Shown: positions 1-64,000 of the stretch, in pieces
Layout of the letters: the number at the start of each line of letters is the position of its first letter
Position numbering within the stretch: the first letter of the stretch is position 1
Source: Candidatus Aminicenantes bacterium
GTDB lineage: Bacteria > Acidobacteriota > Aminicenantia > JAMOAD01
Direction: 5' to 3'
DNA length: 64,000 nucleotides
NCBI GenBank assembly: GCA_027061995.1
Contig: JAMOUT010000075.1
Coordinates: 92 to 64,091, forward strand
Position numbers and translations under genes: made by a program
The notes under the pieces: generated by a model
Database searches by the model: none
What the model was told of the DNA's origin: nothing
What the model saw: only the letters and a program-made list of their open reading frames with translations

Positions 1-72
1 TTTCTTCGATAATCCCCAATCTATTCATTTTGACAGGGTTTACAATAATATTTGCTCTGCTCTCAATAAAAT

Positions 73-124
73 TCTTTAACATTGAAAAAACTTAAAGAGA
101 TTGAAGTTAAAGCATATTCGGGGA
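73..124. repeat. Left copy of a ~52-bp imperfect direct repeat (ttaacattgaaaaaacttaaagagatNgaagtNaaagcatattcggg) flanking the TA cassette
   Basis: The same ~50 nt string with 3-4 mismatches recurs at 764-815. Seen directly in the sequence. Confidence 0.6.
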
Positions 125-185
125 TTATTAAAAATATTTTGTCTTATGATTTTTTTTATGCTATAATTTTTATAGGAGACAATAG

Positions 186-383
186 ATGAGAGTAATTATT
201 GATATTGAGGATAATAAAAAAGGGAAATCTTTTATTGAATTTATTAAAGAGCTTCCCTTTATAAAATTTAAGATTAAAGAGGATGGCAAAAGGGATAAAA
301 AAGGGGAATTTAGCGAATTATTCGGAATATGGAAAAACAGAGATATTACAAAGGAAAGTTTAAGAGAGGAAGCGTGGAGATAA
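186..383 (+). CDS. Putative antitoxin (VapB-like) of a type II TA pair
   Basis: A 65-aa charged ORF lies 3 nt upstream of a PIN-domain ORF, which is typical antitoxin-toxin operon geometry. There is no recognisable fold signature, so the call rests on position only. Confidence 0.45.
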   Translation: MRVIIDIEDNKKGKSFIEFIKELPFIKFKIKEDGKRDKKGEFSELFGIWKNRDITKESLREEAWR

Positions 384-386
384 TCA

Positions 387-758
387 ATGATTCTCTGCGA
401 TACTGATGTTATTATTGAGTATCTGAAAGGAAGCAAAAAGGCGAAAAGAGAACTTGAAAAAATAAAACTTAATAACATAACCCTTAGTAGTATAACTTTA
501 ATGGAAATTTATTTTGGAGCATTAAATAAAAAAGAGCTAAATAATATAAAAAGAGTTTTGGAAAATTTTAATATTTTAAAAGTTAACGAAGATATATCGG
601 ATCTGTCTATTGACTTAATTTTAAAGTATTCAAAAAGTCATGGTTTAAGGATTCCCGATTCATTAATAGGAGCTACGGCAATTTATTATGATGTCCCTCT
701 TTTTACATATAATACAAAAGATTTTCATTTTATTGAAAATTTAAGACTTTATAAATAA
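387..758 (+). CDS. vapC: PIN-domain ribonuclease toxin (VapC-like)
   Basis: N-terminal MILCDTDVIIEY carries the conserved Asp at position 5. It also has the PDSLIGATA and TYNTKDF acidic motifs characteristic of PIN/VapC. It is ~120 aa and tightly coupled to a small upstream ORF. Confidence 0.75.
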   Translation: MILCDTDVIIEYLKGSKKAKRELEKIKLNNITLSSITLMEIYFGALNKKELNNIKRVLENFNILKVNEDISDLSIDLILKYSKSHGLRIPDSLIGATAIYYDVPLFTYNTKDFHFIENLRLYK

Positions 759-763
759 TTTTT

Positions 764-815
764 AACATTGAAAAAACTTAAAGAGATAAAAGTCAAAGCA
801 TATTCGGGTTATAAA
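764..815. repeat. Right copy of the direct repeat flanking the TA cassette; overlaps the 5' end of ORF 768..1010
   Basis: Near-identical to 73-124. Confidence 0.6.
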
Positions 816-1010
816 GGAGATGAAAAACCTGTAAGTTTTAATTATCAAGGGGATGATTACAGTGTAAAAGAGATAATGGAATCCTGCAAACTATCTGAAA
901 AAAACAGCGCAATAATTTATAATGTTTTTAAAATCAAAACAACCGAAGGTAAAATTTTCAAACTTTATTATGATGATATATCCTGTAAATGGTTTTTGAA
1001 AACGGATTGA
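768..1010 (+). CDS. Hypothetical small protein (80 aa); 5' end duplicated at 73-124
   Basis: The ORF has a TTG start and no obvious RBS. Its first ~16 codons are duplicated upstream of the TA cassette, so it may be a disrupted or re-started gene. Confidence 0.3.
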   Translation: MKKLKEIKVKAYSGYKGDEKPVSFNYQGDDYSVKEIMESCKLSEKNSAIIYNVFKIKTTEGKIFKLYYDDISCKWFLKTD

Positions 1011-1013
1011 ACT

Positions 1014-2123
1014 CTATTTTAGTAAAGCTGTATATTCAAACCCTACCATAAAAGCATAACCTTTTTCCCCGTTTCTCCACGGTTCTTTGTATTCTCTTTC
1101 ATTTTCTTTGATTCCCGTTATTATCATGGAAAGATTTTTTGTCAGTGTTTTTCTGATTTTAAGAATAAATCTTTTTATATTTTGATCATGATAAATATTC
1201 CCTATTTTCTGCGGATAATACTCTCCGTAAGAGAGATTTATTATATTGCCCCTGTTTTCAAATTTAAAATTCAGATATCCCCCTCTTCCCTCTATCGGGG
1301 TTTTAAATTTATAAAAAATATTTCTGTAATAATAACTTTTATCCCAAAATATCTCATCTTCATTAAATTCCCGGTGAAACCCGTATTGATCATAGATAGC
1401 TTCTCCCGAAAGAGAAAAATGCCCGATTTTTAAAAGAAAATCAGCCCCGAGGTGGTTTTTGTATTCTTTTTGTTGCTCTGAGCCTATCCCATCATGAGCT
1501 TTTACGGAAACTCCGAGTTTAAAAAAATTAAAATCAAAACCGAATCTTGCTATTCCCGCTTTAAAAGAGTTTGTATCTCTGTTCTCTTCCCCATTGACAA
1601 TCGCAAGATCTATGGAAAATATAAACGGTTTCCAATGAAAAAAAACACCTGTTTCTCTTAATAAAATCGCTTCATCTCTTATAAAAGGGGAGCCGAATTT
1701 ATAATTATTTAAAAACAGAGGATAATTTATTCTGCCGAAGGGAGTTGGTTTTTTCCCGATTGATATTAACATATTTTTATTTTTATATCCTATTTCAATC
1801 TTTGATATCTCAAATGTCGGGATATTAAAATTTTCAATATAATTCTTTCTTTCACTGTCCATTAAAATATTTTTTCCGTAAGATTGATTTAAAAAAAATT
1901 CTGATTCTACGAAAAAGGAGTGACTTGAAATCTGTTTTTCTATATCTATTTTTATAACGGCTTCAACCCCGAAGGTCATCTCAAGCCCGCTCCAAAATAT
2001 CCGTTGGTCATTAACTAAATATCCCCTGAATACAGCGGAAATATCCATATCAGGTTTTTCGGAGGATAAAACCAAAGGTTGAATACAAAAAAACAGGATA
2101 AAAATAATAAGTATCTTTTTCAT
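1014..2123 (-). CDS. Secreted or outer-membrane hypothetical protein with N-terminal signal peptide
   Basis: MKKILIIFILFFCIQPLVLS looks like a signal peptide. The rest is rich in aromatic/glycine residues with alternating hydrophobic positions, consistent with a beta-rich OM protein. The product is not recognised. Confidence 0.45.
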   Translation of the reverse strand: MKKILIIFILFFCIQPLVLSSEKPDMDISAVFRGYLVNDQRIFWSGLEMTFGVEAVIKIDIEKQISSHSFFVESEFFLNQSYGKNILMDSERKNYIENFNIPTFEISKIEIGYKNKNMLISIGKKPTPFGRINYPLFLNNYKFGSPFIRDEAILLRETGVFFHWKPFIFSIDLAIVNGEENRDTNSFKAGIARFGFDFNFFKLGVSVKAHDGIGSEQQKEYKNHLGADFLLKIGHFSLSGEAIYDQYGFHREFNEDEIFWDKSYYYRNIFYKFKTPIEGRGGYLNFKFENRGNIINLSYGEYYPQKIGNIYHDQNIKRFILKIRKTLTKNLSMIITGIKENEREYKEPWRNGEKGYAFMVGFEYTALLK

Positions 2124-2252
2124 ATCGAAAAAATATTATAAAAAAAGATAATGGTTGTCAATATCAAGAGTTTAAAATATGTTGAAACTTATTGCTTCTT
2201 GACCAAAGCCCGATGTTAAACTATAATCAATTTACTATTAAAGGAGATTATT

Positions 2253-2720
2253 ATGGATAAAATCAATAGGATTATAGCTACCTTTTTTTACACGGGTTAT
2301 CTTCCGATAGCTCCCGGAACTTGGGCATCTTTGTTTACAACAATTATTCTGTTTTTTGTTCTCAAAACCCTGACACTTCCCATGTATCTGTTTGTTTTGG
2401 TATTTATTTTTATTATCGGAAGTGTGATATCCGATTATCTTTCAAAAAAATATAATGTTGAAGATCCGAGATGGATAGTTATTGACGAGGTCGTCGGGAT
2501 ATTGGTAACATTCCTTCCTTTCTATTATAAAGTTGTTTTTAATCCCAAGGCTCTGATAGTCGGGTTTTTCCTGTTCAGAATTTTTGATGTTATAAAACCT
2601 TTTCCTGTCAGCTGCGCCGATAAAAAAATCAAAAACGGATTCGGCATTATGTTTGACGATGTTCTTGCGGGAGTTTATGCGTCTATATTATTATTTTTGT
2701 TGAGAGGCTTTCTTGTATGA
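2253..2720 (+). CDS. pgpA: Phosphatidylglycerophosphatase A
   Basis: PgpA-family motifs are present: GTWASLF, IDEVVG and RIFDVIKPFP. The size is ~155 aa and an RBS (aaggag) precedes the ATG. Confidence 0.75.
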   Translation: MDKINRIIATFFYTGYLPIAPGTWASLFTTIILFFVLKTLTLPMYLFVLVFIFIIGSVISDYLSKKYNVEDPRWIVIDEVVGILVTFLPFYYKVVFNPKALIVGFFLFRIFDVIKPFPVSCADKKIKNGFGIMFDDVLAGVYASILLFLLRGFLV

Positions 2721-3958
2721 GAGCTGAAATCATAGCAATCGGCTCCGAACTTTTAACCCCGTATAAAACTGATACAAACTCATTGTATCTGACGGAAAAA
2801 CTTCTTGAAACCGGGATAAAAACAGATTATAAAACAATTGTCGGAGACAGTAGAGAAACTCTTTATAAAGCTGTAAAAGATGCTTCAAAAAGGGTTCAAC
2901 TAATAATTACGACAGGGGGATTAGGGCCTACGGAAGATGATATAACGAGAGAGGTTGTCGCTAATTTTCTTAAAAAAGAGTTAATTCTGCATGAAGATAT
3001 AGTTTCGGATATAAAAAAACATTTTTCATTCAGAAAACTCAAGATGCCTGAAATAAATATAAGGCAGGGTTTTGTGATTGACGGAGCCGAAATAATTAAA
3101 AACAGTGTAGGGACCGCCCCCGGGCAATGGTATGAAGATGAGAACATTAAAATTGCGATTCTTCCGGGTCCTCCTTCCGAGATGAAACCTATGGTTGAAA
3201 ATTTTCTGCTTAAAAAATTAAAAAAATATTCCTCTTTTCATTATAAAACAAGGAGCATGCGAATAGTAGGACTTACAGAATCCGCAGTTGAAGAAAAAAT
3301 AGAGGATATAATATCGGGATTAAAAAATCCGTGGGTTAATATACTCGCAATTCCCGGCCAGATAGAGATTAATATTATGGCACGGGGAAAAGAGGGCAAA
3401 GATGAAGCTCTTTTAAAAGGGGAAGAGGTTTTTAAAAAAGTTTACGATAGATTGAAAGAACATGTTTTTACACTTCAAAAGGATAAATTTGAAAAAGTTA
3501 TAGGAGAGATGCTTTTAAAATCAAAAAGGGATATCGCTGTTGCCGAAAGCTGCACGGGTGGTCTTCTTGCAAACAGAATAACGGATATATCGGGAAGTTC
3601 CGCTTATTTTGAAAGGGGTGTTGTTTCATATTCTAACAGAGCAAAGATAGAGATGTTAAAGGTAAAACAAGAGACAATCGAAAAGCATGGGGCTGTTTCA
3701 AAAGAGACCGCAAAAGAGATGGCGGAAGGGATAAGAAAACTTGCTGATACGCACTATGGAATCGGGATTACGGGGATAGCCGGACCTACCGGAGGAACTA
3801 TGGAAAAACCGGTGGGCCTTGTTTATATATCTCTTTCAACTCCCGAAAAAACCGAAGTTTTTCAATACAGATTCATAGGGAGAAGGGAAAAAATAAAATG
3901 GCAATCATCTCAACAAGCTCTTTATCATCTTTGGAAAGATTTGAAAGGGGATGAATAA
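2717..3958 (+). CDS. cinA: CinA-family protein (MoCF-binding N-domain plus C-terminal nicotinamide-nucleotide amidohydrolase domain)
   Basis: The N-terminus MRAEIIAIGSELLTPYKTDTN is typical of CinA. It has the C-terminal CinA/PncC domain and is ~410 aa. Confidence 0.85.
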   Translation: MRAEIIAIGSELLTPYKTDTNSLYLTEKLLETGIKTDYKTIVGDSRETLYKAVKDASKRVQLIITTGGLGPTEDDITREVVANFLKKELILHEDIVSDIKKHFSFRKLKMPEINIRQGFVIDGAEIIKNSVGTAPGQWYEDENIKIAILPGPPSEMKPMVENFLLKKLKKYSSFHYKTRSMRIVGLTESAVEEKIEDIISGLKNPWVNILAIPGQIEINIMARGKEGKDEALLKGEEVFKKVYDRLKEHVFTLQKDKFEKVIGEMLLKSKRDIAVAESCTGGLLANRITDISGSSAYFERGVVSYSNRAKIEMLKVKQETIEKHGAVSKETAKEMAEGIRKLADTHYGIGITGIAGPTGGTMEKPVGLVYISLSTPEKTEVFQYRFIGRREKIKWQSSQQALYHLWKDLKGDE

Positions 3959-4883
3959 TCGCTGTTTTCTCGGGCTTGGTTCTAATCTCGGGGATAAAAA
4001 AGAAAATCTCCGAAAAGCAAAAGAACTTTTAATACAAAAAAATATCAAAATAATTAATGAATCCACTATATATGAAACCAAACCAATGTATTATTCGGAG
4101 CAGGATAATTTTCTCAATCAGGTTATCGAGGTTAAAACAGATTATCAGCCCGATGAATTATTGGAAATAATATCCGAGATAGAAAAAAAATTAAAAAGGG
4201 TCAGAAAAATAAAATACGGTCCGAGAACAATTGATATCGATATCCTGTTCTACGGTGATAAGATAATAATGAGAGAAAATTTGATAATTCCTCACCATAG
4301 AATCATTGAGAGAGAATTTGTTCTTGAGCCCCTTTGTGAAATTGCCGGAGATTTTATCCATCCCGAACACAGAAAAACAATGTGCGAACTCAAGGAGGAA
4401 CTTATCCGAGAAAACAGGAAAACAAAATTTTTATGCGATGCAATGCTTGGTGATATTGCCGAATGGTTAAGATTAACGGGGTTTTTTGTTTTTTATAATC
4501 CTGATGCGGATGATAATGAATTGGTCAGGCTCTCCTCCGAAAAAGGGTATATACTTTTAACTCGTGATAAAGAATTGTCAAAAAGGAAAAATATAAATGC
4601 TTTATATATAGAATCAAAAGAATTCAAGGGAACAATCAGAGAAATTTTTAAAAAACTTAAACTTTCCATAGATGAAAAAGATATTTTTTCAAGATGCCCG
4701 ATATGCGGAGAAAAACTGATTGATATTGATAAAGATGAAGTCAAACTTTTTATTCCCATTAGAATTTATGAAGAGCATGATAAATTCAAAATGTGCAGAA
4801 AATGTGAGAAAATCTATTGGAAAGGGGAAAAATATAAAAATTTATACAATCAATATCTTGAAATAAAAGATATCTTAGAGTAA
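3951..4883 (+). CDS. folK: Fusion of 6-hydroxymethyl-7,8-dihydropterin pyrophosphokinase (HPPK, FolK) with a C-terminal Mut7-C/DUF82 PIN-like RNase domain and zinc ribbon
   Basis: The N-terminal half has HPPK motifs (GLGSNLGD, ETKPM, GPRTIDIDILFYGD, HPRxxEREFVLxPL). The C-terminal half (FLCDAMLGDIAEWLRLTGF...LLTRDKEL) plus CPICG...CRKCEK matches Mut7-C architecture. Confidence 0.7.
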   Translation: MNNRCFLGLGSNLGDKKENLRKAKELLIQKNIKIINESTIYETKPMYYSEQDNFLNQVIEVKTDYQPDELLEIISEIEKKLKRVRKIKYGPRTIDIDILFYGDKIIMRENLIIPHHRIIEREFVLEPLCEIAGDFIHPEHRKTMCELKEELIRENRKTKFLCDAMLGDIAEWLRLTGFFVFYNPDADDNELVRLSSEKGYILLTRDKELSKRKNINALYIESKEFKGTIREIFKKLKLSIDEKDIFSRCPICGEKLIDIDKDEVKLFIPIRIYEEHDKFKMCRKCEKIYWKGEKYKNLYNQYLEIKDILE

Positions 4884-4910
4884 AACATTACTTGTTTTAC
4901 TCTAAGATAT
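4870..4910. terminator. 18-bp perfect inverted repeat (hairpin) between convergent genes, overlapping the folK-fusion stop codon
   Basis: atatcttagagtaaaaca-ttact-tgttttactctaagatat. There is no long T-run, so it may act as a bidirectional terminator or as an RNA-stability element. Confidence 0.45.
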
Positions 4911-4947
4911 AACAATATTCTTTGATTCGGATAAAAAATTGTTTTAT

Positions 4948-6075
4948 TTATGCTGCCGCTGTTTTTTGTCCCTTCTTTTTAAATATAAGAAAGATTCCTC
5001 CTATAACAAGAACGGATACAACGAGAAGCGCTATAAGGCTATGGGCAATCATGGACACAATGATTATTATCAAACTAAAAATAAGTGCAAGAATAAAAGT
5101 TGCTATTCCTACCACGCTCCTTGTAACACTCCCGAGAAAAGGCAATATATCAAGTATTGCAAACAGAGGTCCGAAAAGAGCTTGAAATCCTCCCCACATT
5201 AAGAGGAATCCTATCAATCTCATTATCCATAACCAGAATTTATATTCTGTTTTCATGGTTGAAACAGCATCCTCTCTCGAACCATAAAACAATCTGTATA
5301 ATCTTTTCTTTCCTTTATAATAATAGGGAACAATATTTGAGCCCTCAATTTTACCGAAGATGGTTCCGTTAAAAGATTTATCCAAAGCACTATAACTTAT
5401 TTTCACATCTCCGAGCTTAGGTGAGGACAAAGAACCCTCCCCTTTATATATAATCCCGTTTGAAAGATACCCGTCTATATAATCATTGATTAACATCTCT
5501 TCAGTAATTGCAAGAGGATGAGAGGCGGGTAGGACAACCGATTTAATATCAATATTATAAACCCCGATTTTACCTGTTTCAGCTGTCCAAGTTTTCGGCT
5601 CCACCGGTAAAGGGGGATTTTCATGCCCTTGAGGGTGTTTGAAATTACTTGAATCCTGAGGTGAGCGTGTCCATCTTTTCAGATATTTGTAAGTTATAAC
5701 TTTTTCGGTTTTTCCGCCGAGTTTTTTCTTTGATTTTGTGCTTTTTTCTTCAACCCAAGCATACATCTCAACGGACCGGGACAACCTGGTATAAGGACCG
5801 GGTTTGATATAATCGGGATCACCGATATTTCCTTCACTTTCAAAAGTTCCCGTAATTGAAACAAATTTCCCGTTTAACGAAGGATCTAATTTTTCCGCTG
5901 AAGCGGGAATACTCATCTTTTCCGCAGCTTTACCCATGTTAACTCTTCCCTCGTTTTTCCAGAGAATAACAATAGCAATAATAATCATAATAATTCCGCC
6001 GAGAATCCCTTTAATGGAATTTCCGATATTACTACCTAAACCAATGGTTTCTTTTTCAGTAAATACATCCGGCAT
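4948..6075 (-). CDS. Integral membrane protein (N-terminal TM, large extracytoplasmic domain, C-terminal TM cluster), possibly TMEM43/DUF1625-like
   Basis: Hydrophobic segments lie near residue 25 and in the last ~100 aa. The family assignment is tentative. Confidence 0.4.
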   Translation of the reverse strand: MPDVFTEKETIGLGSNIGNSIKGILGGIIMIIIAIVILWKNEGRVNMGKAAEKMSIPASAEKLDPSLNGKFVSITGTFESEGNIGDPDYIKPGPYTRLSRSVEMYAWVEEKSTKSKKKLGGKTEKVITYKYLKRWTRSPQDSSNFKHPQGHENPPLPVEPKTWTAETGKIGVYNIDIKSVVLPASHPLAITEEMLINDYIDGYLSNGIIYKGEGSLSSPKLGDVKISYSALDKSFNGTIFGKIEGSNIVPYYYKGKKRLYRLFYGSREDAVSTMKTEYKFWLWIMRLIGFLLMWGGFQALFGPLFAILDILPFLGSVTRSVVGIATFILALIFSLIIIIVSMIAHSLIALLVVSVLVIGGIFLIFKKKGQKTAAA

Positions 6076-6206
6076 ACTACCTCCTTGTCTTTTATAATTT
6101 TACAAAAGAATATTAGCAAAAAAAAGATTTGATTTCAATAAAGTTTAAAAGATTTTATATGGTTCTCAAAATAATGATTTTAACTATTAAATATTCTATA
6201 ATGTTT

Positions 6207-6932
6207 TTATCTTGTTGTCATGAAATATAGATGATCCTGATAATAAAAATCTATTTTAGAACCGGGTGCGGTATATTCGGATAATCTGAAATGCCCCATG
6301 GGACCGACAACTTCAATATCAAATCTGTATTTTGTTCCAATTTTAAAAAGGGCCTTATCAATCTCTATACTTTCTCCGACAATGGTTCTATTAAAAATAG
6401 TCCTTCCCCCTTTTTTAAACTCTGTTATAGTTACTCTTGTATTCAACACTCTTCCCGTATAATTCCATCTAAATCTTATCGTTCTTGATAGAGTTCTTCC
6501 ACCTACGGGTATAACCGCATTCGGCTGAGGGAAAACCCATTCGATGATATTGTTAATTCTATATGTTCCGAGGATAATAGGTTTGCTTCTCCTTCTTTCT
6601 TTTGATATGGATGGAGATTGAAGATATGATATTATAATTTTTTTACCCGGTTGGACTTCATAATGGTAAGAAGTTCCGCTTGAATAATACCCCGCACCTC
6701 CTCCTTTAATTAATAATTCATTTAAGAAAATTTTAATATCATCTACTTTAACTCCCCCTCTGGTTATATTCAATGCTACATTAAGATATCCGAGATATGC
6801 AGAAAATCCTACAACTTTTAATTTTTTTGTAAGAGGAATTATTCTTGTTCTCGCTGAAACTTGTGAGATAAATGAAAAAAACAGAATCAATAAAAGAAAG
6901 ATGATTAGCATTTTTTGTTTTAAAAATTTCAT
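6207..6932 (-). CDS. Secreted hypothetical protein
   Basis: The signal peptide MKFLKQKMLIIFLLLILFFSFISQVSA is the only recognisable feature. No domain was identified. Confidence 0.45.
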   Translation of the reverse strand: MKFLKQKMLIIFLLLILFFSFISQVSARTRIIPLTKKLKVVGFSAYLGYLNVALNITRGGVKVDDIKIFLNELLIKGGGAGYYSSGTSYHYEVQPGKKIIISYLQSPSISKERRRSKPIILGTYRINNIIEWVFPQPNAVIPVGGRTLSRTIRFRWNYTGRVLNTRVTITEFKKGGRTIFNRTIVGESIEIDKALFKIGTKYRFDIEVVGPMGHFRLSEYTAPGSKIDFYYQDHLYFMTTR

Positions 6933-7151
6933 TTTATTCTCCTTTTATAATATAATAAAATATATAATCAATTTTCATACCGTAAGTTAAACAATGGAAA
7001 ACCTTGATATTAGTAAGTCCCTTGGTGGAAAATAAGTTATTCTTCGACAATTCTGTTTGAATAAATACAGAAATGACGAATTAAAATATTTTAATTCGAT
7101 TAATGAAATGATGTTATCTGAAATACATTATTTTAAACGCGAAAAAGTAAT

Positions 7152-8018
7152 TCAATTAATTTTGTTCAGATATTCCCCGTATTCATTATTAATCTCTTTT
7201 GCGAGTCTCAAAAGTTGCTTTTTATCTATATACCCCATTTTATATGCTATCTCTTCAATACAGGCGATTTTAAACCCTTGTCTCTCCTCTATGGTCTTAA
7301 TGAAAATCGATGCATCTATCAAGGATTCATAAGTTCCCGTATCAAGCCATGCATATCCTCTTCCGAGAAGCTCCACTTTTAATTTTCCTTTTTTAAGAAA
7401 TTCCTGATTTACGGCGGTTATTTCAAGCTCTCCCCTTTTTGATGGTTTTATTTTTTTCGCTATATCAATAACACTATTATCATATATATATAAACCTGTT
7501 ACCGCATAATTGCTTTCGGGATTTTGCGGTTTTTCCTCAATACTTGTAACATTGCCGTTTTTATCAAATTTAACAACTCCGTATCTTTCGGGGTCCTTTA
7601 CAAAATATCCGAAAACCACCCCGCCACCATTTTTCTCAACATGTTTTATTCCCGCGGTTAATATATCGGGAAGTCCGTGCCCGTAAAAAATATTATCTCC
7701 GAGAATCATTGCAATGCTATCGGAGCCAATGAACTGTTCCCCAATTATAAATGCCTGAGCAAGCCCCTCGGGTTTCGGTTGCACCTGATAAGATATCTTT
7801 AATCCTATCTGTGAACCATCATTAAGAAGTTCTTTAAATTTGGGTGTATCTTCCGGTGTCGATATTATAAGTATCTCTTTAATCCCCGAAAGCATCAATA
7901 CTGAAAGAGGGTAATAAATCATGGGTTTATTATAAACCGGAAGAAGTTGTTTACTTACGACCTTTGTTATAGGGTTAAGCCTTGAACCTGTTCCTCCGGC
8001 TAAAATTATCCCTTTCAC
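7152..8018 (-). CDS. rmlA: Glucose-1-phosphate thymidylyltransferase
   Basis: [38 protein letters not shown] is a near-canonical RmlA/RfbA N-terminus. The size is 288 aa. Confidence 0.9.
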
Positions 8019-8033
8019 TTTTTCTCCCTAAAT

Positions 8034-8768
8034 TTATAAATCCTTATAAAATCTTTTTTTAACATATTCAAACACAATATCAGCGGATTCTTCTATTGTA
8101 AGTTTTTCAGTATCAAGCAGGATTTCAGGATTTGCAGGTTCATCATAATCATCGGAAACTCCCGTAAAATTTTTTCTTTTTCCTTCAAGAGCCTCTTTGT
8201 AAACCCCTTTATCATCTCTTTTAATACATGTTTCAACGGAAGCTTTAACGAAAATTTCAATGAAATTCTTTGTCATCTCTTTAACACAATCTCGCGTCTC
8301 CTTATAGGGAGACACGAATGAAGCAACGACAGAGATTGAATTTTTTTGAAGAATCTTTATAAGAATTCCCACCCTTTTAAGATGAAGTTTTCTGCTTTCT
8401 CTGTCAAACCCGATTTCAGGAAGAAGATCTCTTATATCTTTACTATCTATTCTTTCAATGGGGATATACTCCCATTTTTTCAGTTTTTCATATACTTTAT
8501 CAGCTATTACGGTTTTCCCTGATTTGGGGAGCCCCGTAAACCATAGAACAAATGGTTCAATTTTTTTCTTTCCTATTTTGACTTTATTCCACAATCTTTC
8601 ATGAAGAAAATAAACCATTATTTTAATAACAAGTTCGATAAGTCCGGCAGCTATCGCCAGATCAAGTCTTCCGAAAAAAACAAAAATAATAATTGTTGTC
8701 GTTAAAGTGGCAAAAAATCTCCATGAAATCGCTTTTAAAAGTGATCTGAGTTTTGTTTCAATATACAT
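8034..8768 (-). CDS. cysC: Adenylylsulfate (APS) kinase with N-terminal ~70-aa two-helix membrane segment (DUF2061-like)
   Basis: A P-loop (GLPKSGKT) and the APS-kinase motif SFVSPYKETRD are present. The N-terminus MYIETKLRSLLKAISWRFFATLTTTIIIFVF... is hydrophobic. Confidence 0.75.
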   Translation of the reverse strand: MYIETKLRSLLKAISWRFFATLTTTIIIFVFFGRLDLAIAAGLIELVIKIMVYFLHERLWNKVKIGKKKIEPFVLWFTGLPKSGKTVIADKVYEKLKKWEYIPIERIDSKDIRDLLPEIGFDRESRKLHLKRVGILIKILQKNSISVVASFVSPYKETRDCVKEMTKNFIEIFVKASVETCIKRDDKGVYKEALEGKRKNFTGVSDDYDEPANPEILLDTEKLTIEESADIVFEYVKKRFYKDL

Positions 8769-8870
8769 TTATGAATTATAAATCAATGAATGAGCTTTGT
8801 AAAGATAGCCATATAAACTTCTTAATATGTATAGTAAAACAGTATTTAAATATTTTCTTTATACAAATAT

Positions 8871-10562
8871 TTAAAACTTCCTGAATTTTAAGATAGTAGC
8901 CACATATTGATTTTTATAAATCAGTTGCTTTTTAATTTTAAAATATCTTCCTTTCTTACTCTCTTTAAATAACATCCTCTTTAGTGCGACTTCTCCTGGC
9001 CTATCAATCGGATTCATATATCCGTCAAAAATTATATACTTAATTTTATATTTAATTATTTTTTTTAAAAAGAAATTCACAAGTTTATTATAATTATCAT
9101 AAATACTTTTCGTTTTAGGGATAAAATATATAATATTAACCTTTTTATTGAGATAATATCTGACGGTTGTTAAAGTGGAAAAGACGGCAATTCGGTCACC
9201 GGGTTTGATATGATTATTGTTAAGCCATTTTGCAATAACATAAGCCCCCCTATTAGGTGATAATAGATTGTATTTATACGCTTTTTTATAAGAGATTAAA
9301 TATATGTTCATAAAAAAAACAAAAAACAATATAAAAAAAATAGCTTTTTCGAAGATATGGATTCTATAATCTTTTATAAACAGATAAATGATAGGTGCGA
9401 TAAAAACAATGGAGATTAAGATAATGCTCGGAACAATAATTAATTTTACGAAACAGATATATAATACAAACAGATACAATATTATTCTTAAATAAAAAAA
9501 CGATTTTCCTTTTAACTTTTCTTTTAAGACTTTCAAACCATAAAACAATCCTACAAAACTTACGAAATAAAAGAGATAAATAAAAGATAAAAATCTTCGT
9601 ATATGGTGACTCGAAGATAAGGAAAATCTGTGAACCGTAAAAATATACCCTTTTGCAATAAAAAAGATACATTCATATAGTAAAACGGAAATGGCAAATC
9701 TTTTGTTTTTTTTATACAGATAATAAAAACCTACGGCAAATAAAATAATTAAAATAAACAGAAAACCCCAATGGATAAAAAGGGGTAATTTAGCAGGTAT
9801 AAAAAATAGAATAGCTGAATATATAATTGAAAAAAGTTGAAGCGGATTTTTAATAAAATAAAGGTATGATTTGGAATCAAAAATATATTGAATTTTTGAG
9901 ATTAATCTTGGGACTAATTTTATATAGAAAACCAGAAGTCCACCCGATATTATTAGAATAAACATAAGATATTTAACCCATATTTTTTTCTTAATCCTGA
10001 TGAAATTTACTATGTAACTAAAAAACAACAATATCCCCTCAAATCTTGTAAACACTCCCAATAAACTTGAGACAAACGAGGCGACATTTTTTTCTGTAAG
10101 AAAAAAATAAAATGATAATACAACAAAAAAAAGATAAAGAGAATCTGTCGTAGGGAACACAAAAAACTGTAAAAAAGGACTACTTAAAATAAAAATAACT
10201 CCAATAGAATAAAAATTCTCGGTGGTTTCTTTAAAAAGTTTGTATGAGAAAAATACAATCCCTACACTTGATAAAAAAGATATTAATTTTGCCCCGATAA
10301 TAAACCCATCATAATTAGAAAAGAGTAGATTAATAAAAGAACCAAGTATCCATAAAAATACGGGGAACAGAGGAGGAATAAATTTAAGTTTTAAATTGCC
10401 TGCAAATAATTTTTCAGCAGCAAAACAATATTTATAAAAATCGGGAGGAGCGAGATTTGTTATTTTAAAAAGTAATATTCCATTTAAAAAAGAGAACATT
10501 ATCAAGAAAAAAAGCGGGTTTTTTATAAGATTCAGTATCCTTTTTCTTATCTTTCCCATCAT
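8871..10562 (-). CDS. Polytopic membrane protein, GT-C-like (ArnT/PMT/oligosaccharyltransferase-like) with C-terminal soluble domain
   Basis: There are >10 predicted TM helices followed by a ~130-aa hydrophilic C-terminus. It sits in the glycan locus. The fold assignment is by architecture only. Confidence 0.4.
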   Translation of the reverse strand: MMGKIRKRILNLIKNPLFFLIMFSFLNGILLFKITNLAPPDFYKYCFAAEKLFAGNLKLKFIPPLFPVFLWILGSFINLLFSNYDGFIIGAKLISFLSSVGIVFFSYKLFKETTENFYSIGVIFILSSPFLQFFVFPTTDSLYLFFVVLSFYFFLTEKNVASFVSSLLGVFTRFEGILLFFSYIVNFIRIKKKIWVKYLMFILIISGGLLVFYIKLVPRLISKIQYIFDSKSYLYFIKNPLQLFSIIYSAILFFIPAKLPLFIHWGFLFILIILFAVGFYYLYKKNKRFAISVLLYECIFFIAKGYIFTVHRFSLSSSHHIRRFLSFIYLFYFVSFVGLFYGLKVLKEKLKGKSFFYLRIILYLFVLYICFVKLIIVPSIILISIVFIAPIIYLFIKDYRIHIFEKAIFFILFFVFFMNIYLISYKKAYKYNLLSPNRGAYVIAKWLNNNHIKPGDRIAVFSTLTTVRYYLNKKVNIIYFIPKTKSIYDNYNKLVNFFLKKIIKYKIKYIIFDGYMNPIDRPGEVALKRMLFKESKKGRYFKIKKQLIYKNQYVATILKFRKF

Positions 10563-10593
10563 TTTATATTATAAATTATATAAAATTTTTCAT

Positions 10594-11748
10594 CTATTTA
10601 TTTTCTTTCCCACCTTCAAGCAAAAAGGATAATAATGAAAAAAATAAAATTGAGAAAAAGAAAGCAGAAAAAATAATCAGTTTTTTATTTGTTTTTACCG
10701 GCCGGGCAGAAATAGTCAGGGGAGGATTAAATCTTATATCTTCATTATATACTTTTTTAAATTTTTCCACAGCCACGGATAGATCATTGTAAACTTTCTT
10801 TCCGATATCCCCTTTTAAATCAAGTTTTTTTAAAAAAAAGTCAAATTCTTTTAAAAATGTTCTATAAACATGAACAACCGTTTTCTTGTCTATTATCTTT
10901 TGTTTTAGCTCCCGAAAAAAAATAATTTTTATCTGTTCAATATCTTTATTCCTTTTATAAAAAGCCAAACTTTGTTTTAAATCGGCAATCTGAGACTCAA
11001 TCCCAACTATCTGATTTACGGGGGAAAGATACCTGTATCCCCCGTTATCCGTTGATACTAACTGAAAAGAATTCATTTTCCTTGAGTCAGGGTATTTTTT
11101 TAATATCATTAAGATATCCCCTTTCTTTTTCTCCAATAAATTTATATTAAATTTAGCATGAAATGTCTTATCATTATATTTTACGATCAAATCTTTGGAA
11201 CGATAATAATTAGAAGAAATATAATCATAAATCTTCTTATCAACAATGGATTCTCGAATAAAAGATCCAAGTAATTTGACAATTTCACCTGTTTTTTCAG
11301 GATTTTTGCATCTGTGTGAGATTTTTACCCCTATTATAAAATTTACTGTTTCATCCTTTATTTTACCAAAATTCTTTATATCTTCTTTTGTATATGCATA
11401 AATAGGCTTTATTGCTTTGCTCGGATTCACCTTTTTCATTCCGTCTATAATAAGACGGAGTTTATTTTTATCTTTCACATTATTGGATAAGAACCGATAA
11501 AAATTATCACGATCAGTGAATATCAAAGAATAATCCTTATAATCAATTAATGAAATTTTTTTACCTTTAGTTGAGAATCTCAAAATACCGTTGCATTTGT
11601 AATATTTAGGTAACATAAAAACAATAACAACGGACAAGAAAGTAATAATAAAAACACCCGATAAAATAAACAACTTTCTTTTCCATAAAATTCTAAACAA
11701 GTCAAATAAATCAATCTCATCATTAATATTTGTTTTTTCATTATTCAT
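10594..11748 (-). CDS. Wzz-like polysaccharide chain-length determinant / co-polymerase
   Basis: The N-terminus IDLFDLFRILWKRKLFILSGVFIITFL...PKYY matches the Wzz motif. A second TM lies at the extreme C-terminus. Confidence 0.55.
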   Translation of the reverse strand: MNNEKTNINDEIDLFDLFRILWKRKLFILSGVFIITFLSVVIVFMLPKYYKCNGILRFSTKGKKISLIDYKDYSLIFTDRDNFYRFLSNNVKDKNKLRLIIDGMKKVNPSKAIKPIYAYTKEDIKNFGKIKDETVNFIIGVKISHRCKNPEKTGEIVKLLGSFIRESIVDKKIYDYISSNYYRSKDLIVKYNDKTFHAKFNINLLEKKKGDILMILKKYPDSRKMNSFQLVSTDNGGYRYLSPVNQIVGIESQIADLKQSLAFYKRNKDIEQIKIIFFRELKQKIIDKKTVVHVYRTFLKEFDFFLKKLDLKGDIGKKVYNDLSVAVEKFKKVYNEDIRFNPPLTISARPVKTNKKLIIFSAFFFSILFFSLLSFLLEGGKENK

Positions 11749-11773
11749 AATCTTCCTCCGTATTTTAATAGGG

Positions 11774-12835
11774 TTAAAATTTTACATAATCTTTATAAGT
11801 CAATTTTATACCGGTTTCCAATGAGGTTTTTGCTTTCCAACCCAAATTATTTATCTTGGAAACATCAAGGAGTTTTCTCGGTGTTCCATCCGGTTTTGAG
11901 CTATCCCAATCAAGCTTTCCGTCAAACTCTACGATAGTTTTTACAATTTCGGCGAGTTTTTTTATTGTAATATCTTCCCCTGTTCCTATATTAATAAGCT
12001 CTCCTATATCATTATAATCGTATTTTTTCATAAGAAAAACAACTGCTTCCGCCAAATCATCAACAAATAAAAATTCCCTCTTCGGGGAACCGGTTCCCCA
12101 TAATTTAACAAAAACTTGCCCGTCATCTCCTTTTAAAATCCCGAATTTTTCAAGAAATTTCTTAATCTCCCCATCATTACCGGATAAAGGGAATTCTTTC
12201 ATCGGTCTCTTTTTAAAATCTTCTCTTATCTCCGAGAATTTGTCTTCGGATAATAATTTTGCAAGATGGAATTTCCTTATTAAGGCAGGCAAAACATGGG
12301 AGTTAAACAAATCATAATTATCGTTCCGACCATATAAGTTAGTGGGTTGAACAGCAAGATAATCCGTTCCATACTGCTCATTATAGTATCTGCACATCTT
12401 AATCCCCGCTATTTTTGCAAGAGCATAAGCTTCGTTTGTAGGTTCGAGAGGAGAGGTTAAAAGGGACTCCTCTTTCATAGGTTGAGGTGCAAGTCTCGGA
12501 TATATGCAAGAGCTTCCGAGAAAAAGAAGTTTTCGGACTCCGAACTTATATGCGGAATGAATTATATTTACCTGAATCAGAAGATTATTATAGATAAATT
12601 CGGCGGGATATGTTTTGTTTGACATAATCCCTCCCACTTTCGCAGCAGCAAGAAAAACATAATCGGGTTTTTCTTTTTCAAAAAAATCCTCAACGACTTT
12701 TTGTCTTTCCAAATCAAGTTCTGTATGGGTTTTAAGAATCAGGTTTTTGTAACCTTTTTTATTTAACTCTCTGACAATAGCTGAACCTACAAGCCCCTTA
12801 TGTCCTGCCACATAGATTTTATCCTCTTTTTTCAT
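11774..12835 (-). CDS. fcl: GDP-L-fucose synthase (GDP-4-keto-6-deoxymannose 3,5-epimerase/4-reductase)
   Basis: [19 protein letters not shown]...[32 protein letters not shown]...[31 protein letters not shown] is a close match to Fcl/GMER. Confidence 0.8.
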
Positions 12836-12856
12836 TTATACCTCCTCGGAAATTTT

Positions 12857-14140
12857 CTATAAAAAATATCCCTCTAACTCTTTTCCCACATCATGTATAA
12901 AAGGATGTCCTTCAAGAGCAAATCCATATGAATCAAGAAGAAGAGCGTTATCCTGTGAATGCATCCCTTCAAAAATAGATTCGGAATATTTTTCTTTTTT
13001 GGTAATTCCCGCTTTTAAATCAAACCCGTAGTTTGACAAAAGAACAATGTCGGGAGCTTTATCAAAGTATTTACCTTTGTAAATCTCCTCTTTGAAAAAA
13101 ACCTCTTTTATCACTTGCTTATTTTCTATTTCCAAACTTAAAAATCTCTTTTTTATCTCTTCTCTTATTTTATCATAATTTTTTTTCTTCACTTTTCCTT
13201 TTCCGTATTTACCTTCAAGATGTATGTATATTCTTGAAGGATCAAGAGCAAAAACAGTGGAATTTTCATCTATGCTCTTAAGATTTTTCGGATTTTCATC
13301 ATTAAATTTCAGATACCCCCACTCCTTGAGATATTGAGAAAGGTAAACCTCATATTTTAAAGAGGTGAAACCATGATCGGATAAGATTATAAAGGGAATC
13401 CCTTTTTTATCCATCTCATCGGTAATTTCACCTATTATTTCATCAACTTTTTTATAATACCCTATAAAATCATTATGGTTCGGATGGTTCAAATCATCTT
13501 TTGCCTTAAATAAAAAATGGTGAAGTCTGTCTGTTCCCGTTATGATAAAATAAAAAAGATTCCATTTTTCTTTTATCAGTTTTTTATACAATAAATATCT
13601 TTTATCAAGTGTCTCGTGAAGTTCTTTCATAAAATATTTTTTATCCTTTTTCCCCAAAGCTGTGTCAACATCAACCTTATAATCAATCTCTTTAAGATAT
13701 GATAAAAAATTCTTAGGATATACCGCGTTTTCCAAATCAAGAGCAACAAAACCGGAGATAAGATAACCGTTAATTTTTCTGACAGGATAAGTATTGGGAA
13801 GGTTTATTACAATGGATTTTTTTCCTTTTTTTTCTATCTTTTCCCACATTGTTTTAACAGGTAAAAGGGGAAAAGTGGGAAATCTATAACCGTAATTTTT
13901 ATTATTTATCTCCATGAATCCGTATATACCGTGTTCACCCGGATTCATTCCTGTCATAAAAGATGTCCATGAAACAGAGGAAATTTCGGGAACAGGAACC
14001 TGTGTTTTAATAAATTTGTATTTTTCAATCAATCTTTTAAAATTCGGCATTATCCCTTTTTCCGCAAATTCCTTAACAAGTTCAAAAGGAACACCGTCAA
14101 TCCCTATAATCATAAATTTTCTTGTTTTTTTAAAAAGCAT
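12857..14140 (-). CDS. Alkaline-phosphatase-superfamily enzyme (type I phosphodiesterase / nucleotide pyrophosphatase-like)
   Basis: MIIGIDGVPFEL...PVPEISSVSWTSFMTGMNPGEHGI is the PF01663-like metal-site region. The start is chosen at the internal Met preceded by GAGGGAA. The ORF track extends to 14167, so an alternative start at 14110 is possible. Confidence 0.5.
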   Translation of the reverse strand: MLFKKTRKFMIIGIDGVPFELVKEFAEKGIMPNFKRLIEKYKFIKTQVPVPEISSVSWTSFMTGMNPGEHGIYGFMEINNKNYGYRFPTFPLLPVKTMWEKIEKKGKKSIVINLPNTYPVRKINGYLISGFVALDLENAVYPKNFLSYLKEIDYKVDVDTALGKKDKKYFMKELHETLDKRYLLYKKLIKEKWNLFYFIITGTDRLHHFLFKAKDDLNHPNHNDFIGYYKKVDEIIGEITDEMDKKGIPFIILSDHGFTSLKYEVYLSQYLKEWGYLKFNDENPKNLKSIDENSTVFALDPSRIYIHLEGKYGKGKVKKKNYDKIREEIKKRFLSLEIENKQVIKEVFFKEEIYKGKYFDKAPDIVLLSNYGFDLKAGITKKEKYSESIFEGMHSQDNALLLDSYGFALEGHPFIHDVGKELEGYFL

Positions 14141-15113
14141 TCTTCCCTCTTTTTTTAAACCAATCATAGGTTAATTCAAGCCCCTTCTTCAAATTAATAT
14201 CAGGTTTAAACTCTAAAATTTTGTTTGCTTTTCGGATAGATGTCCAATTTCTCCTTATTTCCCCTTTTCTTTCAGGTTTATATTCCACTATTACATCCTC
14301 TTTGACAATATCTTTAATATATTTAACAAGTTGATTCACCGAAGTTTCCACTCCTGTTCCGAGTTGAAAAATCTCCCCACCGACTCCTTTTTTTTCTATC
14401 GCCCTTATAATCACATTCGCAAGATCTCCGGCATAAATAAAATCTCTTGTTTGATTGCCGTCCCCGTAAATATAGATACTCTTTTTCCCCATAATCCTTT
14501 TTAAAAATTCCGCCACTACACTCCCCTTATGATAGGAGTAAATACCATAAACATTTGAGAATCTCAAAACAACGGTATTAACTCCAAAGCTTCCGTAAAA
14601 AGCCTTGCAATACCCTTCTCCCGCTAACTTTGATGCCCCGTAAGGTGAAAGGGGGGAGGGGATTTTACCCTCATCAAGAGGGGGAAGTTGCTCTCCGAGC
14701 GGTGCGGCGGAGGAAGAAAAAACAAATTTCTTAATCTTATATTTTACGGAATAATTTAAAAGATTTAATATCCCCATAATATTTATCTCAGCATCACTAA
14801 AAGGGTTTTCAATGGAAGGAATTACCCCTGTTTGAGCCGCAAGATGAACAACAAAATCAGTTGCTTCAAAAATATTATCAAGCTTTTTATCTCTTACATC
14901 CCCTTTTATAAAGATAACATCCGCTTTTTCAGATAATCTTTCCGAATATTCAGCTTTATTTTTTTTTACTATATCTTTCAACAACTCCAAATTACCCGAT
15001 GAAAGATTATCAAGAATTATAATTTTATATTTTCCGATTTTTAAAATATAATCCGTAAGATTTAATCCTACAAACCCTGCTCCGCCTGAAATTAAGATTG
15101 TCTTTTTCATCAT
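14130..15113 (-). CDS. NAD-dependent nucleotide-sugar epimerase/dehydratase (GalE-like)
   Basis: Rossmann motif ILISGGAGFVGLNL. It belongs to the SDR extended family and is ~330 aa. Confidence 0.75.
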   Translation of the reverse strand: MMKKTILISGGAGFVGLNLTDYILKIGKYKIIILDNLSSGNLELLKDIVKKNKAEYSERLSEKADVIFIKGDVRDKKLDNIFEATDFVVHLAAQTGVIPSIENPFSDAEINIMGILNLLNYSVKYKIKKFVFSSSAAPLGEQLPPLDEGKIPSPLSPYGASKLAGEGYCKAFYGSFGVNTVVLRFSNVYGIYSYHKGSVVAEFLKRIMGKKSIYIYGDGNQTRDFIYAGDLANVIIRAIEKKGVGGEIFQLGTGVETSVNQLVKYIKDIVKEDVIVEYKPERKGEIRRNWTSIRKANKILEFKPDINLKKGLELTYDWFKKRGKNAF

Positions 15114-15745
15114 TTTAATATCTCTCTTAATACTATGAAGAACTGATTAAAATGCCTCCATGCAATCCCACGAGGTTTTTCAACCGGAATCTCTTTAATA
15201 TTAATCTCTTTTATTCTTGCCCTTTTTTTATAAAAAAATAAAACAAAAACTCCGCATGTGCATCCCCCTTTTAATTCTTCAATACCGTTCGCGAATGATT
15301 TTCTAAATGCTCTAAAGCCTGTCCCAGCATCATAAACACCTGTTTTAAGCCTTGTGATAAAAGAGATAATTCTTTCCGATATTCTGGGAATCTTTCTTCT
15401 TCTGCCGAGAACAAGGTCAGCTTTATCGTCGATAATCGGTTTTACAAGTTCTGAAATTCTGTTAGCAGGATGCTCGCCGTCAGCATCAATTGTTACTATA
15501 ATATCAGAATCTATTAAATTTATCCCTTTTATTATGTTTTTAAGATATCCTAAATTTCTCGAATTTTTTATAACCTTCGCCCCTTTTTCTTCCGATATTT
15601 GAGAAGTATTATCTTTACTTGCATCATCTATTACAACAACTTCATCAACATGTTTTTTTACATCATCTATAACTTTACCTATTCTTTTCTCTTCATTATA
15701 AGCGGGGATAAGCGCTGTAACTTTATACCTGTTATTTATTCCCAT
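15110..15745 (-). CDS. Family 2 glycosyltransferase (DPM1-like, polyprenyl-phosphate sugar synthase type)
   Basis: VTALIPAYNEE...VVVIDDASKDNT...TIDADGEHP are GT2 DxD-type motifs. It is a short 211-aa form. Confidence 0.7.
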   Translation of the reverse strand: MGINNRYKVTALIPAYNEEKRIGKVIDDVKKHVDEVVVIDDASKDNTSQISEEKGAKVIKNSRNLGYLKNIIKGINLIDSDIIVTIDADGEHPANRISELVKPIIDDKADLVLGRRRKIPRISERIISFITRLKTGVYDAGTGFRAFRKSFANGIEELKGGCTCGVFVLFFYKKRARIKEINIKEIPVEKPRGIAWRHFNQFFIVLREILK

Positions 15746-16079
15746 TATTTATTATTTTTATCGCATCATCTATAAGATTTGCGAGTTGCTTTTTTGATGA
15801 TGCTCCTATAATCTCTTTAATTTTCTTTCTCCCTTTAACAATCATGTAAGAGGGAACTCCCTGTATATCATAATCTCTTGCAATTTTTTTATTGATATCA
15901 ACATTCACTTTTACAAACTCAACTTTATCTTTATACATCTCAATTATATTGTTTAACAGAGGCTCCATCATTCTGCAAGGGGGACACCATACAGCCCAAA
16001 AATCAATAAAAACAGGCTTTGAACAATTTAATACTTTATCATAAAATTCCTTTTCATCGATAGTTTTAAGATCCCACAT
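15732..16079 (-). CDS. trxA: Thioredoxin
   Basis: The WCPPC active site (FWAVWCPPCRMMEP) is present. The size is 115 aa. Confidence 0.85.
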   Translation of the reverse strand: MWDLKTIDEKEFYDKVLNCSKPVFIDFWAVWCPPCRMMEPLLNNIIEMYKDKVEFVKVNVDINKKIARDYDIQGVPSYMIVKGRKKIKEIIGASSKKQLANLIDDAIKIINNGNK

Positions 16080-16095
16080 CTTATATATCCTTAAA

Positions 16096-17562
16096 TTAAA
16101 ATTTATCTATTATCTCAATGACTTTTGATTCTCTCTTCTCCCCCGACCAATGAGTTTTAGGAAGAATGACATGTTTTTTCTCCTCAATCCTTGCTTTAAT
16201 ATGAGGTTTTGTCAAAAGTTTAAACATTCTGTATATCTCCTCTTCAAGTTTAACATTGGGTTTAAAACCGAATTTATCGGGAAGATTTTTATATATGGCT
16301 TCATAAGGGTGTTCGTCAGCTTCGACTCTCGGATTTTCAAGTCTCTGAATCTTGGGAGCTAATCCGAATTCCTCTTTTCCGATTTTCGCCACGGTTGTAG
16401 CAAGTTCATACAGGGAATAAACCCCGGATAATTGGTTTACAACATCATAAACTCCCGGTGCCGGTGGATTATTTATAAGCCTTGTCATACATTGCATAGC
16501 ATCAGACAGAGCAAGAAACCCTCTCTTCTGATGTCCCGAACCATACAGAGTTAGGGGAATATCCACAATCGCTTGAGCAACGAACCTGTTTATAACTGTT
16601 CCAAACCATTCATCAACATCAAACCTTGTCCTTAAATCATCATCCTCTTCAAAAGCGGGAATATGAACTCCGTAGATAACTCCTTGCATTATGTCATAAG
16701 ATCTGAGCCACCAGTATTTACAAGCTTCGTAAACATTAAAAGTATCCTGCACTTTAGAAACATGGTAAAAACTAACGGGATCTCTCGGGGTTAATTCTCC
16801 TCCGAGACTCCACTCTCTATCTCCCCATTTTAAAACAGCGTCAGCGGGGAAAAGCCCCTCGAAAATAGGTCTTCCCGTAAGAGGAGTCCCGTATTCTCCC
16901 ATTGTTCCCAACTTTATTAAAGGGGTATTCGGAACAATATCCTTTATGGCGAAAAGGAGTCTTAGCGTTCCCATAACATTGTTGGTTTGAACAAAAACAG
17001 CATGCTCATCATCCACCATACTGTAAGGCGCAGACGGGTTTTCAGCATAATGAACTATCACATCGGGTTTTACCTCTTCAAGAAACTCCCTTAATCTGTT
17101 TCTATCCAAAAGATTTATCTCTCTGAAATTTATATTAATCCCGAGAACCTCTTTTGCTTTTCTTAATCTTTGTGTCATTCTTGCTATGGGAACTATTGTA
17201 TGAGAGCCTTTTTCCTTAACCCAATTTCTCCTGCTGTAATTATCTATTCCGCTTATCTCATAACCCAAACCACCGAGCCAAAGAGCAAGAGACCACCCGA
17301 GATAGCCGTCTATACCGAGTATCATAACTTTCATCTTTTTTAATTTATATCCGTATTCAGATTTTTCCCACTCGGGACATTCCTCAAAATTTACTGAAGA
17401 CGGGTCAAAAAAACCGAGGTCAGGTCTCCTTTTACACGAGCCCATATTAAACCCCTCTTCCACCTCACCGGCACTCTGTCCGCAAGCTCTGAAATCAACA
17501 CCGCCTTTAAATTCAAACATCGGACAATTCCAACATGTGTTATCAGCATTATGTTCATTCAT
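16096..17562 (-). CDS. sqdB: UDP-sulfoquinovose synthase-like enzyme (SQD1/SqdB/Agl3 family) with ~75-aa Cys-rich N-terminal extension
   Basis: MILGIDGYLGWSLALWL...IDNYSRR...TIVPIARMTQRL...VVHYAENPSAPYSM and FYHVSKVQD parallel the SQD1 motifs (GGDGYCGW, IDNLxRR, TPIASI, VVHFGEQRSAPYSM, YHLSKVHD). The extension carries C10, C13, C27, C43 and C62. Confidence 0.65.
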   Translation of the reverse strand: MNEHNADNTCWNCPMFEFKGGVDFRACGQSAGEVEEGFNMGSCKRRPDLGFFDPSSVNFEECPEWEKSEYGYKLKKMKVMILGIDGYLGWSLALWLGGLGYEISGIDNYSRRNWVKEKGSHTIVPIARMTQRLRKAKEVLGININFREINLLDRNRLREFLEEVKPDVIVHYAENPSAPYSMVDDEHAVFVQTNNVMGTLRLLFAIKDIVPNTPLIKLGTMGEYGTPLTGRPIFEGLFPADAVLKWGDREWSLGGELTPRDPVSFYHVSKVQDTFNVYEACKYWWLRSYDIMQGVIYGVHIPAFEEDDDLRTRFDVDEWFGTVINRFVAQAIVDIPLTLYGSGHQKRGFLALSDAMQCMTRLINNPPAPGVYDVVNQLSGVYSLYELATTVAKIGKEEFGLAPKIQRLENPRVEADEHPYEAIYKNLPDKFGFKPNVKLEEEIYRMFKLLTKPHIKARIEEKKHVILPKTHWSGEKRESKVIEIIDKF

Positions 17563-17654
17563 TAGATATCTCCTCCCTATTTAATAATTATATTTTATCA
17601 TAAAAAGCCATTAAATAATAATATTAATACTAATTTACAGTTAATTTTATGGAG

Positions 17655-19013
17655 CTATCTTCCATTAAAATTTAGGACTGTTTTTATTGTTTTAATTAAA
17701 ATAATCAAATCAAAAATAAAACTCATATTTTTTATATAGTATAATTCATACTTAAATTTTTCCATTTGTTGTTCTACGGTATTGATATATCCCATTTTTA
17801 CCTGCGACCAACCGGTAAGTCCGGGCTTGATAAAAAATCTCAAATCATAGAAAGGGATTTTCTCTTTCAGCATATCTGCAAAATATTTTCTTATCGGTCT
17901 ATTCCCGATTAAACTCATATCTCCCTTTAGGACATTAATTAATTGAGGTAATTCATCAAGCCTTGAAAATCTAAGAAATTTTCCTATTTTTGTTATTCTC
18001 GGATCATTTTTCCCGGACCATTTAGGTCCTGTTTCCTTTTCAGCATCAATAATCATAGTTCTGAATTTTATTAATTTAAAAGGTTTTTTATACCATCCCA
18101 ACCTCTCTTGTATAAAAAATACGGGTCCCCTTGAAGTAAGCTTAATTAAAAGGGGGATTATAAGAAAAACAGGAGATGAAAAAGCCAAGATTAATAGAGA
18201 TATTATAATATCAAACAATCTTTTAAGTTTATAATAAGAGGAGATATTAATAAGATAATTTTTTTCATAAACAATATGCCAAACATTCTCAAAGCTTATA
18301 TCAAAAATTTTCCCTGATAAACTCATATAAAAATTATCAAAATCATATATAAAAAATCCTTTGAATTTCAGTTCTATTATCTCTTCCATTTTATATTTTA
18401 TCTCTTTATTTTCGAGAGAGATAACAATGATATCATCTTTTCTGAAATTGCTTTCTATTTGTTCCACAAAACTCTTTATTTTATCATCGGTAACAAACTC
18501 AAACATAAAAAGAGGATTATTTTCAAATTCATTAATAATTATCTTTTGCAGCTTTTTCGAAAACCCTAAAAAAAACACCCTTTGTTTATTAATCTTTCTT
18601 TCAAATTTTGAGTAGAAAAAAAATCTTTGCAGTATAAGAAGGAGAAAATAAAAAGGAAAAATTAAAATAAATACCAATCTTCCGATAAAATAATACGGGA
18701 TAAAATAAAATATAAAACCAATAAAAATTGATACGAATACCAAAGAAAAGAAGATTTTAACAATATTCTTACTAAAATTACCAATCTCCCATCTTTCGTA
18801 AACTCCGAAAATATAAAAAGACAAAATTACCAAGGGAGATAAAATAAGATAAACGAGTAATATTTTTCTTAGAAGAACGCAAGAAAACACACTGCTATCA
18901 TACAAAGTTCTCGCAAAATAAGACAATATAATAGCCAATAAAAGAATTATTTGGTCCAAAAGGAGTAATTTAACCCTTACCTTGTTAAAAATATATGAAA
19001 AATAATCCTTCAT
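17655..19013 (-). CDS. Polyprenyl-phosphate hexose-1-phosphate transferase (WbaP/ExoY 'bacterial sugar transferase' family), initiating enzyme
   Basis: The C-terminal domain FDIIISLLILAFSSPVFLIIPLLIKLTSRGPVFFIQERLG...FKLIKFRTM...DELPQLINVLKGDMSLIGNRP is canonical PF02397. N-terminal TM helices are present. Confidence 0.85.
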   Translation of the reverse strand: MKDYFSYIFNKVRVKLLLLDQIILLLAIILSYFARTLYDSSVFSCVLLRKILLVYLILSPLVILSFYIFGVYERWEIGNFSKNIVKIFFSLVFVSIFIGFIFYFIPYYFIGRLVFILIFPFYFLLLILQRFFFYSKFERKINKQRVFFLGFSKKLQKIIINEFENNPLFMFEFVTDDKIKSFVEQIESNFRKDDIIVISLENKEIKYKMEEIIELKFKGFFIYDFDNFYMSLSGKIFDISFENVWHIVYEKNYLINISSYYKLKRLFDIIISLLILAFSSPVFLIIPLLIKLTSRGPVFFIQERLGWYKKPFKLIKFRTMIIDAEKETGPKWSGKNDPRITKIGKFLRFSRLDELPQLINVLKGDMSLIGNRPIRKYFADMLKEKIPFYDLRFFIKPGLTGWSQVKMGYINTVEQQMEKFKYELYYIKNMSFIFDLIILIKTIKTVLNFNGR

Positions 19014-20224
19014 TTTTCAATCAAAGACTTAAATGTATTATAATATTTTTCAATACTCTTTTTTCTGTCATATCTCTCAACAAAAATTTTTCTCAATGAT
19101 TTACCCTCCTCTTTTACAAGTTCTTTATTACTATAATATAACATAATATTTTCAATAAATCCATCCGAATCCCCTTCTTTAACAAATTTTCCGAGCTTGA
19201 ATTCATTAATAAAGTTAAAAATTTCATTCTCCTTATCACCGACTAAAATAAAAGGCTTGCCTACCGCAATAATTCCGTAAAACTTGGAGGGAAGCAATAA
19301 TCCTCCGATACCCTCTTTAATACTGATAAGAGATATATCCGCCATATTAAGGCTAAAATTCAAATCATTATACCTTTGATAAGGAAGAATCATTACATTT
19401 TTCAAACTATATTTTTTAATAAAATCTACTATCTGCTTTTTTTTAACTCCTCCGCCGATAAATTGGAAAATGATATTTTTTTCATTTTTGAATTTTTTAA
19501 TACCTTCTAATATGGTTTTAAACTCATGCCCCAGCCCCATATTTCCGGAATATTGAACTATGAATTTATCTTTTAGTGAAAATTTTTTAACGAACGGATT
19601 ATCTTCTTTTTTAACAGGAAAAAGCTTGTTTCCATCGGACCAATTAGGAATTATATTTATTTTATTTTTGTCAATATTATAATTGTTTAAAATAGTTTCT
19701 TTCATTTTATCTCCGAGAGAAATAACTTTATCCGCTCCGTTGAAAATCGTATTATTAATTTTTCTCAAAACTTTTGAAAAAACGGAATTCCCTCTCAACA
19801 TTTTTAACCGAATTTCTAATTCAGGGTGTAAATCTTCCACAACATATATTATTTTCGCTTTCTTTATTTTTCCCAGTAAAACCCCCACAAGAGCAATCAT
19901 CGGGGGCGAGGAAAAAACCATTATTATATCAATATTCTTAATAAACAAACCTTTGAATAAGACATTTATAAAAAAAGTTAACATCTCCGCTAATCTGTAA
20001 AACGAGGATCTGTTTTTCCCGTAAATATTATTAACTCTGTGAATTTTAATCCCTTTATATTCCTCAAATTTCTTATGTTTTTTCTCTCCATTATAACTAT
20101 TTCTCGAACATACAACAGATATATTAACACCTTTCGCTACCAAATCCTCGGATAATTCTGTTAAGAGTTGAGGAACGGAAGTGATATCAGGATAAAAATA
20201 TCTGTTAATTATTAGTATTCTCAA
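19010..20224 (-). CDS. Family 4 glycosyltransferase
   Basis: The N-terminus MRILIINRYFYPDITSVPQ is typical GT4. A C-terminal EX7E-like region is present. Confidence 0.75.
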   Translation of the reverse strand: MRILIINRYFYPDITSVPQLLTELSEDLVAKGVNISVVCSRNSYNGEKKHKKFEEYKGIKIHRVNNIYGKNRSSFYRLAEMLTFFINVLFKGLFIKNIDIIMVFSSPPMIALVGVLLGKIKKAKIIYVVEDLHPELEIRLKMLRGNSVFSKVLRKINNTIFNGADKVISLGDKMKETILNNYNIDKNKINIIPNWSDGNKLFPVKKEDNPFVKKFSLKDKFIVQYSGNMGLGHEFKTILEGIKKFKNEKNIIFQFIGGGVKKKQIVDFIKKYSLKNVMILPYQRYNDLNFSLNMADISLISIKEGIGGLLLPSKFYGIIAVGKPFILVGDKENEIFNFINEFKLGKFVKEGDSDGFIENIMLYYSNKELVKEEGKSLRKIFVERYDRKKSIEKYYNTFKSLIEK

Positions 20225-20239
20225 TTCTAATTTGTCTCC

Positions 20240-21418
20240 TTAAGTTTCACTATCTAATACTTTCTTTAATAATTTGATTATTCTGTTTGCCCTTTCCTCC
20301 TGGGAAGGAAAACTTTTTAATCTTTCATACCCTTTCTTCTTTAAATTATCCTGTAAATTAACATCTTTAATCAATTTATCAATTAGAAGAGCAGCTTTTT
20401 TACTCTTATAAGGATTAACATAAACCGCTGCATCTTTGCATATTTCTCTTGAAAATTTTTTATTTGAAACCACCAATGGTTTTCCACTCGCAAAAGCTTC
20501 AAGATAAGTAGCTGAAAAAGTTTCCAGTATGCTCGGAACAAAGACTATTTCGGCCTTTTCGTATAAGCCATATACCTCTTCATACGAATATGAACCGATG
20601 TTCTTAACAACATCACATACTTTATTCTTTTTTATTCTTTTCTTTACCTTTTTCCACACTTTTCCACTCTTCTTTAAAGTCAGAATAAAATTAAATTTAT
20701 AATCAGCTATTTCTTTTAATTCTTTTGCAATTGAGGGTATGGTTACATATGCTTTATGATAATAATCAGCACCAGGGCAAAAAATAACAAAATTCTTGTT
20801 AGGCTTTATTACCTCTTTTCCTTTTTGCAACCAGTTCTTATAATCATCAATAAATATTCTGTCAAAAGCATTCGGAATAACATAAGTCTTTTTTTCCGAG
20901 ATGAAGAGTCTTTTACAAAAGTTTTTTTTAGATTCTTCGGTTTGAAAAATCCAATGATCAGCCATTCTCGCATAATACATCTGATATAAGGTTAAAAGGA
21001 ATCTTTTTAGAATAGAAAAGAGATCTCCGAATACAAGAAAACTTCTAATATCTGAATGTGTTATATACGGATTACTGATTCCGAGAATATGTTTGATATT
21101 GAAATTAACATAAGCAGGGCCTGCCATAGTATAAACAGCATTTATATTATTTTGTTCGATAATTGCTATCAGATGTTTTCTACTTTTTTTATCTTTTGAG
21201 GGACTCTTGTGAAATACAAAGATTCTATCATTTTCCACCCCCCAACTTTTTAACAATTCAAAAACAGGTAAAGAAACCGCAAAAAACCATTTAATATCTC
21301 CTTTCCCCTTTATGAGAATATGCTTGATAAACAAAGCTGAATTTTTTAGAGGTCCCCCCATTATGTTCGTAGTCGAATTAAATAATATTCTTTTTTTTTC
21401 ATATGTCATCAAAAACAC
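20240..21418 (-). CDS. Glycosyltransferase (GT4-like C-terminal domain)
   Basis: EIVFVPSILETFSATYLEAFASGKPLVVSN resembles the GT4 donor-binding region. Confidence 0.55.
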   Translation of the reverse strand: MFLMTYEKKRILFNSTTNIMGGPLKNSALFIKHILIKGKGDIKWFFAVSLPVFELLKSWGVENDRIFVFHKSPSKDKKSRKHLIAIIEQNNINAVYTMAGPAYVNFNIKHILGISNPYITHSDIRSFLVFGDLFSILKRFLLTLYQMYYARMADHWIFQTEESKKNFCKRLFISEKKTYVIPNAFDRIFIDDYKNWLQKGKEVIKPNKNFVIFCPGADYYHKAYVTIPSIAKELKEIADYKFNFILTLKKSGKVWKKVKKRIKKNKVCDVVKNIGSYSYEEVYGLYEKAEIVFVPSILETFSATYLEAFASGKPLVVSNKKFSREICKDAAVYVNPYKSKKAALLIDKLIKDVNLQDNLKKKGYERLKSFPSQEERANRIIKLLKKVLDSET

Positions 21419-22543
21419 CTATTCTATGGAAACAACCGTTTGTTTTTTAAAAATAATATCGTAAATTTTTTCATATTTTCTTACCATCTTATCAATAGAA
21501 AACCGTTTTGATATTTTTCTTCGTGCATTTTTCCCAATCAAAATTCTTTTTTGCTTATCTTCCAATAAATTAATTATTTTCTTTGAAAAAGTATTATGAT
21601 CATTTATATCTACGAGAATACCATCAATATCATTTTCTATTAATTCTCTGTTAGCGGGGATGTCGGTTGTAATTACAGGTAATGAATAAGCCATAGCTTC
21701 GGAAACAGCGTTTGAAAATCCTTCTGAAAAAGTATGTAACACGAAAATATCGGACATTCTATATAAAGGTTCAATTGCTTTAACATTTCCCGGAAACTTT
21801 ATAAAATTTTCCAGACCTTTAGATTTAACAAAAGCCTCAACATTCTTTTTCAAAGGGCCGTCACCGGCAATAAAAAGATATATTTCCCTTTTTTCAAGTA
21901 TTTTACTGATTATCTTTACTAATACCTGATGTCCTTTTAACTCATCAAAACGACCGACACTTAGAATAATTGGGATTCCATCTTTTAAAAAATACTTTTT
22001 TAATGTTTCTTTTGGGGGAGAATAATGATTATTATTAACTTCCGGTACTCCATTGTAAACTATTCCTATTTTTCCTCTTTCTATTTTTAAGAAATCAACA
22101 CAATTGTTTTTAATTGCCTTTGAATTTACTACAACAAAATCAGCAACCCTGTGAGAAAACAAATCACAAATAGTCCATTTATTAAAATAACTAAAATGTT
22201 CTCCTCGCTGAGATGTTATTAATGAAATTTTTTTCCCCATGAACAACTTAATCATGCCCCCAAAAAAATTAGCTGTTGGTAATATAGTATGAACAATATC
22301 TATTTTTTTATCCTCAATAATTTTTTTTATTTGCCAAAATGATCCTATTATATTTTTGTAGTTTTTCACTCTAACAATATTTACCGAATCTTTTACTTCC
22401 TCGACAAAACTATTTTCATTGGTAAGCAGAATCAGATTTGGGGAAAAGGTGTTTTTATCAAGATTGTTTAACAAATATACAAGCTGTCGTTCAGATCCGC
22501 CTGTTTTTAAGGAGGGAATCATTAAGAGTAAATTAATTTTCAT
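21419..22543 (-). CDS. Family 4 glycosyltransferase
   Basis: KTGGSERQLVYLLNNL is at the N-terminus, followed by a C-terminal GT4 domain FSEGFSNAVSEAMAYSLPVITTD. Confidence 0.8.
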   Translation of the reverse strand: MKINLLLMIPSLKTGGSERQLVYLLNNLDKNTFSPNLILLTNENSFVEEVKDSVNIVRVKNYKNIIGSFWQIKKIIEDKKIDIVHTILPTANFFGGMIKLFMGKKISLITSQRGEHFSYFNKWTICDLFSHRVADFVVVNSKAIKNNCVDFLKIERGKIGIVYNGVPEVNNNHYSPPKETLKKYFLKDGIPIILSVGRFDELKGHQVLVKIISKILEKREIYLFIAGDGPLKKNVEAFVKSKGLENFIKFPGNVKAIEPLYRMSDIFVLHTFSEGFSNAVSEAMAYSLPVITTDIPANRELIENDIDGILVDINDHNTFSKKIINLLEDKQKRILIGKNARRKISKRFSIDKMVRKYEKIYDIIFKKQTVVSIE

Positions 22544-23909
22544 TGGATGAGAGATAAATGATTATCTGAAAAACAAAAACAAAGATTAGAAAAGGGAGTA
22601 AAAAAAAGGTTAACATTGAAATAGCACTTGCAAAATTTCTTGAAACAGAGAAAAAAATTAGTGTAACTATCAAAAGACTATAACCTATAAACTTAATCCT
22701 ACTTACCCTTAGCATTTTACAATACAAAATCTTTAATAATACTCCAAATAAAATAAATTCGAGAAAAAACAAGTTTTCTCCGAAATTCAATATAGAAGTT
22801 CCCAGCAAACTTGCATTATAAGTTATTCCAAATTCCTTATTTTTCGGAAAAAAATACTCATTGTAAAATTTTACAATACTAAAATTCGGCTTATTTTTCC
22901 AAATAAATTTTGGAACGAAGATTAAAACAGAGTGAAGATAGTTTCTCCCGTAGAAACGAATATCTAACGGATGGGTTAAGATAACAACATATTGCTCAGT
23001 GCTATAAAACATTTTTGTAATAATTCCTCTTAATTTTATGTCCATGCTTTTTTCATATTCTTTTTTTATATAATAGGATCTGAACACATGAAAAAGGAAA
23101 AATAACAAAAAAATAAAAAAGGATAAAAACATAATTTTCCTAAGTCTTATTTTCTTTATCTTATAATGGTAAATCATTAAAATCACTAAAATCGGTACGA
23201 ACACATGCCCTCTACTTCCCTCGAAAAGATACACTATCAAAAAAAAGCCAGTTAGAACGATTGTTAAAAAAGTAATTTTCTTATTTTTCAAATATGAAAA
23301 ATAGAAAAACATTATCATTCCAATAGGAGAAAAAAAACTCATCAAGAACAAAAATCCATGTCCACTAATGAAAAAAGTTCTTCTACCTAGATGGGTGAAA
23401 AAATAAATGGGATCAGACTTAATAATAAGAAAAAAAGAAAGAAAACCTGACAAAACAAATAGAATGGATAATATCTGACCATATAGATACCATCTGGTAG
23501 GAAGTTCGGGGGGTAACTTCTTTGAAACATCCCGCGAACTTTTTATCAAATATCCCATGTAAAAAGATAAAACAGCTATATTTATAAAAAAAAACATTTT
23601 AATTGCAAATGTAGTATTAAAAATATCTTTTGAAATATTTAGTGTGGGACCGTAAATAGTAATAAAGATAGGATGTATTAAATAAAAAAGCTGAAAAAGA
23701 AAAAGAAACAAAATGAAAGGGGAAAAGATATCGGTTAATCTGTTTTTCAAGAGTGTTAAAGGAATAATCCATTGAAAAAAAACACTTTCCGTAATTAAGA
23801 AATAAAGAAATATTGGAGATTTTTCTGAAAAAGTGAAAAATAAAAAATTTATAGAAACCATTATTAAATAATAAAAAACAAGATTAATCTTTTGTTTCTC
23901 TATCTTCAT
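22533..23909 (-). CDS. Polytopic membrane protein, candidate O-antigen/oligosaccharide repeat-unit polymerase (Wzy-like)
   Basis: There are ~10-12 TM helices with one larger loop. The start is chosen at the Met after GGAGGA (23909); the ORF track extends to 23957. The call rests on position within a Wzx/Wzy-type locus. Confidence 0.45.
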   Translation of the reverse strand: MKIEKQKINLVFYYLIMVSINFLFFTFSEKSPIFLYFLITESVFFQWIIPLTLLKNRLTDIFSPFILFLFLFQLFYLIHPIFITIYGPTLNISKDIFNTTFAIKMFFFINIAVLSFYMGYLIKSSRDVSKKLPPELPTRWYLYGQILSILFVLSGFLSFFLIIKSDPIYFFTHLGRRTFFISGHGFLFLMSFFSPIGMIMFFYFSYLKNKKITFLTIVLTGFFLIVYLFEGSRGHVFVPILVILMIYHYKIKKIRLRKIMFLSFFIFLLFFLFHVFRSYYIKKEYEKSMDIKLRGIITKMFYSTEQYVVILTHPLDIRFYGRNYLHSVLIFVPKFIWKNKPNFSIVKFYNEYFFPKNKEFGITYNASLLGTSILNFGENLFFLEFILFGVLLKILYCKMLRVSRIKFIGYSLLIVTLIFFSVSRNFASAISMLTFFLLPFLIFVFVFQIIIYLSSNEN

Positions 23910-25801
23910 AATAAAGAAATTTCCTCCGCCCATTTTAAAAACACATAAATAGTCCAAAGCTCAACACTAAAATTCTCTTTTTTATTGGAAAGGATGTTTT
24001 TAAGTTCCTTTTCGTTAAAAAAAATACTGGTTTTTTGGGGAAAGTTATTTAGATAGTGCACAATTTCATCTCGGACAAAGTTTTTCACCCATTTTTTTAA
24101 AGGAATACCAAATCCTTTCTTAGGTAAAGAAAATAATTCCTCTGGAATCTTATCTTTAAATGTTTCTTTTAATATCCACTTTGAAATGTTTCCCTTTAAT
24201 TTATATTCGGTAGGTATTTTCAAAGCAAATTCCACTATTCTATGGTCAAGGATAGGGACCCTAACTTCCAATGAATTTAACATACTCATCCTATCTACTT
24301 TTGTAAGTATGTCATTGACCATATAATTTTTTAAATCATGACACATATTCCATTGAGGAAGAGAAAACTCTTTCGTTAGATTTAGTTGCCCTGTGAAAAT
24401 AGAGGGGGAATAATTCTCTTCTATTTCTCTTTTAAATCCTTTACTATACAGAGATTTCTTTATTATTTTAGTCACCTGAAACATATGAGATATTATTTGC
24501 TCATCTCCCCTGGACGATAAAATTTCACAAAACTTGTATAATCTTCTTTTCTTTTTCGTAAAGTGAGAAACAAATTTCATAGTAGGACATAAAATTATCT
24601 TTTCTGATAAAAACCTTAAAGCATAAGGAATTTTTAAGTATTTTTCAAAATACTTTGAAAACATGTAAGGCCTTACATAACCCCCGAAATTTTCGTCTCC
24701 TCCGTCTCCGGAAAGCGAAACAGTAACTTTTTCTCGGGCATATTTTGAGACAAGATATGTAGGAATCATAGAATGGTCTGCAAACGGCTCATCCATCTGG
24801 TAAATTAGTTCCGGTATTATATCCCTAAAATTATCAAAAGATAAAATTTCTTCCGTATGCTCCGTTCCATACTTTTCCGCGGTCAATCTAGCATACTCTC
24901 TTTCATCTTTCTCCCCCTCAAAACCAATTGTAAAAGTTTTTACTGGTTTTGACGAAAGCTCAGCCATAGTGGCAACAACTATTGTTGAATCTATCCCACC
25001 GGAAAGAAAAGCACCCAGCGGCACATCGGAAATCATCCTTTTTTTTACCGAATCTTTCATCAATCCTCTCAAGATTTCTTTAATTTCGTTTATGTCTGTA
25101 ATTTTATCCCTACATGAACAATCTATCTCCCAGTATTTTATTTTTTTTATCGCCCCTGTTTTTAAATCATACCTAAGGTAATGGCCAGGTTCAAGTTTAT
25201 AGGAGTTTTTAAAAACTGTTGAGGGGTAAGGAATATATCCTAGAGAAAAGTAATCATTCAAACTTACAAAATCAATCTCTTTATCAAAATTTTGTAACTT
25301 GAAGAGGGCTTTAAGCTCAGAGGAAAAAGCCAATTGGCCCCCTTTATAAAAATAGAAAACAGGCTTTATACCTATTCTGTCTCTTATAAGGTATAGGATT
25401 CTATTTTTTAAATCAAGCAATCCAATAGCAAACATCCCATTAAGTTTGTTTACAAAATCAATTCCCCATTCTCTGTAAGCTTTCAGAATAACTTCGGTAT
25501 CCGATTTGGTTTTAAAAGAATATCCACCCTTTATAAGCTTTTCCCTAATCTCAAGGAAATTATATATTTCTCCATTAAAAACAATTACAAGATCATCTTC
25601 ATCTGACATAGGTTGATTTGCAGTGTCTGACAAATCAATAATGCTCAATCGCCTGTGTCCCAAACCTACCCATTTACCAGATGCTTGCGCTACAAAACTA
25701 CCTTCAGCATCCGGTCCTCGGTGTTTTATCTCTCCCGCCATTACAAGAAGCTCTTTTTTTTCTATCTTGTTAATGGAAATAACCCCACAAATCCCGCACA
25801 T
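23906..25801 (-). CDS. asnB: Asparagine synthase (glutamine-hydrolysing) homologue, probable sugar amidotransferase
   Basis: MCGICG is the N-terminal nucleophile. The SGGIDS PP-loop motif is present. The size is 631 aa. Confidence 0.85.
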   Translation of the reverse strand: MCGICGVISINKIEKKELLVMAGEIKHRGPDAEGSFVAQASGKWVGLGHRRLSIIDLSDTANQPMSDEDDLVIVFNGEIYNFLEIREKLIKGGYSFKTKSDTEVILKAYREWGIDFVNKLNGMFAIGLLDLKNRILYLIRDRIGIKPVFYFYKGGQLAFSSELKALFKLQNFDKEIDFVSLNDYFSLGYIPYPSTVFKNSYKLEPGHYLRYDLKTGAIKKIKYWEIDCSCRDKITDINEIKEILRGLMKDSVKKRMISDVPLGAFLSGGIDSTIVVATMAELSSKPVKTFTIGFEGEKDEREYARLTAEKYGTEHTEEILSFDNFRDIIPELIYQMDEPFADHSMIPTYLVSKYAREKVTVSLSGDGGDENFGGYVRPYMFSKYFEKYLKIPYALRFLSEKIILCPTMKFVSHFTKKKRRLYKFCEILSSRGDEQIISHMFQVTKIIKKSLYSKGFKREIEENYSPSIFTGQLNLTKEFSLPQWNMCHDLKNYMVNDILTKVDRMSMLNSLEVRVPILDHRIVEFALKIPTEYKLKGNISKWILKETFKDKIPEELFSLPKKGFGIPLKKWVKNFVRDEIVHYLNNFPQKTSIFFNEKELKNILSNKKENFSVELWTIYVFLKWAEEISLL

Positions 25802-25820
25802 TTTTTCTCCTTATTAAGTC

Positions 25821-26717
25821 TTAAATACCCTCAATAAATTCTTCAATTTCAGCACCTTTATTTAACCTATCCCTTAAAATAAGCTTGTTATTATTTTTTT
25901 GAAATACAGAAAGATTTTCTTTCTCTCTATTCTCTGTTATGAATAGGAGTCCGTCATCCTTTAATATGAGTTTTAGATTATTAACAATGTTTATAATCTC
26001 TTTTTTCTTCAAATAAACAAGGTTTAAAACATTTGCCACCTTAATAATATCAAGCTGCTCATGATTCCATGGTTCGGAGGTATCCCACTGTTCAATCCGT
26101 ATTTTGTCACTTTCTTCGACAAGTTTAAGAATCCTCCGATCCAAAAGCACAACATCCCTCCCGCTGTCTATATATCTTTTTTGATATTTCTTCCCTTTCA
26201 TCCTAAAATATCTTTTAGCAAGAAAAAAAACAGGAAAAAAACTTTTTTTATCAAGTAGAAAAGTCCAATGTTTATTGGCAACAATAAAGGATTTTCCCTT
26301 GGTATCATAAAAAAAGAAAGAGTTCTTTACTTTTACTATCTTCACATTAAATAAATAATCAGTTAAGTAAAAAGTTAAAAGATGTTTACGAAGCCTATAA
26401 AAAAGATATAATGATGAGACTCCCGTTGAAGCACCGACTTCCAATAAATTCACTTTTTTGGATTTAATTGTTTTTAGAATCAATTCATCTGTAAGTAAGT
26501 TTCTTTTATATAGAGTTGTTTTCCATGTTTTTTTATAGTAAATATGAGAAACTAATTCATTAAATTCTTCATTATCCAATTCCTCGGAATAAAATAATTT
26601 GTAAAGTGGAGGAATCTTAGGAAAAATATTTTTGAAAAGAAGATTGTTCCCATTATTATTATAATATATTAACGAATTTTTTATAAGAAAGTTTTTCAAG
26701 TTTTTCATTATATTCAT
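25821..26717 (-). CDS. Hypothetical protein, possible divergent SAM-dependent methyltransferase
   Basis: LEVGASTGVSS resembles MTase motif I. The rest is not recognised. Confidence 0.3.
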   Translation of the reverse strand: MNIMKNLKNFLIKNSLIYYNNNGNNLLFKNIFPKIPPLYKLFYSEELDNEEFNELVSHIYYKKTWKTTLYKRNLLTDELILKTIKSKKVNLLEVGASTGVSSLYLFYRLRKHLLTFYLTDYLFNVKIVKVKNSFFFYDTKGKSFIVANKHWTFLLDKKSFFPVFFLAKRYFRMKGKKYQKRYIDSGRDVVLLDRRILKLVEESDKIRIEQWDTSEPWNHEQLDIIKVANVLNLVYLKKKEIINIVNNLKLILKDDGLLFITENREKENLSVFQKNNNKLILRDRLNKGAEIEEFIEGI

Positions 26718-27472
26718 TTTTTTCTACCAATCACAACAAAATACGACCCTATTTTTAATGAATCAACAATCTTAAAAGGAAGTAACCATTTCATGGTTCT
26801 GTTCCCTAACCAATTATAATATCTATAAATTTTTTTTAAAAGTTTTCTTTTTCTAAAATTATAACCCAAGGAGATTAGTCCTATTTCCCTTAATTCCAAA
26901 ACTTCCAAATTGTTTTTTTCATAAACCTTTTTCAAATCTTTCTTATCAATAATAATATGTTTGTTAAATACCTCCTCGTCCAAAACTTTCTGAATTTTCC
27001 CCTGAATTCCCGTTAACTTAGGAACTCCGGTTATCAAAAGCCCGTCTTTTTTCAAAAAGGAAGAAAAAACCTTTATTATCTCATTATAATCCTCAAAATG
27101 TTCTATTACTCCAAAAGATGAGACTATATCAAATTTCTCTGAAAAATTCTCACCAAGTTTTGTAAAATCATTTTTCACAATATTAGCCTTTATATTTTCA
27201 AATCTTAGCCTATCCTTTATCAATTTTATGCCAGCATCAGAATAATCAACTCCCCATACTTCATAGCCATAGAACTTTTTAAAATATATAATCCATCTCG
27301 AATCTCCGCATCCGAGTTCAAGATACGAAAGATGACTTCCTTGTTTCAAAATTTCCTTAAAAATTTCAATTAGATGTTTCTCAATAATTCCATATCCACT
27401 CTTTTGCACAATTCTTGGCTTCCTCTTTTTTCCATAGTAGCTTTCCCAAAAAGTTTTATCGGTAAGTTTCAT
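26714..27472 (-). CDS. Class I SAM-dependent methyltransferase
   Basis: Motif I YLELGCGDSRW is present. The acidic motif VWGVDYSD follows with typical spacing. Confidence 0.7.
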   Translation of the reverse strand: MKLTDKTFWESYYGKKRKPRIVQKSGYGIIEKHLIEIFKEILKQGSHLSYLELGCGDSRWIIYFKKFYGYEVWGVDYSDAGIKLIKDRLRFENIKANIVKNDFTKLGENFSEKFDIVSSFGVIEHFEDYNEIIKVFSSFLKKDGLLITGVPKLTGIQGKIQKVLDEEVFNKHIIIDKKDLKKVYEKNNLEVLELREIGLISLGYNFRKRKLLKKIYRYYNWLGNRTMKWLLPFKIVDSLKIGSYFVVIGRKK

Positions 27473-27474
27473 TG

Positions 27475-28350
27475 TTAGTATTCCACTTTTTCCAATGAAA
27501 ACTCATCGGAAATCAGGGAAAAAGACCCCCCTATTATAGATGTTTTTGAAAAACATTTCCTATATAAAGCATAAAAAAGAATCATAATTTTAAAAGGAAT
27601 ACAAGAAAACAAATAATAGAGAAACAAACTTTTCACATCGAACCATTTGCCATATCTTTCTTTCTCCTCTCTATTAGAAAAACTGGTGTTCTTCCTATAA
27701 CTTACATCTAAAAAACATTCTTTAAATTCAATACCGGCAAATTCAAAGATTTTTATCAAAAGCTCAATATTTTTATTTTTAATGTCGGAATATTTGATAA
27801 AAAATACAGGAAATTTCCGAATTATTTTTTTCCTTGCTTTTTTTGATAAAATATAAAGAAGAACCTCTCTTGTCAAAGAACCCTTTATTCCTATTTTCTT
27901 TTGAAAATTAATCGCTGATTTAACATTATCAAGAAAAGCTCTTTCTATAATTATAAAGTTAGCATCAGGAAATTTTTTTTTGAGCTTAAAAAAATTTAAT
28001 ATGTGAGCTTTTTGTAACCACGCTTTTCCCCCTTCTTTTCTTGTGAAAGCATCCATGACAAACTCAAATACGGTGAGATAATCCTTAAAACGATTTTCAT
28101 ACAAAAGCTTCTTCTCAAGCCCTGTCAACCTGAAAAAATCACCCGAAGTAAAAGTTTCAACAAAAGCAATATAGTTATCAATCCTATTCAAAGTACCAAA
28201 AATCGATGGGAAAACTTCAAAAAGATTTGTTTCTACTATACCTCTGTGATATTCACTCTGTATGCCTTTAACTTTATCAGAGTTAAGAATAATATTCGAC
28301 AACCATTTTGTTCCCGAACGGTCTTTTCCTAATACAAAAATCCTTTTCAT
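27475..28350 (-). CDS. Sulfotransferase (PAPS-dependent)
   Basis: The N-terminal 5'-PSB-like loop VLGKDRSGTKWL matches sulfotransferase GxxRSGTT. The size is ~290 aa. APS kinase is encoded in the same locus. Confidence 0.55.
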   Translation of the reverse strand: MKRIFVLGKDRSGTKWLSNIILNSDKVKGIQSEYHRGIVETNLFEVFPSIFGTLNRIDNYIAFVETFTSGDFFRLTGLEKKLLYENRFKDYLTVFEFVMDAFTRKEGGKAWLQKAHILNFFKLKKKFPDANFIIIERAFLDNVKSAINFQKKIGIKGSLTREVLLYILSKKARKKIIRKFPVFFIKYSDIKNKNIELLIKIFEFAGIEFKECFLDVSYRKNTSFSNREEKERYGKWFDVKSLFLYYLFSCIPFKIMILFYALYRKCFSKTSIIGGSFSLISDEFSLEKVEY

Positions 28351-28352
28351 CT

Positions 28353-29858
28353 TTAACTACCTCCGAATATTCTACCTTTTATTGCATGAAACACAAATTG
28401 ATCCTCTTTTGGTAATTTAAATATGATTAAAAACAAAAAATACAAAGCAAGTTCTATGAAAATAGCGGTAACCAAAAAAAAGAAAGGAGCTTTTAGCAAA
28501 TAAATAAAATTTTTAAAAATAACAATAAATGCCAATGGAAAAATTAAGGACAATATTGGTTTTAAGTATTCTCTATCTAAAGGAAATATCCCAACAACAC
28601 TCTTGATATAAAACATCTTAATAAAATTAAAACCAATCAAACTAACCCCTGTGGATATACAAGCCCCAACTATTCCGTACTTGGGAATAAGTAAATAATT
28701 CAAAACTATATTGATTAAAACCATTGGTACCGAAAATAATAATTCTTTTTCTCTTTTCCCCAACATAATAAGCACATTTCCGACAGAGCCGGAAAATGAT
28801 AAAATTAACCAAATAATTGAAAAAATTATCAAGATAACCATACCTTGTCTATATTCCTTCTTAAAAACGCCCAAGATAATATCACTGTTTACGATAAAAA
28901 ACACGGAAAAAGGAAGAGTTAAGGTAAAAATCCATCTTGATACGATTTTGAACAACTTGTCTGCTTCTACGAATTCCTTTTTTACAAACAAGGAAGACAG
29001 AACAGGCGAGAAAATAGAATTAAATGAAAACCAAAATAAAAACAGTAAATAGCTAATTCTATAAACAAAAGAATAGATCCCCACTGATTTTGAAGTTTTA
29101 AAATAACCGAGCATAATAATATCTGTTTTATTTAAAATCATCACTGTAAAATACAAAAGAAGTATTGGAAAAGAGAACTTCAGTAACTCTTTTCCATCCC
29201 CTTTAACTTTTTTTAAGAAGACTTTAATGTTTAGCCTATAATTTAAAAGATAGAAACCGATGAAAACTGAAATCAAAGTAGAAAAAAGAAAAGCATAAAC
29301 AGCTGAATATAATCCAAACCCCAAATAATAAAGAAAAAGAAAAAGACCTAATGAAGATATTGGCTGAAGAATATCCTTTAAAAAAGCTGAATATTTCAAT
29401 TCCTTAAAACCTCTGAAAAAGGAGACTATCATGATTAACATTGCTTGAAAGACTAATACCAAGGAAAACAACCTTAGCAAACCAACCAAATCTTTATTCT
29501 TAAAAATATAGATGGAGACCTCTCTTGATGAAAAAAACATTAGCATCGCAAAAATTAAACTTAAGAAAAAAACAAAGAAGATCGAGAATCTTATTACCCA
29601 TTCTGTTTTTTCCAAATCCTTTTTCTCCATATATTCAGATATATATTTCACCGCTGTCATATTAAGACCGAAAATAGATAATACCGTTAAAACATTAACA
29701 ATGCTTAGCCCGAGACTATAGAGCCCGTATGATGCAGCTCCCAACAAATTTGCAATTAACAAATGATACAATGTCCTAAAAAAAGTTCCACCGAGCTGTC
29801 CTCCAAAACTTATCCCAGCATTCTTAACAATTAATTTAAGATTATCTTTCATATACAA
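28353..29858 (-). CDS. wzx: Wzx-type oligosaccharide flippase (MOP/PST family)
   Basis: It is 501 aa with ~12-14 TM helices. The N-terminal region is typical of the polysaccharide biosynthesis protein family. Confidence 0.7.
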   Translation of the reverse strand: MYMKDNLKLIVKNAGISFGGQLGGTFFRTLYHLLIANLLGAASYGLYSLGLSIVNVLTVLSIFGLNMTAVKYISEYMEKKDLEKTEWVIRFSIFFVFFLSLIFAMLMFFSSREVSIYIFKNKDLVGLLRLFSLVLVFQAMLIMIVSFFRGFKELKYSAFLKDILQPISSLGLFLFLYYLGFGLYSAVYAFLFSTLISVFIGFYLLNYRLNIKVFLKKVKGDGKELLKFSFPILLLYFTVMILNKTDIIMLGYFKTSKSVGIYSFVYRISYLLFLFWFSFNSIFSPVLSSLFVKKEFVEADKLFKIVSRWIFTLTLPFSVFFIVNSDIILGVFKKEYRQGMVILIIFSIIWLILSFSGSVGNVLIMLGKREKELLFSVPMVLINIVLNYLLIPKYGIVGACISTGVSLIGFNFIKMFYIKSVVGIFPLDREYLKPILSLIFPLAFIVIFKNFIYLLKAPFFFLVTAIFIELALYFLFLIIFKLPKEDQFVFHAIKGRIFGGS

Positions 29859-29861
29859 ATG

Positions 29862-31355
29862 TTATTCAACATAGCCTAATGATTTTATTTTCCGAATCTC
29901 TTTTTCCGAGGCTTTTTTCACGGTTGTTTTCCTTTTGATTTTCTTAAGCAGTTTGAATAAAATCCCTTTATATTTTCTTCTCAGAGATGTTCCCCTTAGT
30001 AAACTGTGAATCTCGTAAGGGTCATCAATTATGTTAAAGAATTCTTCAACACCGGTAGTCTTATAAATGTAATGATATCTTTTATCAATTATAGAATATT
30101 TATCACCTTTTTCATAAACAACATAATCCGGTATTTTTTTTAGCTGTTTTCTTGTTTTAAATACTTCCCTTTGTGCGAAGGAAAATGATTTATTGTATTT
30201 CTTGCCTGAGTTATAAATAAAGTGAATCAATGATTTCCCACTTAAAGTATCTTTTTCTTTATTATTCAGACTTAGAAGATCAATAATCGTAGGTAAAATA
30301 TCCGGATGTTCAACTACTTCGGTTATTTTCTTACCCATCTCTTTGTTGTTAAAATAGAAAATCAAAGGAATATGGATATGCTCCTTATATATATGTTTTG
30401 CATGAGTAAACCAATTATGATTGCCTAAACCTTCACCATGATCTCCGGTTATAATCCATAATGAATGTTTATTTAATCCTTTTTTTTCAAAATAAAAAAA
30501 AATTTCTCTTAAAACAGAATCCATATACATTATCTCTGCATCATAAAGATTAATCTGTTCATACATTATATCAATAGCACTCATTCCTTCATGTTTTAAA
30601 TCTCCCATCTCCTTAAAATATCTATTTTTCTCTCTATGTTTAAAAACTTCACCTTTGTAAACAAGGGGATTAATTCTATGTTCTTTTTCCCAAAAGTTTA
30701 TCATTTTCCTCTTATCTGTCAGGTTTTTAATCTTAGATAAAAAAATATTTGGAGGATAATAAGGTCTATGGGGATCAAACAGGTGAATCCAAATAAAGTG
30801 CTTATCTTTATTCTCTTTTTTTTTAAAACTTGAAAAATATTCCTTTATTTTCCGAAAAGTCAGTTTTGCATCTCTGTATTTTTTACCATATTTCTTTTTA
30901 ATCCTCGGGTCAATAGGTTCATTGTAAAAATCAAACCCTTGATATAAATTACATGCTCCAAACAAACCAACACTTGTAAAAGCATAAGTTTTAAACCCCT
31001 TTTCTTTTAAAATCTCAGCTATTGTTTGAAATCTCTCATCTAATTTAAACCAATTTTTCAAAACCCCGTGAATGCGAGGATAAAGCCCTGTGAAAATTGA
31101 TGAGTGAGCAGGGGCAGTCGAAGCAATGTTGGAGTAAGCATTATTAAAAATAATTCCTTCTTTAGCAAGATTATCAATGAATGGTGTTATTTTTCTTGGA
31201 TAACCATAGCAGCTTAAATGATCGGCTCTCAGAGTATCAATGGTTATTAAGAAGATATGATCTACCCTTATTTTCCCCCGTTTTTTTAACAAATAATAAG
31301 AAACAGATAACAATATTAATAATAGAGTGAAAAATAATAGTGTCTTTTTGTTCAT
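29862..31355 (-). CDS. Sulfatase-family (alkaline phosphatase superfamily) hydrolase/transferase, probably a phospho-substituent transferase rather than a true sulfatase
   Basis: A signal/TM segment is followed by ITIDTLRADHLSCYGYPR (the sulfatase metal site). The CxPxR formylglycine motif is absent (STAPAHSS instead). Confidence 0.55.
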   Translation of the reverse strand: MNKKTLLFFTLLLILLSVSYYLLKKRGKIRVDHIFLITIDTLRADHLSCYGYPRKITPFIDNLAKEGIIFNNAYSNIASTAPAHSSIFTGLYPRIHGVLKNWFKLDERFQTIAEILKEKGFKTYAFTSVGLFGACNLYQGFDFYNEPIDPRIKKKYGKKYRDAKLTFRKIKEYFSSFKKKENKDKHFIWIHLFDPHRPYYPPNIFLSKIKNLTDKRKMINFWEKEHRINPLVYKGEVFKHREKNRYFKEMGDLKHEGMSAIDIMYEQINLYDAEIMYMDSVLREIFFYFEKKGLNKHSLWIITGDHGEGLGNHNWFTHAKHIYKEHIHIPLIFYFNNKEMGKKITEVVEHPDILPTIIDLLSLNNKEKDTLSGKSLIHFIYNSGKKYNKSFSFAQREVFKTRKQLKKIPDYVVYEKGDKYSIIDKRYHYIYKTTGVEEFFNIIDDPYEIHSLLRGTSLRRKYKGILFKLLKKIKRKTTVKKASEKEIRKIKSLGYVE

Positions 31356-31398
31356 TTAAAATAGTCCTTCTTTGTCATAAACAGGTAATTTCTTGCCA

Positions 31399-32430
31399 TT
31401 AATTATTTTCTTTAAAAACATAATATTCTAAATACCATTCTACAAATTTTTTAATCCCTTCCTCAACTGATATAGAAGGTTTATAATTAAAATCTTTTAT
31501 TAGCTCCGATACATCTGCAAATGTCTTTGAAACATCCCCCGGCTGCATCGGTAAAAAATTCTTTTTTGCCTCTTTTCCCGTTATTTTTTCAATAGCTTTT
31601 ATGAAATCCATTAAACCCACGGGGCTACTGTTTCCGATATTATAGATTTTATAAATCTCTTTTTGTTTTTCTCCGTATCGGATTATCTTAAAAACCCCTT
31701 CGATTATATCATCTATATATGTAAAATCTCTTTCCATCTTGCCGTAATTATAGACATCAATTGGTTTATTCTCAGAAATCGCTTTGACAAATTTGAAAAG
31801 TGCCATGTCGGGTCTTCCCCATGGCCCGTAAACAGTAAAGAATCTTAATCCGGTTGTTTTTAAATCGAAGAGGTGACTGTAAGTATGCGCAAAAAGCTCG
31901 TCAGCTTTTTTTGTAGCTGCATAAAGTGATATGGGCTTATCAACATTATCGGTTTCCTTAAAAGGGATTTCTTTGTTTAAACCGTAAACCGACGAAGAGC
32001 TTGCATAAACAAGATGTTTAATATTATTTTTTTTACCGGCTTCAAGAATATTCATAAAACCCAAAATATTGCTGTTTATATATGAGTATGGATGAGTTAT
32101 GCTGTATCTGACCCCTGCCTGAGCCGCAAGATTGCAAACCATATCGAATTTTTCATTTTCAAAAAGGGAATCTACCTTTTCCTTATCTTCAAGATTAAGT
32201 TTAATAAATCTATAATTCTTGTATTTTGAGGATTTTATCAATTTGTCATATTCTATATTCTTCCTCTCTATACCACTCTCTTTCAATCTGCCGTATTTAA
32301 GCTCCACATCATAATAATCATTTATATTATCAAGACCAACTATCTCATAATTTTCAAGGGAAAGTCTTTTTACAAGATGAAAACCAATAAATCCTGCTGT
32401 TCCGGTGATTAAAATCTTATTTTTACTCAT
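31399..32430 (-). CDS. NAD-dependent epimerase, UDP-glucuronate 4-epimerase-like (CapI/Gla family)
   Basis: KILITGTAGFIGFHLVKRL...VGLDNINDYYDVELKYGRL is the characteristic N-terminus of the UDP-GlcA/GalA epimerase subgroup. Confidence 0.7.
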   Translation of the reverse strand: MSKNKILITGTAGFIGFHLVKRLSLENYEIVGLDNINDYYDVELKYGRLKESGIERKNIEYDKLIKSSKYKNYRFIKLNLEDKEKVDSLFENEKFDMVCNLAAQAGVRYSITHPYSYINSNILGFMNILEAGKKNNIKHLVYASSSSVYGLNKEIPFKETDNVDKPISLYAATKKADELFAHTYSHLFDLKTTGLRFFTVYGPWGRPDMALFKFVKAISENKPIDVYNYGKMERDFTYIDDIIEGVFKIIRYGEKQKEIYKIYNIGNSSPVGLMDFIKAIEKITGKEAKKNFLPMQPGDVSKTFADVSELIKDFNYKPSISVEEGIKKFVEWYLEYYVFKENN

Positions 32431-32602
32431 GTTCTATCTCCAAAATCATATAAGACAGGCTACCGCCCTTAACTTTTTTATTAATATTCATCTATTATCT
32501 TAATTAAAACCATAATAATTATAACAAATAATTATAACAATAATACCCTATTATGACAAGACTACTATATTCTCATACCCTAAAAATCGAATAATAAAAA
32601 CA

Positions 32603-32634
32603 AAAAAAGCCCTTCCGAAAGGAAGGGCTTTTTT
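32603..32634. terminator. Bidirectional rho-independent terminator (A-run, aagcccttcc-gaaa-ggaagggctt, T-run)
   Basis: A GC-rich 10-bp stem is flanked by A and T runs. It separates the family array from the glycan locus. Confidence 0.65.
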
Positions 32635-32653
32635 ATAAATTAATTTTTAGATC

Positions 32654-33793
32654 TTATCTTCTCCTCTTCATTTCTTTACCTTTAAGATTAATTTCCGTAG
32701 AAGCAAGGACTTCATGAGTTTCAGCATTCCTGTAAACAACCTTAAATCCTCCGATTCCGGGGCCAAGCTTCATGCCTGTATTTATTGTTACAAATCTCTT
32801 ATTAGTTCTCATCCCTAATCTTCTTTTCGCAATAAATCTTCCCGTTTCTCCCTTTAATACAAGACCTCTTTTTGTAATTTTCCCGATTGTTTTAATAGGC
32901 TCTTCTCCTCTATACAAAACTATTTCTATTTCGGCTCCACCTTTCGCTAATCTTTCTCTGAAAACAGGATTTTCAAATCTTTTAAGTTTATTAATTTCCA
33001 ATCTTAAGCATTGAGGACAATAGGGACCGGGCTGCGGACCATCAGGACCAAAAGGACCCCAAGGACCCCAACCTATAATTATGCGAGCATTTCTGAGTTT
33101 TTCTATAATCCACGGATCAATATGGATACCGTTATCACTGCAGTTATCACTAATTGTAAAAACATCGCCATTGTCATAGACAGCATTATCAACGGTTTTT
33201 ACTCTTACTACATAAGAACCATTGGGAATAGTGTTAGGAATTGTCCATGAGAAAGAACCGTCATTGGCAGTCGGATTTACTATGATAGTTTGCAAAGTAG
33301 TCAAATCAGTCTTATATAGCGTAATCTTAACACTATCATTCATGCTACCGCTCTTTGTCCATCTGATTGTGTGAGAACTTCCTTTCTCTAAACAATCTCC
33401 ACTACGCGGATCGGTTACCGTAATCGTGCCACCCGTCGGAGCAGATGTTGCGATATTGAAAACATCACTATCATCATAAACCTGATTATCAATTGTCTTT
33501 ACCCTGACAATATACTGACCGTTAGGAATGGAATTAGGAATTGTCCATGAGAAGGAACCATCATTAGCGGTCGGCCTAACTATTATCATTTGTAATGTCG
33601 TATGATCGGGTTTATACAGCGTAATTTTAACATTATTGTCCATACTACCGCTCTTTGTCCATCTGATAGTATATGTGCTTCCCTTGTGCCATGTTGAGCC
33701 CGAGTGGGGATTTGTTACTGTTATGCTTTGTGCATAACTCATTGCAGTTATGAAAACCGCAATCAATAAAAACAATAAAACTTTTTTCTTCAT
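32654..33793 (-). CDS. Secreted modular protein, family member 1: signal peptide, 2x Kre9/KNH-like ~90-aa domains, variable Gly/Pro-rich C-terminus
   Basis: The start is set at ATG 33793 after GGAGG. The signal peptide is MKKKVLLFLLIAVFITAMSYAQS. The repeats read ITVTNPHSGSTWHKGSTYTIRWTKSGSMDNNVKITLYKPDHTTLQMIIVRPTANDGSFSWTIPNSIPNGQYIVRVKT. Confidence 0.8.
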   Translation of the reverse strand: MKKKVLLFLLIAVFITAMSYAQSITVTNPHSGSTWHKGSTYTIRWTKSGSMDNNVKITLYKPDHTTLQMIIVRPTANDGSFSWTIPNSIPNGQYIVRVKTIDNQVYDDSDVFNIATSAPTGGTITVTDPRSGDCLEKGSSHTIRWTKSGSMNDSVKITLYKTDLTTLQTIIVNPTANDGSFSWTIPNTIPNGSYVVRVKTVDNAVYDNGDVFTISDNCSDNGIHIDPWIIEKLRNARIIIGWGPWGPFGPDGPQPGPYCPQCLRLEINKLKRFENPVFRERLAKGGAEIEIVLYRGEEPIKTIGKITKRGLVLKGETGRFIAKRRLGMRTNKRFVTINTGMKLGPGIGGFKVVYRNAETHEVLASTEINLKGKEMKRRR

Positions 33794-33828
33794 TTGAAAA
33801 CCTCCTTTAGTTTTTAATAAATAGTATA

Positions 33829-33845
33829 TGCATTTTTTGTGCCAT
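33829..33845 (-). promoter_or_regulatory. Sigma54-like -24/-12 element (minus strand reads TGGCACaaaaaaTGCA)
   Basis: The GG-N10-GC spacing is exact. It lies ~40 bp upstream of the start codon. The homologous element is conserved upstream of all family members. Confidence 0.45.
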
Positions 33846-33918
33846 AGCGCATTATTTAAGAAAACGGTTGATATCATTGCATTTTATTTTGTCCACCACT
33901 ATTCATCAAACAACCGAA

Positions 33919-33958
33919 CGACAGAATTGTCGGCCGGTTAGACAAAAATGTCGGCCGG
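33919..33958. promoter_or_regulatory. Tandem palindromic upstream sites (cGACAgaatTGTCggccgg / GACAaaaaTGTCggccgg), candidate enhancer/UAS
   Basis: A GACA-N4-TGTC dyad recurs upstream of every family member, 70-110 bp from the -24/-12 element. Confidence 0.45.
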
Positions 33959-34045
33959 TTTTAAAATTATTGACAAAAATGTTAATCTTCTCCGGAATTG
34001 TTTTCCCCTTTTGGCTATAATTATATTTGATTTCGCGTATTGATT

Positions 34046-34082
34046 TAAAAAAAAAGCCGCCTTTTCATCTGAAAAGGCGGCT
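34046..34082 (-). terminator. Rho-independent terminator of family member 2 (agccgccttttc-atct-gaaaaggcggct followed by a T-run on the minus strand)
   Basis: A 12-bp GC-rich stem is followed by a run of 9 T on the coding strand. Confidence 0.7.
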
Positions 34083-34103
34083 TATATATCTGATACGGTT
34101 TTT

Positions 34104-35621
34104 TTATTTCAGCATATCATTAATTGCTTTTCCACTTTTACTCATACTATTGTTATTCGGATTACAATCATCATTAGTTTTAAGATTATCAGCTCCTATA
34201 TCAGGGTCATATGTAAGATAAACTTTGAATGTGGGCGGAAACTCCCCTTCATTCGGAGAACTCGAATTCCAATCCATCTCATAGTTTATTGTGATAGTTT
34301 CTCCCGCTTTAAGATTCTGAAAATTTTTCGTTTTTAAGGGATGAGTAGGATCTCCCATATCCATAACTATCATCTGTTGGTTAGGGTGGCTTATGTAATC
34401 CGCATTGCCCACATTCTTAACTACCCCTGTAATTCTGACTTTCCCTCTGAATTGACTATACTTTCTTACTATACTAAATTTTATATCCACTACGGCAAGG
34501 TCAGGACACTTTTTAGTAAGCCTTGCATTTTGTAAAATCTTAGGGTTAATTGTAGTAATAAGTGAATTATTATAAACTCTTCCATGCTCCATACCTTTAA
34601 CTTTTAGTTCCTTTTCACCTATCGGGTTTTTACCGGAAAAAACCACCAATTTGTAACCGCGAGGATTCCTTCCCATCATTTCCTTTTGTTTAGGTGTTAA
34701 TCTTAAATCAAACATGCTCGGCATACTATTAAAAAAGACTCCTCCTCTTTTTACCATAGGTCTGAATACACCAAAATTATAAATGACCTCTCTTCCTTTC
34801 ATCAACTTTATAGTTACCGGCTGTTTAATGTTTGATTTCTCAAGAGCATTTTTAATACCACCGATTCCACGAATTCTGGGACCCGGTCCGTGCATGTAAA
34901 TAGCAAGTTCGGCAAGATTCAGGCTTGCACGAAAACGCCCGAAGTCAATAGAAGGAATTCCACTATCACAATTATTACTAATAGAAAAAATGTCACTATC
35001 ATCATATACGGTATTGTCAACTGTTTTTACTCTTACAACATAAGAACCTTCGGGAATAGAGTTCGGGACTACCCAAGTATAAGCACCATCATTGGCAGTC
35101 GGGTTTACTATGATAGTTTGTAAAGTAGTCAAATCAGTCTTATATAGCGTAATCTTAACACTATCATTCATACTACCGCTCTTTGTCCATGTGATCGTGT
35201 GAGAACTTCCTTTTTTCCAACAATCTCCACTATGCGGATCGGTTACCGTAATCGTGCCACCCGTCGGAGCAGGTGTTGCGATATTAAAAACAACACTATC
35301 ATCATAAACAGCATTGTCCATTGTCTTTACTCGGACAATATACTGGCCATCAGGAATGGAATTGGAAACCACCCACGAGAAAATGCCGTCATTAGCAGTC
35401 GGCCTAACTATTATCATTTGTAATGTCGTATGATCGGGTTTATACAGCGTAATTTTAACATTATTATCCATACTACCGCTCTTTGTCCAAGTGATATTAT
35501 AAGTGTTTCCCTTATACCATGTTGAACCCGAGTGGGGATTTGTAACGGTAATGCTTTGAGCATAACTAAAGGCAATCATAAAAACTGCAATTAAAAAAAT
35601 CATTAAAACTCTTTTCTTCAT
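34104..35621 (-). CDS. Secreted modular protein, family member 2: signal peptide, 2x Kre9/KNH-like domains, C-terminal CARDB-like domain
   Basis: MKKRVLMIFLIAVFMIAFSYAQS is followed by the same tandem domains. The C-terminal CPDLAVVDIKF...ITGVVKNVGNAD resembles CARDB. Confidence 0.8.
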   Translation of the reverse strand: MKKRVLMIFLIAVFMIAFSYAQSITVTNPHSGSTWYKGNTYNITWTKSGSMDNNVKITLYKPDHTTLQMIIVRPTANDGIFSWVVSNSIPDGQYIVRVKTMDNAVYDDSVVFNIATPAPTGGTITVTDPHSGDCWKKGSSHTITWTKSGSMNDSVKITLYKTDLTTLQTIIVNPTANDGAYTWVVPNSIPEGSYVVRVKTVDNTVYDDSDIFSISNNCDSGIPSIDFGRFRASLNLAELAIYMHGPGPRIRGIGGIKNALEKSNIKQPVTIKLMKGREVIYNFGVFRPMVKRGGVFFNSMPSMFDLRLTPKQKEMMGRNPRGYKLVVFSGKNPIGEKELKVKGMEHGRVYNNSLITTINPKILQNARLTKKCPDLAVVDIKFSIVRKYSQFRGKVRITGVVKNVGNADYISHPNQQMIVMDMGDPTHPLKTKNFQNLKAGETITINYEMDWNSSSPNEGEFPPTFKVYLTYDPDIGADNLKTNDDCNPNNNSMSKSGKAINDMLK

Positions 35622-35657
35622 TTGAAAACCTCCTATAGTTCCTTAATAAACAGTATA

Positions 35658-35674
35658 TACATTTTTTGTGCCAT
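35658..35674 (-). promoter_or_regulatory. Sigma54-like -24/-12 element (TGGCACaaaaaaTGTA)
   Basis: Paralogous to 33829-33845, with GT in place of GC at -12. Confidence 0.4.
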
Positions 35675-35750
35675 AGAGCATTATTTTAGAAAACGGTTGA
35701 TATCATTGCTTTTAATTTTGTTCTCCCTTATGCACTAAACGATGAATCGA

Positions 35751-35785
35751 CTAATATGTCGCCTAAACAGACAGAAATGTCAGTC
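35751..35785. promoter_or_regulatory. GACAgaaaTGTC dyad plus half-site, candidate UAS
   Basis: Same position relative to the promoter as in member 1. Confidence 0.4.
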
Positions 35786-35841
35786 AATTTTAAAATTATT
35801 TTCCCCTTTTGGATATGATTATGTTGCTTTAATATTGATTT

Positions 35842-35874
35842 AAAAAAGCCGCCTTTTCGTTGGAAAAGGCGGCT
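35842..35874 (-). terminator. Rho-independent terminator of family member 3 (agccgccttttc-gttg-gaaaaggcggct)
   Basis: The stem is nearly identical to the terminator at 34055-34082, so it was duplicated along with the gene. Confidence 0.7.
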
Positions 35875-35896
35875 CTATCTCTGAGACAGTTTTTAT

Positions 35897-37651
35897 TTAT
35901 TCAATAAAATCAAATACTGTGATATAGGTGCCTTCAACATTATGAGCCTTGATTGCTTTACTTGAAATAACATGGTTTTTATCTTTTATAACAAGCGCAT
36001 ACTTTATTAGCTTTCCGCACGGAGCTCTCTTAACCTTAACAACATATTTGTTGCTATACGGATAATAACAGGTAGAATTCATCATCTTTTTGTTTATGGG
36101 AATCTCTTTCAATCTTTCCCATGTTTTTGTTTTTTCTCTGTAATATTTAATATATGCTTCTTCGGCTCCGACAAAATCATACAGGAATGCAACCGTTCCT
36201 TCATTATGGTAAGTCACTCCTGTTTCAACTTTTTTTGTTTGATCGACGATTTTAAAACTTTTGATATAAGGTTTGCGTTTAACCCAAAGAATTGAATAAG
36301 AATTATTGTCTTTTCCTATTGATTCCATTTCGATTGTTATATCTCTGTATTTATCATGAATTTGAAAGGAACCTATGCTTGAGTCTTTTTTACTATCATA
36401 TGTTACCCAATTCTTTTTAGTTTTAGTATCATATATTTTACCCCTTACAGCATCAACAAAATTATAATAGATTAAAGGTGGAATTTGTCCGCAATTCACC
36501 CAAACAGTTTTATTTTTGGTATCTTTAAAAAAAAGTTTTGATTTTATATTTATATCTCCTCGCTTAACCTTTAAGTTTAACAAAGCCTTATTGTTATCTT
36601 CGTTCGCTTCGTCAATCAATCTGCTTGAATCAACCATAACCTGAAGAGTATAATAACCGGCTTTAGTATATTTAATATTGTTTAACCTGATAACAATTTG
36701 CTCATTCCTTTTTAAACCATATTTCACAAATCCTTTTGATATGCTATTGTCATTATTATAAGCATAGGTTTTAAAAAATTTATCTGCCGGAATATCATTC
36801 CCGATATTCTTTATTGTTACTTTAATGGAAAAAGGTCTGTTTGAATACAAGGTGGAAGGCTCTGTTTCAACTTTTATAATTTTAAGATCAGGTTTGTATT
36901 CCATGAATTTTTGCAATGGCTCCGCGAGAGTATTATTATATGTTTTTAATGTTGCAGTTTCCGGTTGATTATAATTGTCTTTGATAAAATCTGTCAAAGA
37001 ACTTCTTTTAATTGTAAAAACAGCACTATCATCATATACCTTGTTATTCATCGTTTTCACTCGGATAATATACTGTCCATCAGGTATGGAATTAGGAATT
37101 GTCCATGAGAAGGAACCATCATTGACGGTCGGCCTAACTATTATCATTTGTAATGTCGTATGATCGGGTTTATACAGCGTAATTTTAACATTATTGTCCA
37201 TGCTACCGCTCTTTGTCCATCTGATTGTGTGAGAACTTCCTTTCTCTAAACAATCTCCACTATGCGGATCGGTTACCGTAATCGTGCCACCCGTCGGAGC
37301 AGGTGTTGCGATATTAAAAACAACACTATCATCATAAACCTGATTATCAATTGTCTTTACCCTGACAATATACTGACCGTTAGGAATGGAATTAGGAATT
37401 GTCCATGAGAAGGAACCATCATTAGCGGTCGGCCTAACTATTATCATTTGTAATGTCGTATGATCGGGTTTATACAGCGTAATTTTAACATTATTGTCCA
37501 TACTACCGCTCTTTGTCCATCCGATAGTATATGTGCTTCCCTTGTGCCATGTCGAGCCCGAGTGGGGATTTGTAACGGTAATGCTTTGGGCATAACTAAA
37601 GGCAATCATAAAAACTGCAATTAACAATAACATTAATACTTTTCTTTTCAC
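35897..37651 (-). CDS. Secreted modular protein, family member 3: signal peptide, 2x Kre9/KNH-like domains, long variable C-terminus with CARDB-like segment
   Basis: MKRKVLMLLLIAVFMIAFSYAQS is the signal peptide (GTG start). KPDLKIIKVETEPSTLYSNRPFSIKVTIKNIGN is CARDB-like. The protein is 584 aa. Confidence 0.8.
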   Translation of the reverse strand: MKRKVLMLLLIAVFMIAFSYAQSITVTNPHSGSTWHKGSTYTIGWTKSGSMDNNVKITLYKPDHTTLQMIIVRPTANDGSFSWTIPNSIPNGQYIVRVKTIDNQVYDDSVVFNIATPAPTGGTITVTDPHSGDCLEKGSSHTIRWTKSGSMDNNVKITLYKPDHTTLQMIIVRPTVNDGSFSWTIPNSIPDGQYIIRVKTMNNKVYDDSAVFTIKRSSLTDFIKDNYNQPETATLKTYNNTLAEPLQKFMEYKPDLKIIKVETEPSTLYSNRPFSIKVTIKNIGNDIPADKFFKTYAYNNDNSISKGFVKYGLKRNEQIVIRLNNIKYTKAGYYTLQVMVDSSRLIDEANEDNNKALLNLKVKRGDINIKSKLFFKDTKNKTVWVNCGQIPPLIYYNFVDAVRGKIYDTKTKKNWVTYDSKKDSSIGSFQIHDKYRDITIEMESIGKDNNSYSILWVKRKPYIKSFKIVDQTKKVETGVTYHNEGTVAFLYDFVGAEEAYIKYYREKTKTWERLKEIPINKKMMNSTCYYPYSNKYVVKVKRAPCGKLIKYALVIKDKNHVISSKAIKAHNVEGTYITVFDFIE

Positions 37652-37687
37652 TCTTAATTCCTCCTTTAATTTTAATAAAAAAAATAT

Positions 37688-37703
37688 TCAATTTTTATAC
37701 CAA
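37688..37703 (-). promoter_or_regulatory. Sigma54-like element (TGGTATaaaaaTTGA)
   Basis: Conserved position. The region 37652-37710 is identical to 42305-42362. Confidence 0.35.
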
Positions 37704-37775
37704 AACATATTCTTCGGAAAAATATTTAACCGCCTCGTTCTTTATAAAAAAACAAAATACTACCTTAAATAGATT

Positions 37776-37810
37776 GACGACAATATTGTCTTATTAAAAA
37801 CAATTTTGTC
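37776..37810. promoter_or_regulatory. GACgACAATATTGTC palindrome plus ACAATTTTGTC, candidate UAS
   Basis: A perfect 12-bp dyad GACAATATTGTC is present. Confidence 0.45.
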
Positions 37811-38042
37811 TATAATCTATACAAAGGTGTTGGCATTTGTTTTGTTCCTTATGATTTTCCCCTTTTTATTTTATCTTTGATACATCCGTCTCGGTTTTTT
37901 AATATATTAAAAAGAATCATAATAAGAATATTATATTTACCCGTCTCATTCTCTTATGAATTTAATATTTCACAAAGAGTAAATAAAATATGACAAAAAA
38001 TTCTCTGAAACATCATTATTATTTTTATCTTACCCCGCCAGT

Positions 38043-38078
38043 AAAAAAAAAGAGGGCAAACTTCGTTTGCCCTCTTTT
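38043..38078. terminator. Bidirectional rho-independent terminator (aaagagggcaaac-ttcg-tttgccctcttt)
   Basis: A 13-bp stem is flanked by A-run and T-run, downstream of family member 4. Confidence 0.7.
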
Positions 38079-38106
38079 TATATCTTCGTTTTGTTATTAT
38101 TTCCTA

Positions 38107-39423
38107 CTATCTCTCCAGAACCTCTATCTCCATATAAACATTATCATAATAATCAACACACTTGTTATTATTATGAGAAAAGCTCTCATCCACTCCGGTG
38201 AAAATTATTCCGTGATTGAAAGAGGGATTTCTAACCCATTTTCTAACCAAAGACGATAAATTTCCCTGTGGATTTTCAATAAGCTCAATAGAAGCATTAA
38301 ACAGGTTACTAAAAGGTTTTGTGACCCTGTAAATTCTTAAGCCACAATAGTTCCCCTTATAATGATGGTAGTGAAGGGTAGCTTTTGTTATCAAACCTTT
38401 ACCCTTTAGCTTACTTACATCGAAAAAAGCATGGGCACGGTATGCTTCTCCATAATAATTATATGTTATCGAATCTTCTTTATAAGTATTTGCATAACCA
38501 ACCCTTAATTTTCCGTTACCAGGATCATCATATTTAAACCCCAGCACAAAAGGCGCTCCACCAATTATTGATGATTTTTTCTTATTTTTCCAATGATAAG
38601 TGTTCGTTGTTTTCGCATAAATTTTGTATTTATGAGTTTTTATAGAAGCAAAAATATGAAATGGCTTACTATATCCTACAGCACCATCCTTTTTCCTGAC
38701 TATTTTAATCCTATGATCTCCTATATATTTTATAACATTAGCAAACAGTCTCTCAGGAATCTTCCAATCATAAGTCTTAAGTTTTGATTTATCCCCCCAA
38801 CGAGAAAGGCTAATAAAACCTGCTCTAATAACCTTTTCGACCTCTTTTTTATCAAAACTCACAAGATAAATAGCAAATTCTTCTCCAGATTTTCCTTCCC
38901 ACTTAATCGTCATTGTGGAACCTTCCTTCCACTTGCCTCCGGTAGGACTAATAATGTTAATGGTCTTTAATTTGCCGTTTTTACCGGGATTCACCGCATC
39001 AAGAATGGCGCCAATGTTTTTACTATTATCAGGCTTAATTATGCCCGCATATTTTCCAACATTGGATAAAGAGTCAATTTTAAACACTTCTCCATCATCA
39101 TACACAGAATTATCCATTGTCTTAACTCTTACTAAGTATTTACCGCTCGGGATACTATTCGGGATTGTCCATAAAAATGACCCATTGTTGGGAGTAGGTT
39201 TTGCGATAATATAAATAAGAGACTTATGATCAGGTTTATAAAGAGTGATTTTAACCTGTGAATCCATGTTTCCACTCTTACTCCAAACAATCTTATAGGT
39301 ATTGCCTTTAATCCAGGTATTTTGGGAATTAGGCTTTTTGACAGTTATTGTCCCTGAACCTGAATAAGCAAATGCAACAAAAAATAAAATGACCACAACA
39401 AAAATTAAAAGTTTTTTTCTCAT
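38107..39423 (-). CDS. Secreted modular protein, family member 4: signal peptide, 1 divergent Kre9/KNH-like domain, different C-terminal beta-rich region
   Basis: The start is set at ATG 39423 after GAGGAGG. The signal peptide is MRKKLLIFVVVILFFVAFAYSGSG. The domain reads ITVKKPNSQNTWIKGNTYKIVWSKSGNMDSQVKITLYKPDHKSLIYIIAKPTPNNGSFLWTIPNSIPSGKYLVRVKT. Confidence 0.75.
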   Translation of the reverse strand: MRKKLLIFVVVILFFVAFAYSGSGTITVKKPNSQNTWIKGNTYKIVWSKSGNMDSQVKITLYKPDHKSLIYIIAKPTPNNGSFLWTIPNSIPSGKYLVRVKTMDNSVYDDGEVFKIDSLSNVGKYAGIIKPDNSKNIGAILDAVNPGKNGKLKTINIISPTGGKWKEGSTMTIKWEGKSGEEFAIYLVSFDKKEVEKVIRAGFISLSRWGDKSKLKTYDWKIPERLFANVIKYIGDHRIKIVRKKDGAVGYSKPFHIFASIKTHKYKIYAKTTNTYHWKNKKKSSIIGGAPFVLGFKYDDPGNGKLRVGYANTYKEDSITYNYYGEAYRAHAFFDVSKLKGKGLITKATLHYHHYKGNYCGLRIYRVTKPFSNLFNASIELIENPQGNLSSLVRKWVRNPSFNHGIIFTGVDESFSHNNNKCVDYYDNVYMEIEVLER

Positions 39424-39455
39424 TATAACCTCCTCTAAAAAAGTAAAAAAGTTTA

Positions 39456-39471
39456 TCAATTTTCATGCCAA
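39456..39471 (-). promoter_or_regulatory. Sigma54-like element (TGGCATgaaaaTTGA)
   Basis: Matches TGGCAYG-N4-TTGM. The gene start lies ~35 bp downstream. Confidence 0.4.
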
Positions 39472-39532
39472 AGTTTAAAACCATTGAATACACCAATATT
39501 TAACAAATAAAAAAAGATTTCTAAAAAATTTT

Positions 39533-39570
39533 GCCGACAATATTGTATGATAAAAAACATTTTTGTCGGG
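39533..39570. promoter_or_regulatory. GCCGACAATATTGTA and ACATTTTTGTCGGG dyads, candidate UAS
   Basis: Same motif class as the other members. Confidence 0.4.
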
Positions 39571-40858
39571 TTTCACTTGTTGAAAACTAAATGATAAATG
39601 TTATTTCGCCTGTTTTTTACACACGCCACCCAGCACTTTCTTTAAACAACCATAATAATTATTCTGCCGCTTCCATATAACTCTTAACCAAAGTTTCATA
39701 AAGATTTCTTTATCAGGAACCAACAGTTAAAACACTTTCATAATTACAATAAAATAATATTAAAACTATGACCATATCTTTCTCTTCAACTGTTTTTTTT
39801 CTTTTTGAATGTATTCAAAAGTTTTTTAGTTTACCTGTCATCTTTATTTTTTACCTTCCCTTTTTTATTTATTAAAAATTGCATAACTTCAAACTTTCAA
39901 CTTTGTTTTTGCACGATTGTTTCTTTCTTTATCTTCCCTAACAGTATGATAAGGGGCTATCTTATCTCAAGCCAAACATCTTTTAAGATATAAATCCACT
40001 CTTTTCTTTCTACAGCGTTAAATTTCCCGAGGGCAATTGATAGGATATTGAGGTATTTTATTCCTTTGGTTTATATAAAGAATTTATGTTTAGTAGGTTC
40101 CAAGACTTTTTCCCTATATTTTTACGCCACCTCATACTTTTTCTTTACTAATTATTAACTTTCGGAGTCATTAACCATACAATGAGATCATGTAGAGTTT
40201 CTCTTGATACAGTCATATCTTTACGCTTGCATTCATCTCCCCGTTTTTTGACCACCTTATGGTATATGAATGAACACTCTTCATACCAAGTATTACACAA
40301 TATCGAAGCTGTTACTATAATACTCTGCAAATGCCCCAGAGAGGATAAACATCATAATAAATAAACATTATAATTTTTTTTCTATCATTTTAGACATACA
40401 AAATTCATGAAATATAGGTTTAATCTTTATGCCATACTATTTATTATTATATTAATGCTTTAAATATTATTTAATAACTATATTTAAACTATTTTTAATA
40501 ATTAATTTGCAAGGTTAGCTAAAAAAAGACAAAAAAATCTATAAATAATTATATTTATACATTGCTGTCCTATAAGATTCAGAGTGTCCAAAAGAGAGTA
40601 ATATCAAGAGTTAACGAAAAAGATAAGTAAGATTTCTTTTTTTACTCTATTAAAAAAGTTAATCAATTTTCATATAATTAGTCCTTTCTAATTATTAGTC
40701 GAGTGTTCTCCTTATGAAAAAATTAAAATTTTGTAATGACGGCGGTTAAACATCTCGGATATACAATTTTCTTTTGAAAATATAGCAGAATCAACAATCG
40801 TTTTTTTGTCCAAAAAAATCCTTTCATTTTTCCTTTCTTTTATATTATTAAAATTTTT

Positions 40859-42304
40859 TTAATTAGAGCATTTTTTCTTTCCTGTATTATGAACAGGTGC
40901 TCCCACACCTACAACTTTTATATAAGTTTTAACTAAATTGTTCCCAATAGAACGCTCCGCACAATCACTGTTAATCGGGCAAACTACATAAACAGCAACT
41001 TTTCTTACCCCCGATAAAAACCATCTGTTCTCTACAGTATAGGATCTATGACCTCCCGGAGAGATTTTTGGTAAACTAAAAATTTTGGGAGGGTCCGGAG
41101 GGAGAGTGGGATCATGCACTATATTCTTTATCAAAATCTGTAAATTACATCTACTGCAGGAATTTTGATCTCCGATGTTTTTTACATCAACATTTAATAT
41201 TACTTTTTTACCGGGAGCCACCTCTTTTTTATCATCCACACAAACAATAAGATCAGGAAGACCTTTTGTAAAAATTGTCTTTATAATTTTATTATTATCA
41301 TACCTCTTTTCTCGAACTCCTCTGCTCTCATTAACAGTATAAGTAAAAATGTATCTACCCTTCTTCTTAAAATAAAAATCAGCTTTCCAATTAACACTTC
41401 CACCTCGAGAAATATTAGAAAAGATATGTTTTATCACTTTTGTATAATTTTCAGGTCCATTAACAACAAGTTTTGTTTCAACATTATTCACACCCTTTAA
41501 ACCCATATTCCCCACTTTAACTTTAAACTCAGTTTTATTAACAGTTCCTCCGACAGGTGCAAGAGAGGCCTCCCGAATATAAAGATCGGGTAGAGATATA
41601 ATTTCTGTAGCCGGGTTGTTCCCAATGATAATATTGTCAAGAAGATTATCAATATAAAAAAGTTTGCTCTCTGTTGAAATTCCCCCTCCTATAGTTTTTA
41701 TTTTAATTAAATATTTTCCATTATCCAAAACTGACGGAATCCTCCACATATAAAAATTTTCCCCGAGATTATTTTCACAAGATGAGACAACATCCATAAC
41801 AAAGGATACGCCATGTCCAGCTTGCTTATAAAGCTTAATTTTCACCTGTGAAGACATATCCCCTTCCCTTTTCCATCTTATTTTATAAGTTCTGTTCTTT
41901 CTTAATTTTTCTCCACTTAAAGGGAAAATCATGGTTAGCTTAGGTTGAATAACCGATTCAGAGATTGTAAAATTATCGGAATCATCATAAACCTGATTAT
42001 CAATTGTCTTTACCCTGACAATATACTGACCGTTAGGAATGGAATTAGGAATTGTCCATGAGAAGGAACCATCATTAGCGGTCGGCCTAACTATTATCAT
42101 TTGTAATGTCGTATGATCGGGTTTATACAGCGTAATTTTAACATTATTGTCCATACTACCGCTCTTTGTCCATCCGATAGTATATGTGCTTCCCTTGTGC
42201 CATGTCGAGCCCGAGTGGGGATTTGTAACGGTAATGCTTTGGGCATAACTAAAGGCAATCATAAAAACTGCAATTAACAATAACATTAATACTTTTCTTT
42301 TCAC
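40859..42304 (-). CDS. Secreted modular protein, family member 5: signal peptide, 1 canonical plus 1 divergent Kre9/KNH-like domain, 2 CARDB-like domains, Cys-rich C-terminus
   Basis: The 5' ~350 nt are identical to member 3. LPDLYIREASLAPVGG...KVKVGNMG and LPDLIVCVDDKKEVAPGKKVILNVDVKNIGD are CARDB-like. Confidence 0.8.
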   Translation of the reverse strand: MKRKVLMLLLIAVFMIAFSYAQSITVTNPHSGSTWHKGSTYTIGWTKSGSMDNNVKITLYKPDHTTLQMIIVRPTANDGSFSWTIPNSIPNGQYIVRVKTIDNQVYDDSDNFTISESVIQPKLTMIFPLSGEKLRKNRTYKIRWKREGDMSSQVKIKLYKQAGHGVSFVMDVVSSCENNLGENFYMWRIPSVLDNGKYLIKIKTIGGGISTESKLFYIDNLLDNIIIGNNPATEIISLPDLYIREASLAPVGGTVNKTEFKVKVGNMGLKGVNNVETKLVVNGPENYTKVIKHIFSNISRGGSVNWKADFYFKKKGRYIFTYTVNESRGVREKRYDNNKIIKTIFTKGLPDLIVCVDDKKEVAPGKKVILNVDVKNIGDQNSCSRCNLQILIKNIVHDPTLPPDPPKIFSLPKISPGGHRSYTVENRWFLSGVRKVAVYVVCPINSDCAERSIGNNLVKTYIKVVGVGAPVHNTGKKKCSN

Positions 42305-42339
42305 TCTTAATTCCTCCTTTAATTTTAATAAAAAAAATA

Positions 42340-42355
42340 TTCAATTTTTATGCCA
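42340..42355 (-). promoter_or_regulatory. Sigma54-like element (TGGCATaaaaaTTGA)
   Basis: Identical context to member 3. Confidence 0.4.
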
Positions 42356-42430
42356 AAATGTTTTATTTGTTAAAAATATCATAAAATATTAAATAACATT
42401 AAAAACAATTTTTTTGGTAACAAGTAAAAT

Positions 42431-42448
42431 ACAACAATTTTGTCGATT
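42431..42448. promoter_or_regulatory. ACAACAATTTTGTCG dyad, candidate UAS
   Basis: Same motif class. Confidence 0.35.
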
Positions 42449-42612
42449 CAAATACAATTACAATAAGTGGCCTTCATGTAGAACAATCACGGTTTTCAAC
42501 CAAAATATCTTTTTGTTAAAATTAATATAAGTATTTAGTAATAGAAAAGCGTTCATTGCTAAAATTATAATATAAAATAAAAGATAAAAACATCCCTGAA
42601 TAACAAGTTTAT

Positions 42613-43869
42613 CTATTTCAATTTGAACACATGGATAATGGGTTTATCCTTATCAACATAAGGTTCCGCAATATAAAGATATCCCCTATCTCTATCAAAA
42701 GCAACAGCTCCCAAATGATCTTTTTGCTGATTGGAATTTATATGAAAAAGATATTTATCTATGTTCAAACTTGTGTATGGCTGAGGTTCATAAGGTTTAG
42801 ACCTTCCTTCTATGACCTTTTTAAAATCATCGGGATCATAAAACAGGATAATGCCGTCAAGATAGGTTGACCACCAACCTCTATTATCACATTCAAGACA
42901 GGGTCCATCCTGATTCCCGTACCAGCACTCACCTCTCCCCTTTGTTCCAACAAAAACAACGGCAGCTTTATCTCCCTTGGTCAACCATACGGCTCCCTGC
43001 CATTCATCCGAATTATGATAATTTTTCATCTTGTGTTGAGTTTGATCAAGATCCTCTGTTGAAGTATATTTTAAAAGAGTTTTAAAATTGAGTTTTGTCC
43101 CGTTTGAGGGGGGATTACCCTGTTTCCAGGGGGCGACGGCAAAGAGAGAAGGTCCTTGTCCCGACCACCCTCCGTCTCTGAATCTTCCTGTGGCAAGCTG
43201 ATAACCATCTATATATTCATCAGCCCAATTTTTCGGAATTTCAAACATATAATCATTAGTGCAATATTCATGATGAGGTGTATCAATATACCAATTACCC
43301 GCTTTTTTTGGATTTGATAAATCAAGTTCACACCGGCCGTGAGTTAGATCGGAAGGTTCCTGATAATGTTGTCCGATACAGAAATAGAGTTTTGCCGAAT
43401 TTTGATTTTCCTGCTTGGGAAGATATGTAATGCCCACTCTCGGAATCTCATAATTTGAGATATTAAGGATATCCTTGAATTTCTGTATTGTTTTTGCTCT
43501 CGGTAATTCGGAAAGAACCTTATTTTTTGAAATAACGGGTTTTGGAATACTTATTTCCGATATTCTATATTCCCAAGCATGTCCTGTTCCATAAAGGGAA
43601 CCCGGGTATCCGTCATTTTCTCCGTTTTTATCCCCTTCGGGACAATAAGTAAGAGCAAATCCTCCCCATTCCCAACTGTTAACTATCTCTCCTGTTCCAT
43701 CAGGCAATCTGAATGCTCCCATATACTCCAAATCGGAAGGTTGTATCAGTTGAGTGGGGATAGGGATGTTACTATTATTCGTATCTTCATCATTACCATT
43801 TTCAGTAGCTTTATTGCAATTGAACGCTAATAAAATTAAAAACAAAAATAATATAAAATATTTTTTCAT
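42613..43869 (-). CDS. Secreted hypothetical protein (signal peptide; unrelated to the family) embedded in the array
   Basis: MKKYFILFLFLILLAFNCNK has a signal peptide with a non-canonical lipobox. No Kre9-like domain is present. It starts 13 bp after the upstream terminator. Confidence 0.5.
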   Translation of the reverse strand: MKKYFILFLFLILLAFNCNKATENGNDEDTNNSNIPIPTQLIQPSDLEYMGAFRLPDGTGEIVNSWEWGGFALTYCPEGDKNGENDGYPGSLYGTGHAWEYRISEISIPKPVISKNKVLSELPRAKTIQKFKDILNISNYEIPRVGITYLPKQENQNSAKLYFCIGQHYQEPSDLTHGRCELDLSNPKKAGNWYIDTPHHEYCTNDYMFEIPKNWADEYIDGYQLATGRFRDGGWSGQGPSLFAVAPWKQGNPPSNGTKLNFKTLLKYTSTEDLDQTQHKMKNYHNSDEWQGAVWLTKGDKAAVVFVGTKGRGECWYGNQDGPCLECDNRGWWSTYLDGIILFYDPDDFKKVIEGRSKPYEPQPYTSLNIDKYLFHINSNQQKDHLGAVAFDRDRGYLYIAEPYVDKDKPIIHVFKLK

Positions 43870-43881
43870 TTTAAATAACCC

Positions 43882-43910
43882 AAAGCGGGAGAGTTTTACT
43901 CTCCCGCTTT
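43882..43910 (-). terminator. Rho-independent terminator of family member 6 (aaagcgggagag-tttt-actctcccgcttt)
   Basis: A 12-bp GC-rich stem is followed by U-rich sequence on the minus strand. Confidence 0.6.
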
Positions 43911-43928
43911 ATTTATTATATACAGATA

Positions 43929-45353
43929 TCAGAACAAACGAACGCCTACTCTATAGCGATTATTCTCCTTATCAGATTCGCATCTTGTAATTCTACTTGT
44001 GATGGTTATATACATAGTATAGTGTCCCGCTTTTAATCTGGGATGAACAGAATGTTTTTTGCTCGGGTGACCGAATATTTTATTAAAGCTTATCACTTTT
44101 TCTTCATTACGATCAAACTTGAATGGCCCATAAGTTCCATTGGCACCTTCTATTTCTTGAAAACCACCCTTATAAAGTTCCCATTTTACAAATACATTAT
44201 ACAAAGATGAATAACCGGAACCTCCTGCTTTGGCATGAATTTTAAATTTCACTCGCCAGCGATGGGAAGGTCTTCCGTAAACTTTTTTAATTTTAAAATC
44301 ACTTATTCTGGTAATCATCAAATCTGCATCAGTTACATATATTTTCTTAATTAGTTTATTGTTTCTTTCATCTGTTTCAGTAATTTCGTTCTCAGGATCA
44401 ACTTGTATATAAACGCTTGTTCCGCAAAGATTAACGCCTTCCAAATCCGAGCGATGAACAAGGCATATGTTAAGTTGACTGTTAGCGTTTAATCGGATAT
44501 TATCCTTATTTATATTAAAACGCCTCATAGGCTGATTGTCGGGAATAACTAAAACGCGATACTTAAAAGGTCCATTATAAGCGCTATAATAATTTTTTAT
44601 ATTAGCTCCGATACATCCGTCAAAAGATCTTGAGAAAAAGATATCTTTCACTTCGAAATCGCGCATAATTCTAAGGTTGTGCCCCAGATAATCTCCAAGG
44701 GTACTGCTTGCTATATTAAAAATTTCGCTATCATCATATACGGCATTATCCATTGTCTTTACCCTTACTACATACTGTCCATTAGGTACACTTGAAGGAA
44801 TACTCCATGAATACGAACCATTATTTGCTGTCGGTCTTACTATTATTGTCTCAAGAGTTTCTCCATCAGTATGGTAAAGCGTTATCTTTACCTGACTATC
44901 CATTGCTCCTGTCTTAGTCCATCTTATCGTATAAGAATGACTGTCTCCTTTATACCATGTTTCTCTACTAGGAGAGGTTACATTTATTGATGCTGCGGGC
45001 GCATTGGCGATAGTAAAAACAGCACTTTCTCCGTAAACGGCATTATCCATAGTTTTTACTCTTACTACATACTGACCTGCATGAACGCTTGTCGGAATAC
45101 TCCATGAATACGAACCATTATTTGCTGTTGGTCTTACTATTATTGTCTCAAGAGTTTCTCTGTCAGTATGGTAAAGAGTTATCTTTACCTGACTATCCAT
45201 TGCTCCTGTCTTAGTCCATCTTATCGTATAAGAATGACTGTCTCCTTTATACCATGTTTCTCCCGAATGTGGGGAAGTTACTGTTATTGTCTGTGAAAAA
45301 CATAGTACCCCCATAATCATTACTACAAAAAACAAAAATAATTTTTTCTTCAT
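43929..45353 (-). CDS. Secreted modular protein, family member 6: signal peptide, 2x Kre9/KNH-like domains (divergent subtype), variable C-terminus
   Basis: The signal peptide is MKKKLFLFFVVMIMGVLCFSQT. The repeats read ITVTSPHSGETWYKGDSHSYTIRWTKTGAMDSQVKITLYHTD.ETLETIIVRPTANNGSYSWSIP.SV..GQYVVRVKT. Confidence 0.8.
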   Translation of the reverse strand: MKKKLFLFFVVMIMGVLCFSQTITVTSPHSGETWYKGDSHSYTIRWTKTGAMDSQVKITLYHTDRETLETIIVRPTANNGSYSWSIPTSVHAGQYVVRVKTMDNAVYGESAVFTIANAPAASINVTSPSRETWYKGDSHSYTIRWTKTGAMDSQVKITLYHTDGETLETIIVRPTANNGSYSWSIPSSVPNGQYVVRVKTMDNAVYDDSEIFNIASSTLGDYLGHNLRIMRDFEVKDIFFSRSFDGCIGANIKNYYSAYNGPFKYRVLVIPDNQPMRRFNINKDNIRLNANSQLNICLVHRSDLEGVNLCGTSVYIQVDPENEITETDERNNKLIKKIYVTDADLMITRISDFKIKKVYGRPSHRWRVKFKIHAKAGGSGYSSLYNVFVKWELYKGGFQEIEGANGTYGPFKFDRNEEKVISFNKIFGHPSKKHSVHPRLKAGHYTMYITITSRITRCESDKENNRYRVGVRLF

Positions 45354-45392
45354 GATCTTTTACCTCCTTTATTTGTTAATATAATAACCTTA

Positions 45393-45407
45393 TCAAATTC
45401 TATGCCA
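45393..45407 (-). promoter_or_regulatory. Sigma54-like element (TGGCATagaatTTGA)
   Basis: Conserved motif and spacing. Confidence 0.4.
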
Positions 45408-45480
45408 CAATCTCTTTTGCGATAAAAAAGCTTAATTCTATTCTTTCTTCAGGAAAACAACTTTTTCATTTTTTTATAAT

Positions 45481-45517
45481 TTCGACATTATTGTTATATT
45501 AACAACGAAATTGTTAA
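45481..45517. promoter_or_regulatory. TTCGACATTATTGTT / AACAACGAAATTGTT degenerate dyads, candidate UAS
   Basis: Degenerate version of the GACA-N4-TGTC site. Confidence 0.3.
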
Positions 45518-46288
45518 GCTTTTCAATTAAATTCTTTTATTTCGAAACAGTACTATAAGCTTATAATCAGAGTTATCAATTTTATTCTATATAAATCTGT
45601 TGAAAGAGAAAAAGCGACACCTCATATATATTCACTTATATTAATTATTCCTTTAGTATTAGTTAGCAAAACTTTAACTCCCTTATAGTCGAACAATTTT
45701 AACCGGAGTAATCTTATCTTCCCTTTTTTATCAATCTTAGGGATATTGTTTTCCTGCTTTTTACTCAAAAAAATATTATTCTTTATTATTAGTCGGTAAT
45801 TTAGTTATACAATTAACAAAACGGTCAAATCCTTTTAAATATTCTTTATTATATTAAAGGGTGTTACATATAAATTTTTTAACATGGTTAATTATTGCAG
45901 GCTCACAATGATTTTAAAAAACTGTGATAAAAATACAAATATTTTTGAGCCTACTTAAATATATTTTTTTTAAACATTAAAATTAACTATAATTCAATCT
46001 TAATTGTATTAACTGCGGGAGCAAAACGAATTTTACTTTCCAAAACCCCTGTTTTAGCAATTACAATAAGTTTAGGACATACTCTTTTATGGATACCGAA
46101 AAATAATTTTTATGTGCTTAATTTAATTTCCCCTTTACAAATATTAGCACAATGATTTGATTTGTCTGTTTCCAATCGAATATCTTTTCCCTTTTTATCT
46201 TTACTCTTATTTTTTATTTTTTACCGCATTTTCTTCTCTTTCTCATTCTTTAAACATTATTAAAAACAAACTATTTCACTTCCCCTTA

Positions 46289-47317
46289 TTAATTATCAGA
46301 ACCTGAGTTAAATTTTGTTTTATTTATAATTGTTTTCTTTGTCTTTATCTTTTTTAAAGGAGATACCGATAGCTTTGTAATAGTAAAAACTCCGCTATCA
46401 TCAGAATATTTACCATCCTTTGTTCTTATCCTGATAAAATATTTACCCGAGGGAATAGTTGCGGGAATCTTCCACTTATAATCTTTTGCACTGGTTGGAT
46501 ATCGTCTTGTTATAATAGTTTGCAATTTTTTATTATCCGCTCTGTAAAGAGAAAGCTCAATGTAAGGATCAAGCTTTGACAATGACATTGTAAACCATCC
46601 GATATCATATTTCAGACCTTGATACCATTTAAAGCCTTTTTCAGGGGTTTGTAATTTTAAGGTAGGTGGAATATCAAGTATATAAAAAACATCACTGAAA
46701 GCAGAGACTCTCCCATCCGTGGTTATTACTTTAACAACATACTGTCCTTCAGGTATTGAAGAAGAAATATTCCATCTATAATTACCACTGTTCCGCACTC
46801 TTCTTGCAATTTCGGTTTGTAAAGTTCTTTTATCAGGCTTAAATAAAAATATGTTCACATATCTGTCCATGGAAAACAAACGCATCCAGGCTATGTCAAG
46901 CACATCCAATCCTTTATAAAATTTTTGATTTTTATAAGGAGCTTGAATAGCTATGGCAGGTGCAGGCTCTTTAACAGTAAAGTATCCGCTGTTCCCTGAA
47001 ACAGCAGTATTAGTCCCTACTATTTTTATATAATAGGAGCCCGGTTTTAAATTTGTCGGAACTAACCATTTGTAATTTCCATTATTAAAAACATTATTTC
47101 CTATGTCCAGCACTTTCCCTTGTTTATCACACAAATAGATATTAATATGAGAAATAATGTGTTTTTTAATTGTCATTTTCCATTTTACCGGAACATATGA
47201 TTCCCAAGTCCAAACACTTCCTGATTTGGGAGAAACCACATTAATTCTACCCGCAGAATAGAGCACACTTCCTAACACAAAGAGGACCAACAAACTTACA
47301 AAAATTTTTTTGTTCAT
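46289..47317 (-). CDS. Secreted modular protein, family member 7: signal peptide plus 3 divergent Kre9/KNH-like domains, short basic C-terminus
   Basis: The signal peptide is MNKKIFVSLLVLFVLGSVLYSAG. Three repeats follow the pattern W..G..Y.I.W......YV.I.L....K.LQT.I.RR......Y.W.I....P.G.Y.V.V.T.DG. Confidence 0.7.
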   Translation of the reverse strand: MNKKIFVSLLVLFVLGSVLYSAGRINVVSPKSGSVWTWESYVPVKWKMTIKKHIISHINIYLCDKQGKVLDIGNNVFNNGNYKWLVPTNLKPGSYYIKIVGTNTAVSGNSGYFTVKEPAPAIAIQAPYKNQKFYKGLDVLDIAWMRLFSMDRYVNIFLFKPDKRTLQTEIARRVRNSGNYRWNISSSIPEGQYVVKVITTDGRVSAFSDVFYILDIPPTLKLQTPEKGFKWYQGLKYDIGWFTMSLSKLDPYIELSLYRADNKKLQTIITRRYPTSAKDYKWKIPATIPSGKYFIRIRTKDGKYSDDSGVFTITKLSVSPLKKIKTKKTIINKTKFNSGSDN

Positions 47318-47340
47318 TTTAACCTCCTAATAAAAAGCTA

Positions 47341-47356
47341 TCAAATACCATGCCAA
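47341..47356 (-). promoter_or_regulatory. Sigma54-like element (TGGCATggtatTTGA)
   Basis: Conserved motif ~25 bp upstream of the start codon. Confidence 0.4.
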
Positions 47357-47444
47357 AAAAAGATACCTCTCCATAAATAAATTTATTGTTTTTACTATTA
47401 CTTTCTTTCAGGGCAATCTTTACCTCAAGTATCTATCGCCATTT

Positions 47445-47475
47445 ATGTCGATATGCATACATTTTTGTCAATTTT
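47445..47475. promoter_or_regulatory. ATGTCGATAT / CATTTTTGTCAA partial dyads, candidate UAS
   Basis: Weaker version of the site. Confidence 0.25.
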
Positions 47476-47689
47476 AAAAGTTCAATTACTTCTTAACTGA
47501 TTTTCAAAATATTCTTAATTTCCTGTCCACACTTTAAGAAAATGCGTCTTTTGGATTATATAAATTTAAAAAAAGAAAATTAATCTATGGCTTGCTGCTA
47601 CTACCATTAAGTTTTTTATTTTTAAAATATTGGATTTATTGCTTTCTCTTGCACTATTATAAAGGTAAACTTTCATTTAAATTCATACA

Positions 47690-47880
47690 TCTTTCAGTGA
47701 ATGGAACCATGGAGTTCTCTTACAAAATGAATCTTTCCAGACCCCGGAAGGAGTAAGTATATCATGGTGAGTCATTCCTTTTGTCCGTATATAGAATCTT
47801 AATTTTGCAGCATCGGATATTTTTGTTCCTATATTTCTAATTCCCACAAAAATATTACTTCTAAAAAAGGTTCCTATACT
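47690..47880 (-). pseudogene. Decayed remnant of a further family member (CARDB-like fragment ...VGIRNIGTKISDAAKLRFYI...) retaining its own promoter/UAS
   Basis: The minus-strand translation gives a CARDB-like NIGxxxxxAxxxxxxFY segment before stop codons. The conserved promoter motif lies at 47901-47916 and a perfect palindrome at 47984-47999, with no intact ORF. Confidence 0.4.
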
Positions 47881-47900
47881 TTCTTAAATTAAATTTGTTT

Positions 47901-47916
47901 TCAAAATATCATGCCA
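47901..47916 (-). promoter_or_regulatory. Orphan sigma54-like element (TGGCATgatatTTTG) upstream of the remnant
   Basis: Same motif as the other members, with no intact downstream gene. Confidence 0.35.
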
Positions 47917-47983
47917 TAATAATTCTGTATCATAAAAAGTTATTAATATTTACTAATAGAGCAATGAACCATCATCATGTAAC

Positions 47984-48014
47984 ACGACAATATTGTCGTT
48001 CAGGGAACAAAATT
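47984..48014. promoter_or_regulatory. Perfect 16-bp palindrome ACGACAATATTGTCGT plus AACAAAATTGTA, candidate UAS
   Basis: This is the best copy of the dyad in the window. Confidence 0.45.
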
Positions 48015-48046
48015 GTAAGCAAATTGATTAACAAAAAACCATGTTT

Positions 48047-48529
48047 TTAACTCTGAACTTTATCTCTCTTTTTACTTTTTCTCACAAGATACAACCCTAT
48101 GATAATAACAAATATCACTATGGTATTTGTTGCAATCTCTTTTATGTATAAATCCATGGAATCGGGGGTAATATTTTCTATAGGTTTTGCGGATAAAATT
48201 AAAATTTTTCTGACACTTGATATTATCCCTATAATTAAAAAGGGCTCCACATTAATATTCTTTGTTTTAAGATAATCATAAATAAGCCACAGAACTTCGA
48301 GAATAATCATTGCAAGAAGAAGTTCATGCAAAATAATCACGGAACTTTCAATTAAATCTTTCGTTTCCACATATTTGTTTATCCCTTTTATAATGGAATG
48401 AATAACAACCGCAAAAGCGGTAATCAGAAGAACAAAAGCTATAAAAACATGGATATAATCATCAATTTTTTCAAGAAAACTAACAATCTTTTTTGAAAGC
48501 ATATTTTTTAATAACAAATTAAGAAACAA
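48047..48529 (-). CDS. Small integral membrane protein (4 TM), possibly PsiE-like
   Basis: 160 aa with four hydrophobic helices and a basic C-terminus. The family assignment is tentative. Confidence 0.4.
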   Translation of the reverse strand: MFLNLLLKNMLSKKIVSFLEKIDDYIHVFIAFVLLITAFAVVIHSIIKGINKYVETKDLIESSVIILHELLLAMIILEVLWLIYDYLKTKNINVEPFLIIGIISSVRKILILSAKPIENITPDSMDLYIKEIATNTIVIFVIIIGLYLVRKSKKRDKVQS

Positions 48530-48745
48530 ATGTCAAATAAGCGAACTATTTTCTTCCATATTACTTGTTCTGATAATTAACAACCGTCTTTTTTGATATT
48601 CTGTCCCTGTAAATTTCAGGGACAAAAGTGAACTTATTTAATTTTATAATATTTATCAGGTTTATGTTATAATATCACTTTTATGAAATACGGATATTTT
48701 CTATCATATAATTAAAATATAAAAAATCGGAGAAGGGAAATCATT

Positions 48746-50563
48746 ATGAAAAAAATTAGGAATATTGCAATTATCGCACATGTTGATCATGGAAAGACAA
48801 CTTTGATTGATGCGATTTTAAAACAAACGGGTGTTTTCAGACAGAATCAGAAGATTGAAGAGAGGGTAATGGATTCAAATACTCTTGAAAAGGAGAGGGG
48901 GATAACGATTTTTTCAAAAAACGCATCATTTTTTTATAAAGATTATAAGATAAATATTGTGGATACTCCCGGGCATGCTGATTTTGGCGGAGAGGTTCAA
49001 AGAATCCTGAATATGGTGGATTCAGTTTTATTATTGGTAGATGCTTTTGAGGGTCCGATGCCTCAGACAAAATATGTTCTGAAAAAATCTCTTGAAAAAG
49101 GGTTGAATCCCATTGTTGTGATAAATAAGATTGACAGAGTTAATGCAAAACCCGAGGAGGTTTTGGATGCTGTTCTTGATCTGTTTATAGAATTAAATGC
49201 AAATGATAATCAACTTGATTTTCCCGTTGTTTATGCCACTGCAAAGGATGGAATAGCAAAATATGAGCTTTCCGATTCAAACAATGACTTAACTCCGCTC
49301 TTTGAAACAATAATATCCAATGTAAAGGAACCGGAAGGAGATGTTAATAAACCTCTTCAACTCTTAATTTCAACTATCGGATATGATAATTACATAGGTA
49401 AAATAGGGACGGGGAAAATTATAAACGGTAAAGTAAAAAAGGGGGAAGAGGTATTACTTATCAATAAAAAAGAGGAAAAACTATTATTTAAAATTTCGGA
49501 AGTTTTTACTTATAGCGGAATAAAAAGGGTGAGCATAAAGGAGGCTCATGCGGGAGACATTGTATCCATAGCAGGGACAAATTCAATAGATATAGGAAAC
49601 AGTATAACGGACAAAGAACACCCTGTCTTATTGCCCTCCATTGATATTGATGAACCGACAATGGCGATGACCTTTATGGTAAATGATTCCCCGTTTGCGG
49701 GTAAAGACGGGAAATATATCTCATCAAGACAAATCCTTGAAAGGCTTGAAAGGGAGCTTTTATCAAATGTAAGCTTAAAACTTGAAGAAACGGAATCAAA
49801 AGGGGCTTTTATTCTGAAAGGGAGAGGAACACTGCAATTGTCAATATTAATTGAAAATATGAGAAGAGAGGGATATGAATTTCAAGTTTCAAAACCGAAA
49901 GTGATTTATAAAAATATAGACGGAAAACAGTATGAACCTATGGAACTTGCGGTTATAGATGTCGCCGAGGAGTATTCGGGCGTTGTTATCGAAATGTTCG
50001 GATTAAGAAAAGGGGAGCTTCAAAATATGATTCATTATAACAATGGTTATATAAGGCTGGAGTTTAAAATTCCGGCGAGAGGTCTTATTGGGTTAAACGG
50101 AGAATTTTTAACGGCAACAAGAGGAACCGGAATATTAAATCATACTTTTCTTAAATATGAACCGGACAAAGGGGAGATAAACAAGAATCAAAAAGGGGTT
50201 CTTGTATCATTGACAGCCGGAACATCGGTGGCTTATGCCCTGTTTAATCTTCAAGCAAGGGGAACTATGTTTATAAATCCGGGAGTGGCTGTTTATCCGG
50301 GTTTGATAATAGGGGAACATAGTAAAGATAATGATTTAACCGTTAATGTGTGTAAAACAAAAAAGCTGACTAATATGAGAGCCGCAGGCTCCGATGATGC
50401 CATTAAGCTTAATCCCCCGAAAAGATTTACTTTAGAGCAAGCTCTTGAATATATAGAAGATGATGAGCTTTTGGAGATAACACCAAAAAATATCAGAATG
50501 AGAAAAAAAATATTGGATGCGAATAAGAGGAAAAAAAACATTAGATTTGAAAAAGCGGTGTAA
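48746..50563 (+). CDS. typA: Translational GTPase TypA/BipA
   Basis: AHVDHGKTTL, DTPGHADF and NKIDR are the G-motifs. The length of 605 aa and the domain order are typical of BipA. The RBS ggagaaggg is present. Confidence 0.95.
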   Translation: MKKIRNIAIIAHVDHGKTTLIDAILKQTGVFRQNQKIEERVMDSNTLEKERGITIFSKNASFFYKDYKINIVDTPGHADFGGEVQRILNMVDSVLLLVDAFEGPMPQTKYVLKKSLEKGLNPIVVINKIDRVNAKPEEVLDAVLDLFIELNANDNQLDFPVVYATAKDGIAKYELSDSNNDLTPLFETIISNVKEPEGDVNKPLQLLISTIGYDNYIGKIGTGKIINGKVKKGEEVLLINKKEEKLLFKISEVFTYSGIKRVSIKEAHAGDIVSIAGTNSIDIGNSITDKEHPVLLPSIDIDEPTMAMTFMVNDSPFAGKDGKYISSRQILERLERELLSNVSLKLEETESKGAFILKGRGTLQLSILIENMRREGYEFQVSKPKVIYKNIDGKQYEPMELAVIDVAEEYSGVVIEMFGLRKGELQNMIHYNNGYIRLEFKIPARGLIGLNGEFLTATRGTGILNHTFLKYEPDKGEINKNQKGVLVSLTAGTSVAYALFNLQARGTMFINPGVAVYPGLIIGEHSKDNDLTVNVCKTKKLTNMRAAGSDDAIKLNPPKRFTLEQALEYIEDDELLEITPKNIRMRKKILDANKRKKNIRFEKAV

Positions 50564-50690
50564 ACACGCTTGATCTGTTTATTCCAAATATATTAACAAT
50601 ATATCTATTATTATTTTCATTAAAAAATTTTAAAAAGGCTTCTTTAAAAAACAATTAAATAGTGATAATATTATTAATGTAGGAGGAGAT

Positions 50691-52799
50691 ATGAGGAAGA
50701 ATATCAAAACTTTTATAATAATTTTGTTTTTACTATTTTCATCCTCTTTAATAAATGCGGATCGAAAAAAGAATATAAAAACAAAAATAAATAATGTTAG
50801 AACGCTGCATTATGACCTGAATCTTATTGTAAAACCGGAACTTAAGTATCTTTCGGGGTCTCTTGAAATGAATTTCCATCAGGTTAAAGAAGCTTTTTTT
50901 CTCCTTGATAAACGAGCAATGATTTCAAGGATTACTACGGACAGCACTAAAACAAGGATTAAACTTATAAAGGATATGAATACAATAAAGAAATTGAAAT
51001 TTAATAGTGAGATAAAGATAGAGGATATATTAAATAATGTAAAAATTTATCTTGTTTATCTTGACGATGAAAAAGATAATTTCTCAAAACTTACGATAGA
51101 TTACAGAATAATATATAGCGGCAATACAAACAATCGAATGGATTTCTCTCATCTTGAAATTCAAGGAAATAATTCGGGAATAATCAATAAAAAGGGGATA
51201 TATCTTGTCGGTGGAAGTTATTGGTATCCCTATTTTCCTGGACCTTTGGGGACTTACAAACTGAAGGTTAATATATCCAAACCTTACTCTGTTGTATCGG
51301 AAGGAGAGATGACTATGCTTGATCAAGGTTTAAACAGAGTTTTTTCCTTTAATGTTTTTTATCCTCTTGAATTTCTTGACCTTGTCGGGGGGGATTATAT
51401 TGTAAATGAAGAAAGTTATAAAGGGAAAAAGATAGGAACATATTTCTTTCTTCCCGACTCCAAATATTCCGATATGTATATAAAAAAGACAAAAGAATTT
51501 TTGGATCTTTATGAAACTTTGTTTACTCCCTACCCTTTTACAAAATTCTTAATAGTTGAAAATTTTCTTCAGACGGGTTACGGAATGTCCTCTTTTACAC
51601 TTCTCGGAAACAGAGTTATCCCTCTTCCGTTTATTGTTACAACCTCTCTCGGTCATGAGATTTTACATAATTGGTGGGGTAATTCCGTTTATGTTGATTA
51701 TTCTCAAGGAAATTGGTGCGAAGGGCTTACGGTTTTGTATGCGGATTATTATTATGCGAATCAAAGAAACAAAGGAAAAGATTATAGGTTTCAGATATTA
51801 AAGGATTATTATTCTTATGTAAACAATGACAATGAGATTGCAATAAAAGATTTTTTATCAAGGACAAATCCTGCCGATAGAACAATAGGTTACGGCAAGA
51901 GTATGATGTTTTTTTATATGTTAAGAAATTTAATCGGTAAAGAAAACTTTGAACAGGGATTAAAAGAATTTGCCGTAAAATACAGATTTAGGAAAGCTTC
52001 TTTTTCCGATATTAAAAATATTATGGAGAAATATTATAAACAAGACCTGGGATGGTTTTTCGAGCAGTGGATAAACAGAAAGGGAGCGATTCAATTAAAA
52101 ATAGAATTATTAAACAAGAGAAAAAGAGTAAAGGAATATATAGTGGAGATTAGAATATCTCAGCTTCAAGAGGGTCCCCCCTATATTTCAGATATCCCGA
52201 CAAAAATAACCTCTGCAAACGGAGAAAGTATAAAATATAATATAAAAATTAATGAAAAGGTTCAGGAGATAAAGCTTGCTTTTAACCAAAATCCTGTTAC
52301 CATACAGTTTGATCCTGACTATGAGTTATTCAGAAAACTTTATAAGTCCGAAGTCCCCCCCTCAATCTCCATTTTCATTGGTAAAGATCCCGTCTCCATA
52401 GAAACATCGGGAAGCAGATTTGCCGAGAGAATAAAAAATAATTTTCCGAATAAAAAAATTCAACCTGACGGGTTAAACAAAGTAATAATTAACCCTTCTT
52501 TTGAGGTTATGAAAGAAAAATTGAGCAGAGCCGGATTCTATGTAAAGGGAAACAAAGTGGAAATAAACGGATATTATTATGATATAAGAGAGCTTAATAT
52601 TGTTTTAACGAATAAAGAGGGGGATTTGTTTTACCTTTTGATATACTCGACTAATTTTGATTTTCCCGAAAAAACACTGTATAAAATTACCCACTATGGT
52701 AAATACGGAGTTCTTATTTGGGACAAAAACCTAACTCTTATTAAAAAGGTTCTACTCAAACCGAGAGTTTTTCCTTTAAGGATTAACTTGGGTAATTAA
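50691..52799 (+). CDS. Secreted zinc metallopeptidase, M1 (aminopeptidase N)-like
   Basis: A signal peptide is present. GHEILHNWWGN...E gives HExxH-X18-E, and YAD lies downstream as in M1. Confidence 0.6.
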   Translation: MRKNIKTFIIILFLLFSSSLINADRKKNIKTKINNVRTLHYDLNLIVKPELKYLSGSLEMNFHQVKEAFFLLDKRAMISRITTDSTKTRIKLIKDMNTIKKLKFNSEIKIEDILNNVKIYLVYLDDEKDNFSKLTIDYRIIYSGNTNNRMDFSHLEIQGNNSGIINKKGIYLVGGSYWYPYFPGPLGTYKLKVNISKPYSVVSEGEMTMLDQGLNRVFSFNVFYPLEFLDLVGGDYIVNEESYKGKKIGTYFFLPDSKYSDMYIKKTKEFLDLYETLFTPYPFTKFLIVENFLQTGYGMSSFTLLGNRVIPLPFIVTTSLGHEILHNWWGNSVYVDYSQGNWCEGLTVLYADYYYANQRNKGKDYRFQILKDYYSYVNNDNEIAIKDFLSRTNPADRTIGYGKSMMFFYMLRNLIGKENFEQGLKEFAVKYRFRKASFSDIKNIMEKYYKQDLGWFFEQWINRKGAIQLKIELLNKRKRVKEYIVEIRISQLQEGPPYISDIPTKITSANGESIKYNIKINEKVQEIKLAFNQNPVTIQFDPDYELFRKLYKSEVPPSISIFIGKDPVSIETSGSRFAERIKNNFPNKKIQPDGLNKVIINPSFEVMKEKLSRAGFYVKGNKVEINGYYYDIRELNIVLTNKEGDLFYLLIYSTNFDFPEKTLYKITHYGKYGVLIWDKNLTLIKKVLLKPRVFPLRINLGN

Positions 52800-52987
52800 A
52801 AAATATAAGATATTTAATCTCACCTTTCAACGGTTTATTCTATTTTTGTCTTAAACCTTTCTTAATACAAAAGATAGTTTATCATCTTGTTTTATGGCAT
52901 TTGTAATTTCAAACTTGTTATTTTCCTTGACAAAAAACGGTTTTTTTTATATGCTTGATAACAATTTATTTTATTATGGAAGGGAAA

Positions 52988-54319
52988 ATGAATAAAAAAA
53001 CATTTCCGAAAGGTATTCATCCTCCTGATAAAAAGGAGCTTTCTAAAGATTTTAAAACAGAGTTTTTTCCGGCTCCCTCTACAATCGTTATACCTCTTCA
53101 TCAACATATCGGAGCTCCCGCAGAACCGCTTGTCAACAAAAAAGACAGGGTTCTGAAAGGGCAAAAGATAGGTGAAGCCAAAGGATTTATATCAGCCCCG
53201 ATTCATGCGTCCGTATCGGGAACAGTTAAATCGATTGAGCCTCATCTTACTCCGAGTGGGAAAAAAATTATGTCTGTTATCATAACTAATGATGGAGAAG
53301 ATGAAATTCATCCGGACATTAAGCCATTAAAAGATGATATTTCATCATATTCTCCCGAAGAGGTTAGAACAGCTGTCCGAGATGCCGGAATCGTTGGTTT
53401 GGGTGGAGCTGCATTCCCCACTTCGGTGAAACTTTCACCCCCCAAGGAATTTCCTGTTGACACTGTAATACTCAATGGTGCCGAATGCGAGCCTTATCTT
53501 ACAACAGACTACAGGTTGATGCTTGAAAAAACCGATGAACTTATTATCGGTGCAGAGATTCTTAAAGAAACTGTCGGAGCCTCTAAAATCTATATTGGAA
53601 TTGAAGATAATAAAGAGGATTTGATTTCTCTTTACGCTGAAAAATTGAAAGGAAGAGCTGATTTTGAGGTTGCCCCGTTAAAGACAAAGTATCCTCAAGG
53701 GGGAGAAAAAATGTTGGTAAAAGCTATTCTCGGAAGAGAAGTTCCGACCGGCGGACTTCCTTTTCATGTCGGAGTTCTCGTTCAAAATGTGGGCACAACC
53801 TATGCTGTTTATGAAACACTGAAAACAGGAATGCCCCTTATTGAAAGAGGACTAACCATTACCGGAGAAGGGATAAAAACACCTAAGAATCTGTCTGTCA
53901 GAATAGGAACTATGTTTAAGGATATTGTTGAATTTTCCGGCGGATATGCGGGGAATCCCGGCAAACTTATAATGGGCGGCCCCATGATGGGAATTTCCCA
54001 ATATACTGACAATGTTCCCGTTATAAAAGCTACTTCGGGAATTCTTGTTCTTCCCGATGAAGAGATTCCACATAAAAAAGAGTATCCTTGTATAAGCTGT
54101 AATTCTTGTGTTGATCATTGCCCTATGAACCTTGTTCCTACAAGAATAGTGAAGTTAGCACAGAATAAACTATTTGAAGAATCTAAAAAATGGGGACTTC
54201 TTGATTGTATTGAATGCGGAACCTGTTCTTATGTGTGCCCCGCGAATATCCCTCTCGTTCATTGGATTAGATACGGTAAAAACGAATTAATGAAATTAAG
54301 AAAAAAATCGGAGAAATAA
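52988..54319 (+). CDS. rnfC: Rnf electron transport complex subunit C
   Basis: GLGGAAFPT is the NADH-binding region. Two 4Fe-4S motifs are present (CISCNSCVDHCP, CIECGTCSYVCP). The start is set at the ATG after GGAAGGG; the ORF track begins at the TTG at 52955. Confidence 0.9.
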   Translation: MNKKTFPKGIHPPDKKELSKDFKTEFFPAPSTIVIPLHQHIGAPAEPLVNKKDRVLKGQKIGEAKGFISAPIHASVSGTVKSIEPHLTPSGKKIMSVIITNDGEDEIHPDIKPLKDDISSYSPEEVRTAVRDAGIVGLGGAAFPTSVKLSPPKEFPVDTVILNGAECEPYLTTDYRLMLEKTDELIIGAEILKETVGASKIYIGIEDNKEDLISLYAEKLKGRADFEVAPLKTKYPQGGEKMLVKAILGREVPTGGLPFHVGVLVQNVGTTYAVYETLKTGMPLIERGLTITGEGIKTPKNLSVRIGTMFKDIVEFSGGYAGNPGKLIMGGPMMGISQYTDNVPVIKATSGILVLPDEEIPHKKEYPCISCNSCVDHCPMNLVPTRIVKLAQNKLFEESKKWGLLDCIECGTCSYVCPANIPLVHWIRYGKNELMKLRKKSEK

Positions 54320-54320
54320 G

Positions 54321-55292
54321 ATGGAAAAACAATATGCAAGTGATTTTAAAATATCCTCTTCTCCCCATTTGAGAGGGAAAGAGAGTGTCCCAAAAATTAT
54401 GTATTGGGTAGTTGGTATTCTAATGCTTCCCGTTGCATCCTCGATTTATTTTTTCGGAATGAATGCTGTCCGAATTCTCCTTATCTCCGTTATTGTTTCT
54501 CTTTTGACCGAATATATATTTCTTGTGTCAAGAAAAAAAGATATATCATTGCTTTTCGATGGATCTGCTATCATTACGGGTATCCTTCTTGCACTTACTT
54601 TACCTCCGGGACTCAAAAGTTCTTATGTTGTGATAGGAGCCTTCGTATCAATAGCTCTCGGAAAACAGGTTTTCGGAGGACTCGGCTATAACATGTTTAA
54701 CCCCGCTCTTGTCGGGAGGGCTTTTCTTCAAGCATCTTTTCCCGTTGCGATGACAACCTGGATTCCACCTGTAATACAAAAGATGGTTGATGCAAAAACA
54801 TTTGCAACCCCTCTCGGAGGTTTTAAATTCTCCCATATTTTAACCCCTTATAAAAATCTTCTTATCGGCAATACCGGAGGTTCTTTGGGAGAAACATCGG
54901 CTATTCTTTTAATAGTCGGGGGAATTATCCTTTTAATAAAAAAATATATTGACTGGAAAATTCCTACGGGAATTTTATTAACGGTTTTTGTTTTAGAGGG
55001 AGGTTTATATCTTATTAATCCCGAAAAATATGCGAACCCTCTGTTTCATATTTTAGCGGGCGGTCTTTTACTCGGAGCTTTTTTTATGGCAACCGATATG
55101 GTTACATCTCCGATTACACCGAAAGGGACATGGATATATGCTGTCGGAATAGGTGTTCTTGTCGTATTAATAAGAGTATTCGGAGGGTTACCCGAAGGGG
55201 TAATGTATTCAATTTTAATAATGAATGCGTTTGTTCCATTGTTAAATAGATATACAAGACCCAAAATACTCGGCGAAGGGGGTAAAAAATGA
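54321..55292 (+). CDS. rnfD: Rnf complex subunit D
   Basis: Polytopic NqrB/RnfD family. Operon context supports the call. Confidence 0.85.
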   Translation: MEKQYASDFKISSSPHLRGKESVPKIMYWVVGILMLPVASSIYFFGMNAVRILLISVIVSLLTEYIFLVSRKKDISLLFDGSAIITGILLALTLPPGLKSSYVVIGAFVSIALGKQVFGGLGYNMFNPALVGRAFLQASFPVAMTTWIPPVIQKMVDAKTFATPLGGFKFSHILTPYKNLLIGNTGGSLGETSAILLIVGGIILLIKKYIDWKIPTGILLTVFVLEGGLYLINPEKYANPLFHILAGGLLLGAFFMATDMVTSPITPKGTWIYAVGIGVLVVLIRVFGGLPEGVMYSILIMNAFVPLLNRYTRPKILGEGGKK

Positions 55293-55855
55293 AATCAAGA
55301 ATCTATATGGTTTTTGTATTGACTTTTGTTGCGGTTATTTCAAGCGGCCTCCTTGCTTATTTTGCGGTTTATACTCAACCTTACATTGAAAAAAACAAGA
55401 AGAAAGAGATAGACAAGGCGATAATGGAGGTTATTCCCGGAGTAAAACAAAGTGAGCCCATAGTTAATGAAAGTAAATTCAAAATTTTTAAAGGGCTTGA
55501 TGAAAAAGGGGAAATTATAGGTTATGCCGTTTATACCATTGGAACCGGTTTTCAGGATATGATTACCGTTATGTTCGGCATAGATAAAGATTTGAAAACT
55601 CTCTTTAGCCTTAAAGTCCTTGATCAAAAAGAGACTCCGGGGCTTGGAGCCAAGATAACGGATGATACTGAATTTTTAAGATTTTGGAAGAATAGAAATA
55701 TAGAAGAAGGGATTAGATTGGCTAAACATCTAAAAGAGATGAAAGAATTAAAAATTAATGAAGTTAATGCTATTTCAGGAGCAACAATCTCTTCGAGAGC
55801 GGTCGTTAAAATAATTAATGATGCTCTGCAAAAAGTTAAAAAGGAGGTCAAATAA
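55289..55855 (+). CDS. rnfG: Rnf complex subunit G (FMN-binding)
   Basis: An N-terminal TM is present. SGATISSRAV is the FMN-attachment Thr motif. Confidence 0.85.
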   Translation: MKSRIYMVFVLTFVAVISSGLLAYFAVYTQPYIEKNKKKEIDKAIMEVIPGVKQSEPIVNESKFKIFKGLDEKGEIIGYAVYTIGTGFQDMITVMFGIDKDLKTLFSLKVLDQKETPGLGAKITDDTEFLRFWKNRNIEEGIRLAKHLKEMKELKINEVNAISGATISSRAVVKIINDALQKVKKEVK

Positions 55856-56469
55856 TGGCTTCTAAAGAAAATAGTTATTTTTCGGATTTTATAAAAGGTT
55901 TATGGAAGGAAAATCCCGTTCTTGTTCAATTTCTCGGGATGTGTCCCACGCTTGCCGTTACAAATGCGGTCGTAAATGCCATAGCAATGTCCGCGGCTGT
56001 TATTTTTGTTCTTGTGGCTTCGGCGATAATAATCTCCCTAATTAGAAAATTTATCCCGGCGCAAGTGAGAATAGCGTCTTTTATTGTTGTAATAGCCACC
56101 TTTGTTACCATGGCTGACCGATATCTTGCCGCATTTTATCCTGAGCTTAGTAAAGCTCTCGGTCCTTTCATCCCTCTTATTGTTGTTAATTGTATAATCC
56201 TCGGAAGGATGGAGGCTTTTGCTTCTAAAAATAATGTTGGTCGCTCTATTCTTGATGCTCTCGGTATGAGTTTCGGTTTTGCGATAGGCTTATTATTAAT
56301 GAGCACTTTCAGAGAGATTCTCGGGAATGGAACATGGCTCGGTTATGAAGTTCTCGGAAATTGGTGGGATAAATGGATGGTTATGATTCTTCCTCCCGGA
56401 GCATTTCTCACACTCGGAACAATAGTAGGTGTCTCAAAATTCCTGCAGACTAAATTTAAAAAGGCATAA
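55855..56469 (+). CDS. rnfE: Rnf complex subunit E
   Basis: NqrD/RnfE family with motif GMCPTLAVT. Confidence 0.85.
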   Translation: MASKENSYFSDFIKGLWKENPVLVQFLGMCPTLAVTNAVVNAIAMSAAVIFVLVASAIIISLIRKFIPAQVRIASFIVVIATFVTMADRYLAAFYPELSKALGPFIPLIVVNCIILGRMEAFASKNNVGRSILDALGMSFGFAIGLLLMSTFREILGNGTWLGYEVLGNWWDKWMVMILPPGAFLTLGTIVGVSKFLQTKFKKA

Positions 56470-56480
56470 GGAGGTTGTAA

Positions 56481-57056
56481 ATGAATTTATTAATAATTTT
56501 TATCTCTGCATTACTGATAAATAATTTTGTTCTCTCCTATTTCCTCGGGATATGTCCTTTTCTCGGAGTTTCAAATAAATTAAGCTCTGCTGTTTCGATG
56601 GGAATGGCGGTTACTTTTGTTATGACGATTACAGCTGTTGTTACATGGCCTATATATCATCTTATTCTTGTCCCCTATCATTTGGAATTTCTTGAAATTG
56701 TCTCTTTTATACTTGTTATCGCAGCACTTGTTCAATTCGTTGAGATGTTTATAAGAAAAACATCCGAATCATTGTATGAAGCGCTGGGGATATATCTTCC
56801 GTTAATAACAACTAATTGCGCTATCCTTGGTTTTGCTTTAATAGCCGTTCTAAAAAACTATACATATTTGGAAACGATTGTATTCGGAGTTGCCGCAGGA
56901 CTCGGATTTACTCTTGCCCTTGTTATTATGGCGGGGATAAGGGAGGAACTTGATTTTGCGGATGTTCCCGAATCTTTGAAAGGACCCGGGATAACTCTTC
57001 TTGTCGCTGGAATACTTGCCCTGTCTTTTATGGGTTTTGCAGGACTTATAAAGTGA
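56481..57056 (+). CDS. rnfA: Rnf complex subunit A
   Basis: NqrE/RnfA family with motif LGICPFLGVS. Confidence 0.85.
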   Translation: MNLLIIFISALLINNFVLSYFLGICPFLGVSNKLSSAVSMGMAVTFVMTITAVVTWPIYHLILVPYHLEFLEIVSFILVIAALVQFVEMFIRKTSESLYEALGIYLPLITTNCAILGFALIAVLKNYTYLETIVFGVAAGLGFTLALVIMAGIREELDFADVPESLKGPGITLLVAGILALSFMGFAGLIK

Positions 57057-57063
57057 GGTTAAA

Positions 57064-57921
57064 ATGTCTGTATTAATAATATCAATAATAACGCTGGGAG
57101 CACTTGCTTTACTTTTTGCAGTGATTCTTGCCATAGCCGATATTAAATTAAGAGTTGAAGTAGATCCTAAAATAGAGGAGATAGACGGGATTTTACCGCA
57201 GGCAAATTGCGGTGGATGCGGATACCCTGGTTGTAAAAATTATGCGACTGCTATCGTGAACAAGGGAGAGGATATAAACAAGTGTGCCCCCGGAGGTCAG
57301 GAAATAACCGATTTGATTGCTAAGATAATGGGACTTGAAGCAACGGCTACCGAAAAAGTGGTTGCAAGAGTTCATTGCAGAGGAACCGAGGAAGCCGCTA
57401 AAAGAAAAGGGGTATATGAAGGAGTTAAAACATGTCGAGCGGTTGCATTGGTAGGCTCGGGAGACAAACTTTGCGATTGGGGTTGTCTCGGATACGGAGA
57501 TTGCGAGGAGGAATGTCCTTTTGACGCTATCACAATGACTGACGAGGGTTTACCATATGTTGACGAAGAAAAATGCACGGGATGCGGAATATGTGTTGAT
57601 GTTTGCCCTAAAGATATACTCGAGCTTCATCCTATTGATGAAAATATTATGATTTTTTGCAGATCTCAGGATCCTCCGAAACAATCAAGGGCTGTATGCA
57701 AAAACGCTTGTATCGCATGTAATATATGTGTAAGGAAATGCCCGACAGGGGCTCTTGAAATGGGAAATAATTTGGTTGAAGTTGTTGAACCTGAAAAATT
57801 CACAGAAGAGTGTTACGGAGGAATAGATAAATGTCCTACGGGAGCGATTAATTTTGTTCATCCCGAAAAAATTAAAAGAGAAAATAAAACAGTTGAAATA
57901 ATAATAAAGAAAAAGGAATGA
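57064..57921 (+). CDS. rnfB: Rnf complex subunit B (polyferredoxin)
   Basis: An N-terminal TM is followed by a CxxC..C cluster and multiple 4Fe-4S ferredoxin motifs. Confidence 0.85.
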   Translation: MSVLIISIITLGALALLFAVILAIADIKLRVEVDPKIEEIDGILPQANCGGCGYPGCKNYATAIVNKGEDINKCAPGGQEITDLIAKIMGLEATATEKVVARVHCRGTEEAAKRKGVYEGVKTCRAVALVGSGDKLCDWGCLGYGDCEEECPFDAITMTDEGLPYVDEEKCTGCGICVDVCPKDILELHPIDENIMIFCRSQDPPKQSRAVCKNACIACNICVRKCPTGALEMGNNLVEVVEPEKFTEECYGGIDKCPTGAINFVHPEKIKRENKTVEIIIKKKE

Positions 57922-58334
57922 AAAAAGAGGAAGGAATAATCACACGAATAGAGGGTAAATTCGCTTATGTAAAACCTTCTGATCCGGCTCTGTGTAAAAA
58001 ATGCTCCCTTTCCGCATTATGCGCAATGAATTCATCTCAAGAGATTAAGATGATAAATATTGCAGGTGCAAAGGAAAAAGATAGTGTTATTTTTGATTTG
58101 GATTTTGATGAATTAAACACAAGATTTATTAAATTCTTAACCTTTGCCCTTTTTATGCTACTCGCAGGTCTTTTGATAGGATATGTGATAGGTCAAAAAA
58201 CAGGTATTCAAAAAGAGGTATTATCTGTAATGGGCGGAGGTTTATTCTTATTCTTCGTATATTTAATCTATAATAATAAAGAAAAAGATGAGAAAAAATT
58301 ACCAAAAATCGTAGAAATACAAAAGGAGGAATAA
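57918..58334 (+). CDS. RseC/MucC-family small membrane protein (SoxR-reducing/Rnf-associated)
   Basis: An N-terminal Cys motif (CKKCSLSALC) is followed by two C-terminal TM helices. It is translationally coupled to rnfB (ATGA overlap). Confidence 0.55.
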   Translation: MKKEEGIITRIEGKFAYVKPSDPALCKKCSLSALCAMNSSQEIKMINIAGAKEKDSVIFDLDFDELNTRFIKFLTFALFMLLAGLLIGYVIGQKTGIQKEVLSVMGGGLFLFFVYLIYNNKEKDEKKLPKIVEIQKEE

Positions 58335-58335
58335 A

Positions 58336-59088
58336 ATGGGAATTACAAGAAGAGATTTTTTAAAAGTATTGGGAGTTTCGACGCTACCTTTGTTAAACTT
58401 TAAAAATATTATAAATGACAACAAGGAGTTGGAATTCAAAATTATAACGGCAAAACCCGTTGAATCATTGGTTTTATTATTAAATCAATTAAAAAACTCG
58501 GGTGAAAAGAATATATCTTTATACGGAGTAAACGGAGAAGCCTTAAATATCCTGAAATATGTTCTCAACAGAACCAAAAGCGGTATATATAAGGGAGGAT
58601 CTAACTCTTTATGGAATTCCTCTTTGATGGCTGTTCTGGAAGTTAAAAGAGTTGCATATACAAAACCGGGATTTACAATGTTATCCGACAATAGAATTCT
58701 CGACCCGAGAACCGGAGCCTTTTCAAATATAGCAGGAAAAATATATTCCGAGGATAAAGCCGACTATGAAATCACATTAAAAATAAGCTCTATTGCCGAT
58801 AAGACTGTAAAAAAACCGGGGACAAAAGCTAAAATCTTGATAAACGGAAGAACGAAAGGTTTTATTAACCTAAGTAAGAATGAAAAACTCTCATTTTCAA
58901 CAAATCTCGGAAAAATTAAAATAGTATCCGAATCGGGTAAAGTCAGAGTTGAGGAAAGTTCTTGTAAACATAAAATTTGTATGCATAGAGGTGCTATATC
59001 AAATGGCGGAGAGAAATTAATTTGCGCACCCCAAAAAGTTATTGTGGAGGTTGTAGGAAAATCCATAGTTGACTCGATTGTAGGTTAA
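58336..59088 (+). CDS. Tat-signal exported hypothetical protein with C-terminal Cys cluster
   Basis: MGITRRDFLKVLGV is a twin-arginine motif. The C-terminal CKHKICMH...LICAP is a Cys cluster. The family is not recognised. Confidence 0.45.
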   Translation: MGITRRDFLKVLGVSTLPLLNFKNIINDNKELEFKIITAKPVESLVLLLNQLKNSGEKNISLYGVNGEALNILKYVLNRTKSGIYKGGSNSLWNSSLMAVLEVKRVAYTKPGFTMLSDNRILDPRTGAFSNIAGKIYSEDKADYEITLKISSIADKTVKKPGTKAKILINGRTKGFINLSKNEKLSFSTNLGKIKIVSESGKVRVEESSCKHKICMHRGAISNGGEKLICAPQKVIVEVVGKSIVDSIVG

Positions 59089-59097
59089 CAAAATTTA

Positions 59098-60384
59098 ATG
59101 AACAAATCTTTATCTCTTGTTTTCATAATATTGGTAAGTATTATTTCATTTTCTTCCGATTTTAATAAATATTTTGAAAATAACACATTATTTATAAATC
59201 TTACTCATTCGGGAAATGCAATAAGGGAAGAATATTCAATAAAAAATTTCAGACAAACGGATTTTTGGGCAGGTCCGTTAAACAATATCATTGATGATAT
59301 GGCTTTGGGCAAATATAAATTCGAGGTTTATGACAATGATTCAAATAAACTTATTTATTCCACATCTTATTCATCACTTTTTAGCGAATGGCAAACTATC
59401 GAAGAATCAAAAAGACTTTATAAAAGTTTTGAAGAAACAGTCAAAATCCCTTTTCCGAAAAAAACAGTTAGGATAAAAATACTCTCAAGAGATAAAAAAG
59501 GAAGATTTAAACAGGTTTTTTCCTTTGATTTTAATAAATCAAAGGATATTATTAGTAAGGAAATACCTTTAAACCATAGAATAATAAAATTCGGTAAAAT
59601 AAAAGATTGTAATAAAGCGGTTGATATTTTAATTATTGGAGAAGGATATTTAAAATCTGATAAAAATAAGTTTAAAAAAGATTTTTACAAGTTCTCAAAA
59701 GAGTTTTTTTCCATTAGCCCTTATAAAAATAACCGAGATAAAATCAATATCAGAGGGTTGTTTATCCCTTCGCAAGAGAGAGAACCGGATGATCCCGAAA
59801 GAGATATTTATCATAGGACAATGTTTGACACTACCTTTTATACTTTTAAATTACCCCGATATCTTAATTCGTTCTCAATTCATAAACTTTATTTTTTTGC
59901 TTCTGCTGTTCCTTATGATACTATAATGATTATGGTAAACACAAAAAAATATGGAGGAGCGGGAATTTATAATTTTTATTCTATATTTCCCTCAGACAAC
60001 AAGGCTTCAAAATATGTTTTTCTTCATGAATTCGGACATAATTTCGGAGGTCTGGGAGATGAATATTATTCATCAAAAGTAACTTATTCCGATTTTTATC
60101 CGAAAGGGGTTGAACCATGGGAGCCTAACATAACCGCTTTATTAAGTAAAAAAGTGAAATGGCAAAAATTTATTACAAAAAACATCCCCGTTCCCACACC
60201 TGATATAAAAAAATACAGAGATAAAGTCGGCGCTTTCGAAGGAGCGGGATATGTGGCGAGAGGATTATACAGACCTACGAATAATTGCATTATGTATAAT
60301 AAAGATGCGGGTAAATTTTGCCCTGTTTGTGAGCATGCGATTAAGCGAAGAATAAAATTTTATTCAGATGAAAAATATAAATAA
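59098..60384 (+). CDS. Secreted zinc metallopeptidase, M64 (IgA-peptidase)-like
   Basis: A signal peptide is present. HEFGHNFGGLGDEYY matches the M64 HExxH...DEY signature. Confidence 0.55.
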   Translation: MNKSLSLVFIILVSIISFSSDFNKYFENNTLFINLTHSGNAIREEYSIKNFRQTDFWAGPLNNIIDDMALGKYKFEVYDNDSNKLIYSTSYSSLFSEWQTIEESKRLYKSFEETVKIPFPKKTVRIKILSRDKKGRFKQVFSFDFNKSKDIISKEIPLNHRIIKFGKIKDCNKAVDILIIGEGYLKSDKNKFKKDFYKFSKEFFSISPYKNNRDKINIRGLFIPSQEREPDDPERDIYHRTMFDTTFYTFKLPRYLNSFSIHKLYFFASAVPYDTIMIMVNTKKYGGAGIYNFYSIFPSDNKASKYVFLHEFGHNFGGLGDEYYSSKVTYSDFYPKGVEPWEPNITALLSKKVKWQKFITKNIPVPTPDIKKYRDKVGAFEGAGYVARGLYRPTNNCIMYNKDAGKFCPVCEHAIKRRIKFYSDEKYK

Positions 60385-60393
60385 GGAAAAAAA

Positions 60394-60690
60394 ATGATAA
60401 TACAGTGTCCGAATTGCGGAGTTGATCAAGAGTTTGATAAGGATTACCCTTATTGTTCCAACTGCGGATTATATCTTAATCCTGATGAAAAGAAAAAGAG
60501 AAAAAACACTGCGGGAGAAAACATAAAAGGGGTGGGGATAATTATGTTTTTTCTTTTTATTTTACTATTCTTTTTCGTATCAAGATTTTACGGAGGAGCG
60601 GGAATGATAATCTCTTTTCTCGTTTTTCTTCTCGGTGTTGTCCGTAAAAACAATGAAAAAGATAAAAAAATGCCTGAAAGTGATGGTTAA
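60394..60690 (+). CDS. Zinc-ribbon membrane protein
   Basis: CPNCG...CSNCG is a zinc ribbon. One TM is present. Confidence 0.4.
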   Translation: MIIQCPNCGVDQEFDKDYPYCSNCGLYLNPDEKKKRKNTAGENIKGVGIIMFFLFILLFFFVSRFYGGAGMIISFLVFLLGVVRKNNEKDKKMPESDG

Positions 60691-61340
60691 AGATAATAAA
60701 TATTATCCGATATGAATTTGATGATATCCATATTATGAGATATGAAAATCAAAGTGAAGCCATAAGTTTTTTTTAGTCTGAGAATAAGTTCTATGATTTG
60801 AGCTTGTAATATAACATCAAGACCTCTTAATACTTCATCCATAACTATAAGCTCCGGCATCAGTATAAGAGCTCTTGCAATCGATATTCGTTGTCTTTGT
60901 CCTCCGCTCATCTCATACGGGTATCTTTTCAGAAAATCCTCCGTTAAACCGACAGCTTCAAGAGCTTCAACCACTTTACCCCTTTTATAAGGAAGTTTAT
61001 GAATTATGTAAGGCTCTTTCATGATAAATTCAACATTATATTTTGGATTAAAACTTGAAGAGGAGTTTTGTAAAACTATCTGAATCTTTTTTCTGAAAGC
61101 TTTCATATTATGCTTCATCCATTCGGAGACTTTCACCCCTTTAAACAGAATATCTCCCGTATCCAGTTTTTCAAGACCCAATAAAATTTTTGCAAGAGTG
61201 GATTTTCCTTTTCCCGAAGGACCGACAATTGAAAAAATTTCTCCTGTCTTAACCTTAAAATTTACATCTTTCAAGATTATCTTATCTTCGTATTTTTTTG
61301 AAAGATTAATTACCTCTATAATCGATTCTTTATTTCTCAC
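60687..61340 (-). CDS. ABC transporter ATP-binding protein
   Basis: Walker A (GPSGKGKST), the signature LSGGQRQRISIARAL and Walker B (LIVMDE) are present. Confidence 0.9.
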   Translation of the reverse strand: MRNKESIIEVINLSKKYEDKIILKDVNFKVKTGEIFSIVGPSGKGKSTLAKILLGLEKLDTGDILFKGVKVSEWMKHNMKAFRKKIQIVLQNSSSSFNPKYNVEFIMKEPYIIHKLPYKRGKVVEALEAVGLTEDFLKRYPYEMSGGQRQRISIARALILMPELIVMDEVLRGLDVILQAQIIELILRLKKTYGFTLIFISHNMDIIKFISDNIYYL

Positions 61341-62461
61341 TTAAGTAATTCTTCCCTTTTAAATTCCCTTTTCATGGAAAATTCACTCATATCAAAGGAA
61401 AAACTATTGTCCATAATATAATTAGCCAGTAATTTCCCTGTTGCAGGTCCTAACATAAAACCGTGTCCGCTCATTCCTCCCGCAATAAAGTATCCCTCTA
61501 TATCCGTTTTATCTATAATCGGATTACCGTCAGGAGTCATTGTGTATGAACCCGCCCATTGTCTTAACACCTGTGCTTTTTTAATATCGGGAACTAATCT
61601 GACAGCTCTTCTGCTCATCTCATACAAAAACTCAAAAGATTCATTAGTTGATTTCCCCGGATGACTCGGTTTCGGGGTATAGCATCCTATTATTTGTCCG
61701 TTTAATCTCTGATTGAAATAACAACCGTCTTTTCTATAATCAACAAGCATCGGATCAAAAAACTTTTTCAATCGAGTTGTTATAAATGCTTCATGCTTTT
61801 CAGGTGCAAAGGGGAGGGGATAATCTATTGTCATTGACAGGTCTCCGGCCCAGGGACCTGCGGCATTTATAACAATATCACTTTCTATTATTTTTCCGTC
61901 TTTAAGTTTAACCCCTTTAATTTTACCTCCCTTTTCCAATAATGTTTCAACTTCAGTGTCCATTCTAATTTCCCCTCTGTTTTTTATTATCCCTTTAAAG
62001 TATCCTTTTAAAACAAGAAAAGGGTAAGCCTGCCCGTCTTCATTTGAATAAGCTCCTCCTATAACTCCGTCGGTATTCATCTGCGGAACAAGTTTTTTAA
62101 TCTTTCGGGGATCCAGATAATCGACTTTTATTCCGAAATTTTTTTGAAGTTCTATATTCTTTTTAAAAATTTTCACCTCATCATCGGTAAAAGCAAGAAG
62201 GAGGTAACCTGTTTGAGCATATTCAACCGAAAAACCGAATTCTTTTTCCATCTCTTTAAAAAGCCTGACACTTTCCATTGCAAGTTTAATTGTTCCCGGA
62301 GTGGAAAATTGTTGTCTGATTCCCCCTATACATCTACCGGTGGAACCGCTGCCAATATGGCTTTTTTCAAGCAGCAGGATTTTTTTCTTTTTAGAAAGAT
62401 AGTATCCTGTTGATAAGCCTAATATTCCGCCTCCAACTATTATAGCATCATATTTTTCCAT
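61337..62461 (-). CDS. FAD-dependent oxidoreductase (DAO family, glycine/D-amino-acid/sarcosine oxidase-like)
   Basis: YDAIIVGGGILGLSTGYYL is a dinucleotide-binding motif. The size is 374 aa. Confidence 0.75.
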   Translation of the reverse strand: MEKYDAIIVGGGILGLSTGYYLSKKKKILLLEKSHIGSGSTGRCIGGIRQQFSTPGTIKLAMESVRLFKEMEKEFGFSVEYAQTGYLLLAFTDDEVKIFKKNIELQKNFGIKVDYLDPRKIKKLVPQMNTDGVIGGAYSNEDGQAYPFLVLKGYFKGIIKNRGEIRMDTEVETLLEKGGKIKGVKLKDGKIIESDIVINAAGPWAGDLSMTIDYPLPFAPEKHEAFITTRLKKFFDPMLVDYRKDGCYFNQRLNGQIIGCYTPKPSHPGKSTNESFEFLYEMSRRAVRLVPDIKKAQVLRQWAGSYTMTPDGNPIIDKTDIEGYFIAGGMSGHGFMLGPATGKLLANYIMDNSFSFDMSEFSMKREFKREELLK

Positions 62462-62621
62462 TAATCACCTCGTCAATATAATATGATTTTAATAAAAAAC
62501 AGAGATTAATTCAATAAAACAAGAAACAAATTAACTTTAATTGATACGATTCATTCTATGAATTAAAATATGCGAATAAGTAAATTTGGAGATATTATCT
62601 GATTTTTGATATAATTCCAGT

Positions 62622-63485
62622 ATGAAGGATAATATTAAATATGAGATAAAAAATTACTTTTTTATTGTTATAGGGTCACTCATTTTAGCACTCTCATATG
62701 CTCTGTTTATAATCCCTTTCCATATTGTTCCCGGAGGTGTTTCAGGGATCGCTATTATATTAAACTACTTTTTCAAAACTCCTGTTGGAATCGTAACAAT
62801 AATATTAAATCTTCCCATACTATATATTGGGGTAAAAAAACTCGGGAGAGATTATGGAGTTAAATCAGTGGTCGGGATTGCTCTGTCATATCTTACAATA
62901 GATTTGTTTTACGAACTTCTGGGTTTTAAAAATATACACGCAACTAACAACGAGATTCTTGCAGCAATTTACGGTGGTGTTTTGCTTGGGGTAGGCTTAG
63001 GTATCGTTTTCAAAGGGAGAGCTTCCACCGGAGGAACGGATGTTATAGGGATGATAATCAACAAATATACGGGAATAAGTATAGGTATGGCTATTTTATT
63101 TATTGATTCTATCATAATATCAGGATCCGGCTTTGCTTATAAAAGCCTTGAAGCCCCCCTTATAGGATATCTTACCCTTTTCGTATCAAGTAAAGCGATT
63201 GATTTTATACTCGAAGGGTGGAATTATGCTAAAATGGCTTTTATAATCACGGATAAGGATGAAGAGGTCAGAAAATTGATTTCTGACACTATTAACAGAA
63301 GCGGAACAATTTTTCACGGAGAAACTCTTTATAAAAGGGAGAATAAAAATATTATTATGACAGTTATCACAAGAAAACAGTTTCCCACTCTAAGGCAGGA
63401 GATAAGAAAAATTGATCCGGATGCATTTGTTATAATAACAGATGTTTACGAAGTTCTCGGAAAGGGTTTTAGAAAAAGGATATAA
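62622..63485 (+). CDS. YitT-family membrane protein (DUF161 plus C-terminal DUF2179)
   Basis: Five TM helices are followed by a soluble C-terminal domain. The length is typical. Confidence 0.7.
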   Translation: MKDNIKYEIKNYFFIVIGSLILALSYALFIIPFHIVPGGVSGIAIILNYFFKTPVGIVTIILNLPILYIGVKKLGRDYGVKSVVGIALSYLTIDLFYELLGFKNIHATNNEILAAIYGGVLLGVGLGIVFKGRASTGGTDVIGMIINKYTGISIGMAILFIDSIIISGSGFAYKSLEAPLIGYLTLFVSSKAIDFILEGWNYAKMAFIITDKDEEVRKLISDTINRSGTIFHGETLYKRENKNIIMTVITRKQFPTLRQEIRKIDPDAFVIITDVYEVLGKGFRKRI

Positions 63486-63944
63486 TTATTTTTTTCTCCA
63501 AATCGATTGTTTTCGTTTAACAAGCTCTTCTATGGGAACTCCCAATTTAACAAGGGTGTTTTTTATTGATATTTTAAGATCGGGAATAGATTGATTATAA
63601 AGTTCCATAAGCAATGGTTTTGCTTCCGTAATATTCAGCAGGGTAATCAAATCCAATAAAACCACTCTTGTTTCTCTCTTTTGAAAAGGATTTTTCATCT
63701 CATTAAGGAGATATTTTTTTATAAACTCCTTTTCCCTTTGTTTTAAAATAGAACTATCTTTTCTCAAAATTTCCCTGACTTTGAATATTATATTTTTATC
63801 TGTTTTTAATTTATTTATCGTAAGTATAAGTTCCTCTCTTAGTGTTTTCTTAAATTCAAGGTTTTTATATCTTTTTTCCATCTCTTTTTCAACATCCTTA
63901 ATCATCCTTATTATATCCGTCATATCTTTTGATAGATTTAACAA
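63486..63944 (-). CDS. Hypothetical charged/alpha-helical protein
   Basis: ORF only. No motif was recognised. Confidence 0.3.
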   Translation of the reverse strand: MLNLSKDMTDIIRMIKDVEKEMEKRYKNLEFKKTLREELILTINKLKTDKNIIFKVREILRKDSSILKQREKEFIKKYLLNEMKNPFQKRETRVVLLDLITLLNITEAKPLLMELYNQSIPDLKISIKNTLVKLGVPIEELVKRKQSIWRKK

Positions 63945-64000
63945 AAGCTTTTGTTTATCTTTTAATTCCCCTATTATAAGTTTTTTTTGTTGTTTGGAGG

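Follow-up and report, generated by a model that had tools for sequence, protein, structure and literature searches.

A vapBC-type toxin–antitoxin (TA) cassette near one end of a 64,000-nt stretch of Candidatus Aminicenantes DNA (the window) is probably the product of one old insertion that duplicated about 70 nt of its target; thereafter the cassette would have been inherited vertically, its flanking repeats homogenised, and the whole unit precisely lost from a sister lineage. Little is understood of the movement of chromosomal TA pairs, most of which lack a mobility gene although they are called mobile. The locus is a resolved example of such movement with three states, namely filled, empty and outgroup.

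Two direct repeats of 48 nt, identical at 45 positions and spaced 686 bp start to start, bracket the cassette (Table 1). The copies mismatch at positions 102, 103 and 108, which in the frame of the 80-aa gene downstream makes two synonymous changes and one E-to-K replacement; the longest perfect stretch left between them is 27 nt, and a looser ungapped extension pairs 68–122 with 754–808 (55 nt, 89%). An initial annotation of this DNA had recognised that a direct repeat brackets a TA pair, and the repeat is indeed far from random expectation: its 26-nt core, TTAACATTGAAAAAACTTAAAGAGAT, occurs exactly twice in the 64 kb with up to three mismatches allowed, and 0 of 100 dinucleotide shuffles contained a match. 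The copies had been placed a few bases away, at 73–124 and 764–815 (about 52 bp), and the second had been taken for the first 16 codons of the downstream ORF; it holds the TTG start and 14 codons. The same annotation had missed that copy 1 also carries the 3' end of the upstream gene, the last six permease codons and the stop lying within it. No other bracketing repeats of this kind were found elsewhere in the window. RNA folds of four versions of the repeat gave z-scores of −0.5 to +0.4, not significant against shuffles; a 9-bp stem around the start codon, spotted by eye, was dropped when the fold program gave it no support, and the fold scores together with an attC profile search of the window ruled out an attC-like or hairpin structure in the repeat.

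Table 1. Features of the permease junction and the inserted cassette (positions in the window).
Feature	Position	Strand	Remarks
3' end of second ABC-2 permease gene, ABC transporter operon	1..95	+	stop TAA 93-95
Direct repeat copy 1	75..122	+	functional permease 3' end and relic of first 14 codons of 80-aa gene
Relic ORF, 35 codons	82..189	+	starts at duplicated TTG; ends in ATGA overlapping antitoxin ATG
Unique inserted segment	124..760	+	637 bp; promoter-like site, antitoxin gene, toxin gene, nothing else
Promoter-like site	139..167	+	TTGTCT, 17 nt, TATAAT; TG before second hexamer; AGGAG at 174-178
Antitoxin-like gene, 65 aa	186..383	+	conserved upstream partner of PIN gene
VapC-type PIN-domain toxin gene, 123 aa	387..758	+	PF01850 E=1e-16
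Direct repeat copy 2	761..808	+	relic permease 3' end and functional start and first 14 codons of 80-aa gene
80-aa gene, original downstream partner of permease	768..1010	+	weak DUF6504 similarity

The antitoxin-like ORF and the PIN toxin are, as initially annotated, the sole ORFs enclosed by the repeats, and a promoter-like site lies there as well. This site scores 10/12, among the best within positions 1–2300, and its TGCTATAAT motif is conserved in L003–L007. G+C content is 25% in the insert and 33% in the flanks. Among solved structures the toxin matches the VapC 7by2 (E=3.9e-14) and retains the acidic residues of the PIN domain (D5, D7, E40, D91 and D112); its matches to NCBIfam VapC models are all below cut-off. 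The antitoxin-like gene, which stops 3 nt ahead of the toxin ATG, resembles VapB antitoxins weakly (PF02697, E=0.0045, below the Pfam cut-off), and its 65-aa product had no NCBIfam or PDB match; each related locus has such a partner, with 78% identity in L003 and 59% in L007. Both genes are under purifying selection, with dN/dS of 0.15 for the antitoxin and 0.09 for the toxin. These low ratios, the intact acidic residues and the 7by2 match suggest that the pair may be a working vapBC-type TA system. The toxin family comprises 136 homologues at E<1e-10, spread over bacteria and archaea; plasmid-borne relatives are at most 50% identical and annotated as VapC, and viral contigs scanned with the PIN alignment yielded no relatives.

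The insert carries no machinery of its own for movement. It has two ORFs only, with no mobility gene, and no terminal inverted repeats at its ends; positions 1–2300 gave no match to Rfam families. A transposon or insertion sequence was ruled out by the lack of inverted repeats, by the lack of any further ORF and by the length of the duplication, 48–70 nt as opposed to the short 2–14 bp of such elements. A conventional site-specific integrative element does not fit either: the insert holds no recombinase gene, and its boundaries differ between the window and the second case described below.

The target was the junction of two genes. The permease, whose C-terminus in the window reads ...LLSIKFFNIEKT before the stop, continues for 108 nt further upstream on an independent contig of the same sequence (L001), and the orthologous 364-aa permease gene (L003–L006, L013 and L017) matches PF12698/PF01061. 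The 80-aa gene matches PF20114 below cut-off (E=1.4e-4) and has orthologues in L002, L013, L003 and L017, with 189 related loci in metagenomes and a dN/dS of 0.2–0.27. Its product has a single other cluster in a large protein collection, P0002, which is 91% identical and located on L002. In cassette-free relatives the 80-aa gene begins, at its TTG, within the permease gene, and the two overlap by 14 nt; because of this position of its start, the 80-aa gene is probably translationally coupled to the permease there. In the window that TTG lies 9 nt past the toxin stop; here translation of the gene is probably coupled to that of the toxin instead, and the promoter-like site of the cassette probably serves it too. 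No Shine–Dalgarno-like sequence precedes either TTG 82 or TTG 768, in line with the initial remark that the downstream ORF lacks a good ribosome-binding site, and no terminator-like site was found on the + strand between positions 1 and 1010. Insertion into a translationally coupled gene pair would be survivable because the duplication rebuilds both gene ends.

From the permease end to the antitoxin runs the relic ORF of 35 codons. It begins at the duplicated TTG, with a 14-nt overlap with the permease gene, and in each of the three sequence variants its frame stays open as far as the antitoxin; its equivalent ends TAATG on the antitoxin start in L004–L006 and 10 nt short of it in L003. The relic might form a translational bridge that passes ribosomes from the permease gene through the cassette; we put this role forward as a hypothesis because about 18% of shuffles reproduce a single instance of the arrangement by chance.

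The empty site that the initial annotation had proposed to look for in related genomes exists, with a single copy of the repeat. Two independent assemblies, L002 (ENA ERZ27262658 k141_111008, 1460 bp) and L013 (JGI Ga0256835_1000487, 29.6 kb), lack exactly 686 bp and have no cassette, and their flanks are 93–98% identical to the window. L001 (2146 bp) and L002 come from the same metagenome assembly, and their lengths differ by exactly 686 bp; they share the first 141 and last approximately 140 bases, with 85 differences between (about 94% identity). Filled and empty alleles are thus present in lineages co-occurring in one sample.

The same cassette occupies the same site in a more distant lineage, represented by four contigs from four samples (L003–L006), about 80–85% identical to the window. 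Synteny is preserved on both sides: an ABC ATPase, two permeases, antitoxin, toxin and small gene are followed by a 371-aa gene read from the other strand, and then by PgpA, CinA and HPPK/Mut7-C. The PIN relative there, P0004, is the closest to the window toxin at 87% identity. The toxin-side junction, ...CTTTATAAA[C/T]AA..., is common to the window and L003–L006, as is the left edge of the repeat. This shared arrangement makes the insertion old. Nucleotide identity between the window and L003 is 84–85% for the cassette genes and 77–85% for the flanking genes, with dS of 0.69–0.75 and 0.83–1.24, respectively; because the cassette has diverged about as much as its flanks, a single old insertion is indicated. 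Cassette dS is slightly below flank dS, so a transfer soon after the split may be conceivable.

The initial annotation had reasoned that an identical arrangement with diverged repeats in related genomes would mean an ancient internal duplication of the gene start rather than an insertion. The arrangement is indeed shared by L003–L006, but their repeats are not diverged: the two copies, 70 nt long, are identical at 70 of 70 positions.

Across the three lineages and one outgroup compared, all of them metagenome assemblies, L002 is 93–98% identical to the window and 77–84% to L003, and this difference yields the topology ((window, empty), L003). The outgroup, L016/L017 (permease 77% identical in amino acids), has no cassette, a single copy of the repeat sequence and the 14-nt stop/start overlap, which is the native state of the junction. 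Distant relatives of a 369-aa neighbour in Aminicenantes genomes (51% identity) lie in a different context and were uninformative on the site.

The repeats themselves carry the trace of exchange between copies. There are 10 sites at which the two window copies share one base and the two L003 copies another; at one of them, 86/772, the base of the window pair is derived in comparison with L002, L003 and L017. Copies evolving independently at dS of about 0.7–0.9 should differ at many positions, which points to repeated homogenisation; such differences would be expected especially in the non-coding relic halves of the repeats. The pattern, as read from these alignments, indicates concerted evolution of the copies. 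The copies may have been homogenised by gene conversion or by unequal exchange with subsequent collapse; if by the former, it would have acted on very short repeats over a long divergence. Unequal exchange and collapse has experimental precedent, as summarised in PMC2853133, in restriction-modification units with long flanking repeats. The left edge of window copy 2 has diverged, and the window sequence just right of copy 1 (124–140) looks like a decayed continuation of a longer repeat. We refine the initial account of the duplication to an original length of about 70 nt. Short flanking repeats can, on this evidence, stay identical across some 0.7–0.9 synonymous substitutions per site.

Together these observations suggest the following history. 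A vapBC-type type II TA cassette would have entered once, in the ancestor of this Candidatus Aminicenantes lineage and before the window and L003 lineages split, at the 14-nt overlap junction of the ABC-2 permease gene and the small downstream gene. About 70 nt of target would have been duplicated in the process, copy 1 preserving the permease 3' end and copy 2 the 5' end of the 80-aa gene. The cassette would then have been passed on vertically under purifying selection while the copies were repeatedly homogenised by gene conversion or by cycles of unequal exchange and collapse, and recombination between the copies would have precisely removed it from the sister lineage that co-occurs in the same sample. 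Candidate routes for the original insertion are replication template switching and illegitimate joining of a fragment of an integron cassette array. Recombination between the repeat copies explains both the homogenisation and the clean deletion. The empty allele of L002/L013 is, then, most likely a secondary, repeat-mediated deletion rather than a pristine target, and we infer that the change in L002 was a loss and not ancestral absence. Two readings offered initially as alternatives, insertion of a mobile module with target duplication and a deletion-prone repeat pair, thus both hold at different times, the former as the earlier event and the latter as the later one. Flanking repeats of this kind permit loss of a cassette without a scar.

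The direction of change in L002/L013 is where the strongest competing account departs. Their site could be the never-occupied ancestral state, with the window and L003 lineages each gaining the cassette, by lateral transfer between relatives or by some site-directed process, and each duplicating its own target, which we consider improbable. Separate gains would explain, without gene conversion, the likeness of the repeats within each genome and the 10 differences between lineages, and also the unequal repeat lengths (48–55 nt against 70 nt); the TA family is mobile elsewhere, an identical 711-bp integron cassette occurring in different contexts; and by event counting alone two gains are as parsimonious as a gain and a loss, at two events each. 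The toxin-side junction and the left edge of the repeat are, however, common to both lineages, and the cassette is as diverged as its flanks, so that two donors would need to have differed as much as the hosts do. Homogenisation would be needed after the window/L002 split in any case, because site 86 is derived in the window and not in L002, and the resemblance of the sequence right of copy 1 to a decayed longer repeat (our own reading) also speaks against two independent duplications. We prefer a single gain because both lineages share the junction and because cassette and flanks have diverged to a like degree.

A second, independent case of the same footprint was found in another genome. In L093, from a genome with an ABC-2 permease related to named proteins of Thermodesulfobacterium and Caldimicrobium among others, a member of the same TA family (PIN 65% identical) lies between 118-nt direct repeats identical at 104 of 118 positions. 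Each copy joins the end of an ABC-2 permease gene (last approximately 18 codons), through TGATG, to the beginning of a pseudouridine synthase gene (first approximately 20 codons); the permease uses one copy and the synthase the other. The cassette is antisense to the host operon, with 228 nt upstream of the antitoxin and 29 nt past the toxin. A search for a clean empty site of L093 found none, its closest relatives (L112–L117) carrying a cation-efflux gene between the flanking genes.

Bracketing repeats as a universal mark of the family were ruled out by a screen of about nine distinct contexts (window/L003, L007, L093, L094–096, L097, L098, L099–103, L104–108 and L109–111), in which long repeats were present in two, window/L003 and L093; L007 has a weak 18-nt AT-rich match only, within reach of the null distribution. 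Elsewhere the family travels differently. P0015, a toxin relative 66% identical, belongs to a unit of 711 bp found with 100% identity in different contexts (L098–L103). GTTAG core sites bound this unit, which ends in an imperfect palindrome of about 60 nt (TTTCTAAC...GTTAG) that also follows the cassettes neighbouring it; we read the unit as an integron-type gene cassette with its attC site. A profile built from five attC sites found 21 sites in L094–L103 and none in the window or L001–L017, and thus no attC array in the window.

This kinship raises the further possibility that the 686–693-bp unit is a miniature integrative element whose repeats are attL and attR for a recombinase acting in trans, such as an integron integrase or another tyrosine recombinase; repeated excision and re-integration would keep the repeats identical and yield empty sites. 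Related cassettes (PIN 63–66% identical) are attC-bounded integron cassettes, filled and empty alleles occur in one sample, and the octamer that follows the toxin stop in the window, TTTTTAAC, agrees with the attC start TTTCTAAC and with the target TCTTTAAC at 7 of 8 positions each. Even so, we regard this account as very unlikely. The insert carries no recombinase, the attC profile was silent in the window and in L001–L017, and the repeats have no significant secondary structure; duplications of 48–118 nt are not made by integron recombination. The window and L093 inserts differ in their boundaries relative to the genes and have opposite orientations with respect to the host operon, which argues against an element with defined ends, and the flank difference of about 6% between filled and empty sites argues against ongoing switching inside a single clone. 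The 7-of-8 matches suggest, with low confidence, that the toxin-side junction formed within short imperfect homology.

There is next to no probability that the repeat arose by chance or in assembly: at 32% G+C the region is rich in A and T, and short repeats of such composition are common, but the shuffles gave no match to the 26-nt core, and two copies are found in the window contig, L001 and four L003-type contigs from different samples, with one copy in two assemblies.

A single old insertion with target duplication places the locus beside a known class of rearrangement. Insertion with long target duplication has been described for restriction-modification gene complexes (Nobusato et al. 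2000, Gene 259:99; PMC2853133; PMC3874152), and Furuta, Abe & Kobayashi (2010) defined such cases by both genes lying in the insert, no mobility genes, repeats of more than 30 bp and an empty site (PMC2853133). Here the antitoxin (186–383) and the toxin (387–758) both lie inside 124–760; the 637-bp insert is well within 20 kb and free of mobility genes; the repeats exceed 30 bp (48 nt in the window, 70 nt in L003–L006); and an empty site that aligns with both repeats is present in L002, L013 and the outgroup L017. The restriction-modification insertions are, like that in the window, addiction-type pairs with no linked mobility gene, flanked by repeats of variable length above 30 bp that are single-copy in a related genome and span gene stops and starts; in the restriction-modification cases a start or stop codon often lies within the repeats, which leaves the target gene unharmed (PMC2853133). 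The cargo is different, a PIN toxin with its antitoxin and not a restriction-modification system, and for this reason we file the locus as the same kind of rearrangement with another cargo. Unlike the restriction-modification cases, moreover, the window insertion is old, its repeats have evolved in concert and it has been lost precisely in a secondary step. A full-text literature search on repeats or duplications at TA loci found no TA pair for which such an insertion had been described.

The cargo also bears on the mechanism. Restriction-modification cargo cleaves DNA, whereas that of the window is a type II TA pair with an RNase toxin; the explanation favoured for restriction systems, a property they have in common such as double-strand breakage, cannot hold for VapC, an RNase. 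A footprint of the restriction-modification type is thus now seen with cargo that cuts RNA and not DNA, and the step that generates the duplication must be the host's, through replication or recombination, and not the cargo's.

Three other kinds of arrangement come close. Integron TA cassettes (711 bp) belong to the same vapBC family, are of comparable size and have, in our own reading, a similar promoter −10 region (TGCTAWAAT); the window cassette, unlike them, has no attC, no GTTRRRY boundaries and no array, and its target is duplicated, whereas integron recombination duplicates no tens of bases. Site-specific integrative elements duplicate gene ends as attL and attR, for example at the 3' ends of tRNA genes. 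As in the window, their repeats of tens of bases restore the interrupted gene and precise excision leaves a single copy; the window, in contrast, has no integrase, only 637 bp of insert, and ends that are not conserved between the two cases. A ParE/ParD-like module of Microcystis aeruginosa PCC 7806, the closest literature report for a TA pair, is flanked by identical 152-bp direct repeats (PMC7935541) and, like the window locus, is a type II TA pair fenced by long direct repeats. The Microcystis repeats are non-coding and contain inverted repeats, and PMC7935541 reports no empty site or target duplication; those of the window are duplicated ends of flanking genes, and a single-copy allele exists.

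Each of the two long-duplication footprints seen in this TA family lies where an ABC-2 permease gene ends. We speculate, while thinking it unlikely, that TA cassettes which usually circulate as integron cassettes colonise chromosomal overlapping-gene junctions by recurrent long target duplication without a cargo nuclease, and that the repeats are kept identical as a device for reversible excision and amplification, making carriage switchable within a population. Were this so, addiction modules in general would have insertion with long target duplication as a route of entry, one not peculiar to restriction enzymes. A systematic search for the footprint around TA loci would be straightforward. 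Further along the window, positions 1946–4013 are 94.9% identical to a 2.07-kb contig of Candidatus Aminicenantes bacterium PIR-30.

A second vapBC cassette of the window's family, oriented antisense relative to its operon, lies between direct repeats in another assembly (L093). Its repeats are 118 nt long, with an identity of 104/118, and carry the duplicated ends of two genes, an ABC-2 permease gene (3' end) and a pseudouridine synthase gene (5' end); this locus is a second, independent case of a repeat-flanked vapBC cassette of this family. The window insert itself (124-760) is poorer in G+C (25%) than either the adjacent 4 kb (33%) or the window as a whole (32%), and it is so despite a residence that we judge, from the divergence between lineages, to be long.

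Outside the window locus, the nearest relative of the cassette, with a PIN protein 74% identical, is on contig L007, where it adjoins genes with PDDEXK-nuclease and UvrD-helicase domains that we take to be AddAB-like. Directly downstream of that cassette is a tandem repeat of two ~51-nt units, 76% identical.

The same vapBC family is also carried by a unit of 711 bp, which shows 100% identity across different contexts (L098; also L094-L097 and L099-L103). This unit terminates in an attC-like palindrome of ~60 nt (TTTCTAAC...GTTAG), which is likewise found 3' of adjacent ParE-like, other PIN and MazE-like toxin-antitoxin cassettes; no integrase was seen within the examined stretches of these loci, which are integron-type cassette arrays abundant in toxin-antitoxin pairs.

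Coordinates of features at the cassette loci and elsewhere in the window
Feature	Location	Strand
vapBC cassette between direct repeats	L093 (NCBI GCA_054008655.1, JBPNCT010000052.1) 2464-3537	
Tandem repeat	L007 1018-1114	
711-bp vapBC unit and attC-like sites	L098 177-234, 2241-2951, 3608-3665	
369-aa protein, signal-peptide-like N-terminus	window 1014-2123	minus
310-aa single ORF, HPPK (folate synthesis) and Mut7-C domains	window 3951-4883; L003 8565-9506; L005 7416-8356	
Array of six or more paralogues (407-584 aa)	window 32654-45353	minus
33-nt element, four copies	window 37777-37809, 39534-39566, 45482-45514, 47984-48016	

Downstream of the cassette site, the 369-aa protein had no Pfam match; it shares 78% amino acid identity with its counterpart in L003, a contig with the cassette at the same site, and ~51% with those in other Aminicenantes genomes, where its gene adjoins what, from their sequences, we take to be the hydrogenase maturation genes hypC/hypF. 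In L005, another same-site contig, the HPPK/Mut7-C gene and a 371-aa gene are each broken into two ORFs, indicating frameshifts or assembly errors there.

Further into the window, every member of the paralogue array contains either a single Kre9/KNH-like Ig-like domain or two of them, with CARDB additionally in some, and the array gives rise to 300-nt repeat units in 7-9 copies. All four copies of the 33-nt element, which contains the palindrome-like ACGACAATATTGTC, adjoin these Ig-like domain paralogues, and the element might be an operator or terminator common to them.

Follow-up and report, generated by a model that had tools for sequence, protein, structure and literature searches.

A conserved gene cassette around a long SQD1-like synthase in a Wzx/Wzy-type surface-glycan locus of a Candidatus Aminicenantes bacterium

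Organization of the glycan locus

Positions 7152 to 32430 of the window (the whole stretch of 64,000 nucleotides that was analysed) form, in this uncultured sediment bacterium, a single surface-glycan locus of the Wzx/Wzy type of ~25 kb, with 22 ORFs that all lie on the minus strand and either overlap or are separated by short gaps (Table 1). Domain calls were made by Pfam and NCBIfam profile searches, in which every component listed in the first-pass annotation was recovered, the second methyltransferase as a weak call. Genes for ATP sulfurylase, Gmd, and RmlBCD were found neither in the locus nor in the window by these calls. A terminator-like hairpin of the upstream gene is followed by the best promoter-like site, and the locus transcript probably starts within this interval (32531 to 32634, minus strand), as judged from these signals.

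Table 1. Features of the glycan locus and its upstream flank
Feature	Positions	Strand	Length	Basis or remark
RmlA, glucose-1-phosphate thymidylyltransferase	7152-8018	-	288 aa	TIGR01207, 465 bits (cut-off 360.65 exceeded)
APS kinase with fused N-terminal DUF2061 membrane domain	8034-8768	-	244 aa	PF01583 E 3e-41; TIGR00455 158 bits (above cut-off, 138.7); DUF2061 E 2.6e-17
Promoter-like site upstream of APS kinase gene	8803-8775	-		
Polytopic membrane protein, predicted GT-C glycosyltransferase fold	8871-10562	-	563 aa	AF2 model and Foldseek
Wzz-type chain-length determinant	10594-11748	-	384 aa	PF02706 E 1.9e-9, above gathering score
GDP-L-fucose synthase-like (Fcl-like) SDR with internal insertion	11774-12835	-	353 aa	NF047922 E 6e-139
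Soluble alkaline-phosphatase-superfamily (PF01663) enzyme	12857-14167	-	436 aa	Synthase partner
GalE-type NDP-hexose 4-epimerase-like SDR	14130-15113	-	327 aa	SSSA and YxxxK, without TDE dehydratase motif
Short soluble GT2	15110-15745	-	211 aa	Resembles polyprenyl-phosphate sugar synthases
Thioredoxin	15732-16079	-	115 aa	WCPPC; TIGR01068 above cut-off
Putative long SQD1-like nucleotide-sugar sulfonate synthase	16096-17562	-	488 aa	NF041015 E 1.8e-129
N-terminal Cys-rich domain of synthase	17335-17562	-	76 residues	C10, C13, C27, C43, C62
WbaP/WcaJ-type polyprenyl-phosphate hexose-1-phosphate transferase	17655-19013	-	452 aa	PF02397 E 3e-65
Three GT4 glycosyltransferases	19010-22543	-	404, 392, 374 aa	Pfam and NCBIfam
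Wzy-type repeat-unit polymerase	22533-23957	-	474 aa	TIGR04370 55.7 bits (cut-off 40 exceeded)
AsnB-type glutamine amidotransferase	23906-25801	-	631 aa	PF00733 E 1e-92; TIGR01536 above cut-off
Possible methyltransferase (weak call)	25821-26717	-	298 aa	CheR SAM-binding domain E 4.5e-5
SAM-dependent methyltransferase	26714-27472	-	252 aa	PF13489 E 5.8e-19; PF08241 E 3.9e-14
PAPS-type sulfotransferase	27475-28350	-	291 aa	PF13469 E 5.5e-10, above gathering score
Wzx-type flippase	28353-29858	-	501 aa	PF01943 E 1.3e-27; also PF13440, MatE
Membrane-anchored PF00884 "sulfatase-family" protein	29862-31355	-	497 aa	PF00884 E 1.6e-49
NAD-dependent sugar epimerase/dehydratase-family protein (first locus gene)	31399-32430	-	343 aa	PF01370 E 1.8e-54
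Best promoter-like site	32559-32531	-		TTGTCA-17-TATAAT plus TG, 11/12 matches; consensus match only
Terminator-like hairpin of upstream gene	32634-32603	-		14-bp stem, then T run

Among the assembly genes, the initiating transferase scored above the TIGR03025 cut-off (333 bits), and in NCBIfam GT4a was WcaI-like and GT4c stp2/BshA-like. Hydropathy placed TM helices at either end of the Wzz-type protein and indicated a polytopic Wzy-type protein. The Fcl-like SDR remained below the NF047922 cut-off (463 versus 500 bits), its match being split into two stretches; homologues with 59 to 81% identity adjoin the cassette described below in six loci (L002, L004, L005, L006, L015, and L028). For the 343-aa protein, GalE, dTDP-glucose dehydratase, and TviC ranked first in NCBIfam, but none of them reached its cut-off. 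The 563-aa ORF was missing from the earlier list of locus components.

The locus is best explained as carrying two sulfur routes, namely, O-sulfation (route A) and a five-gene cassette at 12857 to 17562 (route B). Route A would be ordinary, with PAPS from the APS kinase used by the sulfotransferase to place O-sulfate esters on the glycan; the N-terminal GKDRSGTKW of the latter reads as a 5'-phosphosulfate-binding-type loop. The two genes support the PAPS-type pair proposed in the first-pass annotation, but they make up one O-sulfation route and not two. The three independent sulfur functions claimed there do not hold. The AsnB-type protein scored best (553 bits) against a model for XrtA/PEP-CTERM amidotransferases, without reaching its cut-off. 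Of two SAM methyltransferases proposed earlier, the one at 26714 to 27472 is clear, whereas the other is sub-threshold, with a match to CheR alone (23.4 bits versus a cut-off of 27) and none in NCBIfam. The PF00884 protein has a single N-terminal TM helix and carries T-A-P-A-H where C/S-x-P-x-R is expected, and its nearest PDB relatives are formylglycine sulfatases and phosphonate monoester hydrolases. The formylglycine motif is thus absent, as had been stated.

The SQD1-like synthase and its partners

Residues 77 to 488 of the synthase constitute an SDR catalytic body. The protein matched SQD1 structures in the PDB (E 1.6e-80; 1qrr, E 1.9e-80), compared with E 1e-4 to 1e-6 for GalE. The UDP-sulfoquinovose synthase fingerprint is [ST]MG..Yx3K (PMC8987622); the synthase keeps the motifs TMGEYG and SFYHVSK, with T145, M146, E148, Y149, S180, Y182, H183, and K186 all present. 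Membership in the SQD1 superfamily is therefore upheld by the E values (1e-80 for SQD1 versus 1e-4 for GalE) and by the retained [ST]MG...YHxxK. The score against NF041015 (432 bits) is under the equivalog cut-off of 575. In Agl3 of Sulfolobus, an Arg is essential, the Arg-to-Ala mutant being inactive, whereas the synthase has Pro at this position (Arg101 in SQD1); Pro is also found there in 91 of 105 superfamily representatives.

The family was compared over a set of 83 bacterial and archaeal loci. Identity within the clade was ~65 to 97% over both domains, but only ~45% to canonical SqdB/SQD1, which differ also by the Cys-rich N terminus added in the synthase; 199 of the 488 columns were conserved at ≥95%, and the five Cys residues of the N-terminal domain were invariant (83/83). 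No structural relative of this domain was found for its model, which was of moderate quality (pLDDT 72). Clustering at 50% identity put the long synthases into a single group (747 bits); the representatives that came after it scored ≤340 bits and, among the matches listed, all started at query residue ≥74, most at 77. In the tree, they were monophyletic on a long stem. By sequence, the family is a discrete clade within the SQD1 superfamily, an uncharacterized variant of the enzyme of plant sulfolipid synthesis. The SQD1/Agl3-like assignment made earlier did not survive in this form, since the synthase is not an Agl3/SqdB orthologue: its clade stands apart, it has an additional Cys-rich domain, and the Agl3-essential Arg is missing.

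The synthase, thioredoxin, short GT2, GalE-type epimerase, and PF01663 enzyme form one conserved cassette, which argues against independence of the sulfur genes. The thioredoxin gene lay directly downstream of the synthase gene in 77 of 78 testable loci and was adjoined by the short GT2 gene in 33 of 83, and the epimerase was present in 40 of 83. Top matches of the short GT2 were AglJ, PpgS, Dol-P-hexose transferase, and ArnC in NCBIfam and Dol-P-Man synthase 5mlz (1.3e-10) and ArnC in the PDB, where the epimerase ranked UDP-glucose 4-epimerase 4zrm (3.7e-59) before WbgU and WbpP.

In 44 of 49 testable loci, the PF01663 enzyme was encoded ≤3 kb from the synthase (directly upstream in 38); the other 5 lacked it in the vicinity of the cassette, among them the close relatives L001, L002, and L006. 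Its family has invariant D24, S63, D213, H217, D264, H265, and H403 and retains all metal and nucleophile residues of an NPP-type site, and hydropathy revealed no TM helix. When family members without a synthase were sampled (69 independent metagenome loci), their neighbours were CysD-like proteins (17), APS kinase (10), CysN (6), and Sat (6); in the tree, the synthase-linked proteins formed a clade adjoining the CysDN-linked ones. A phosphoglycerol/phosphoethanolamine transferase, as had been suggested for both sulfatase-like proteins, was rejected for this enzyme because it is soluble and its wider family adjoins ATP sulfurylase and APS kinase genes.

Distribution and candidate outer transferase

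The survey covered 83 loci, of which 80 were genomic, all from MAGs, and spanned >15 phyla of bacteria and archaea. Archaea commonly carry the cassette, which is hence not a specifically bacterial feature. CysD adjoined it in 14 of 83 loci and CysN in 12, and no CysH-type protein was found in any neighbourhood. Apart from CysD, the commonest Pfam families among sampled neighbours were GT4, Wzx-type flippases, methyltransferases, and sulfotransferases. The check for an SqdX-type partner called for earlier disclosed none conserved near the cassette, and none of the ~36 relatives of GT4c in 5.8 billion proteins was named SqdX.

The 563-aa protein had no Pfam or PDB sequence match. It has ~12 to 13 TM helices and a soluble C-terminal domain, and the leading Foldseek matches of its AF2 model (pLDDT 79.7) were all GT-C enzymes (STT3, ArnT, ALG9, and AftA; E 2e-6 to 1e-4, probability 1.0). 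Only 10 family members were found in 5.8 billion proteins; the six closest relatives all lie beside the cassette, and more distant ones do not. Large polytopic proteins were not enriched near loci with the short GT2 (9/33 versus 10/50 without).

A possible route to a sulfonated sugar

We consider it an even proposition that the cassette makes a sulfonated sugar that is added via a lipid-phosphate carrier. The synthase would oxidise C4 of an NDP-glucose, eliminate water to give a 5,6-ene, and add sulfite at C6, as in SQD1 and Agl3; the family fingerprint is the evidence that points to the product, NDP-6-sulfo-6-deoxyhexose. Sulfite may be delivered locally and not from a free pool, with APS or PAPS processed by the PF01663 partner and the Cys-rich domain and two electrons supplied by thioredoxin. 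CysH-type APS/PAPS reductases, in which a catalytic Cys-S-sulfonate is reduced by thioredoxin, offer an analogy for the latter role. This relay, which gene linkage suggests, is doubtful. An NPP-type site would normally attack phosphorus, releasing sulfate rather than sulfite, and the PF01663 enzyme may remove only PPi, PAP, or AMP.

In the carrier pathway, the epimerase may turn the synthase product into its C4 epimer, sulfofucose, and the short GT2 would place the sulfosugar on undecaprenyl phosphate. After flipping, the GT-C-fold protein would attach it, on the outer side of the cytoplasmic membrane, to a surface protein or the polymer, a scheme resembling the ArnC/ArnT and GtrB/GtrV decoration systems. 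Given the resemblance of the GT2 to polyprenyl-phosphate sugar synthases and the presence of a GT-C-fold protein, such outside addition is more likely than the incorporation into the Wzx/Wzy repeat unit put forward in the first-pass annotation. Counted against the scheme as a whole are the synthase score below the equivalog cut-off, the Pro at the Agl3-essential Arg, the lack of ATP sulfurylase in the window, the PF01663 enzyme absent in 5/49 loci, the lack of polytopic-protein enrichment, the distant GT-C-fold relatives away from the cassette, the moderate model of the Cys-rich domain without a structural relative, and the origin of all 80 genomic loci from MAGs.

No description of sulfoquinovose in a bacterial polysaccharide was found in the literature, in agreement with what had been stated at the outset. 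The cassette travels as a unit, almost unchanged, among uncultured anaerobic bacteria and archaea.

Gene content of the glycan locus

The glycan locus comprised 22 ORFs, all read from the minus strand with short gaps or overlaps between them, and its GC content (27 to 36%) was that of the remainder of the window. Its flanks encode BipA, the Rnf operon, PgpA, CinA, and an M64 peptidase, and judged by these genes the host is a bacterium. The nearest relatives of the synthase (91 to 92% identity) were found in three Candidatus Aminicenantes MAGs with identical local gene order, and these syntenic loci are the basis for assigning the host to the Aminicenantes. A terminator-like hairpin and the best promoter-like site, both consensus matches only, lie 5' of the first gene, and tRNA and Rfam scans of the window gave no matches.

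Coordinates of features in the window
Feature	Position	Strand	Description
TMEM43-family and 241-aa proteins	4948-6932	minus	downstream of locus
Glycan locus	7152-32430	minus	22 ORFs
RmlA	7152-8018	minus
APS kinase	8034-8768	minus	O-sulfation
GT-C-fold protein	8871-10562	minus	563 aa
Fcl-like protein	11774-12835	minus
PF01663 enzyme	12857-14167	minus	cassette
GalE-type epimerase	14130-15113	minus	cassette, 327-aa SDR
Short GT2	15110-15745	minus	cassette
Thioredoxin	15732-16079	minus	cassette
SQD1-like synthase, long form	16096-17562	minus	cassette, 488 aa
Three GT4 genes, GT4c among them	19010-22543	minus
Sulfotransferase	27475-28350	minus	O-sulfation
PF00884 protein	29862-31355	minus
Promoter-like site	32559-32531		5' of first gene
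Terminator-like hairpin	32634-32603		5' of first gene
Secreted-protein stretch	32654-47317	minus	eight ORFs, upstream of locus
Eighth ORF of that stretch	42613-43869	minus

The Wzx/Wzy set was complete, with an initiating phosphoglycosyl transferase (TIGR03025, above cut-off), Wzx (PF01943), Wzy (TIGR04370, above cut-off), and Wzz (PF02706, above the gathering score). Among the 22 genes and the flanking ORFs scanned, none encoded a component for export through the outer membrane (Wza/OPX) or for ligation (WaaL), and the locus contained no ATP sulfurylase, Gmd, or rmlBCD genes. The component list of the first-pass annotation was borne out by Pfam and NCBIfam, except that the second "methyltransferase" reached a sub-threshold match only; the 563-aa membrane protein had been missed. 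The AsnB-type enzyme and the methyltransferase(s) presumably modify the glycan further. RmlA is a true member of its family encoded without rmlBCD, and the Fcl-like gene, which has an internal insertion, occurs without Gmd. Fcl-like homologues (59 to 81% identity) adjoin the cassette in six related loci (L002, L004, L005, L006, L015, and L028); the Fcl-like protein may work in the sulfosugar pathway, and the substrate of the synthase may be dTDP-glucose.

The PF00884 protein is membrane anchored and reads T-A-P-A-H-SSIF-TG where the formylglycine motif C/S-x-P-x-R belongs, with Thr and His substituted, in agreement with the earlier statement that this motif is lacking. The accompanying proposal that the PF00884 and PF01663 proteins are probably phosphoglycerol or phosphoethanolamine transferases was not supported. 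Such enzymes (EptA, MCR, LtaS, and OpgB) combine an N-terminal multi-helix membrane domain with an extracytoplasmic AlkP-type domain and a Thr nucleophile. The PF00884 protein has a single transmembrane anchor and scored at most 48 bits against EptA-type models with cut-offs of about 500, and the PF01663 protein is soluble, has a Ser nucleophile, and belongs to a family tied to sulfate activation.

Both genes for O-sulfation were present, an APS kinase (TIGR00455, 158 bits; cut-off, 138.7) and a PAPS-type sulfotransferase (PF13469, 40.3 bits; cut-off, 27), which, apart from the cassette route, would place O-sulfate esters on the glycan. ATP sulfurylase (Sat or CysDN) was not detected among the scanned window ORFs of at least 100 aa, and the genome may encode it at another site. 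At its N-terminus the APS kinase carries a fused DUF2061 membrane domain, and it has IDSKD in place of LDGDN while still passing the TIGR00455 cut-off. Vibrio sp. KMM 8419 provides a counterpart, a cluster for sulfated CPS that is likewise of Wzx/Wzy type and contains a sulfotransferase for O-sulfation (PMC11641403). What the locus in the window has beyond sulfated capsule or EPS loci of this kind is the cassette for the sulfonate (C-S), the fusion of the APS kinase to a membrane domain, and an amidotransferase of AsnB type.

Directly upstream of the locus and on the same strand, seven of eight ORFs encode paralogous secreted proteins with signal peptides, near-identical N-termini (...AFSYAQSITVTNPHSGSTW...), and Kre9_KNH, CARDB, and Ig-like domains; the eighth had no Pfam match. 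These paralogues could be surface or S-layer-like proteins and are possibly glycosylation targets. Downstream of the locus, again on the same strand, lie genes for a TMEM43-family membrane protein and a 241-aa secreted protein without a family match.

The long-form synthase and its conserved neighbors

The synthase matched the UDP-sulfoquinovose synthase model NF041015 over positions 1 to 383 of 384 (E = 1.8e-129; 432 bits), a score below the equivalog cut-off of 575. In a PDB search, Arabidopsis SQD1 structures were matched at 274 bits (E = 1e-80) versus 23 bits for a UDP-glucose 4-epimerase, with GalE-type E values of 1e-4 to 1e-6, so that the SQD1-like identity assigned in the first-pass annotation, for which grouping with GalE had been named as the refuting outcome, stands. 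The best 150 representatives matching the synthase were all SQD1-like, and the synthase itself fell in a clade of its own. The family call is not new, as JGI already labels members of this clade "UDP-sulfoquinovose synthase." The sequence contains the NAD loop ILGIDGYLGW (GxxGxxG), KLGTMGEYG, and SFYHVSK and satisfies the extended-SDR pattern [ST]MG...Yx3K, the fingerprint of UDP-sulfoquinovose synthases (PMC8987622); the active-site Thr, Met, Glu, and Tyr of TMGEYG and Ser, Tyr, His, and Lys of SFYHVSK are all kept.

With SQD1 (Arabidopsis), SqdB (cyanobacteria and Rhodobacter), and Agl3 (Sulfolobus acidocaldarius) the synthase shares the extended SDR fold, GxxGxxG, TMGEYG, S-x-Y-H-x-S-K, and alignment over the full length; for a surface glycan that contains sulfoquinovose, Agl3 is the precedent (PMC4388408). 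Unlike these enzymes, it has an additional 76-residue N-terminal domain with five invariant cysteines, an insertion of 8 to 9 residues between the Thr and Tyr motifs, and obligatory thioredoxin and alkaline-phosphatase-family gene neighbors; identity is about 45% to any short-form relative, in contrast to 65 to 97% between members of its own clade, bacterial and archaeal alike. Ala mutants of His95, Arg101, Met145, Tyr182, and Lys186 of Agl3 are inactive (PMC4388408). Of this set the synthase keeps His, Met, Tyr, and Lys; in place of the Arg, it and all other members of the long clade have Pro (HYAENPSAPY). Among 105 full-length superfamily representatives (P0126 to P0270), 91 had Pro and 11 had Arg at the site that corresponds to SQD1 Arg101, Arg being limited to a small clade that holds the studied enzymes, SQD1 included. 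The Agl3-essential residue is therefore not superfamily-wide, and most proteins annotated as "UDP-sulfoquinovose synthase" belong to unstudied sequence types. Many SQD1-like representatives (P0122, P0128, P0136, P0137, P0139, P0143, P0224, and others) were 700 to 1160 aa long and were matched by the query in two or three separate stretches, which suggests large insertions in the predicted catalytic domain, possibly inteins.

In the N-terminal extension, C10, C13, C27, C43, and C62 were invariant in 83/83 related loci, as were the motifs TCWNCP, VDF, CGQ, and C-x-RR, and CP-x-W was nearly so (Pro in 77/83 and Trp in 82/83). A wrong start codon was considered as the origin of the extension and was rejected, since conservation at the protein level in all of these loci marks a real domain. 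Among 1.8 billion library representatives, a single cluster at 50% identity, scoring 747 bits, took in the entire long form; the relatives that followed scored at most 340 bits, and among the matches listed their alignments started at query residue 74 or later, most of them at 77. The long form was monophyletic on a long stem in a neighbor-joining tree, and 199 of the 488 synthase columns were at least 95% conserved. The best 120 matches in a collection of 5.8 billion proteins showed 66 to 97% identity over the full length. One-genome-per-species data gave 181 synthase loci, of which the best 80 came from MAGs without exception, with bacterial (Aminicenantes, Chloroflexota, Omnitrophota, Planctomycetota, Saccharibacteria, Armatimonadota, and Spirochaetota) as well as archaeal hosts (Thermoplasmata, Theionarchaea, Hel- and Borrarchaea, Woesearchaeota, Altiarchaeales, and Bathyarchaeia); the bacterial and archaeal long-clade members listed were 64 to 73% identical to the window protein.

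Linkage was assessed by mapping window proteins onto the 83 related loci and, without prior assumptions, by clustering all neighboring ORFs. The cassette order in the window (synthase, thioredoxin, GT2, epimerase, and PF01663 enzyme, from 17562 down to 12857) was identical in Aminicenantes MAGs. The adjacency of the thioredoxin (77/78 testable loci) and PF01663 (44/49) genes is such that their linkage to the synthase cannot be incidental. Cassette thioredoxins mostly had WCPPC or WCxPC. No CysH-type reductase occurred in the 83 neighborhoods, where every PAPS_reduct-family match was a CysD, without the ECGLH motif. In a random sample of the other cassette neighbors, CysD aside, the GT4, methyltransferase, Wzx-type flippase, and sulfotransferase families were commonest. 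In one related locus (L003, 7686-9467), the gene for a PF03601 (YeiH-type) membrane protein precedes the synthase gene by about 550 bp, an interval that also holds a 98-aa ORF; NCBI names this family "putative sulfate exporter."

Genes linked to the synthase and to the PF01663 family in related loci
Gene	Relation	Loci
Thioredoxin	directly downstream of synthase	77/78 testable
PF01663	within 3 kb of synthase	44/49 testable
PF01663	directly upstream of synthase, same strand	38/49 testable
Short GT2	after thioredoxin gene	33/83
GalE-type SDR	in synthase neighborhood	40/83
CysD	adjoining cassette	14
CysN	adjoining cassette	12
APS kinase	in synthase neighborhood	5
CysD-like	neighbor of PF01663 without synthase	17 of 69
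APS kinase	neighbor of PF01663 without synthase	10 of 69
CysN	neighbor of PF01663 without synthase	6 of 69
Sat	neighbor of PF01663 without synthase	6 of 69
ADP-forming acyl-CoA-synthetase-like	neighbor of PF01663 without synthase	10 of 69
Two-CxxC oxidoreductase	neighbor of PF01663 without synthase	9 of 69

The PF01663 partner has no transmembrane helix and a complete NPP-type site (D24, nucleophile S63, D213, H217, D264, H265, and H403). A single-sequence search of the PDB gave no match, and in a profile search PhnA and ENPP1 were the only relatives (E = 1e-6). It shares the Asp/Ser/Asp-His/Asp-His/His set of metal ligands and nucleophile with NPP enzymes and the phosphonoacetate hydrolase PhnA; in contrast to these, it is cytoplasmic and very far from every solved member, and its family adjoins ATP sulfurylase, APS kinase, or the SQD1-like synthase. 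A reverse profile search of metagenome contigs gave 80 independent PF01663 loci, with the synthase in just 11, which ruled out the expected exclusive association of this family with the synthase. In the 69 loci without synthase the gene was often present in two to four tandem copies, and its neighbors there (CysD-like, CysN, Sat, and APS kinase) tie the family to sulfate activation. Synthase-linked copies formed a clade beside CysDN-linked copies. Eight metagenome loci (L093, L094, L105, L116, L119, L129, L133, and L137) contained a recurrent cluster unrelated to the synthase, in the order two-CxxC oxidoreductase (233 aa), ADP-forming acyl-CoA-synthetase-like protein (715 aa), three tandem PF01663 paralogues, and a 179-aa membrane protein.

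Candidate proteins for sugar delivery

The best matches of the short GT2 were all of the polyprenyl-phosphate class (AglJ, 6e-23; PpgS, 4e-22; Dol-P-hexose transferase; and ArnC), yet far below equivalog cut-offs, and its best PDB relatives were the Pyrococcus Dol-P-Man synthase 5mlz (1.3e-10) and ArnC. AglJ, PpgS, Dol-P-hexose transferase, Dol-P-Man synthase, and ArnC load a sugar onto polyprenyl phosphate. The SDR encoded next to the GT2 has GalE-type motifs, with UDP-hexose 4-epimerases as its best relatives.

The 563-aa protein has about 12 to 13 transmembrane helices and a soluble C-terminal domain. It matched no Pfam or PDB sequence, profile search included, and its family, which has no Pfam model, comprised 10 members in 5.8 billion proteins. 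With its AlphaFold model (pLDDT, 79.7; pTM, 0.75), the top 13 Foldseek hits were STT3, ArnT, ALG9, and AftA structures, the top 12 at a probability of 1.0 and a TM score of about 0.4 and AftA at 0.80 and 0.3, and the predicted fold is thus the GT-C membrane fold. D41 (APPDFYKY, after TM1), a GT-C-type acidic residue of the first external loop, was invariant in the six closest relatives, all of which adjoin the cassette; across the wider family its conservation was 90% or more. It was expected that every GT-C-fold relative would lie beside the cassette, and three distant ones checked are elsewhere. Each of these three (L165, L166, and L167; 30 to 33% identity) is followed directly by a MOP/Wzx-like flippase gene, which suggests a conserved transferase-flippase pair. 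The expected enrichment of large GT-C-like membrane proteins near GT2-bearing cassettes was not seen (9/33 versus 10/50).

A small GT2 and a polytopic GT-C-fold protein in one locus are also found in ArnC/ArnT (lipid A L-Ara4N), GtrA/GtrB/GtrV (O-antigen glucosylation), and PpgS/Rv3779 (mycobacterial GalN). In contrast to these systems, the GT2 of the window has no transmembrane segment and scores far under every equivalog cut-off, and the GT-C-fold protein comes from a tiny 10-protein family without a Pfam model; no GtrA-type flippase was identified here, and the donor would be a sulfonated sugar.

Proposed sulfonation route and alternative explanations

From the gene content, family fingerprints, discrete clade, invariant cysteines, linkage statistics, and GT-C fold, all established from sequence, linkage, and predicted structure of uncultured organisms, we infer the remaining mechanism as follows. 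The synthase would form an NDP-6-sulfo-6-deoxyhexose by the SQD1/Agl3 route. The PF01663 enzyme, together with the Cys-rich domain, would supply the sulfite locally out of APS or PAPS, with thioredoxin as reductant, in functional analogy to CysH. The epimerase may yield the C4 epimer, sulfofucose; the GT2 would form undecaprenyl-phosphate-sulfosugar, and the GT-C-fold protein would transfer the sulfosugar to a polymer or protein outside the membrane. We hold the core of this model, addition of a sulfonated sugar via a lipid-phosphate carrier, to be evenly balanced between right and wrong, whereas the sulfite relay, a sub-step proposed by analogy, is somewhat unlikely. Bacterial APS reductases have four cluster-binding cysteines and one catalytic cysteine, to be compared with the five invariant cysteines of the N-terminal domain and the dedicated thioredoxin here. 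The overall need, activated sulfate plus two thioredoxin electrons to give sulfite, would be that of CysH (assimilatory APS/PAPS reductase) with thioredoxin; the N-terminal domain, however, has no sequence or fold similarity to PF01507, and the analogy is functional only. In its fullest form, the proposal would make the cassette a self-contained, previously undescribed sulfonation machine in which enzyme-delivered sulfite arises from APS or PAPS by the joint action of the PF01663 enzyme, the five-Cys domain on the synthase, and the dedicated thioredoxin, a nucleotide-sulfosugar gains its C-S bond without CysH, and the GalE-type epimerase is the missing sulfofucose route; this is possible, and we consider it doubtful.

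Somewhat unlikely as well is that the cassette makes a sulfosugar with sulfite from a standard CysH pathway encoded elsewhere, the Cys domain being a structural Zn/Fe-S module or a thioredoxin-reduced redox switch and the PF01663 enzyme only pulling sulfate activation forward or removing inhibitory PPi, PAP, or AMP. Phosphorus is the normal target of attack by NPP-type active sites, and the PF01663 family adjoins Sat and APS kinase genes also without synthase or thioredoxin, which fits a general helper of sulfate activation; the PF01663 gene is, moreover, missing near the cassette in some close relatives. However, CysH was found in 0/83 neighborhoods while CysDN adjoined the cassette in 12 to 14, and five invariant cysteines together with a near-obligatory WCxPC thioredoxin exceed the needs of a housekeeping reductant.

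A reading in line with the first-pass annotation has an ordinary UDP-sulfoquinovose synthase acting on free sulfite, a cytoplasmic GT4 that puts sulfoquinovose into an undecaprenyl-PP repeat unit, flipping by Wzx, and polymerization by Wzy, with the thioredoxin, the GT2, and both alkaline-phosphatase-family enzymes in unrelated decorating or housekeeping functions. The complete Wzx/Wzy set, the three GT4 genes directly upstream of the synthase gene, and the catalytic fingerprint kept in the synthase are all consistent with such a scheme, and decoration of the polymer by the extracytoplasmic PF00884 protein is conceivable. The linkage data nevertheless contradict its simple picture of repeat-unit sulfoquinovose and unrelated accessory genes: the adjacency of the thioredoxin and PF01663 genes is not incidental, the GT4 genes are locus specific and do not travel with the synthase, the glycosyltransferase that does travel most resembles the polyprenyl-phosphate type, and the PF01663 protein is soluble and of a family bound to sulfate activation. 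We regard this explanation as improbable.

Still less probable is a product without sulfonate, in which the synthase halts at the 5,6-ene or 4-keto-6-deoxy stage or uses another C6 nucleophile, e.g., a protein persulfide or thiol, with release by thioredoxin to give a 6-thio sugar. Agl3 without sulfite releases UDP-glucose-5,6-ene (PMC4388408), the synthase has Pro for the Agl3-essential Arg and scores under the equivalog cut-off, and the Cys-rich domain with its dedicated thioredoxin would suit persulfide or disulfide chemistry. Against this, Pro is the majority state across the SQD1-like superfamily, the remaining Agl3-required residues are all kept, and the CysDN (12 to 14 loci) and APS kinase (5 loci) genes by the cassette indicate that the sulfur is derived from sulfate. 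That the product is the head group of an SQDG-like membrane lipid is very improbable: sulfolipid is the only established bacterial use of sulfoquinovose (PMC13436972) and the GT2 product would itself be a lipid-linked sulfosugar, but the synthase has no conserved partner of the SqdX, SqdD, or SQD2 type, no GT4 family is conserved beside it in the 83 loci, the window GT4s match EPS-type models only (GT4c having few, unnamed relatives), the neighbors are glycan-assembly genes, and the cassette is common to bacteria and archaea, whose core lipids are unlike and whose polyprenyl-phosphate carriers are alike.

Neither the long clade nor its Cys-rich domain was found described in the searchable literature, and the same held for the thioredoxin/PF01663/GT2/epimerase cassette, a link of PF01663 to sulfate activation, the GT-C-fold partner, and a sulfoquinovose-containing bacterial polysaccharide. 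Sulfoquinovose is regarded as a product of phototrophs (sulfolipid) and of a few archaeal N-glycans. Reviews of its cycling begin at SqdB-SqdX (PMC13436972), the question of which compound donates sulfur to UDP-sulfoquinovose synthases in vivo is still open (PMC4388408), and no biosynthetic route is known for sulfofucose (PMC12421959). With its fused Cys-rich domain, its dedicated thioredoxin, and an alkaline-phosphatase-family partner linked in genomes to ATP sulfurylase, the long clade offers an answer to the donor question that is concrete and can be tested, and the 4-epimerase of the cassette is a candidate for the sulfofucose route. For the window, the annotation of several genes is corrected, and the predicted surface polymer is heavily anionic, both O-sulfated and C-sulfonated. 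If the proposal is true in its fullest form, sulfosugars would be common in cell-surface glycans of anoxic sediments, because the cassette is near-invariant in many uncultured anaerobic bacteria and archaea, the phyla concerned including Aminicenantes, Chloroflexota, Planctomycetota, Omnitrophota, Thermoplasmata, Asgard, and DPANN. Its product, sulfoquinovose or sulfofucose, would then be a non-photosynthetic source of sulfosugar for the sulfur cycle; a sulfosugar cassette kept almost unchanged in hundreds of bacteria and archaea, uncultured and for the most part anaerobic, would give C-sulfonated sugars a second source, a dark one, and its spread would make such sugars a general feature of microbial cell surfaces.

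Follow-up and report, generated by a model that had tools for sequence, protein, structure and literature searches.

A predicted GT-C class A glycosyltransferase at the edge of a Wzx/Wzy-type glycan locus in Candidatus Aminicenantes

The 563-residue protein encoded at one end of a glycan locus in the window (the whole stretch of 64,000 nucleotides that was analysed) is a membrane enzyme of the ArnT/PMT/STT3 fold class. Our best explanation, which is held tentatively, is that it is a predicted periplasm-facing GT-C class A (GT-C_A) transferase, taking part in the extracytoplasmic glycosylation of the sulfated O-antigen-like polysaccharide that the locus itself would make by a Wzx/Wzy pathway. 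[quoted passage not shown] The former part stands, whereas the latter gained no support.

Fold class and conserved residues

The open reading frame is backed as a gene by ten full-length homologues of 30–56% identity, and the homologues at E<1e-30 amount to 37 cluster representatives. According to a hydropathy scan and to the secondary structure of the AF2 model, about 13 TM helices lie in residues 16–426, followed by an alpha/beta domain of about 130 residues, in agreement with the earlier description of more than ten TM helices and a soluble C-terminal domain in 563 residues. Lysine and arginine account for 18 of 54 positions in the loops assigned as cytoplasmic, as compared to 18 of 117 in those assigned as external, which fits an N-in, C-out topology.

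Structure comparison showed that the polytopic membrane core resembles solved GT-C_A enzymes, and the GT-C-like nature proposed earlier was thereby borne out; the best full-length Foldseek match was ArnT, at 13% identity. The protein has the long first extracytoplasmic loop after TM1, with a conserved acidic residue, that is typical of GT-C class A. The loop covers residues 33–62 and holds a helix at 40–53 in the AF2 secondary structure. Asp41 aligns with Asp47 of AfAglB through a profile of distant relatives, and is, judging from the alignments, a candidate catalytic or acceptor-activating residue. R173 shows no variation in alignment A3, where E175 and G176 reach at least 90% conservation; the motif they belong to matches the LTRyEG of PMT_2-like relatives. 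T139-D140 are also invariant. R322 aligns with a conserved arginine of the distant relatives, itself aligned to Arg426 of AfAglB, and the R322-R323 site may thus hold a lipid-phosphate-binding arginine. The position aligned to the VMSWWDYG of STT3B reads IAVFSTLTTVRYYL and lacks the WWDYG motif, and in the distant clade it reads VILxY(S/T)D. No MIR, TPR or WWDYG acceptor-recognition feature was found in the protein, nor the luminal MIR domain and loop 1 Asp-Glu motif of the PMT (GT39) enzymes.

A Pfam search with the protein gave no family at E<=1, PMT_2 included, and its homologues carry no precomputed Pfam families. No NCBIfam model matched above its curated cut-off; the best was NF046093 (AZOBR_p60025 family cell surface glycopolymer formation protein), at 28.6 bits (E 7e-7) over residues 68–202 only, below the cut-off of 150 bits. 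A literature search found nothing under the locus tag AZOBR_p60025, and a search with its prefix gave only an unrelated genome paper. PDB sequence searches with the protein, a 10-sequence profile and a 39-sequence profile returned chance matches only, and AglB, STT3B and ALG12 were reached only by the profile of the distant relatives. These relatives are PMT_2, PMT and PIG-V proteins (PMT_2 in 33 of 56), and profile-profile comparison matched the family to them over the full length with a probability of 100%. At the level of sequence, the tie to the ArnT/PMT_2 family is only indirect, through these relatives.

It had been suggested as an alternative that the protein is an O-antigen ligase or a polymerase accessory. 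A WaaL/PglL-type ligase was rejected by fold and domain content: there was no match to Wzy_C (PF04932), and WaaL (7tpg) gave a Foldseek E of 2.1 and a TM score of 0.17. The identity of a Wzy polymerase is disfavoured, since another gene meets TIGR04370; the protein itself has no TIGR04370 or Wzy Pfam match. What is kept of that alternative, a role as terminal ligase or as a second polymerase, is weighed below.

The glycan locus and the neighbourhoods of relatives

The locus covers about 25 kb (7152–32430) with every gene on the minus strand, and the transferase gene lies at its edge, as had been noted before. It is a locus of the Wzx/Wzy type, with a WbaP-like initiator, Wzx, a TIGR04370 Wzy, Wzz, a UDP-sulfoquinovose-synthase-like cassette and a DPMS/ArnC-like GT2 (Table 1).

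Table 1. Coordinates of the transferase gene, its conserved sites and the surrounding features of the window
Feature	Position	Strand	Remarks
GT-C class A glycosyltransferase, 563 aa, unclassified family	8871..10562	-	ATG start
TM domain of the transferase	residues 1-434 (9261-10562)	-
C-terminal periplasmic alpha/beta domain of the transferase	residues 435-563 (8874-9260)	-
Asp41 codon, motif APPDFYKY, start of first external loop	10440..10442	-	Invariant in alignment A1 and in the 39-sequence alignment A3
R173-F-E175-G176 codons, motif TRFEG, second family-wide conserved motif	10035..10046	-
R322-R323 codons, external loop before TM10	9594..9599	-	Invariant in A1
Wzz-type chain-length determinant, PCP-1, two TM helices	10594..11748	-	Pfam Wzz 38.2 bits
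Cassette SQD1-thioredoxin-GT2-epimerase-AP-superfamily enzyme	12857-17562	-	SQD1-like gene first
GT2 of DPMS/ArnC type, 211 aa	15110..15745	-	DPMS-like fold
UDP-sulfoquinovose synthase (SQD1/Agl3)-like enzyme	16096..17562	-	NF041015 432 bits (below equivalog cut-off of 575), E 1.8e-129, full length
WbaP/WcaJ-like initiating phosphoglycosyltransferase (PGT; Und-PP-sugar)	17655..19013	-	Pfam Bac_transf 219.5 bits
Wzy repeat-unit polymerase, polytopic	22533..23957	-	TIGR04370 55.7 bits, cut-off 40
Wzx-type MOP flippase, sole flippase candidate of the locus	28353..29858	-	Pfam Polysacc_synt 97.4 bits
Promoter-like site ahead of first glycan gene, TTGTCA-17-TATAAT with TG extension	32531-32559	-	Consensus scan
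Terminator after last Kre9_KNH gene, 14-bp stem, A and T runs on both sides	32603-32634	-	Consensus scan
Array of seven Kre9_KNH genes	32654-47317	same as glycan locus	Beyond the glycan locus

The Wzz gene also matches the NCBIfam Wzz(fepE)/WzzB N-terminal models; it lies 31 bp upstream of the transferase gene, and the two are probably co-transcribed. The WbaP/WcaJ-like gene matches TIGR03025 above cut-off (333 bits), and the TIGR04370 match implies that the role of polymerase is already taken by a gene other than the transferase. The GT2 is a candidate polyprenyl-phosphate sugar synthase and would supply a lipid-linked donor. No dedicated small flippase (GtrA/SMR type) or GacJ/DUF2304-type activator was found in the locus, nor is there intergenic room for one. 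Rfam and tRNA scans across the window gave no matches.

Members of the family sit in glycan loci, where a flippase, a PGT, a Wzy_C protein and sugar-nucleotide genes are their usual partners. A syntenic locus was found on the MAG contig JAMOVU010000107.1, of an Aminicenantes-like lineage. The gene adjoins Wzz in two syntenic genomes, that of the window and L002, with the gene order swapped in L002; no Wzz adjoins the family member in the other family loci. Between these two genomes the transferase is 48% identical, Wzz 33% and the cytoplasmic enzymes 67–92%, and this divergence of the transferase and Wzz is a pattern that would be expected for outward-facing, glycan-specific components.

The SQD1 cassette is conserved in L002, L029, L031 and L033, and is linked to the transferase family in three close-clade loci (the window, L002 and L029). 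In the visible stretches, L029 is missing the GT2 and L031 has no GT-C gene. The fourth cassette-bearing locus, L033, has a different PMT_2 GT-C nearby; hhalign showed no similarity, and it was rejected as a member of the family. The conservation of the whole cassette, with its AP-superfamily enzyme, suggests that bacterial surface glycans may contain sugars of the sulfoquinovose type.

The clade at 30% identity has a fixed operon of GT-C, MOP flippase, WbaP-type PGT and then a Wzy_C protein, and the flippase gene overlaps in all 12 of the loci with enough downstream DNA. A GT2 was never found nearby; the PGT is there instead and would yield a pyrophosphate-linked sugar. Neither phmmer nor a custom HMM found the cognate flippase of this clade in the window. 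The operon is compact and widely conserved, and together with the SQD1 cassette it is more interesting than the transferase gene itself.

Role of the transferase and its acceptor

The extracytoplasmic glycosylation would take place in three steps. In the cytoplasm, the DPMS/ArnC-like GT2 would load a sugar onto undecaprenyl phosphate, and as its gene lies inside the SQD1-thioredoxin-GT2-epimerase cassette, a 6-sulfo-hexose (sulfoquinovose or a derivative) is suggested as the donor. A MOP-type flippase would then move the lipid-linked sugar across the membrane, and the transferase would pass it to the flipped or polymerised Und-PP-linked glycan by means of Asp41, with R173 and R322 holding the lipid phosphate and the C-terminal soluble domain helping to bind the acceptor. 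The donor, the acceptor and the flippase serving the step are those that we infer. A GT-C and a DPMS/ArnC-like GT2 are the two hallmarks of glycosylation systems of the multi-component extracytoplasmic kind, and the locus has a candidate for each. Such systems have been described (PMC11127046, PMC8035078), and so have the GacI/J/K/L and WpsA/B/G/J systems (PMC10821137); some of them use MOP/MATE-type flippases. It also counts for this explanation that polymerisation and initiation are already taken care of by the TIGR04370 Wzy and the WbaP-like PGT. Against it count the lack of a dedicated small flippase or GacJ/DUF2304-type activator in the locus, and a linkage of GT2 to GT-C that is not universal, as seen in L029, L031 and the 30%-identity clade.

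It is possible, but doubtful, that the protein is a terminal transferase, a functional WaaL/PglL analogue on an ArnT/STT3-type fold, which would move the Wzx-flipped and Wzy/Wzz-polymerised glycan from Und-PP to lipid A-core, another glycopolymer or a protein. Among GT-C_A enzymes the use of pyrophosphate-linked donors is, to our knowledge, established only for the N-oligosaccharyltransferases; here, IAVFSTLTTVRYYL stands in place of their WWDYG. Furthermore, the clade of the window is only about 31% identical to the PGT-linked clade and has no cognate flippase, and the DPMS-like GT2 of the locus would be left without a role. That GT2 would have one in an ArnT-like modification, making an Und-P-sugar that the transferase attaches to lipid A, on a phosphate, or to a sugar of the core. 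This is improbable: the gene is found beside Wzz in an O-antigen-type operon and not among genes for lipid A, the family is also represented in a MAG labelled Clostridia, ArnA, ArnB or ArnD-type chemistry is missing from the locus, and PMT_2 is not matched even at E<=1. The Wzz adjacency, kept in two genomes despite the swapped order, could be explained by an alternative polymerase that works with the Wzz-like protein on a second Und-P-linked chain. There is a precedent in lactococci, where the GT-C WpsH and the chain-length regulator WpsI are a proposed polymerase pair (PMC10821137). However, the locus already has its TIGR04370 Wzy, the other family loci have no Wzz beside the gene and nothing points to a further set of repeat-unit glycosyltransferases, which makes this reading slightly less probable still.

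A protein acceptor had been proposed as well, the transferase being a dedicated O-oligosaccharyltransferase for the adjacent Kre9_KNH/CARDB secreted proteins, which would receive the sulfated glycan of the locus. The GT-C_A class does include protein glycosyltransferases (PMT and STT3/AglB/PglB), with TfpW and the Pgf system of S. mutans as further examples; in the latter, GT2, epimerase and GT-C genes lie beside the gene of the adhesin substrate. It is also correct, as described before, that the glycan locus and the Kre9-like array are contiguous, with one bidirectional terminator between them, and both lie on the same strand. However, the consensus scans predict a strong terminator followed by a separate extended -10 promoter-like site, scoring 11/12, and these elements divide the array from the glycan locus. 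Some 22 kb lie between the array and the transferase gene, which stands at the opposite end of its locus. No Kre9-like gene was found by tblastn and phmmer in about 20 independent homologue loci, with flanks of at most 10 kb; for the single syntenic genome this is a weak test. The Kre9 proteins of the window have compact Ig-like repeats and no Ser/Thr-rich linker regions, and the transferase is devoid of the acceptor-recognition features named above. For such a dedicated system the outcome is mostly negative, and we regard it as very improbable.

If the extracytoplasmic glycosylation of the locus's own polysaccharide is correct, it would add a periplasmic step to the assembly of surface polysaccharides in lineages without cultivated members, for example Aminicenantes, Acidobacteriota and Clostridia MAGs, carried out by a previously unclassified GT-C family with no direct Pfam match and no NCBIfam match above curated cut-off; this would be a further family of lipid-donor-dependent GT-C enzymes, as GT136 was. 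A wider reading, which is rather unlikely even with its two versions taken together, is that the protein founds a new GT-C_A family transferring unusual lipid-linked donors outside the membrane. In the clade of the window, the SQD1/Agl3-like synthase would make a 6-sulfo-hexose and the DPMS-like GT2 would load it onto undecaprenyl phosphate. We know of no earlier extracytoplasmic sulfosugar transfer, or of a bacterial surface polysaccharide pathway built around sulfoquinovose, and this version would be the first of both. In the other version, for the 30%-identity clade, the WbaP-type phosphoglycosyltransferase would be the charging enzyme of a 'three-component' system, which would represent a GT-C_A outside the oligosaccharyltransferases that uses an Und-PP-monosaccharide donor alongside a Wzy_C protein.

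Comparison with known systems

The Wzy_C ligases and O-oligosaccharyltransferases WaaL, PglL and WsaB (GT-C class B) possibly act at the same step as the transferase, on the outer face after Wzx and Wzy, but they belong to a different fold class; the transferase has no Wzy_C, and family members of the distant clade have the gene of a separate Wzy_C protein beside them. The eukaryotic Dol-P-Man-dependent mannosyltransferases ALG12/ALG9/ALG3 and PIG-M/PIG-V, from another domain of life, are about 11% identical and lack the C-terminal soluble domain. STT3, AglB and PglB (GT66) have the 13 TM helices, the C-terminal globular domain and the conserved arginine (R375 in PglB, R426 in AfAglB) in common with the transferase, but not the WWDYG.

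ArnT (GT83, Und-P-L-Ara4N:lipid A transferase) has 13 TM helices, N-in, and a C-terminal periplasmic alpha/beta domain, as the transferase does; the distant relatives carry PMT_2, and the donor would likewise come from an ArnC-like GT2. The differences are the 13% identity, the missing PMT_2 match, and an O-antigen-type operon in place of the arn operon. The lactococcal WpsJ and WpsH, proposed to ligate or polymerise an Und-P-linked pellicle polysaccharide, assignments that are themselves models (PMC10821137), are alike by gene context, being GT-C proteins whose genes are accompanied by those of a Wzx-type flippase, a GacI-like GT2 and a chain-length regulator.

The remaining ones are multi-component systems of extracytoplasmic glycosylation, with GT-C proteins such as the GtrC type of Shigella and Salmonella, GacL of S. 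pyogenes, ORF12/GT136 of Citrobacter and the mycobacterial Rv3779 with PpgS. The transferase differs from these in having no detectable sequence membership in any of their families, no dedicated small flippase or GacJ-type activator in its locus, and a distant clade that charges via a PGT (Und-PP-sugar) and not via a GT2. It is like them in its GT-C fold with an invariant Asp after TM1, and in the MOP/MATE-type flippases of its relatives; its gene also lies in a surface-glycan locus, where a GT2 resembling DPMS/ArnC/PpgS is the candidate charging enzyme.

The GT-C fold of the 563-aa membrane protein

The open reading frame of the 563-aa protein starts with ATG and its codon positions were checked. 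That the gene is real is clear from its homologues. A search of 5.8 billion clusters gave ten full-length ones with 30–56% identity, and an exhaustive profile search retrieved 478 cluster representatives at E<1e-3, of which 37 were below 1e-30. From hydropathy and an AlphaFold2 model (pLDDT 83.3, pTM 0.83), residues 16–426 form about 13 TM helices, and a C-terminal α/β domain of about 130 residues comes after them, much as the first-pass annotation had described it (more than 10 TM helices and a soluble C-terminal domain). Lys and Arg make up 18/54 in the loops assigned as cytoplasmic versus 18/117 in the external ones, in keeping with the N-in, C-out topology that ArnT and PglB have.

Pfam gave no match to the protein, even at E≤1, and NCBIfam a single weak and partial one, NF046093, the 'AZOBR_p60025 family cell surface glycopolymer formation protein' (28.6 bits, cut-off 150). 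PDB sequence searches with the protein and its family profiles gave nothing. The structure comparison was decisive: the best Foldseek match was ArnT (E 7e-6, probability 1.00), with STT3 and ALG9 next, whereas WaaL (7tpg) reached only E 2.1, probability 0.08 and TM 0.17, which places the modelled fold in GT-C class A. The enzyme had earlier been likened to ArnT and PMT as well as to PglL and WsaB; the first half of that comparison holds, the second does not. PglL and WsaB are Wzy_C proteins, and the 563-aa protein lacks a Wzy_C/WaaL/PglL/WsaB-type fold. The class A and B nomenclature follows PMC11127046 and PMC10920833.

The sequence evidence agrees with this assignment. The distant matches of the family profile were mainly PMT_2 (33/56), with PMT (8/56) and PIG-V-type proteins (7/56), and a profile-profile comparison aligned the family with these relatives from end to end, C-terminal domain included (probability 100%, E 9e-40). 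A sequence search of the PDB with the profile of the distant relatives found AfAglB, STT3B, ALG12 and GPI-MT1. Through the relatives' alignments Asp41 (in APPDFYKY, where external loop 1 begins) is aligned with AfAglB Asp47, and Arg322 with AfAglB Arg426, so the conserved Asp/Arg positions correspond in alignment to catalytic/phosphate-binding residues of AglB. All 39 family members compared have D41 and R173, and almost all have E175 and G176 (TRFEG). The type of enzyme is well known and the type of locus ordinary, but this member is new and unclassified.

The glycan locus and its putative sulfoquinovose cassette

Every gene of the glycan locus (7152-32430) is on the minus strand, and by gene content the locus is a Wzx/Wzy-type pathway; the 64-kb window has neither a Wzy_C/WaaL nor a Wza gene, and tRNA and Rfam scans across it gave no match. 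Instead of being catabolic sulfatases, the two alkaline-phosphatase (AP)-superfamily proteins of the locus could transfer phospho or sulfo groups or act in trimming.

Features of the window
Feature	Position	Strand	Remark
HPPK–Mut7-C RNase fusion	3951-4883	+	folate biosynthesis; single 310-aa ORF
RmlA	7152-8018	-	
APS kinase fused to DUF2061	8034-8768	-	two-helix membrane domain, at N-terminus
Strong promoter-like site	8775-8803		11/12; between APS kinase-DUF2061 and GT-C genes
GT-C protein	8871-10562	-	563 aa
Wzz	10594-11748	-	adjoins GT-C gene
GDP-fucose-synthase-like SDR (Fcl)	11774-12835	-	
SQD1 cassette	12857-17562	-	next five rows
AP-superfamily protein	12857-14167	-	Phosphodiest-like
SDR epimerase	14130-15113	-	
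211-aa GT2	15110-15745	-	
Thioredoxin	15732-16079	-	
UDP-sulfoquinovose synthase-like protein (SQD1)	16096-17562	-	432 bits, E 1.8e-129
WbaP/WcaJ-like PGT	17655-19013	-	
Three GT4 genes	19010-22543	-	
Polytopic protein, TIGR04370	22533-23957	-	'oligosaccharide repeat unit polymerase'; 55.7 bits, cut-off 40
AsnB-like amidotransferase	23906-25801	-	
Two methyltransferase-like genes	25821-27472	-	
Sulfotransferase	27475-28350	-	
Wzx	28353-29858	-	
AP-superfamily protein	29862-31355	-	sulfatase-like
SDR epimerase	31399-32430	-	
Extended -10 promoter match	32531-32559		11/12
Terminator	32603-32634		14-bp stem
Kre9 array	32654-47317	-	seven genes
Stretch in Kre9 array	39460-40858		~1.4 kb, no ORF ≥120 aa
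Kre9-like remnant	40198-40269		24 aa, the only one in this stretch
Rnf cluster	52955-58334	+	ion-translocating ferredoxin:NAD+ oxidoreductase; RnfC, RnfD identified

Since GT-C enzymes need a lipid-linked donor, the 211-aa GT2 was looked at more closely. In NCBIfam it scores best against AglJ, PpgS, Dol-P-hexose transferase and ArnC, in each case under the curated cut-off, which makes it a plausible candidate for a polyprenyl-phosphate sugar synthase. This DPMS-like GT2 belongs to a conserved cassette together with the thioredoxin, the epimerase, the Phosphodiest-like protein and the SQD1-like SDR, 488 aa long with a Cys-rich N-terminal extension of 76 aa. The cassette recurs in five or more distinct glycan loci, among them those of the window, L002, L029, L031 and L033. 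In L031 and L033 it stands apart from the GT-C family described here: L031 has no visible GT-C, and L033 has a different PMT_2 GT-C with a GT2 and a DUF2304 gene nearby. The chemistry of UDP-sulfoquinovose synthase has been described (PMC4388408), and the cassette points to sugars of the sulfoquinovose type in the surface polysaccharides of bacteria.

Gene neighbourhoods of the relatives

The neighbourhoods of about 20 independent loci were read, and they fall into a close clade (39–56% identity) and a clade with about 30% identity. In the close clade, to which L002, L029, L010 and L005 belong, L002 (same as L011), from an Aminicenantes MAG, is syntenic with the window, with the order of the GT-C gene and wzz swapped. 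The cytoplasmic enzymes of the two loci are 67–92% identical (SQD1 92, Fcl 81, AP enzyme 80, GT2 78, PGT 69), whereas the GT-C protein is 48% and Wzz 33% identical, as is usual for components that face outward and are glycan-specific. Directly after the GT-C gene of L029 come SQD1 (87%), thioredoxin and epimerase, and the glycan locus around the L010 gene has two sulfotransferases, Wzx and a PGT. The GT-C gene of L005 (56% identity) stands alone right behind the dcw/ftsZ cluster, with a 39-aa Fcl remnant upstream (L005 positions 9870-9986), which suggests that a piece of a glycan locus was relocated.

In the ~30%-identity clade the gene after the GT-C gene, overlapping with it, encodes a MOP-family flippase in 12/12 loci with enough DNA; then comes a WbaP-type PGT in 8/10 (TIGR03022, 404.9 bits, cut-off 403) and after that a Wzy_C protein of 640–665 aa in 5/7. 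The complete four-gene operon (L004, L014, L018, L020, L030) was seen in Clostridia, Aminicenantes and Acidobacteriota MAGs, and three loci (L015, L016, L026) have it without the Wzy_C gene. Housekeeping genes with no relation to the module lie on either side of it, and the four-gene operon looks like a self-contained glycan pathway.

The Kre9 proteins and the possible role of the GT-C protein

The seven proteins of the Kre9 array have signal peptides and 15 copies of the Kre9_KNH domain, some with CARDB too. Three of them are 79–87% identical over the N-terminal ~200 aa and differ in their C-terminal halves, some of which have CARDB. The two Kre9 genes checked have strong terminators of their own. 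The terminator that ends the last array gene, and the promoter-like site between it and the first glycan gene, make the array and the glycan locus look like separate transcription units. The GT-C gene is at the far end of its locus, 22 kb from the array, and none of the seven proteins had a match in the homologue loci (tblastn, phmmer), where the flanks were ≤10 kb and the comparison is weak for the single syntenic genome. The Kre9 proteins are compact Ig-like repeats with 13–16% Ser+Thr, and they lack mucin-like linkers. Nothing positive in these data thus ties the GT-C protein to the Kre9 proteins, and the first-pass proposal, an O-oligosaccharyltransferase that glycosylates this adjacent family, appears very improbable.

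A terminal ligase- or OTase-like transferase of an Und-PP-linked glycan is the main rival and would agree with the PGT-flippase-GT-C operons of the ~30%-identity clade and with the lack of WaaL in the window, but the WWDYG motif is missing from the protein and the locus has a DPMS-like GT2, and we consider this role rather unlikely. An ArnT-like modifier of lipid A would be more doubtful still, and an alternative polymerase working with Wzz slightly more so.

The protein has the GT-C_A fold and an outward-facing C-terminal domain, it is encoded beside Wzz in a Wzx/Wzy operon that includes the DPMS-like GT2, and its family is coupled to a MOP flippase throughout. Our preferred reading, a tentative one, is that it catalyses the transfer in an extracytoplasmic glycosylation step with several components. 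The acceptor would be the glycan of the locus itself, flipped or already polymerised, and the sugar added to it would be Und-P-carried, possibly the 6-sulfo-sugar from the SQD1 cassette. What stands out is the unclassified GT-C family, its conserved four-gene module and the sulfoquinovose cassette, which suggests an unusual bacterial sulfoglycan. The proposed step would be similar in kind to the multi-component extracytoplasmic glycosylation of the Gtr systems, GacI/J/K/L, Citrobacter ORF12-15 and the lactococcal Wps proteins (PMC11127046, PMC8035078, PMC10821137).
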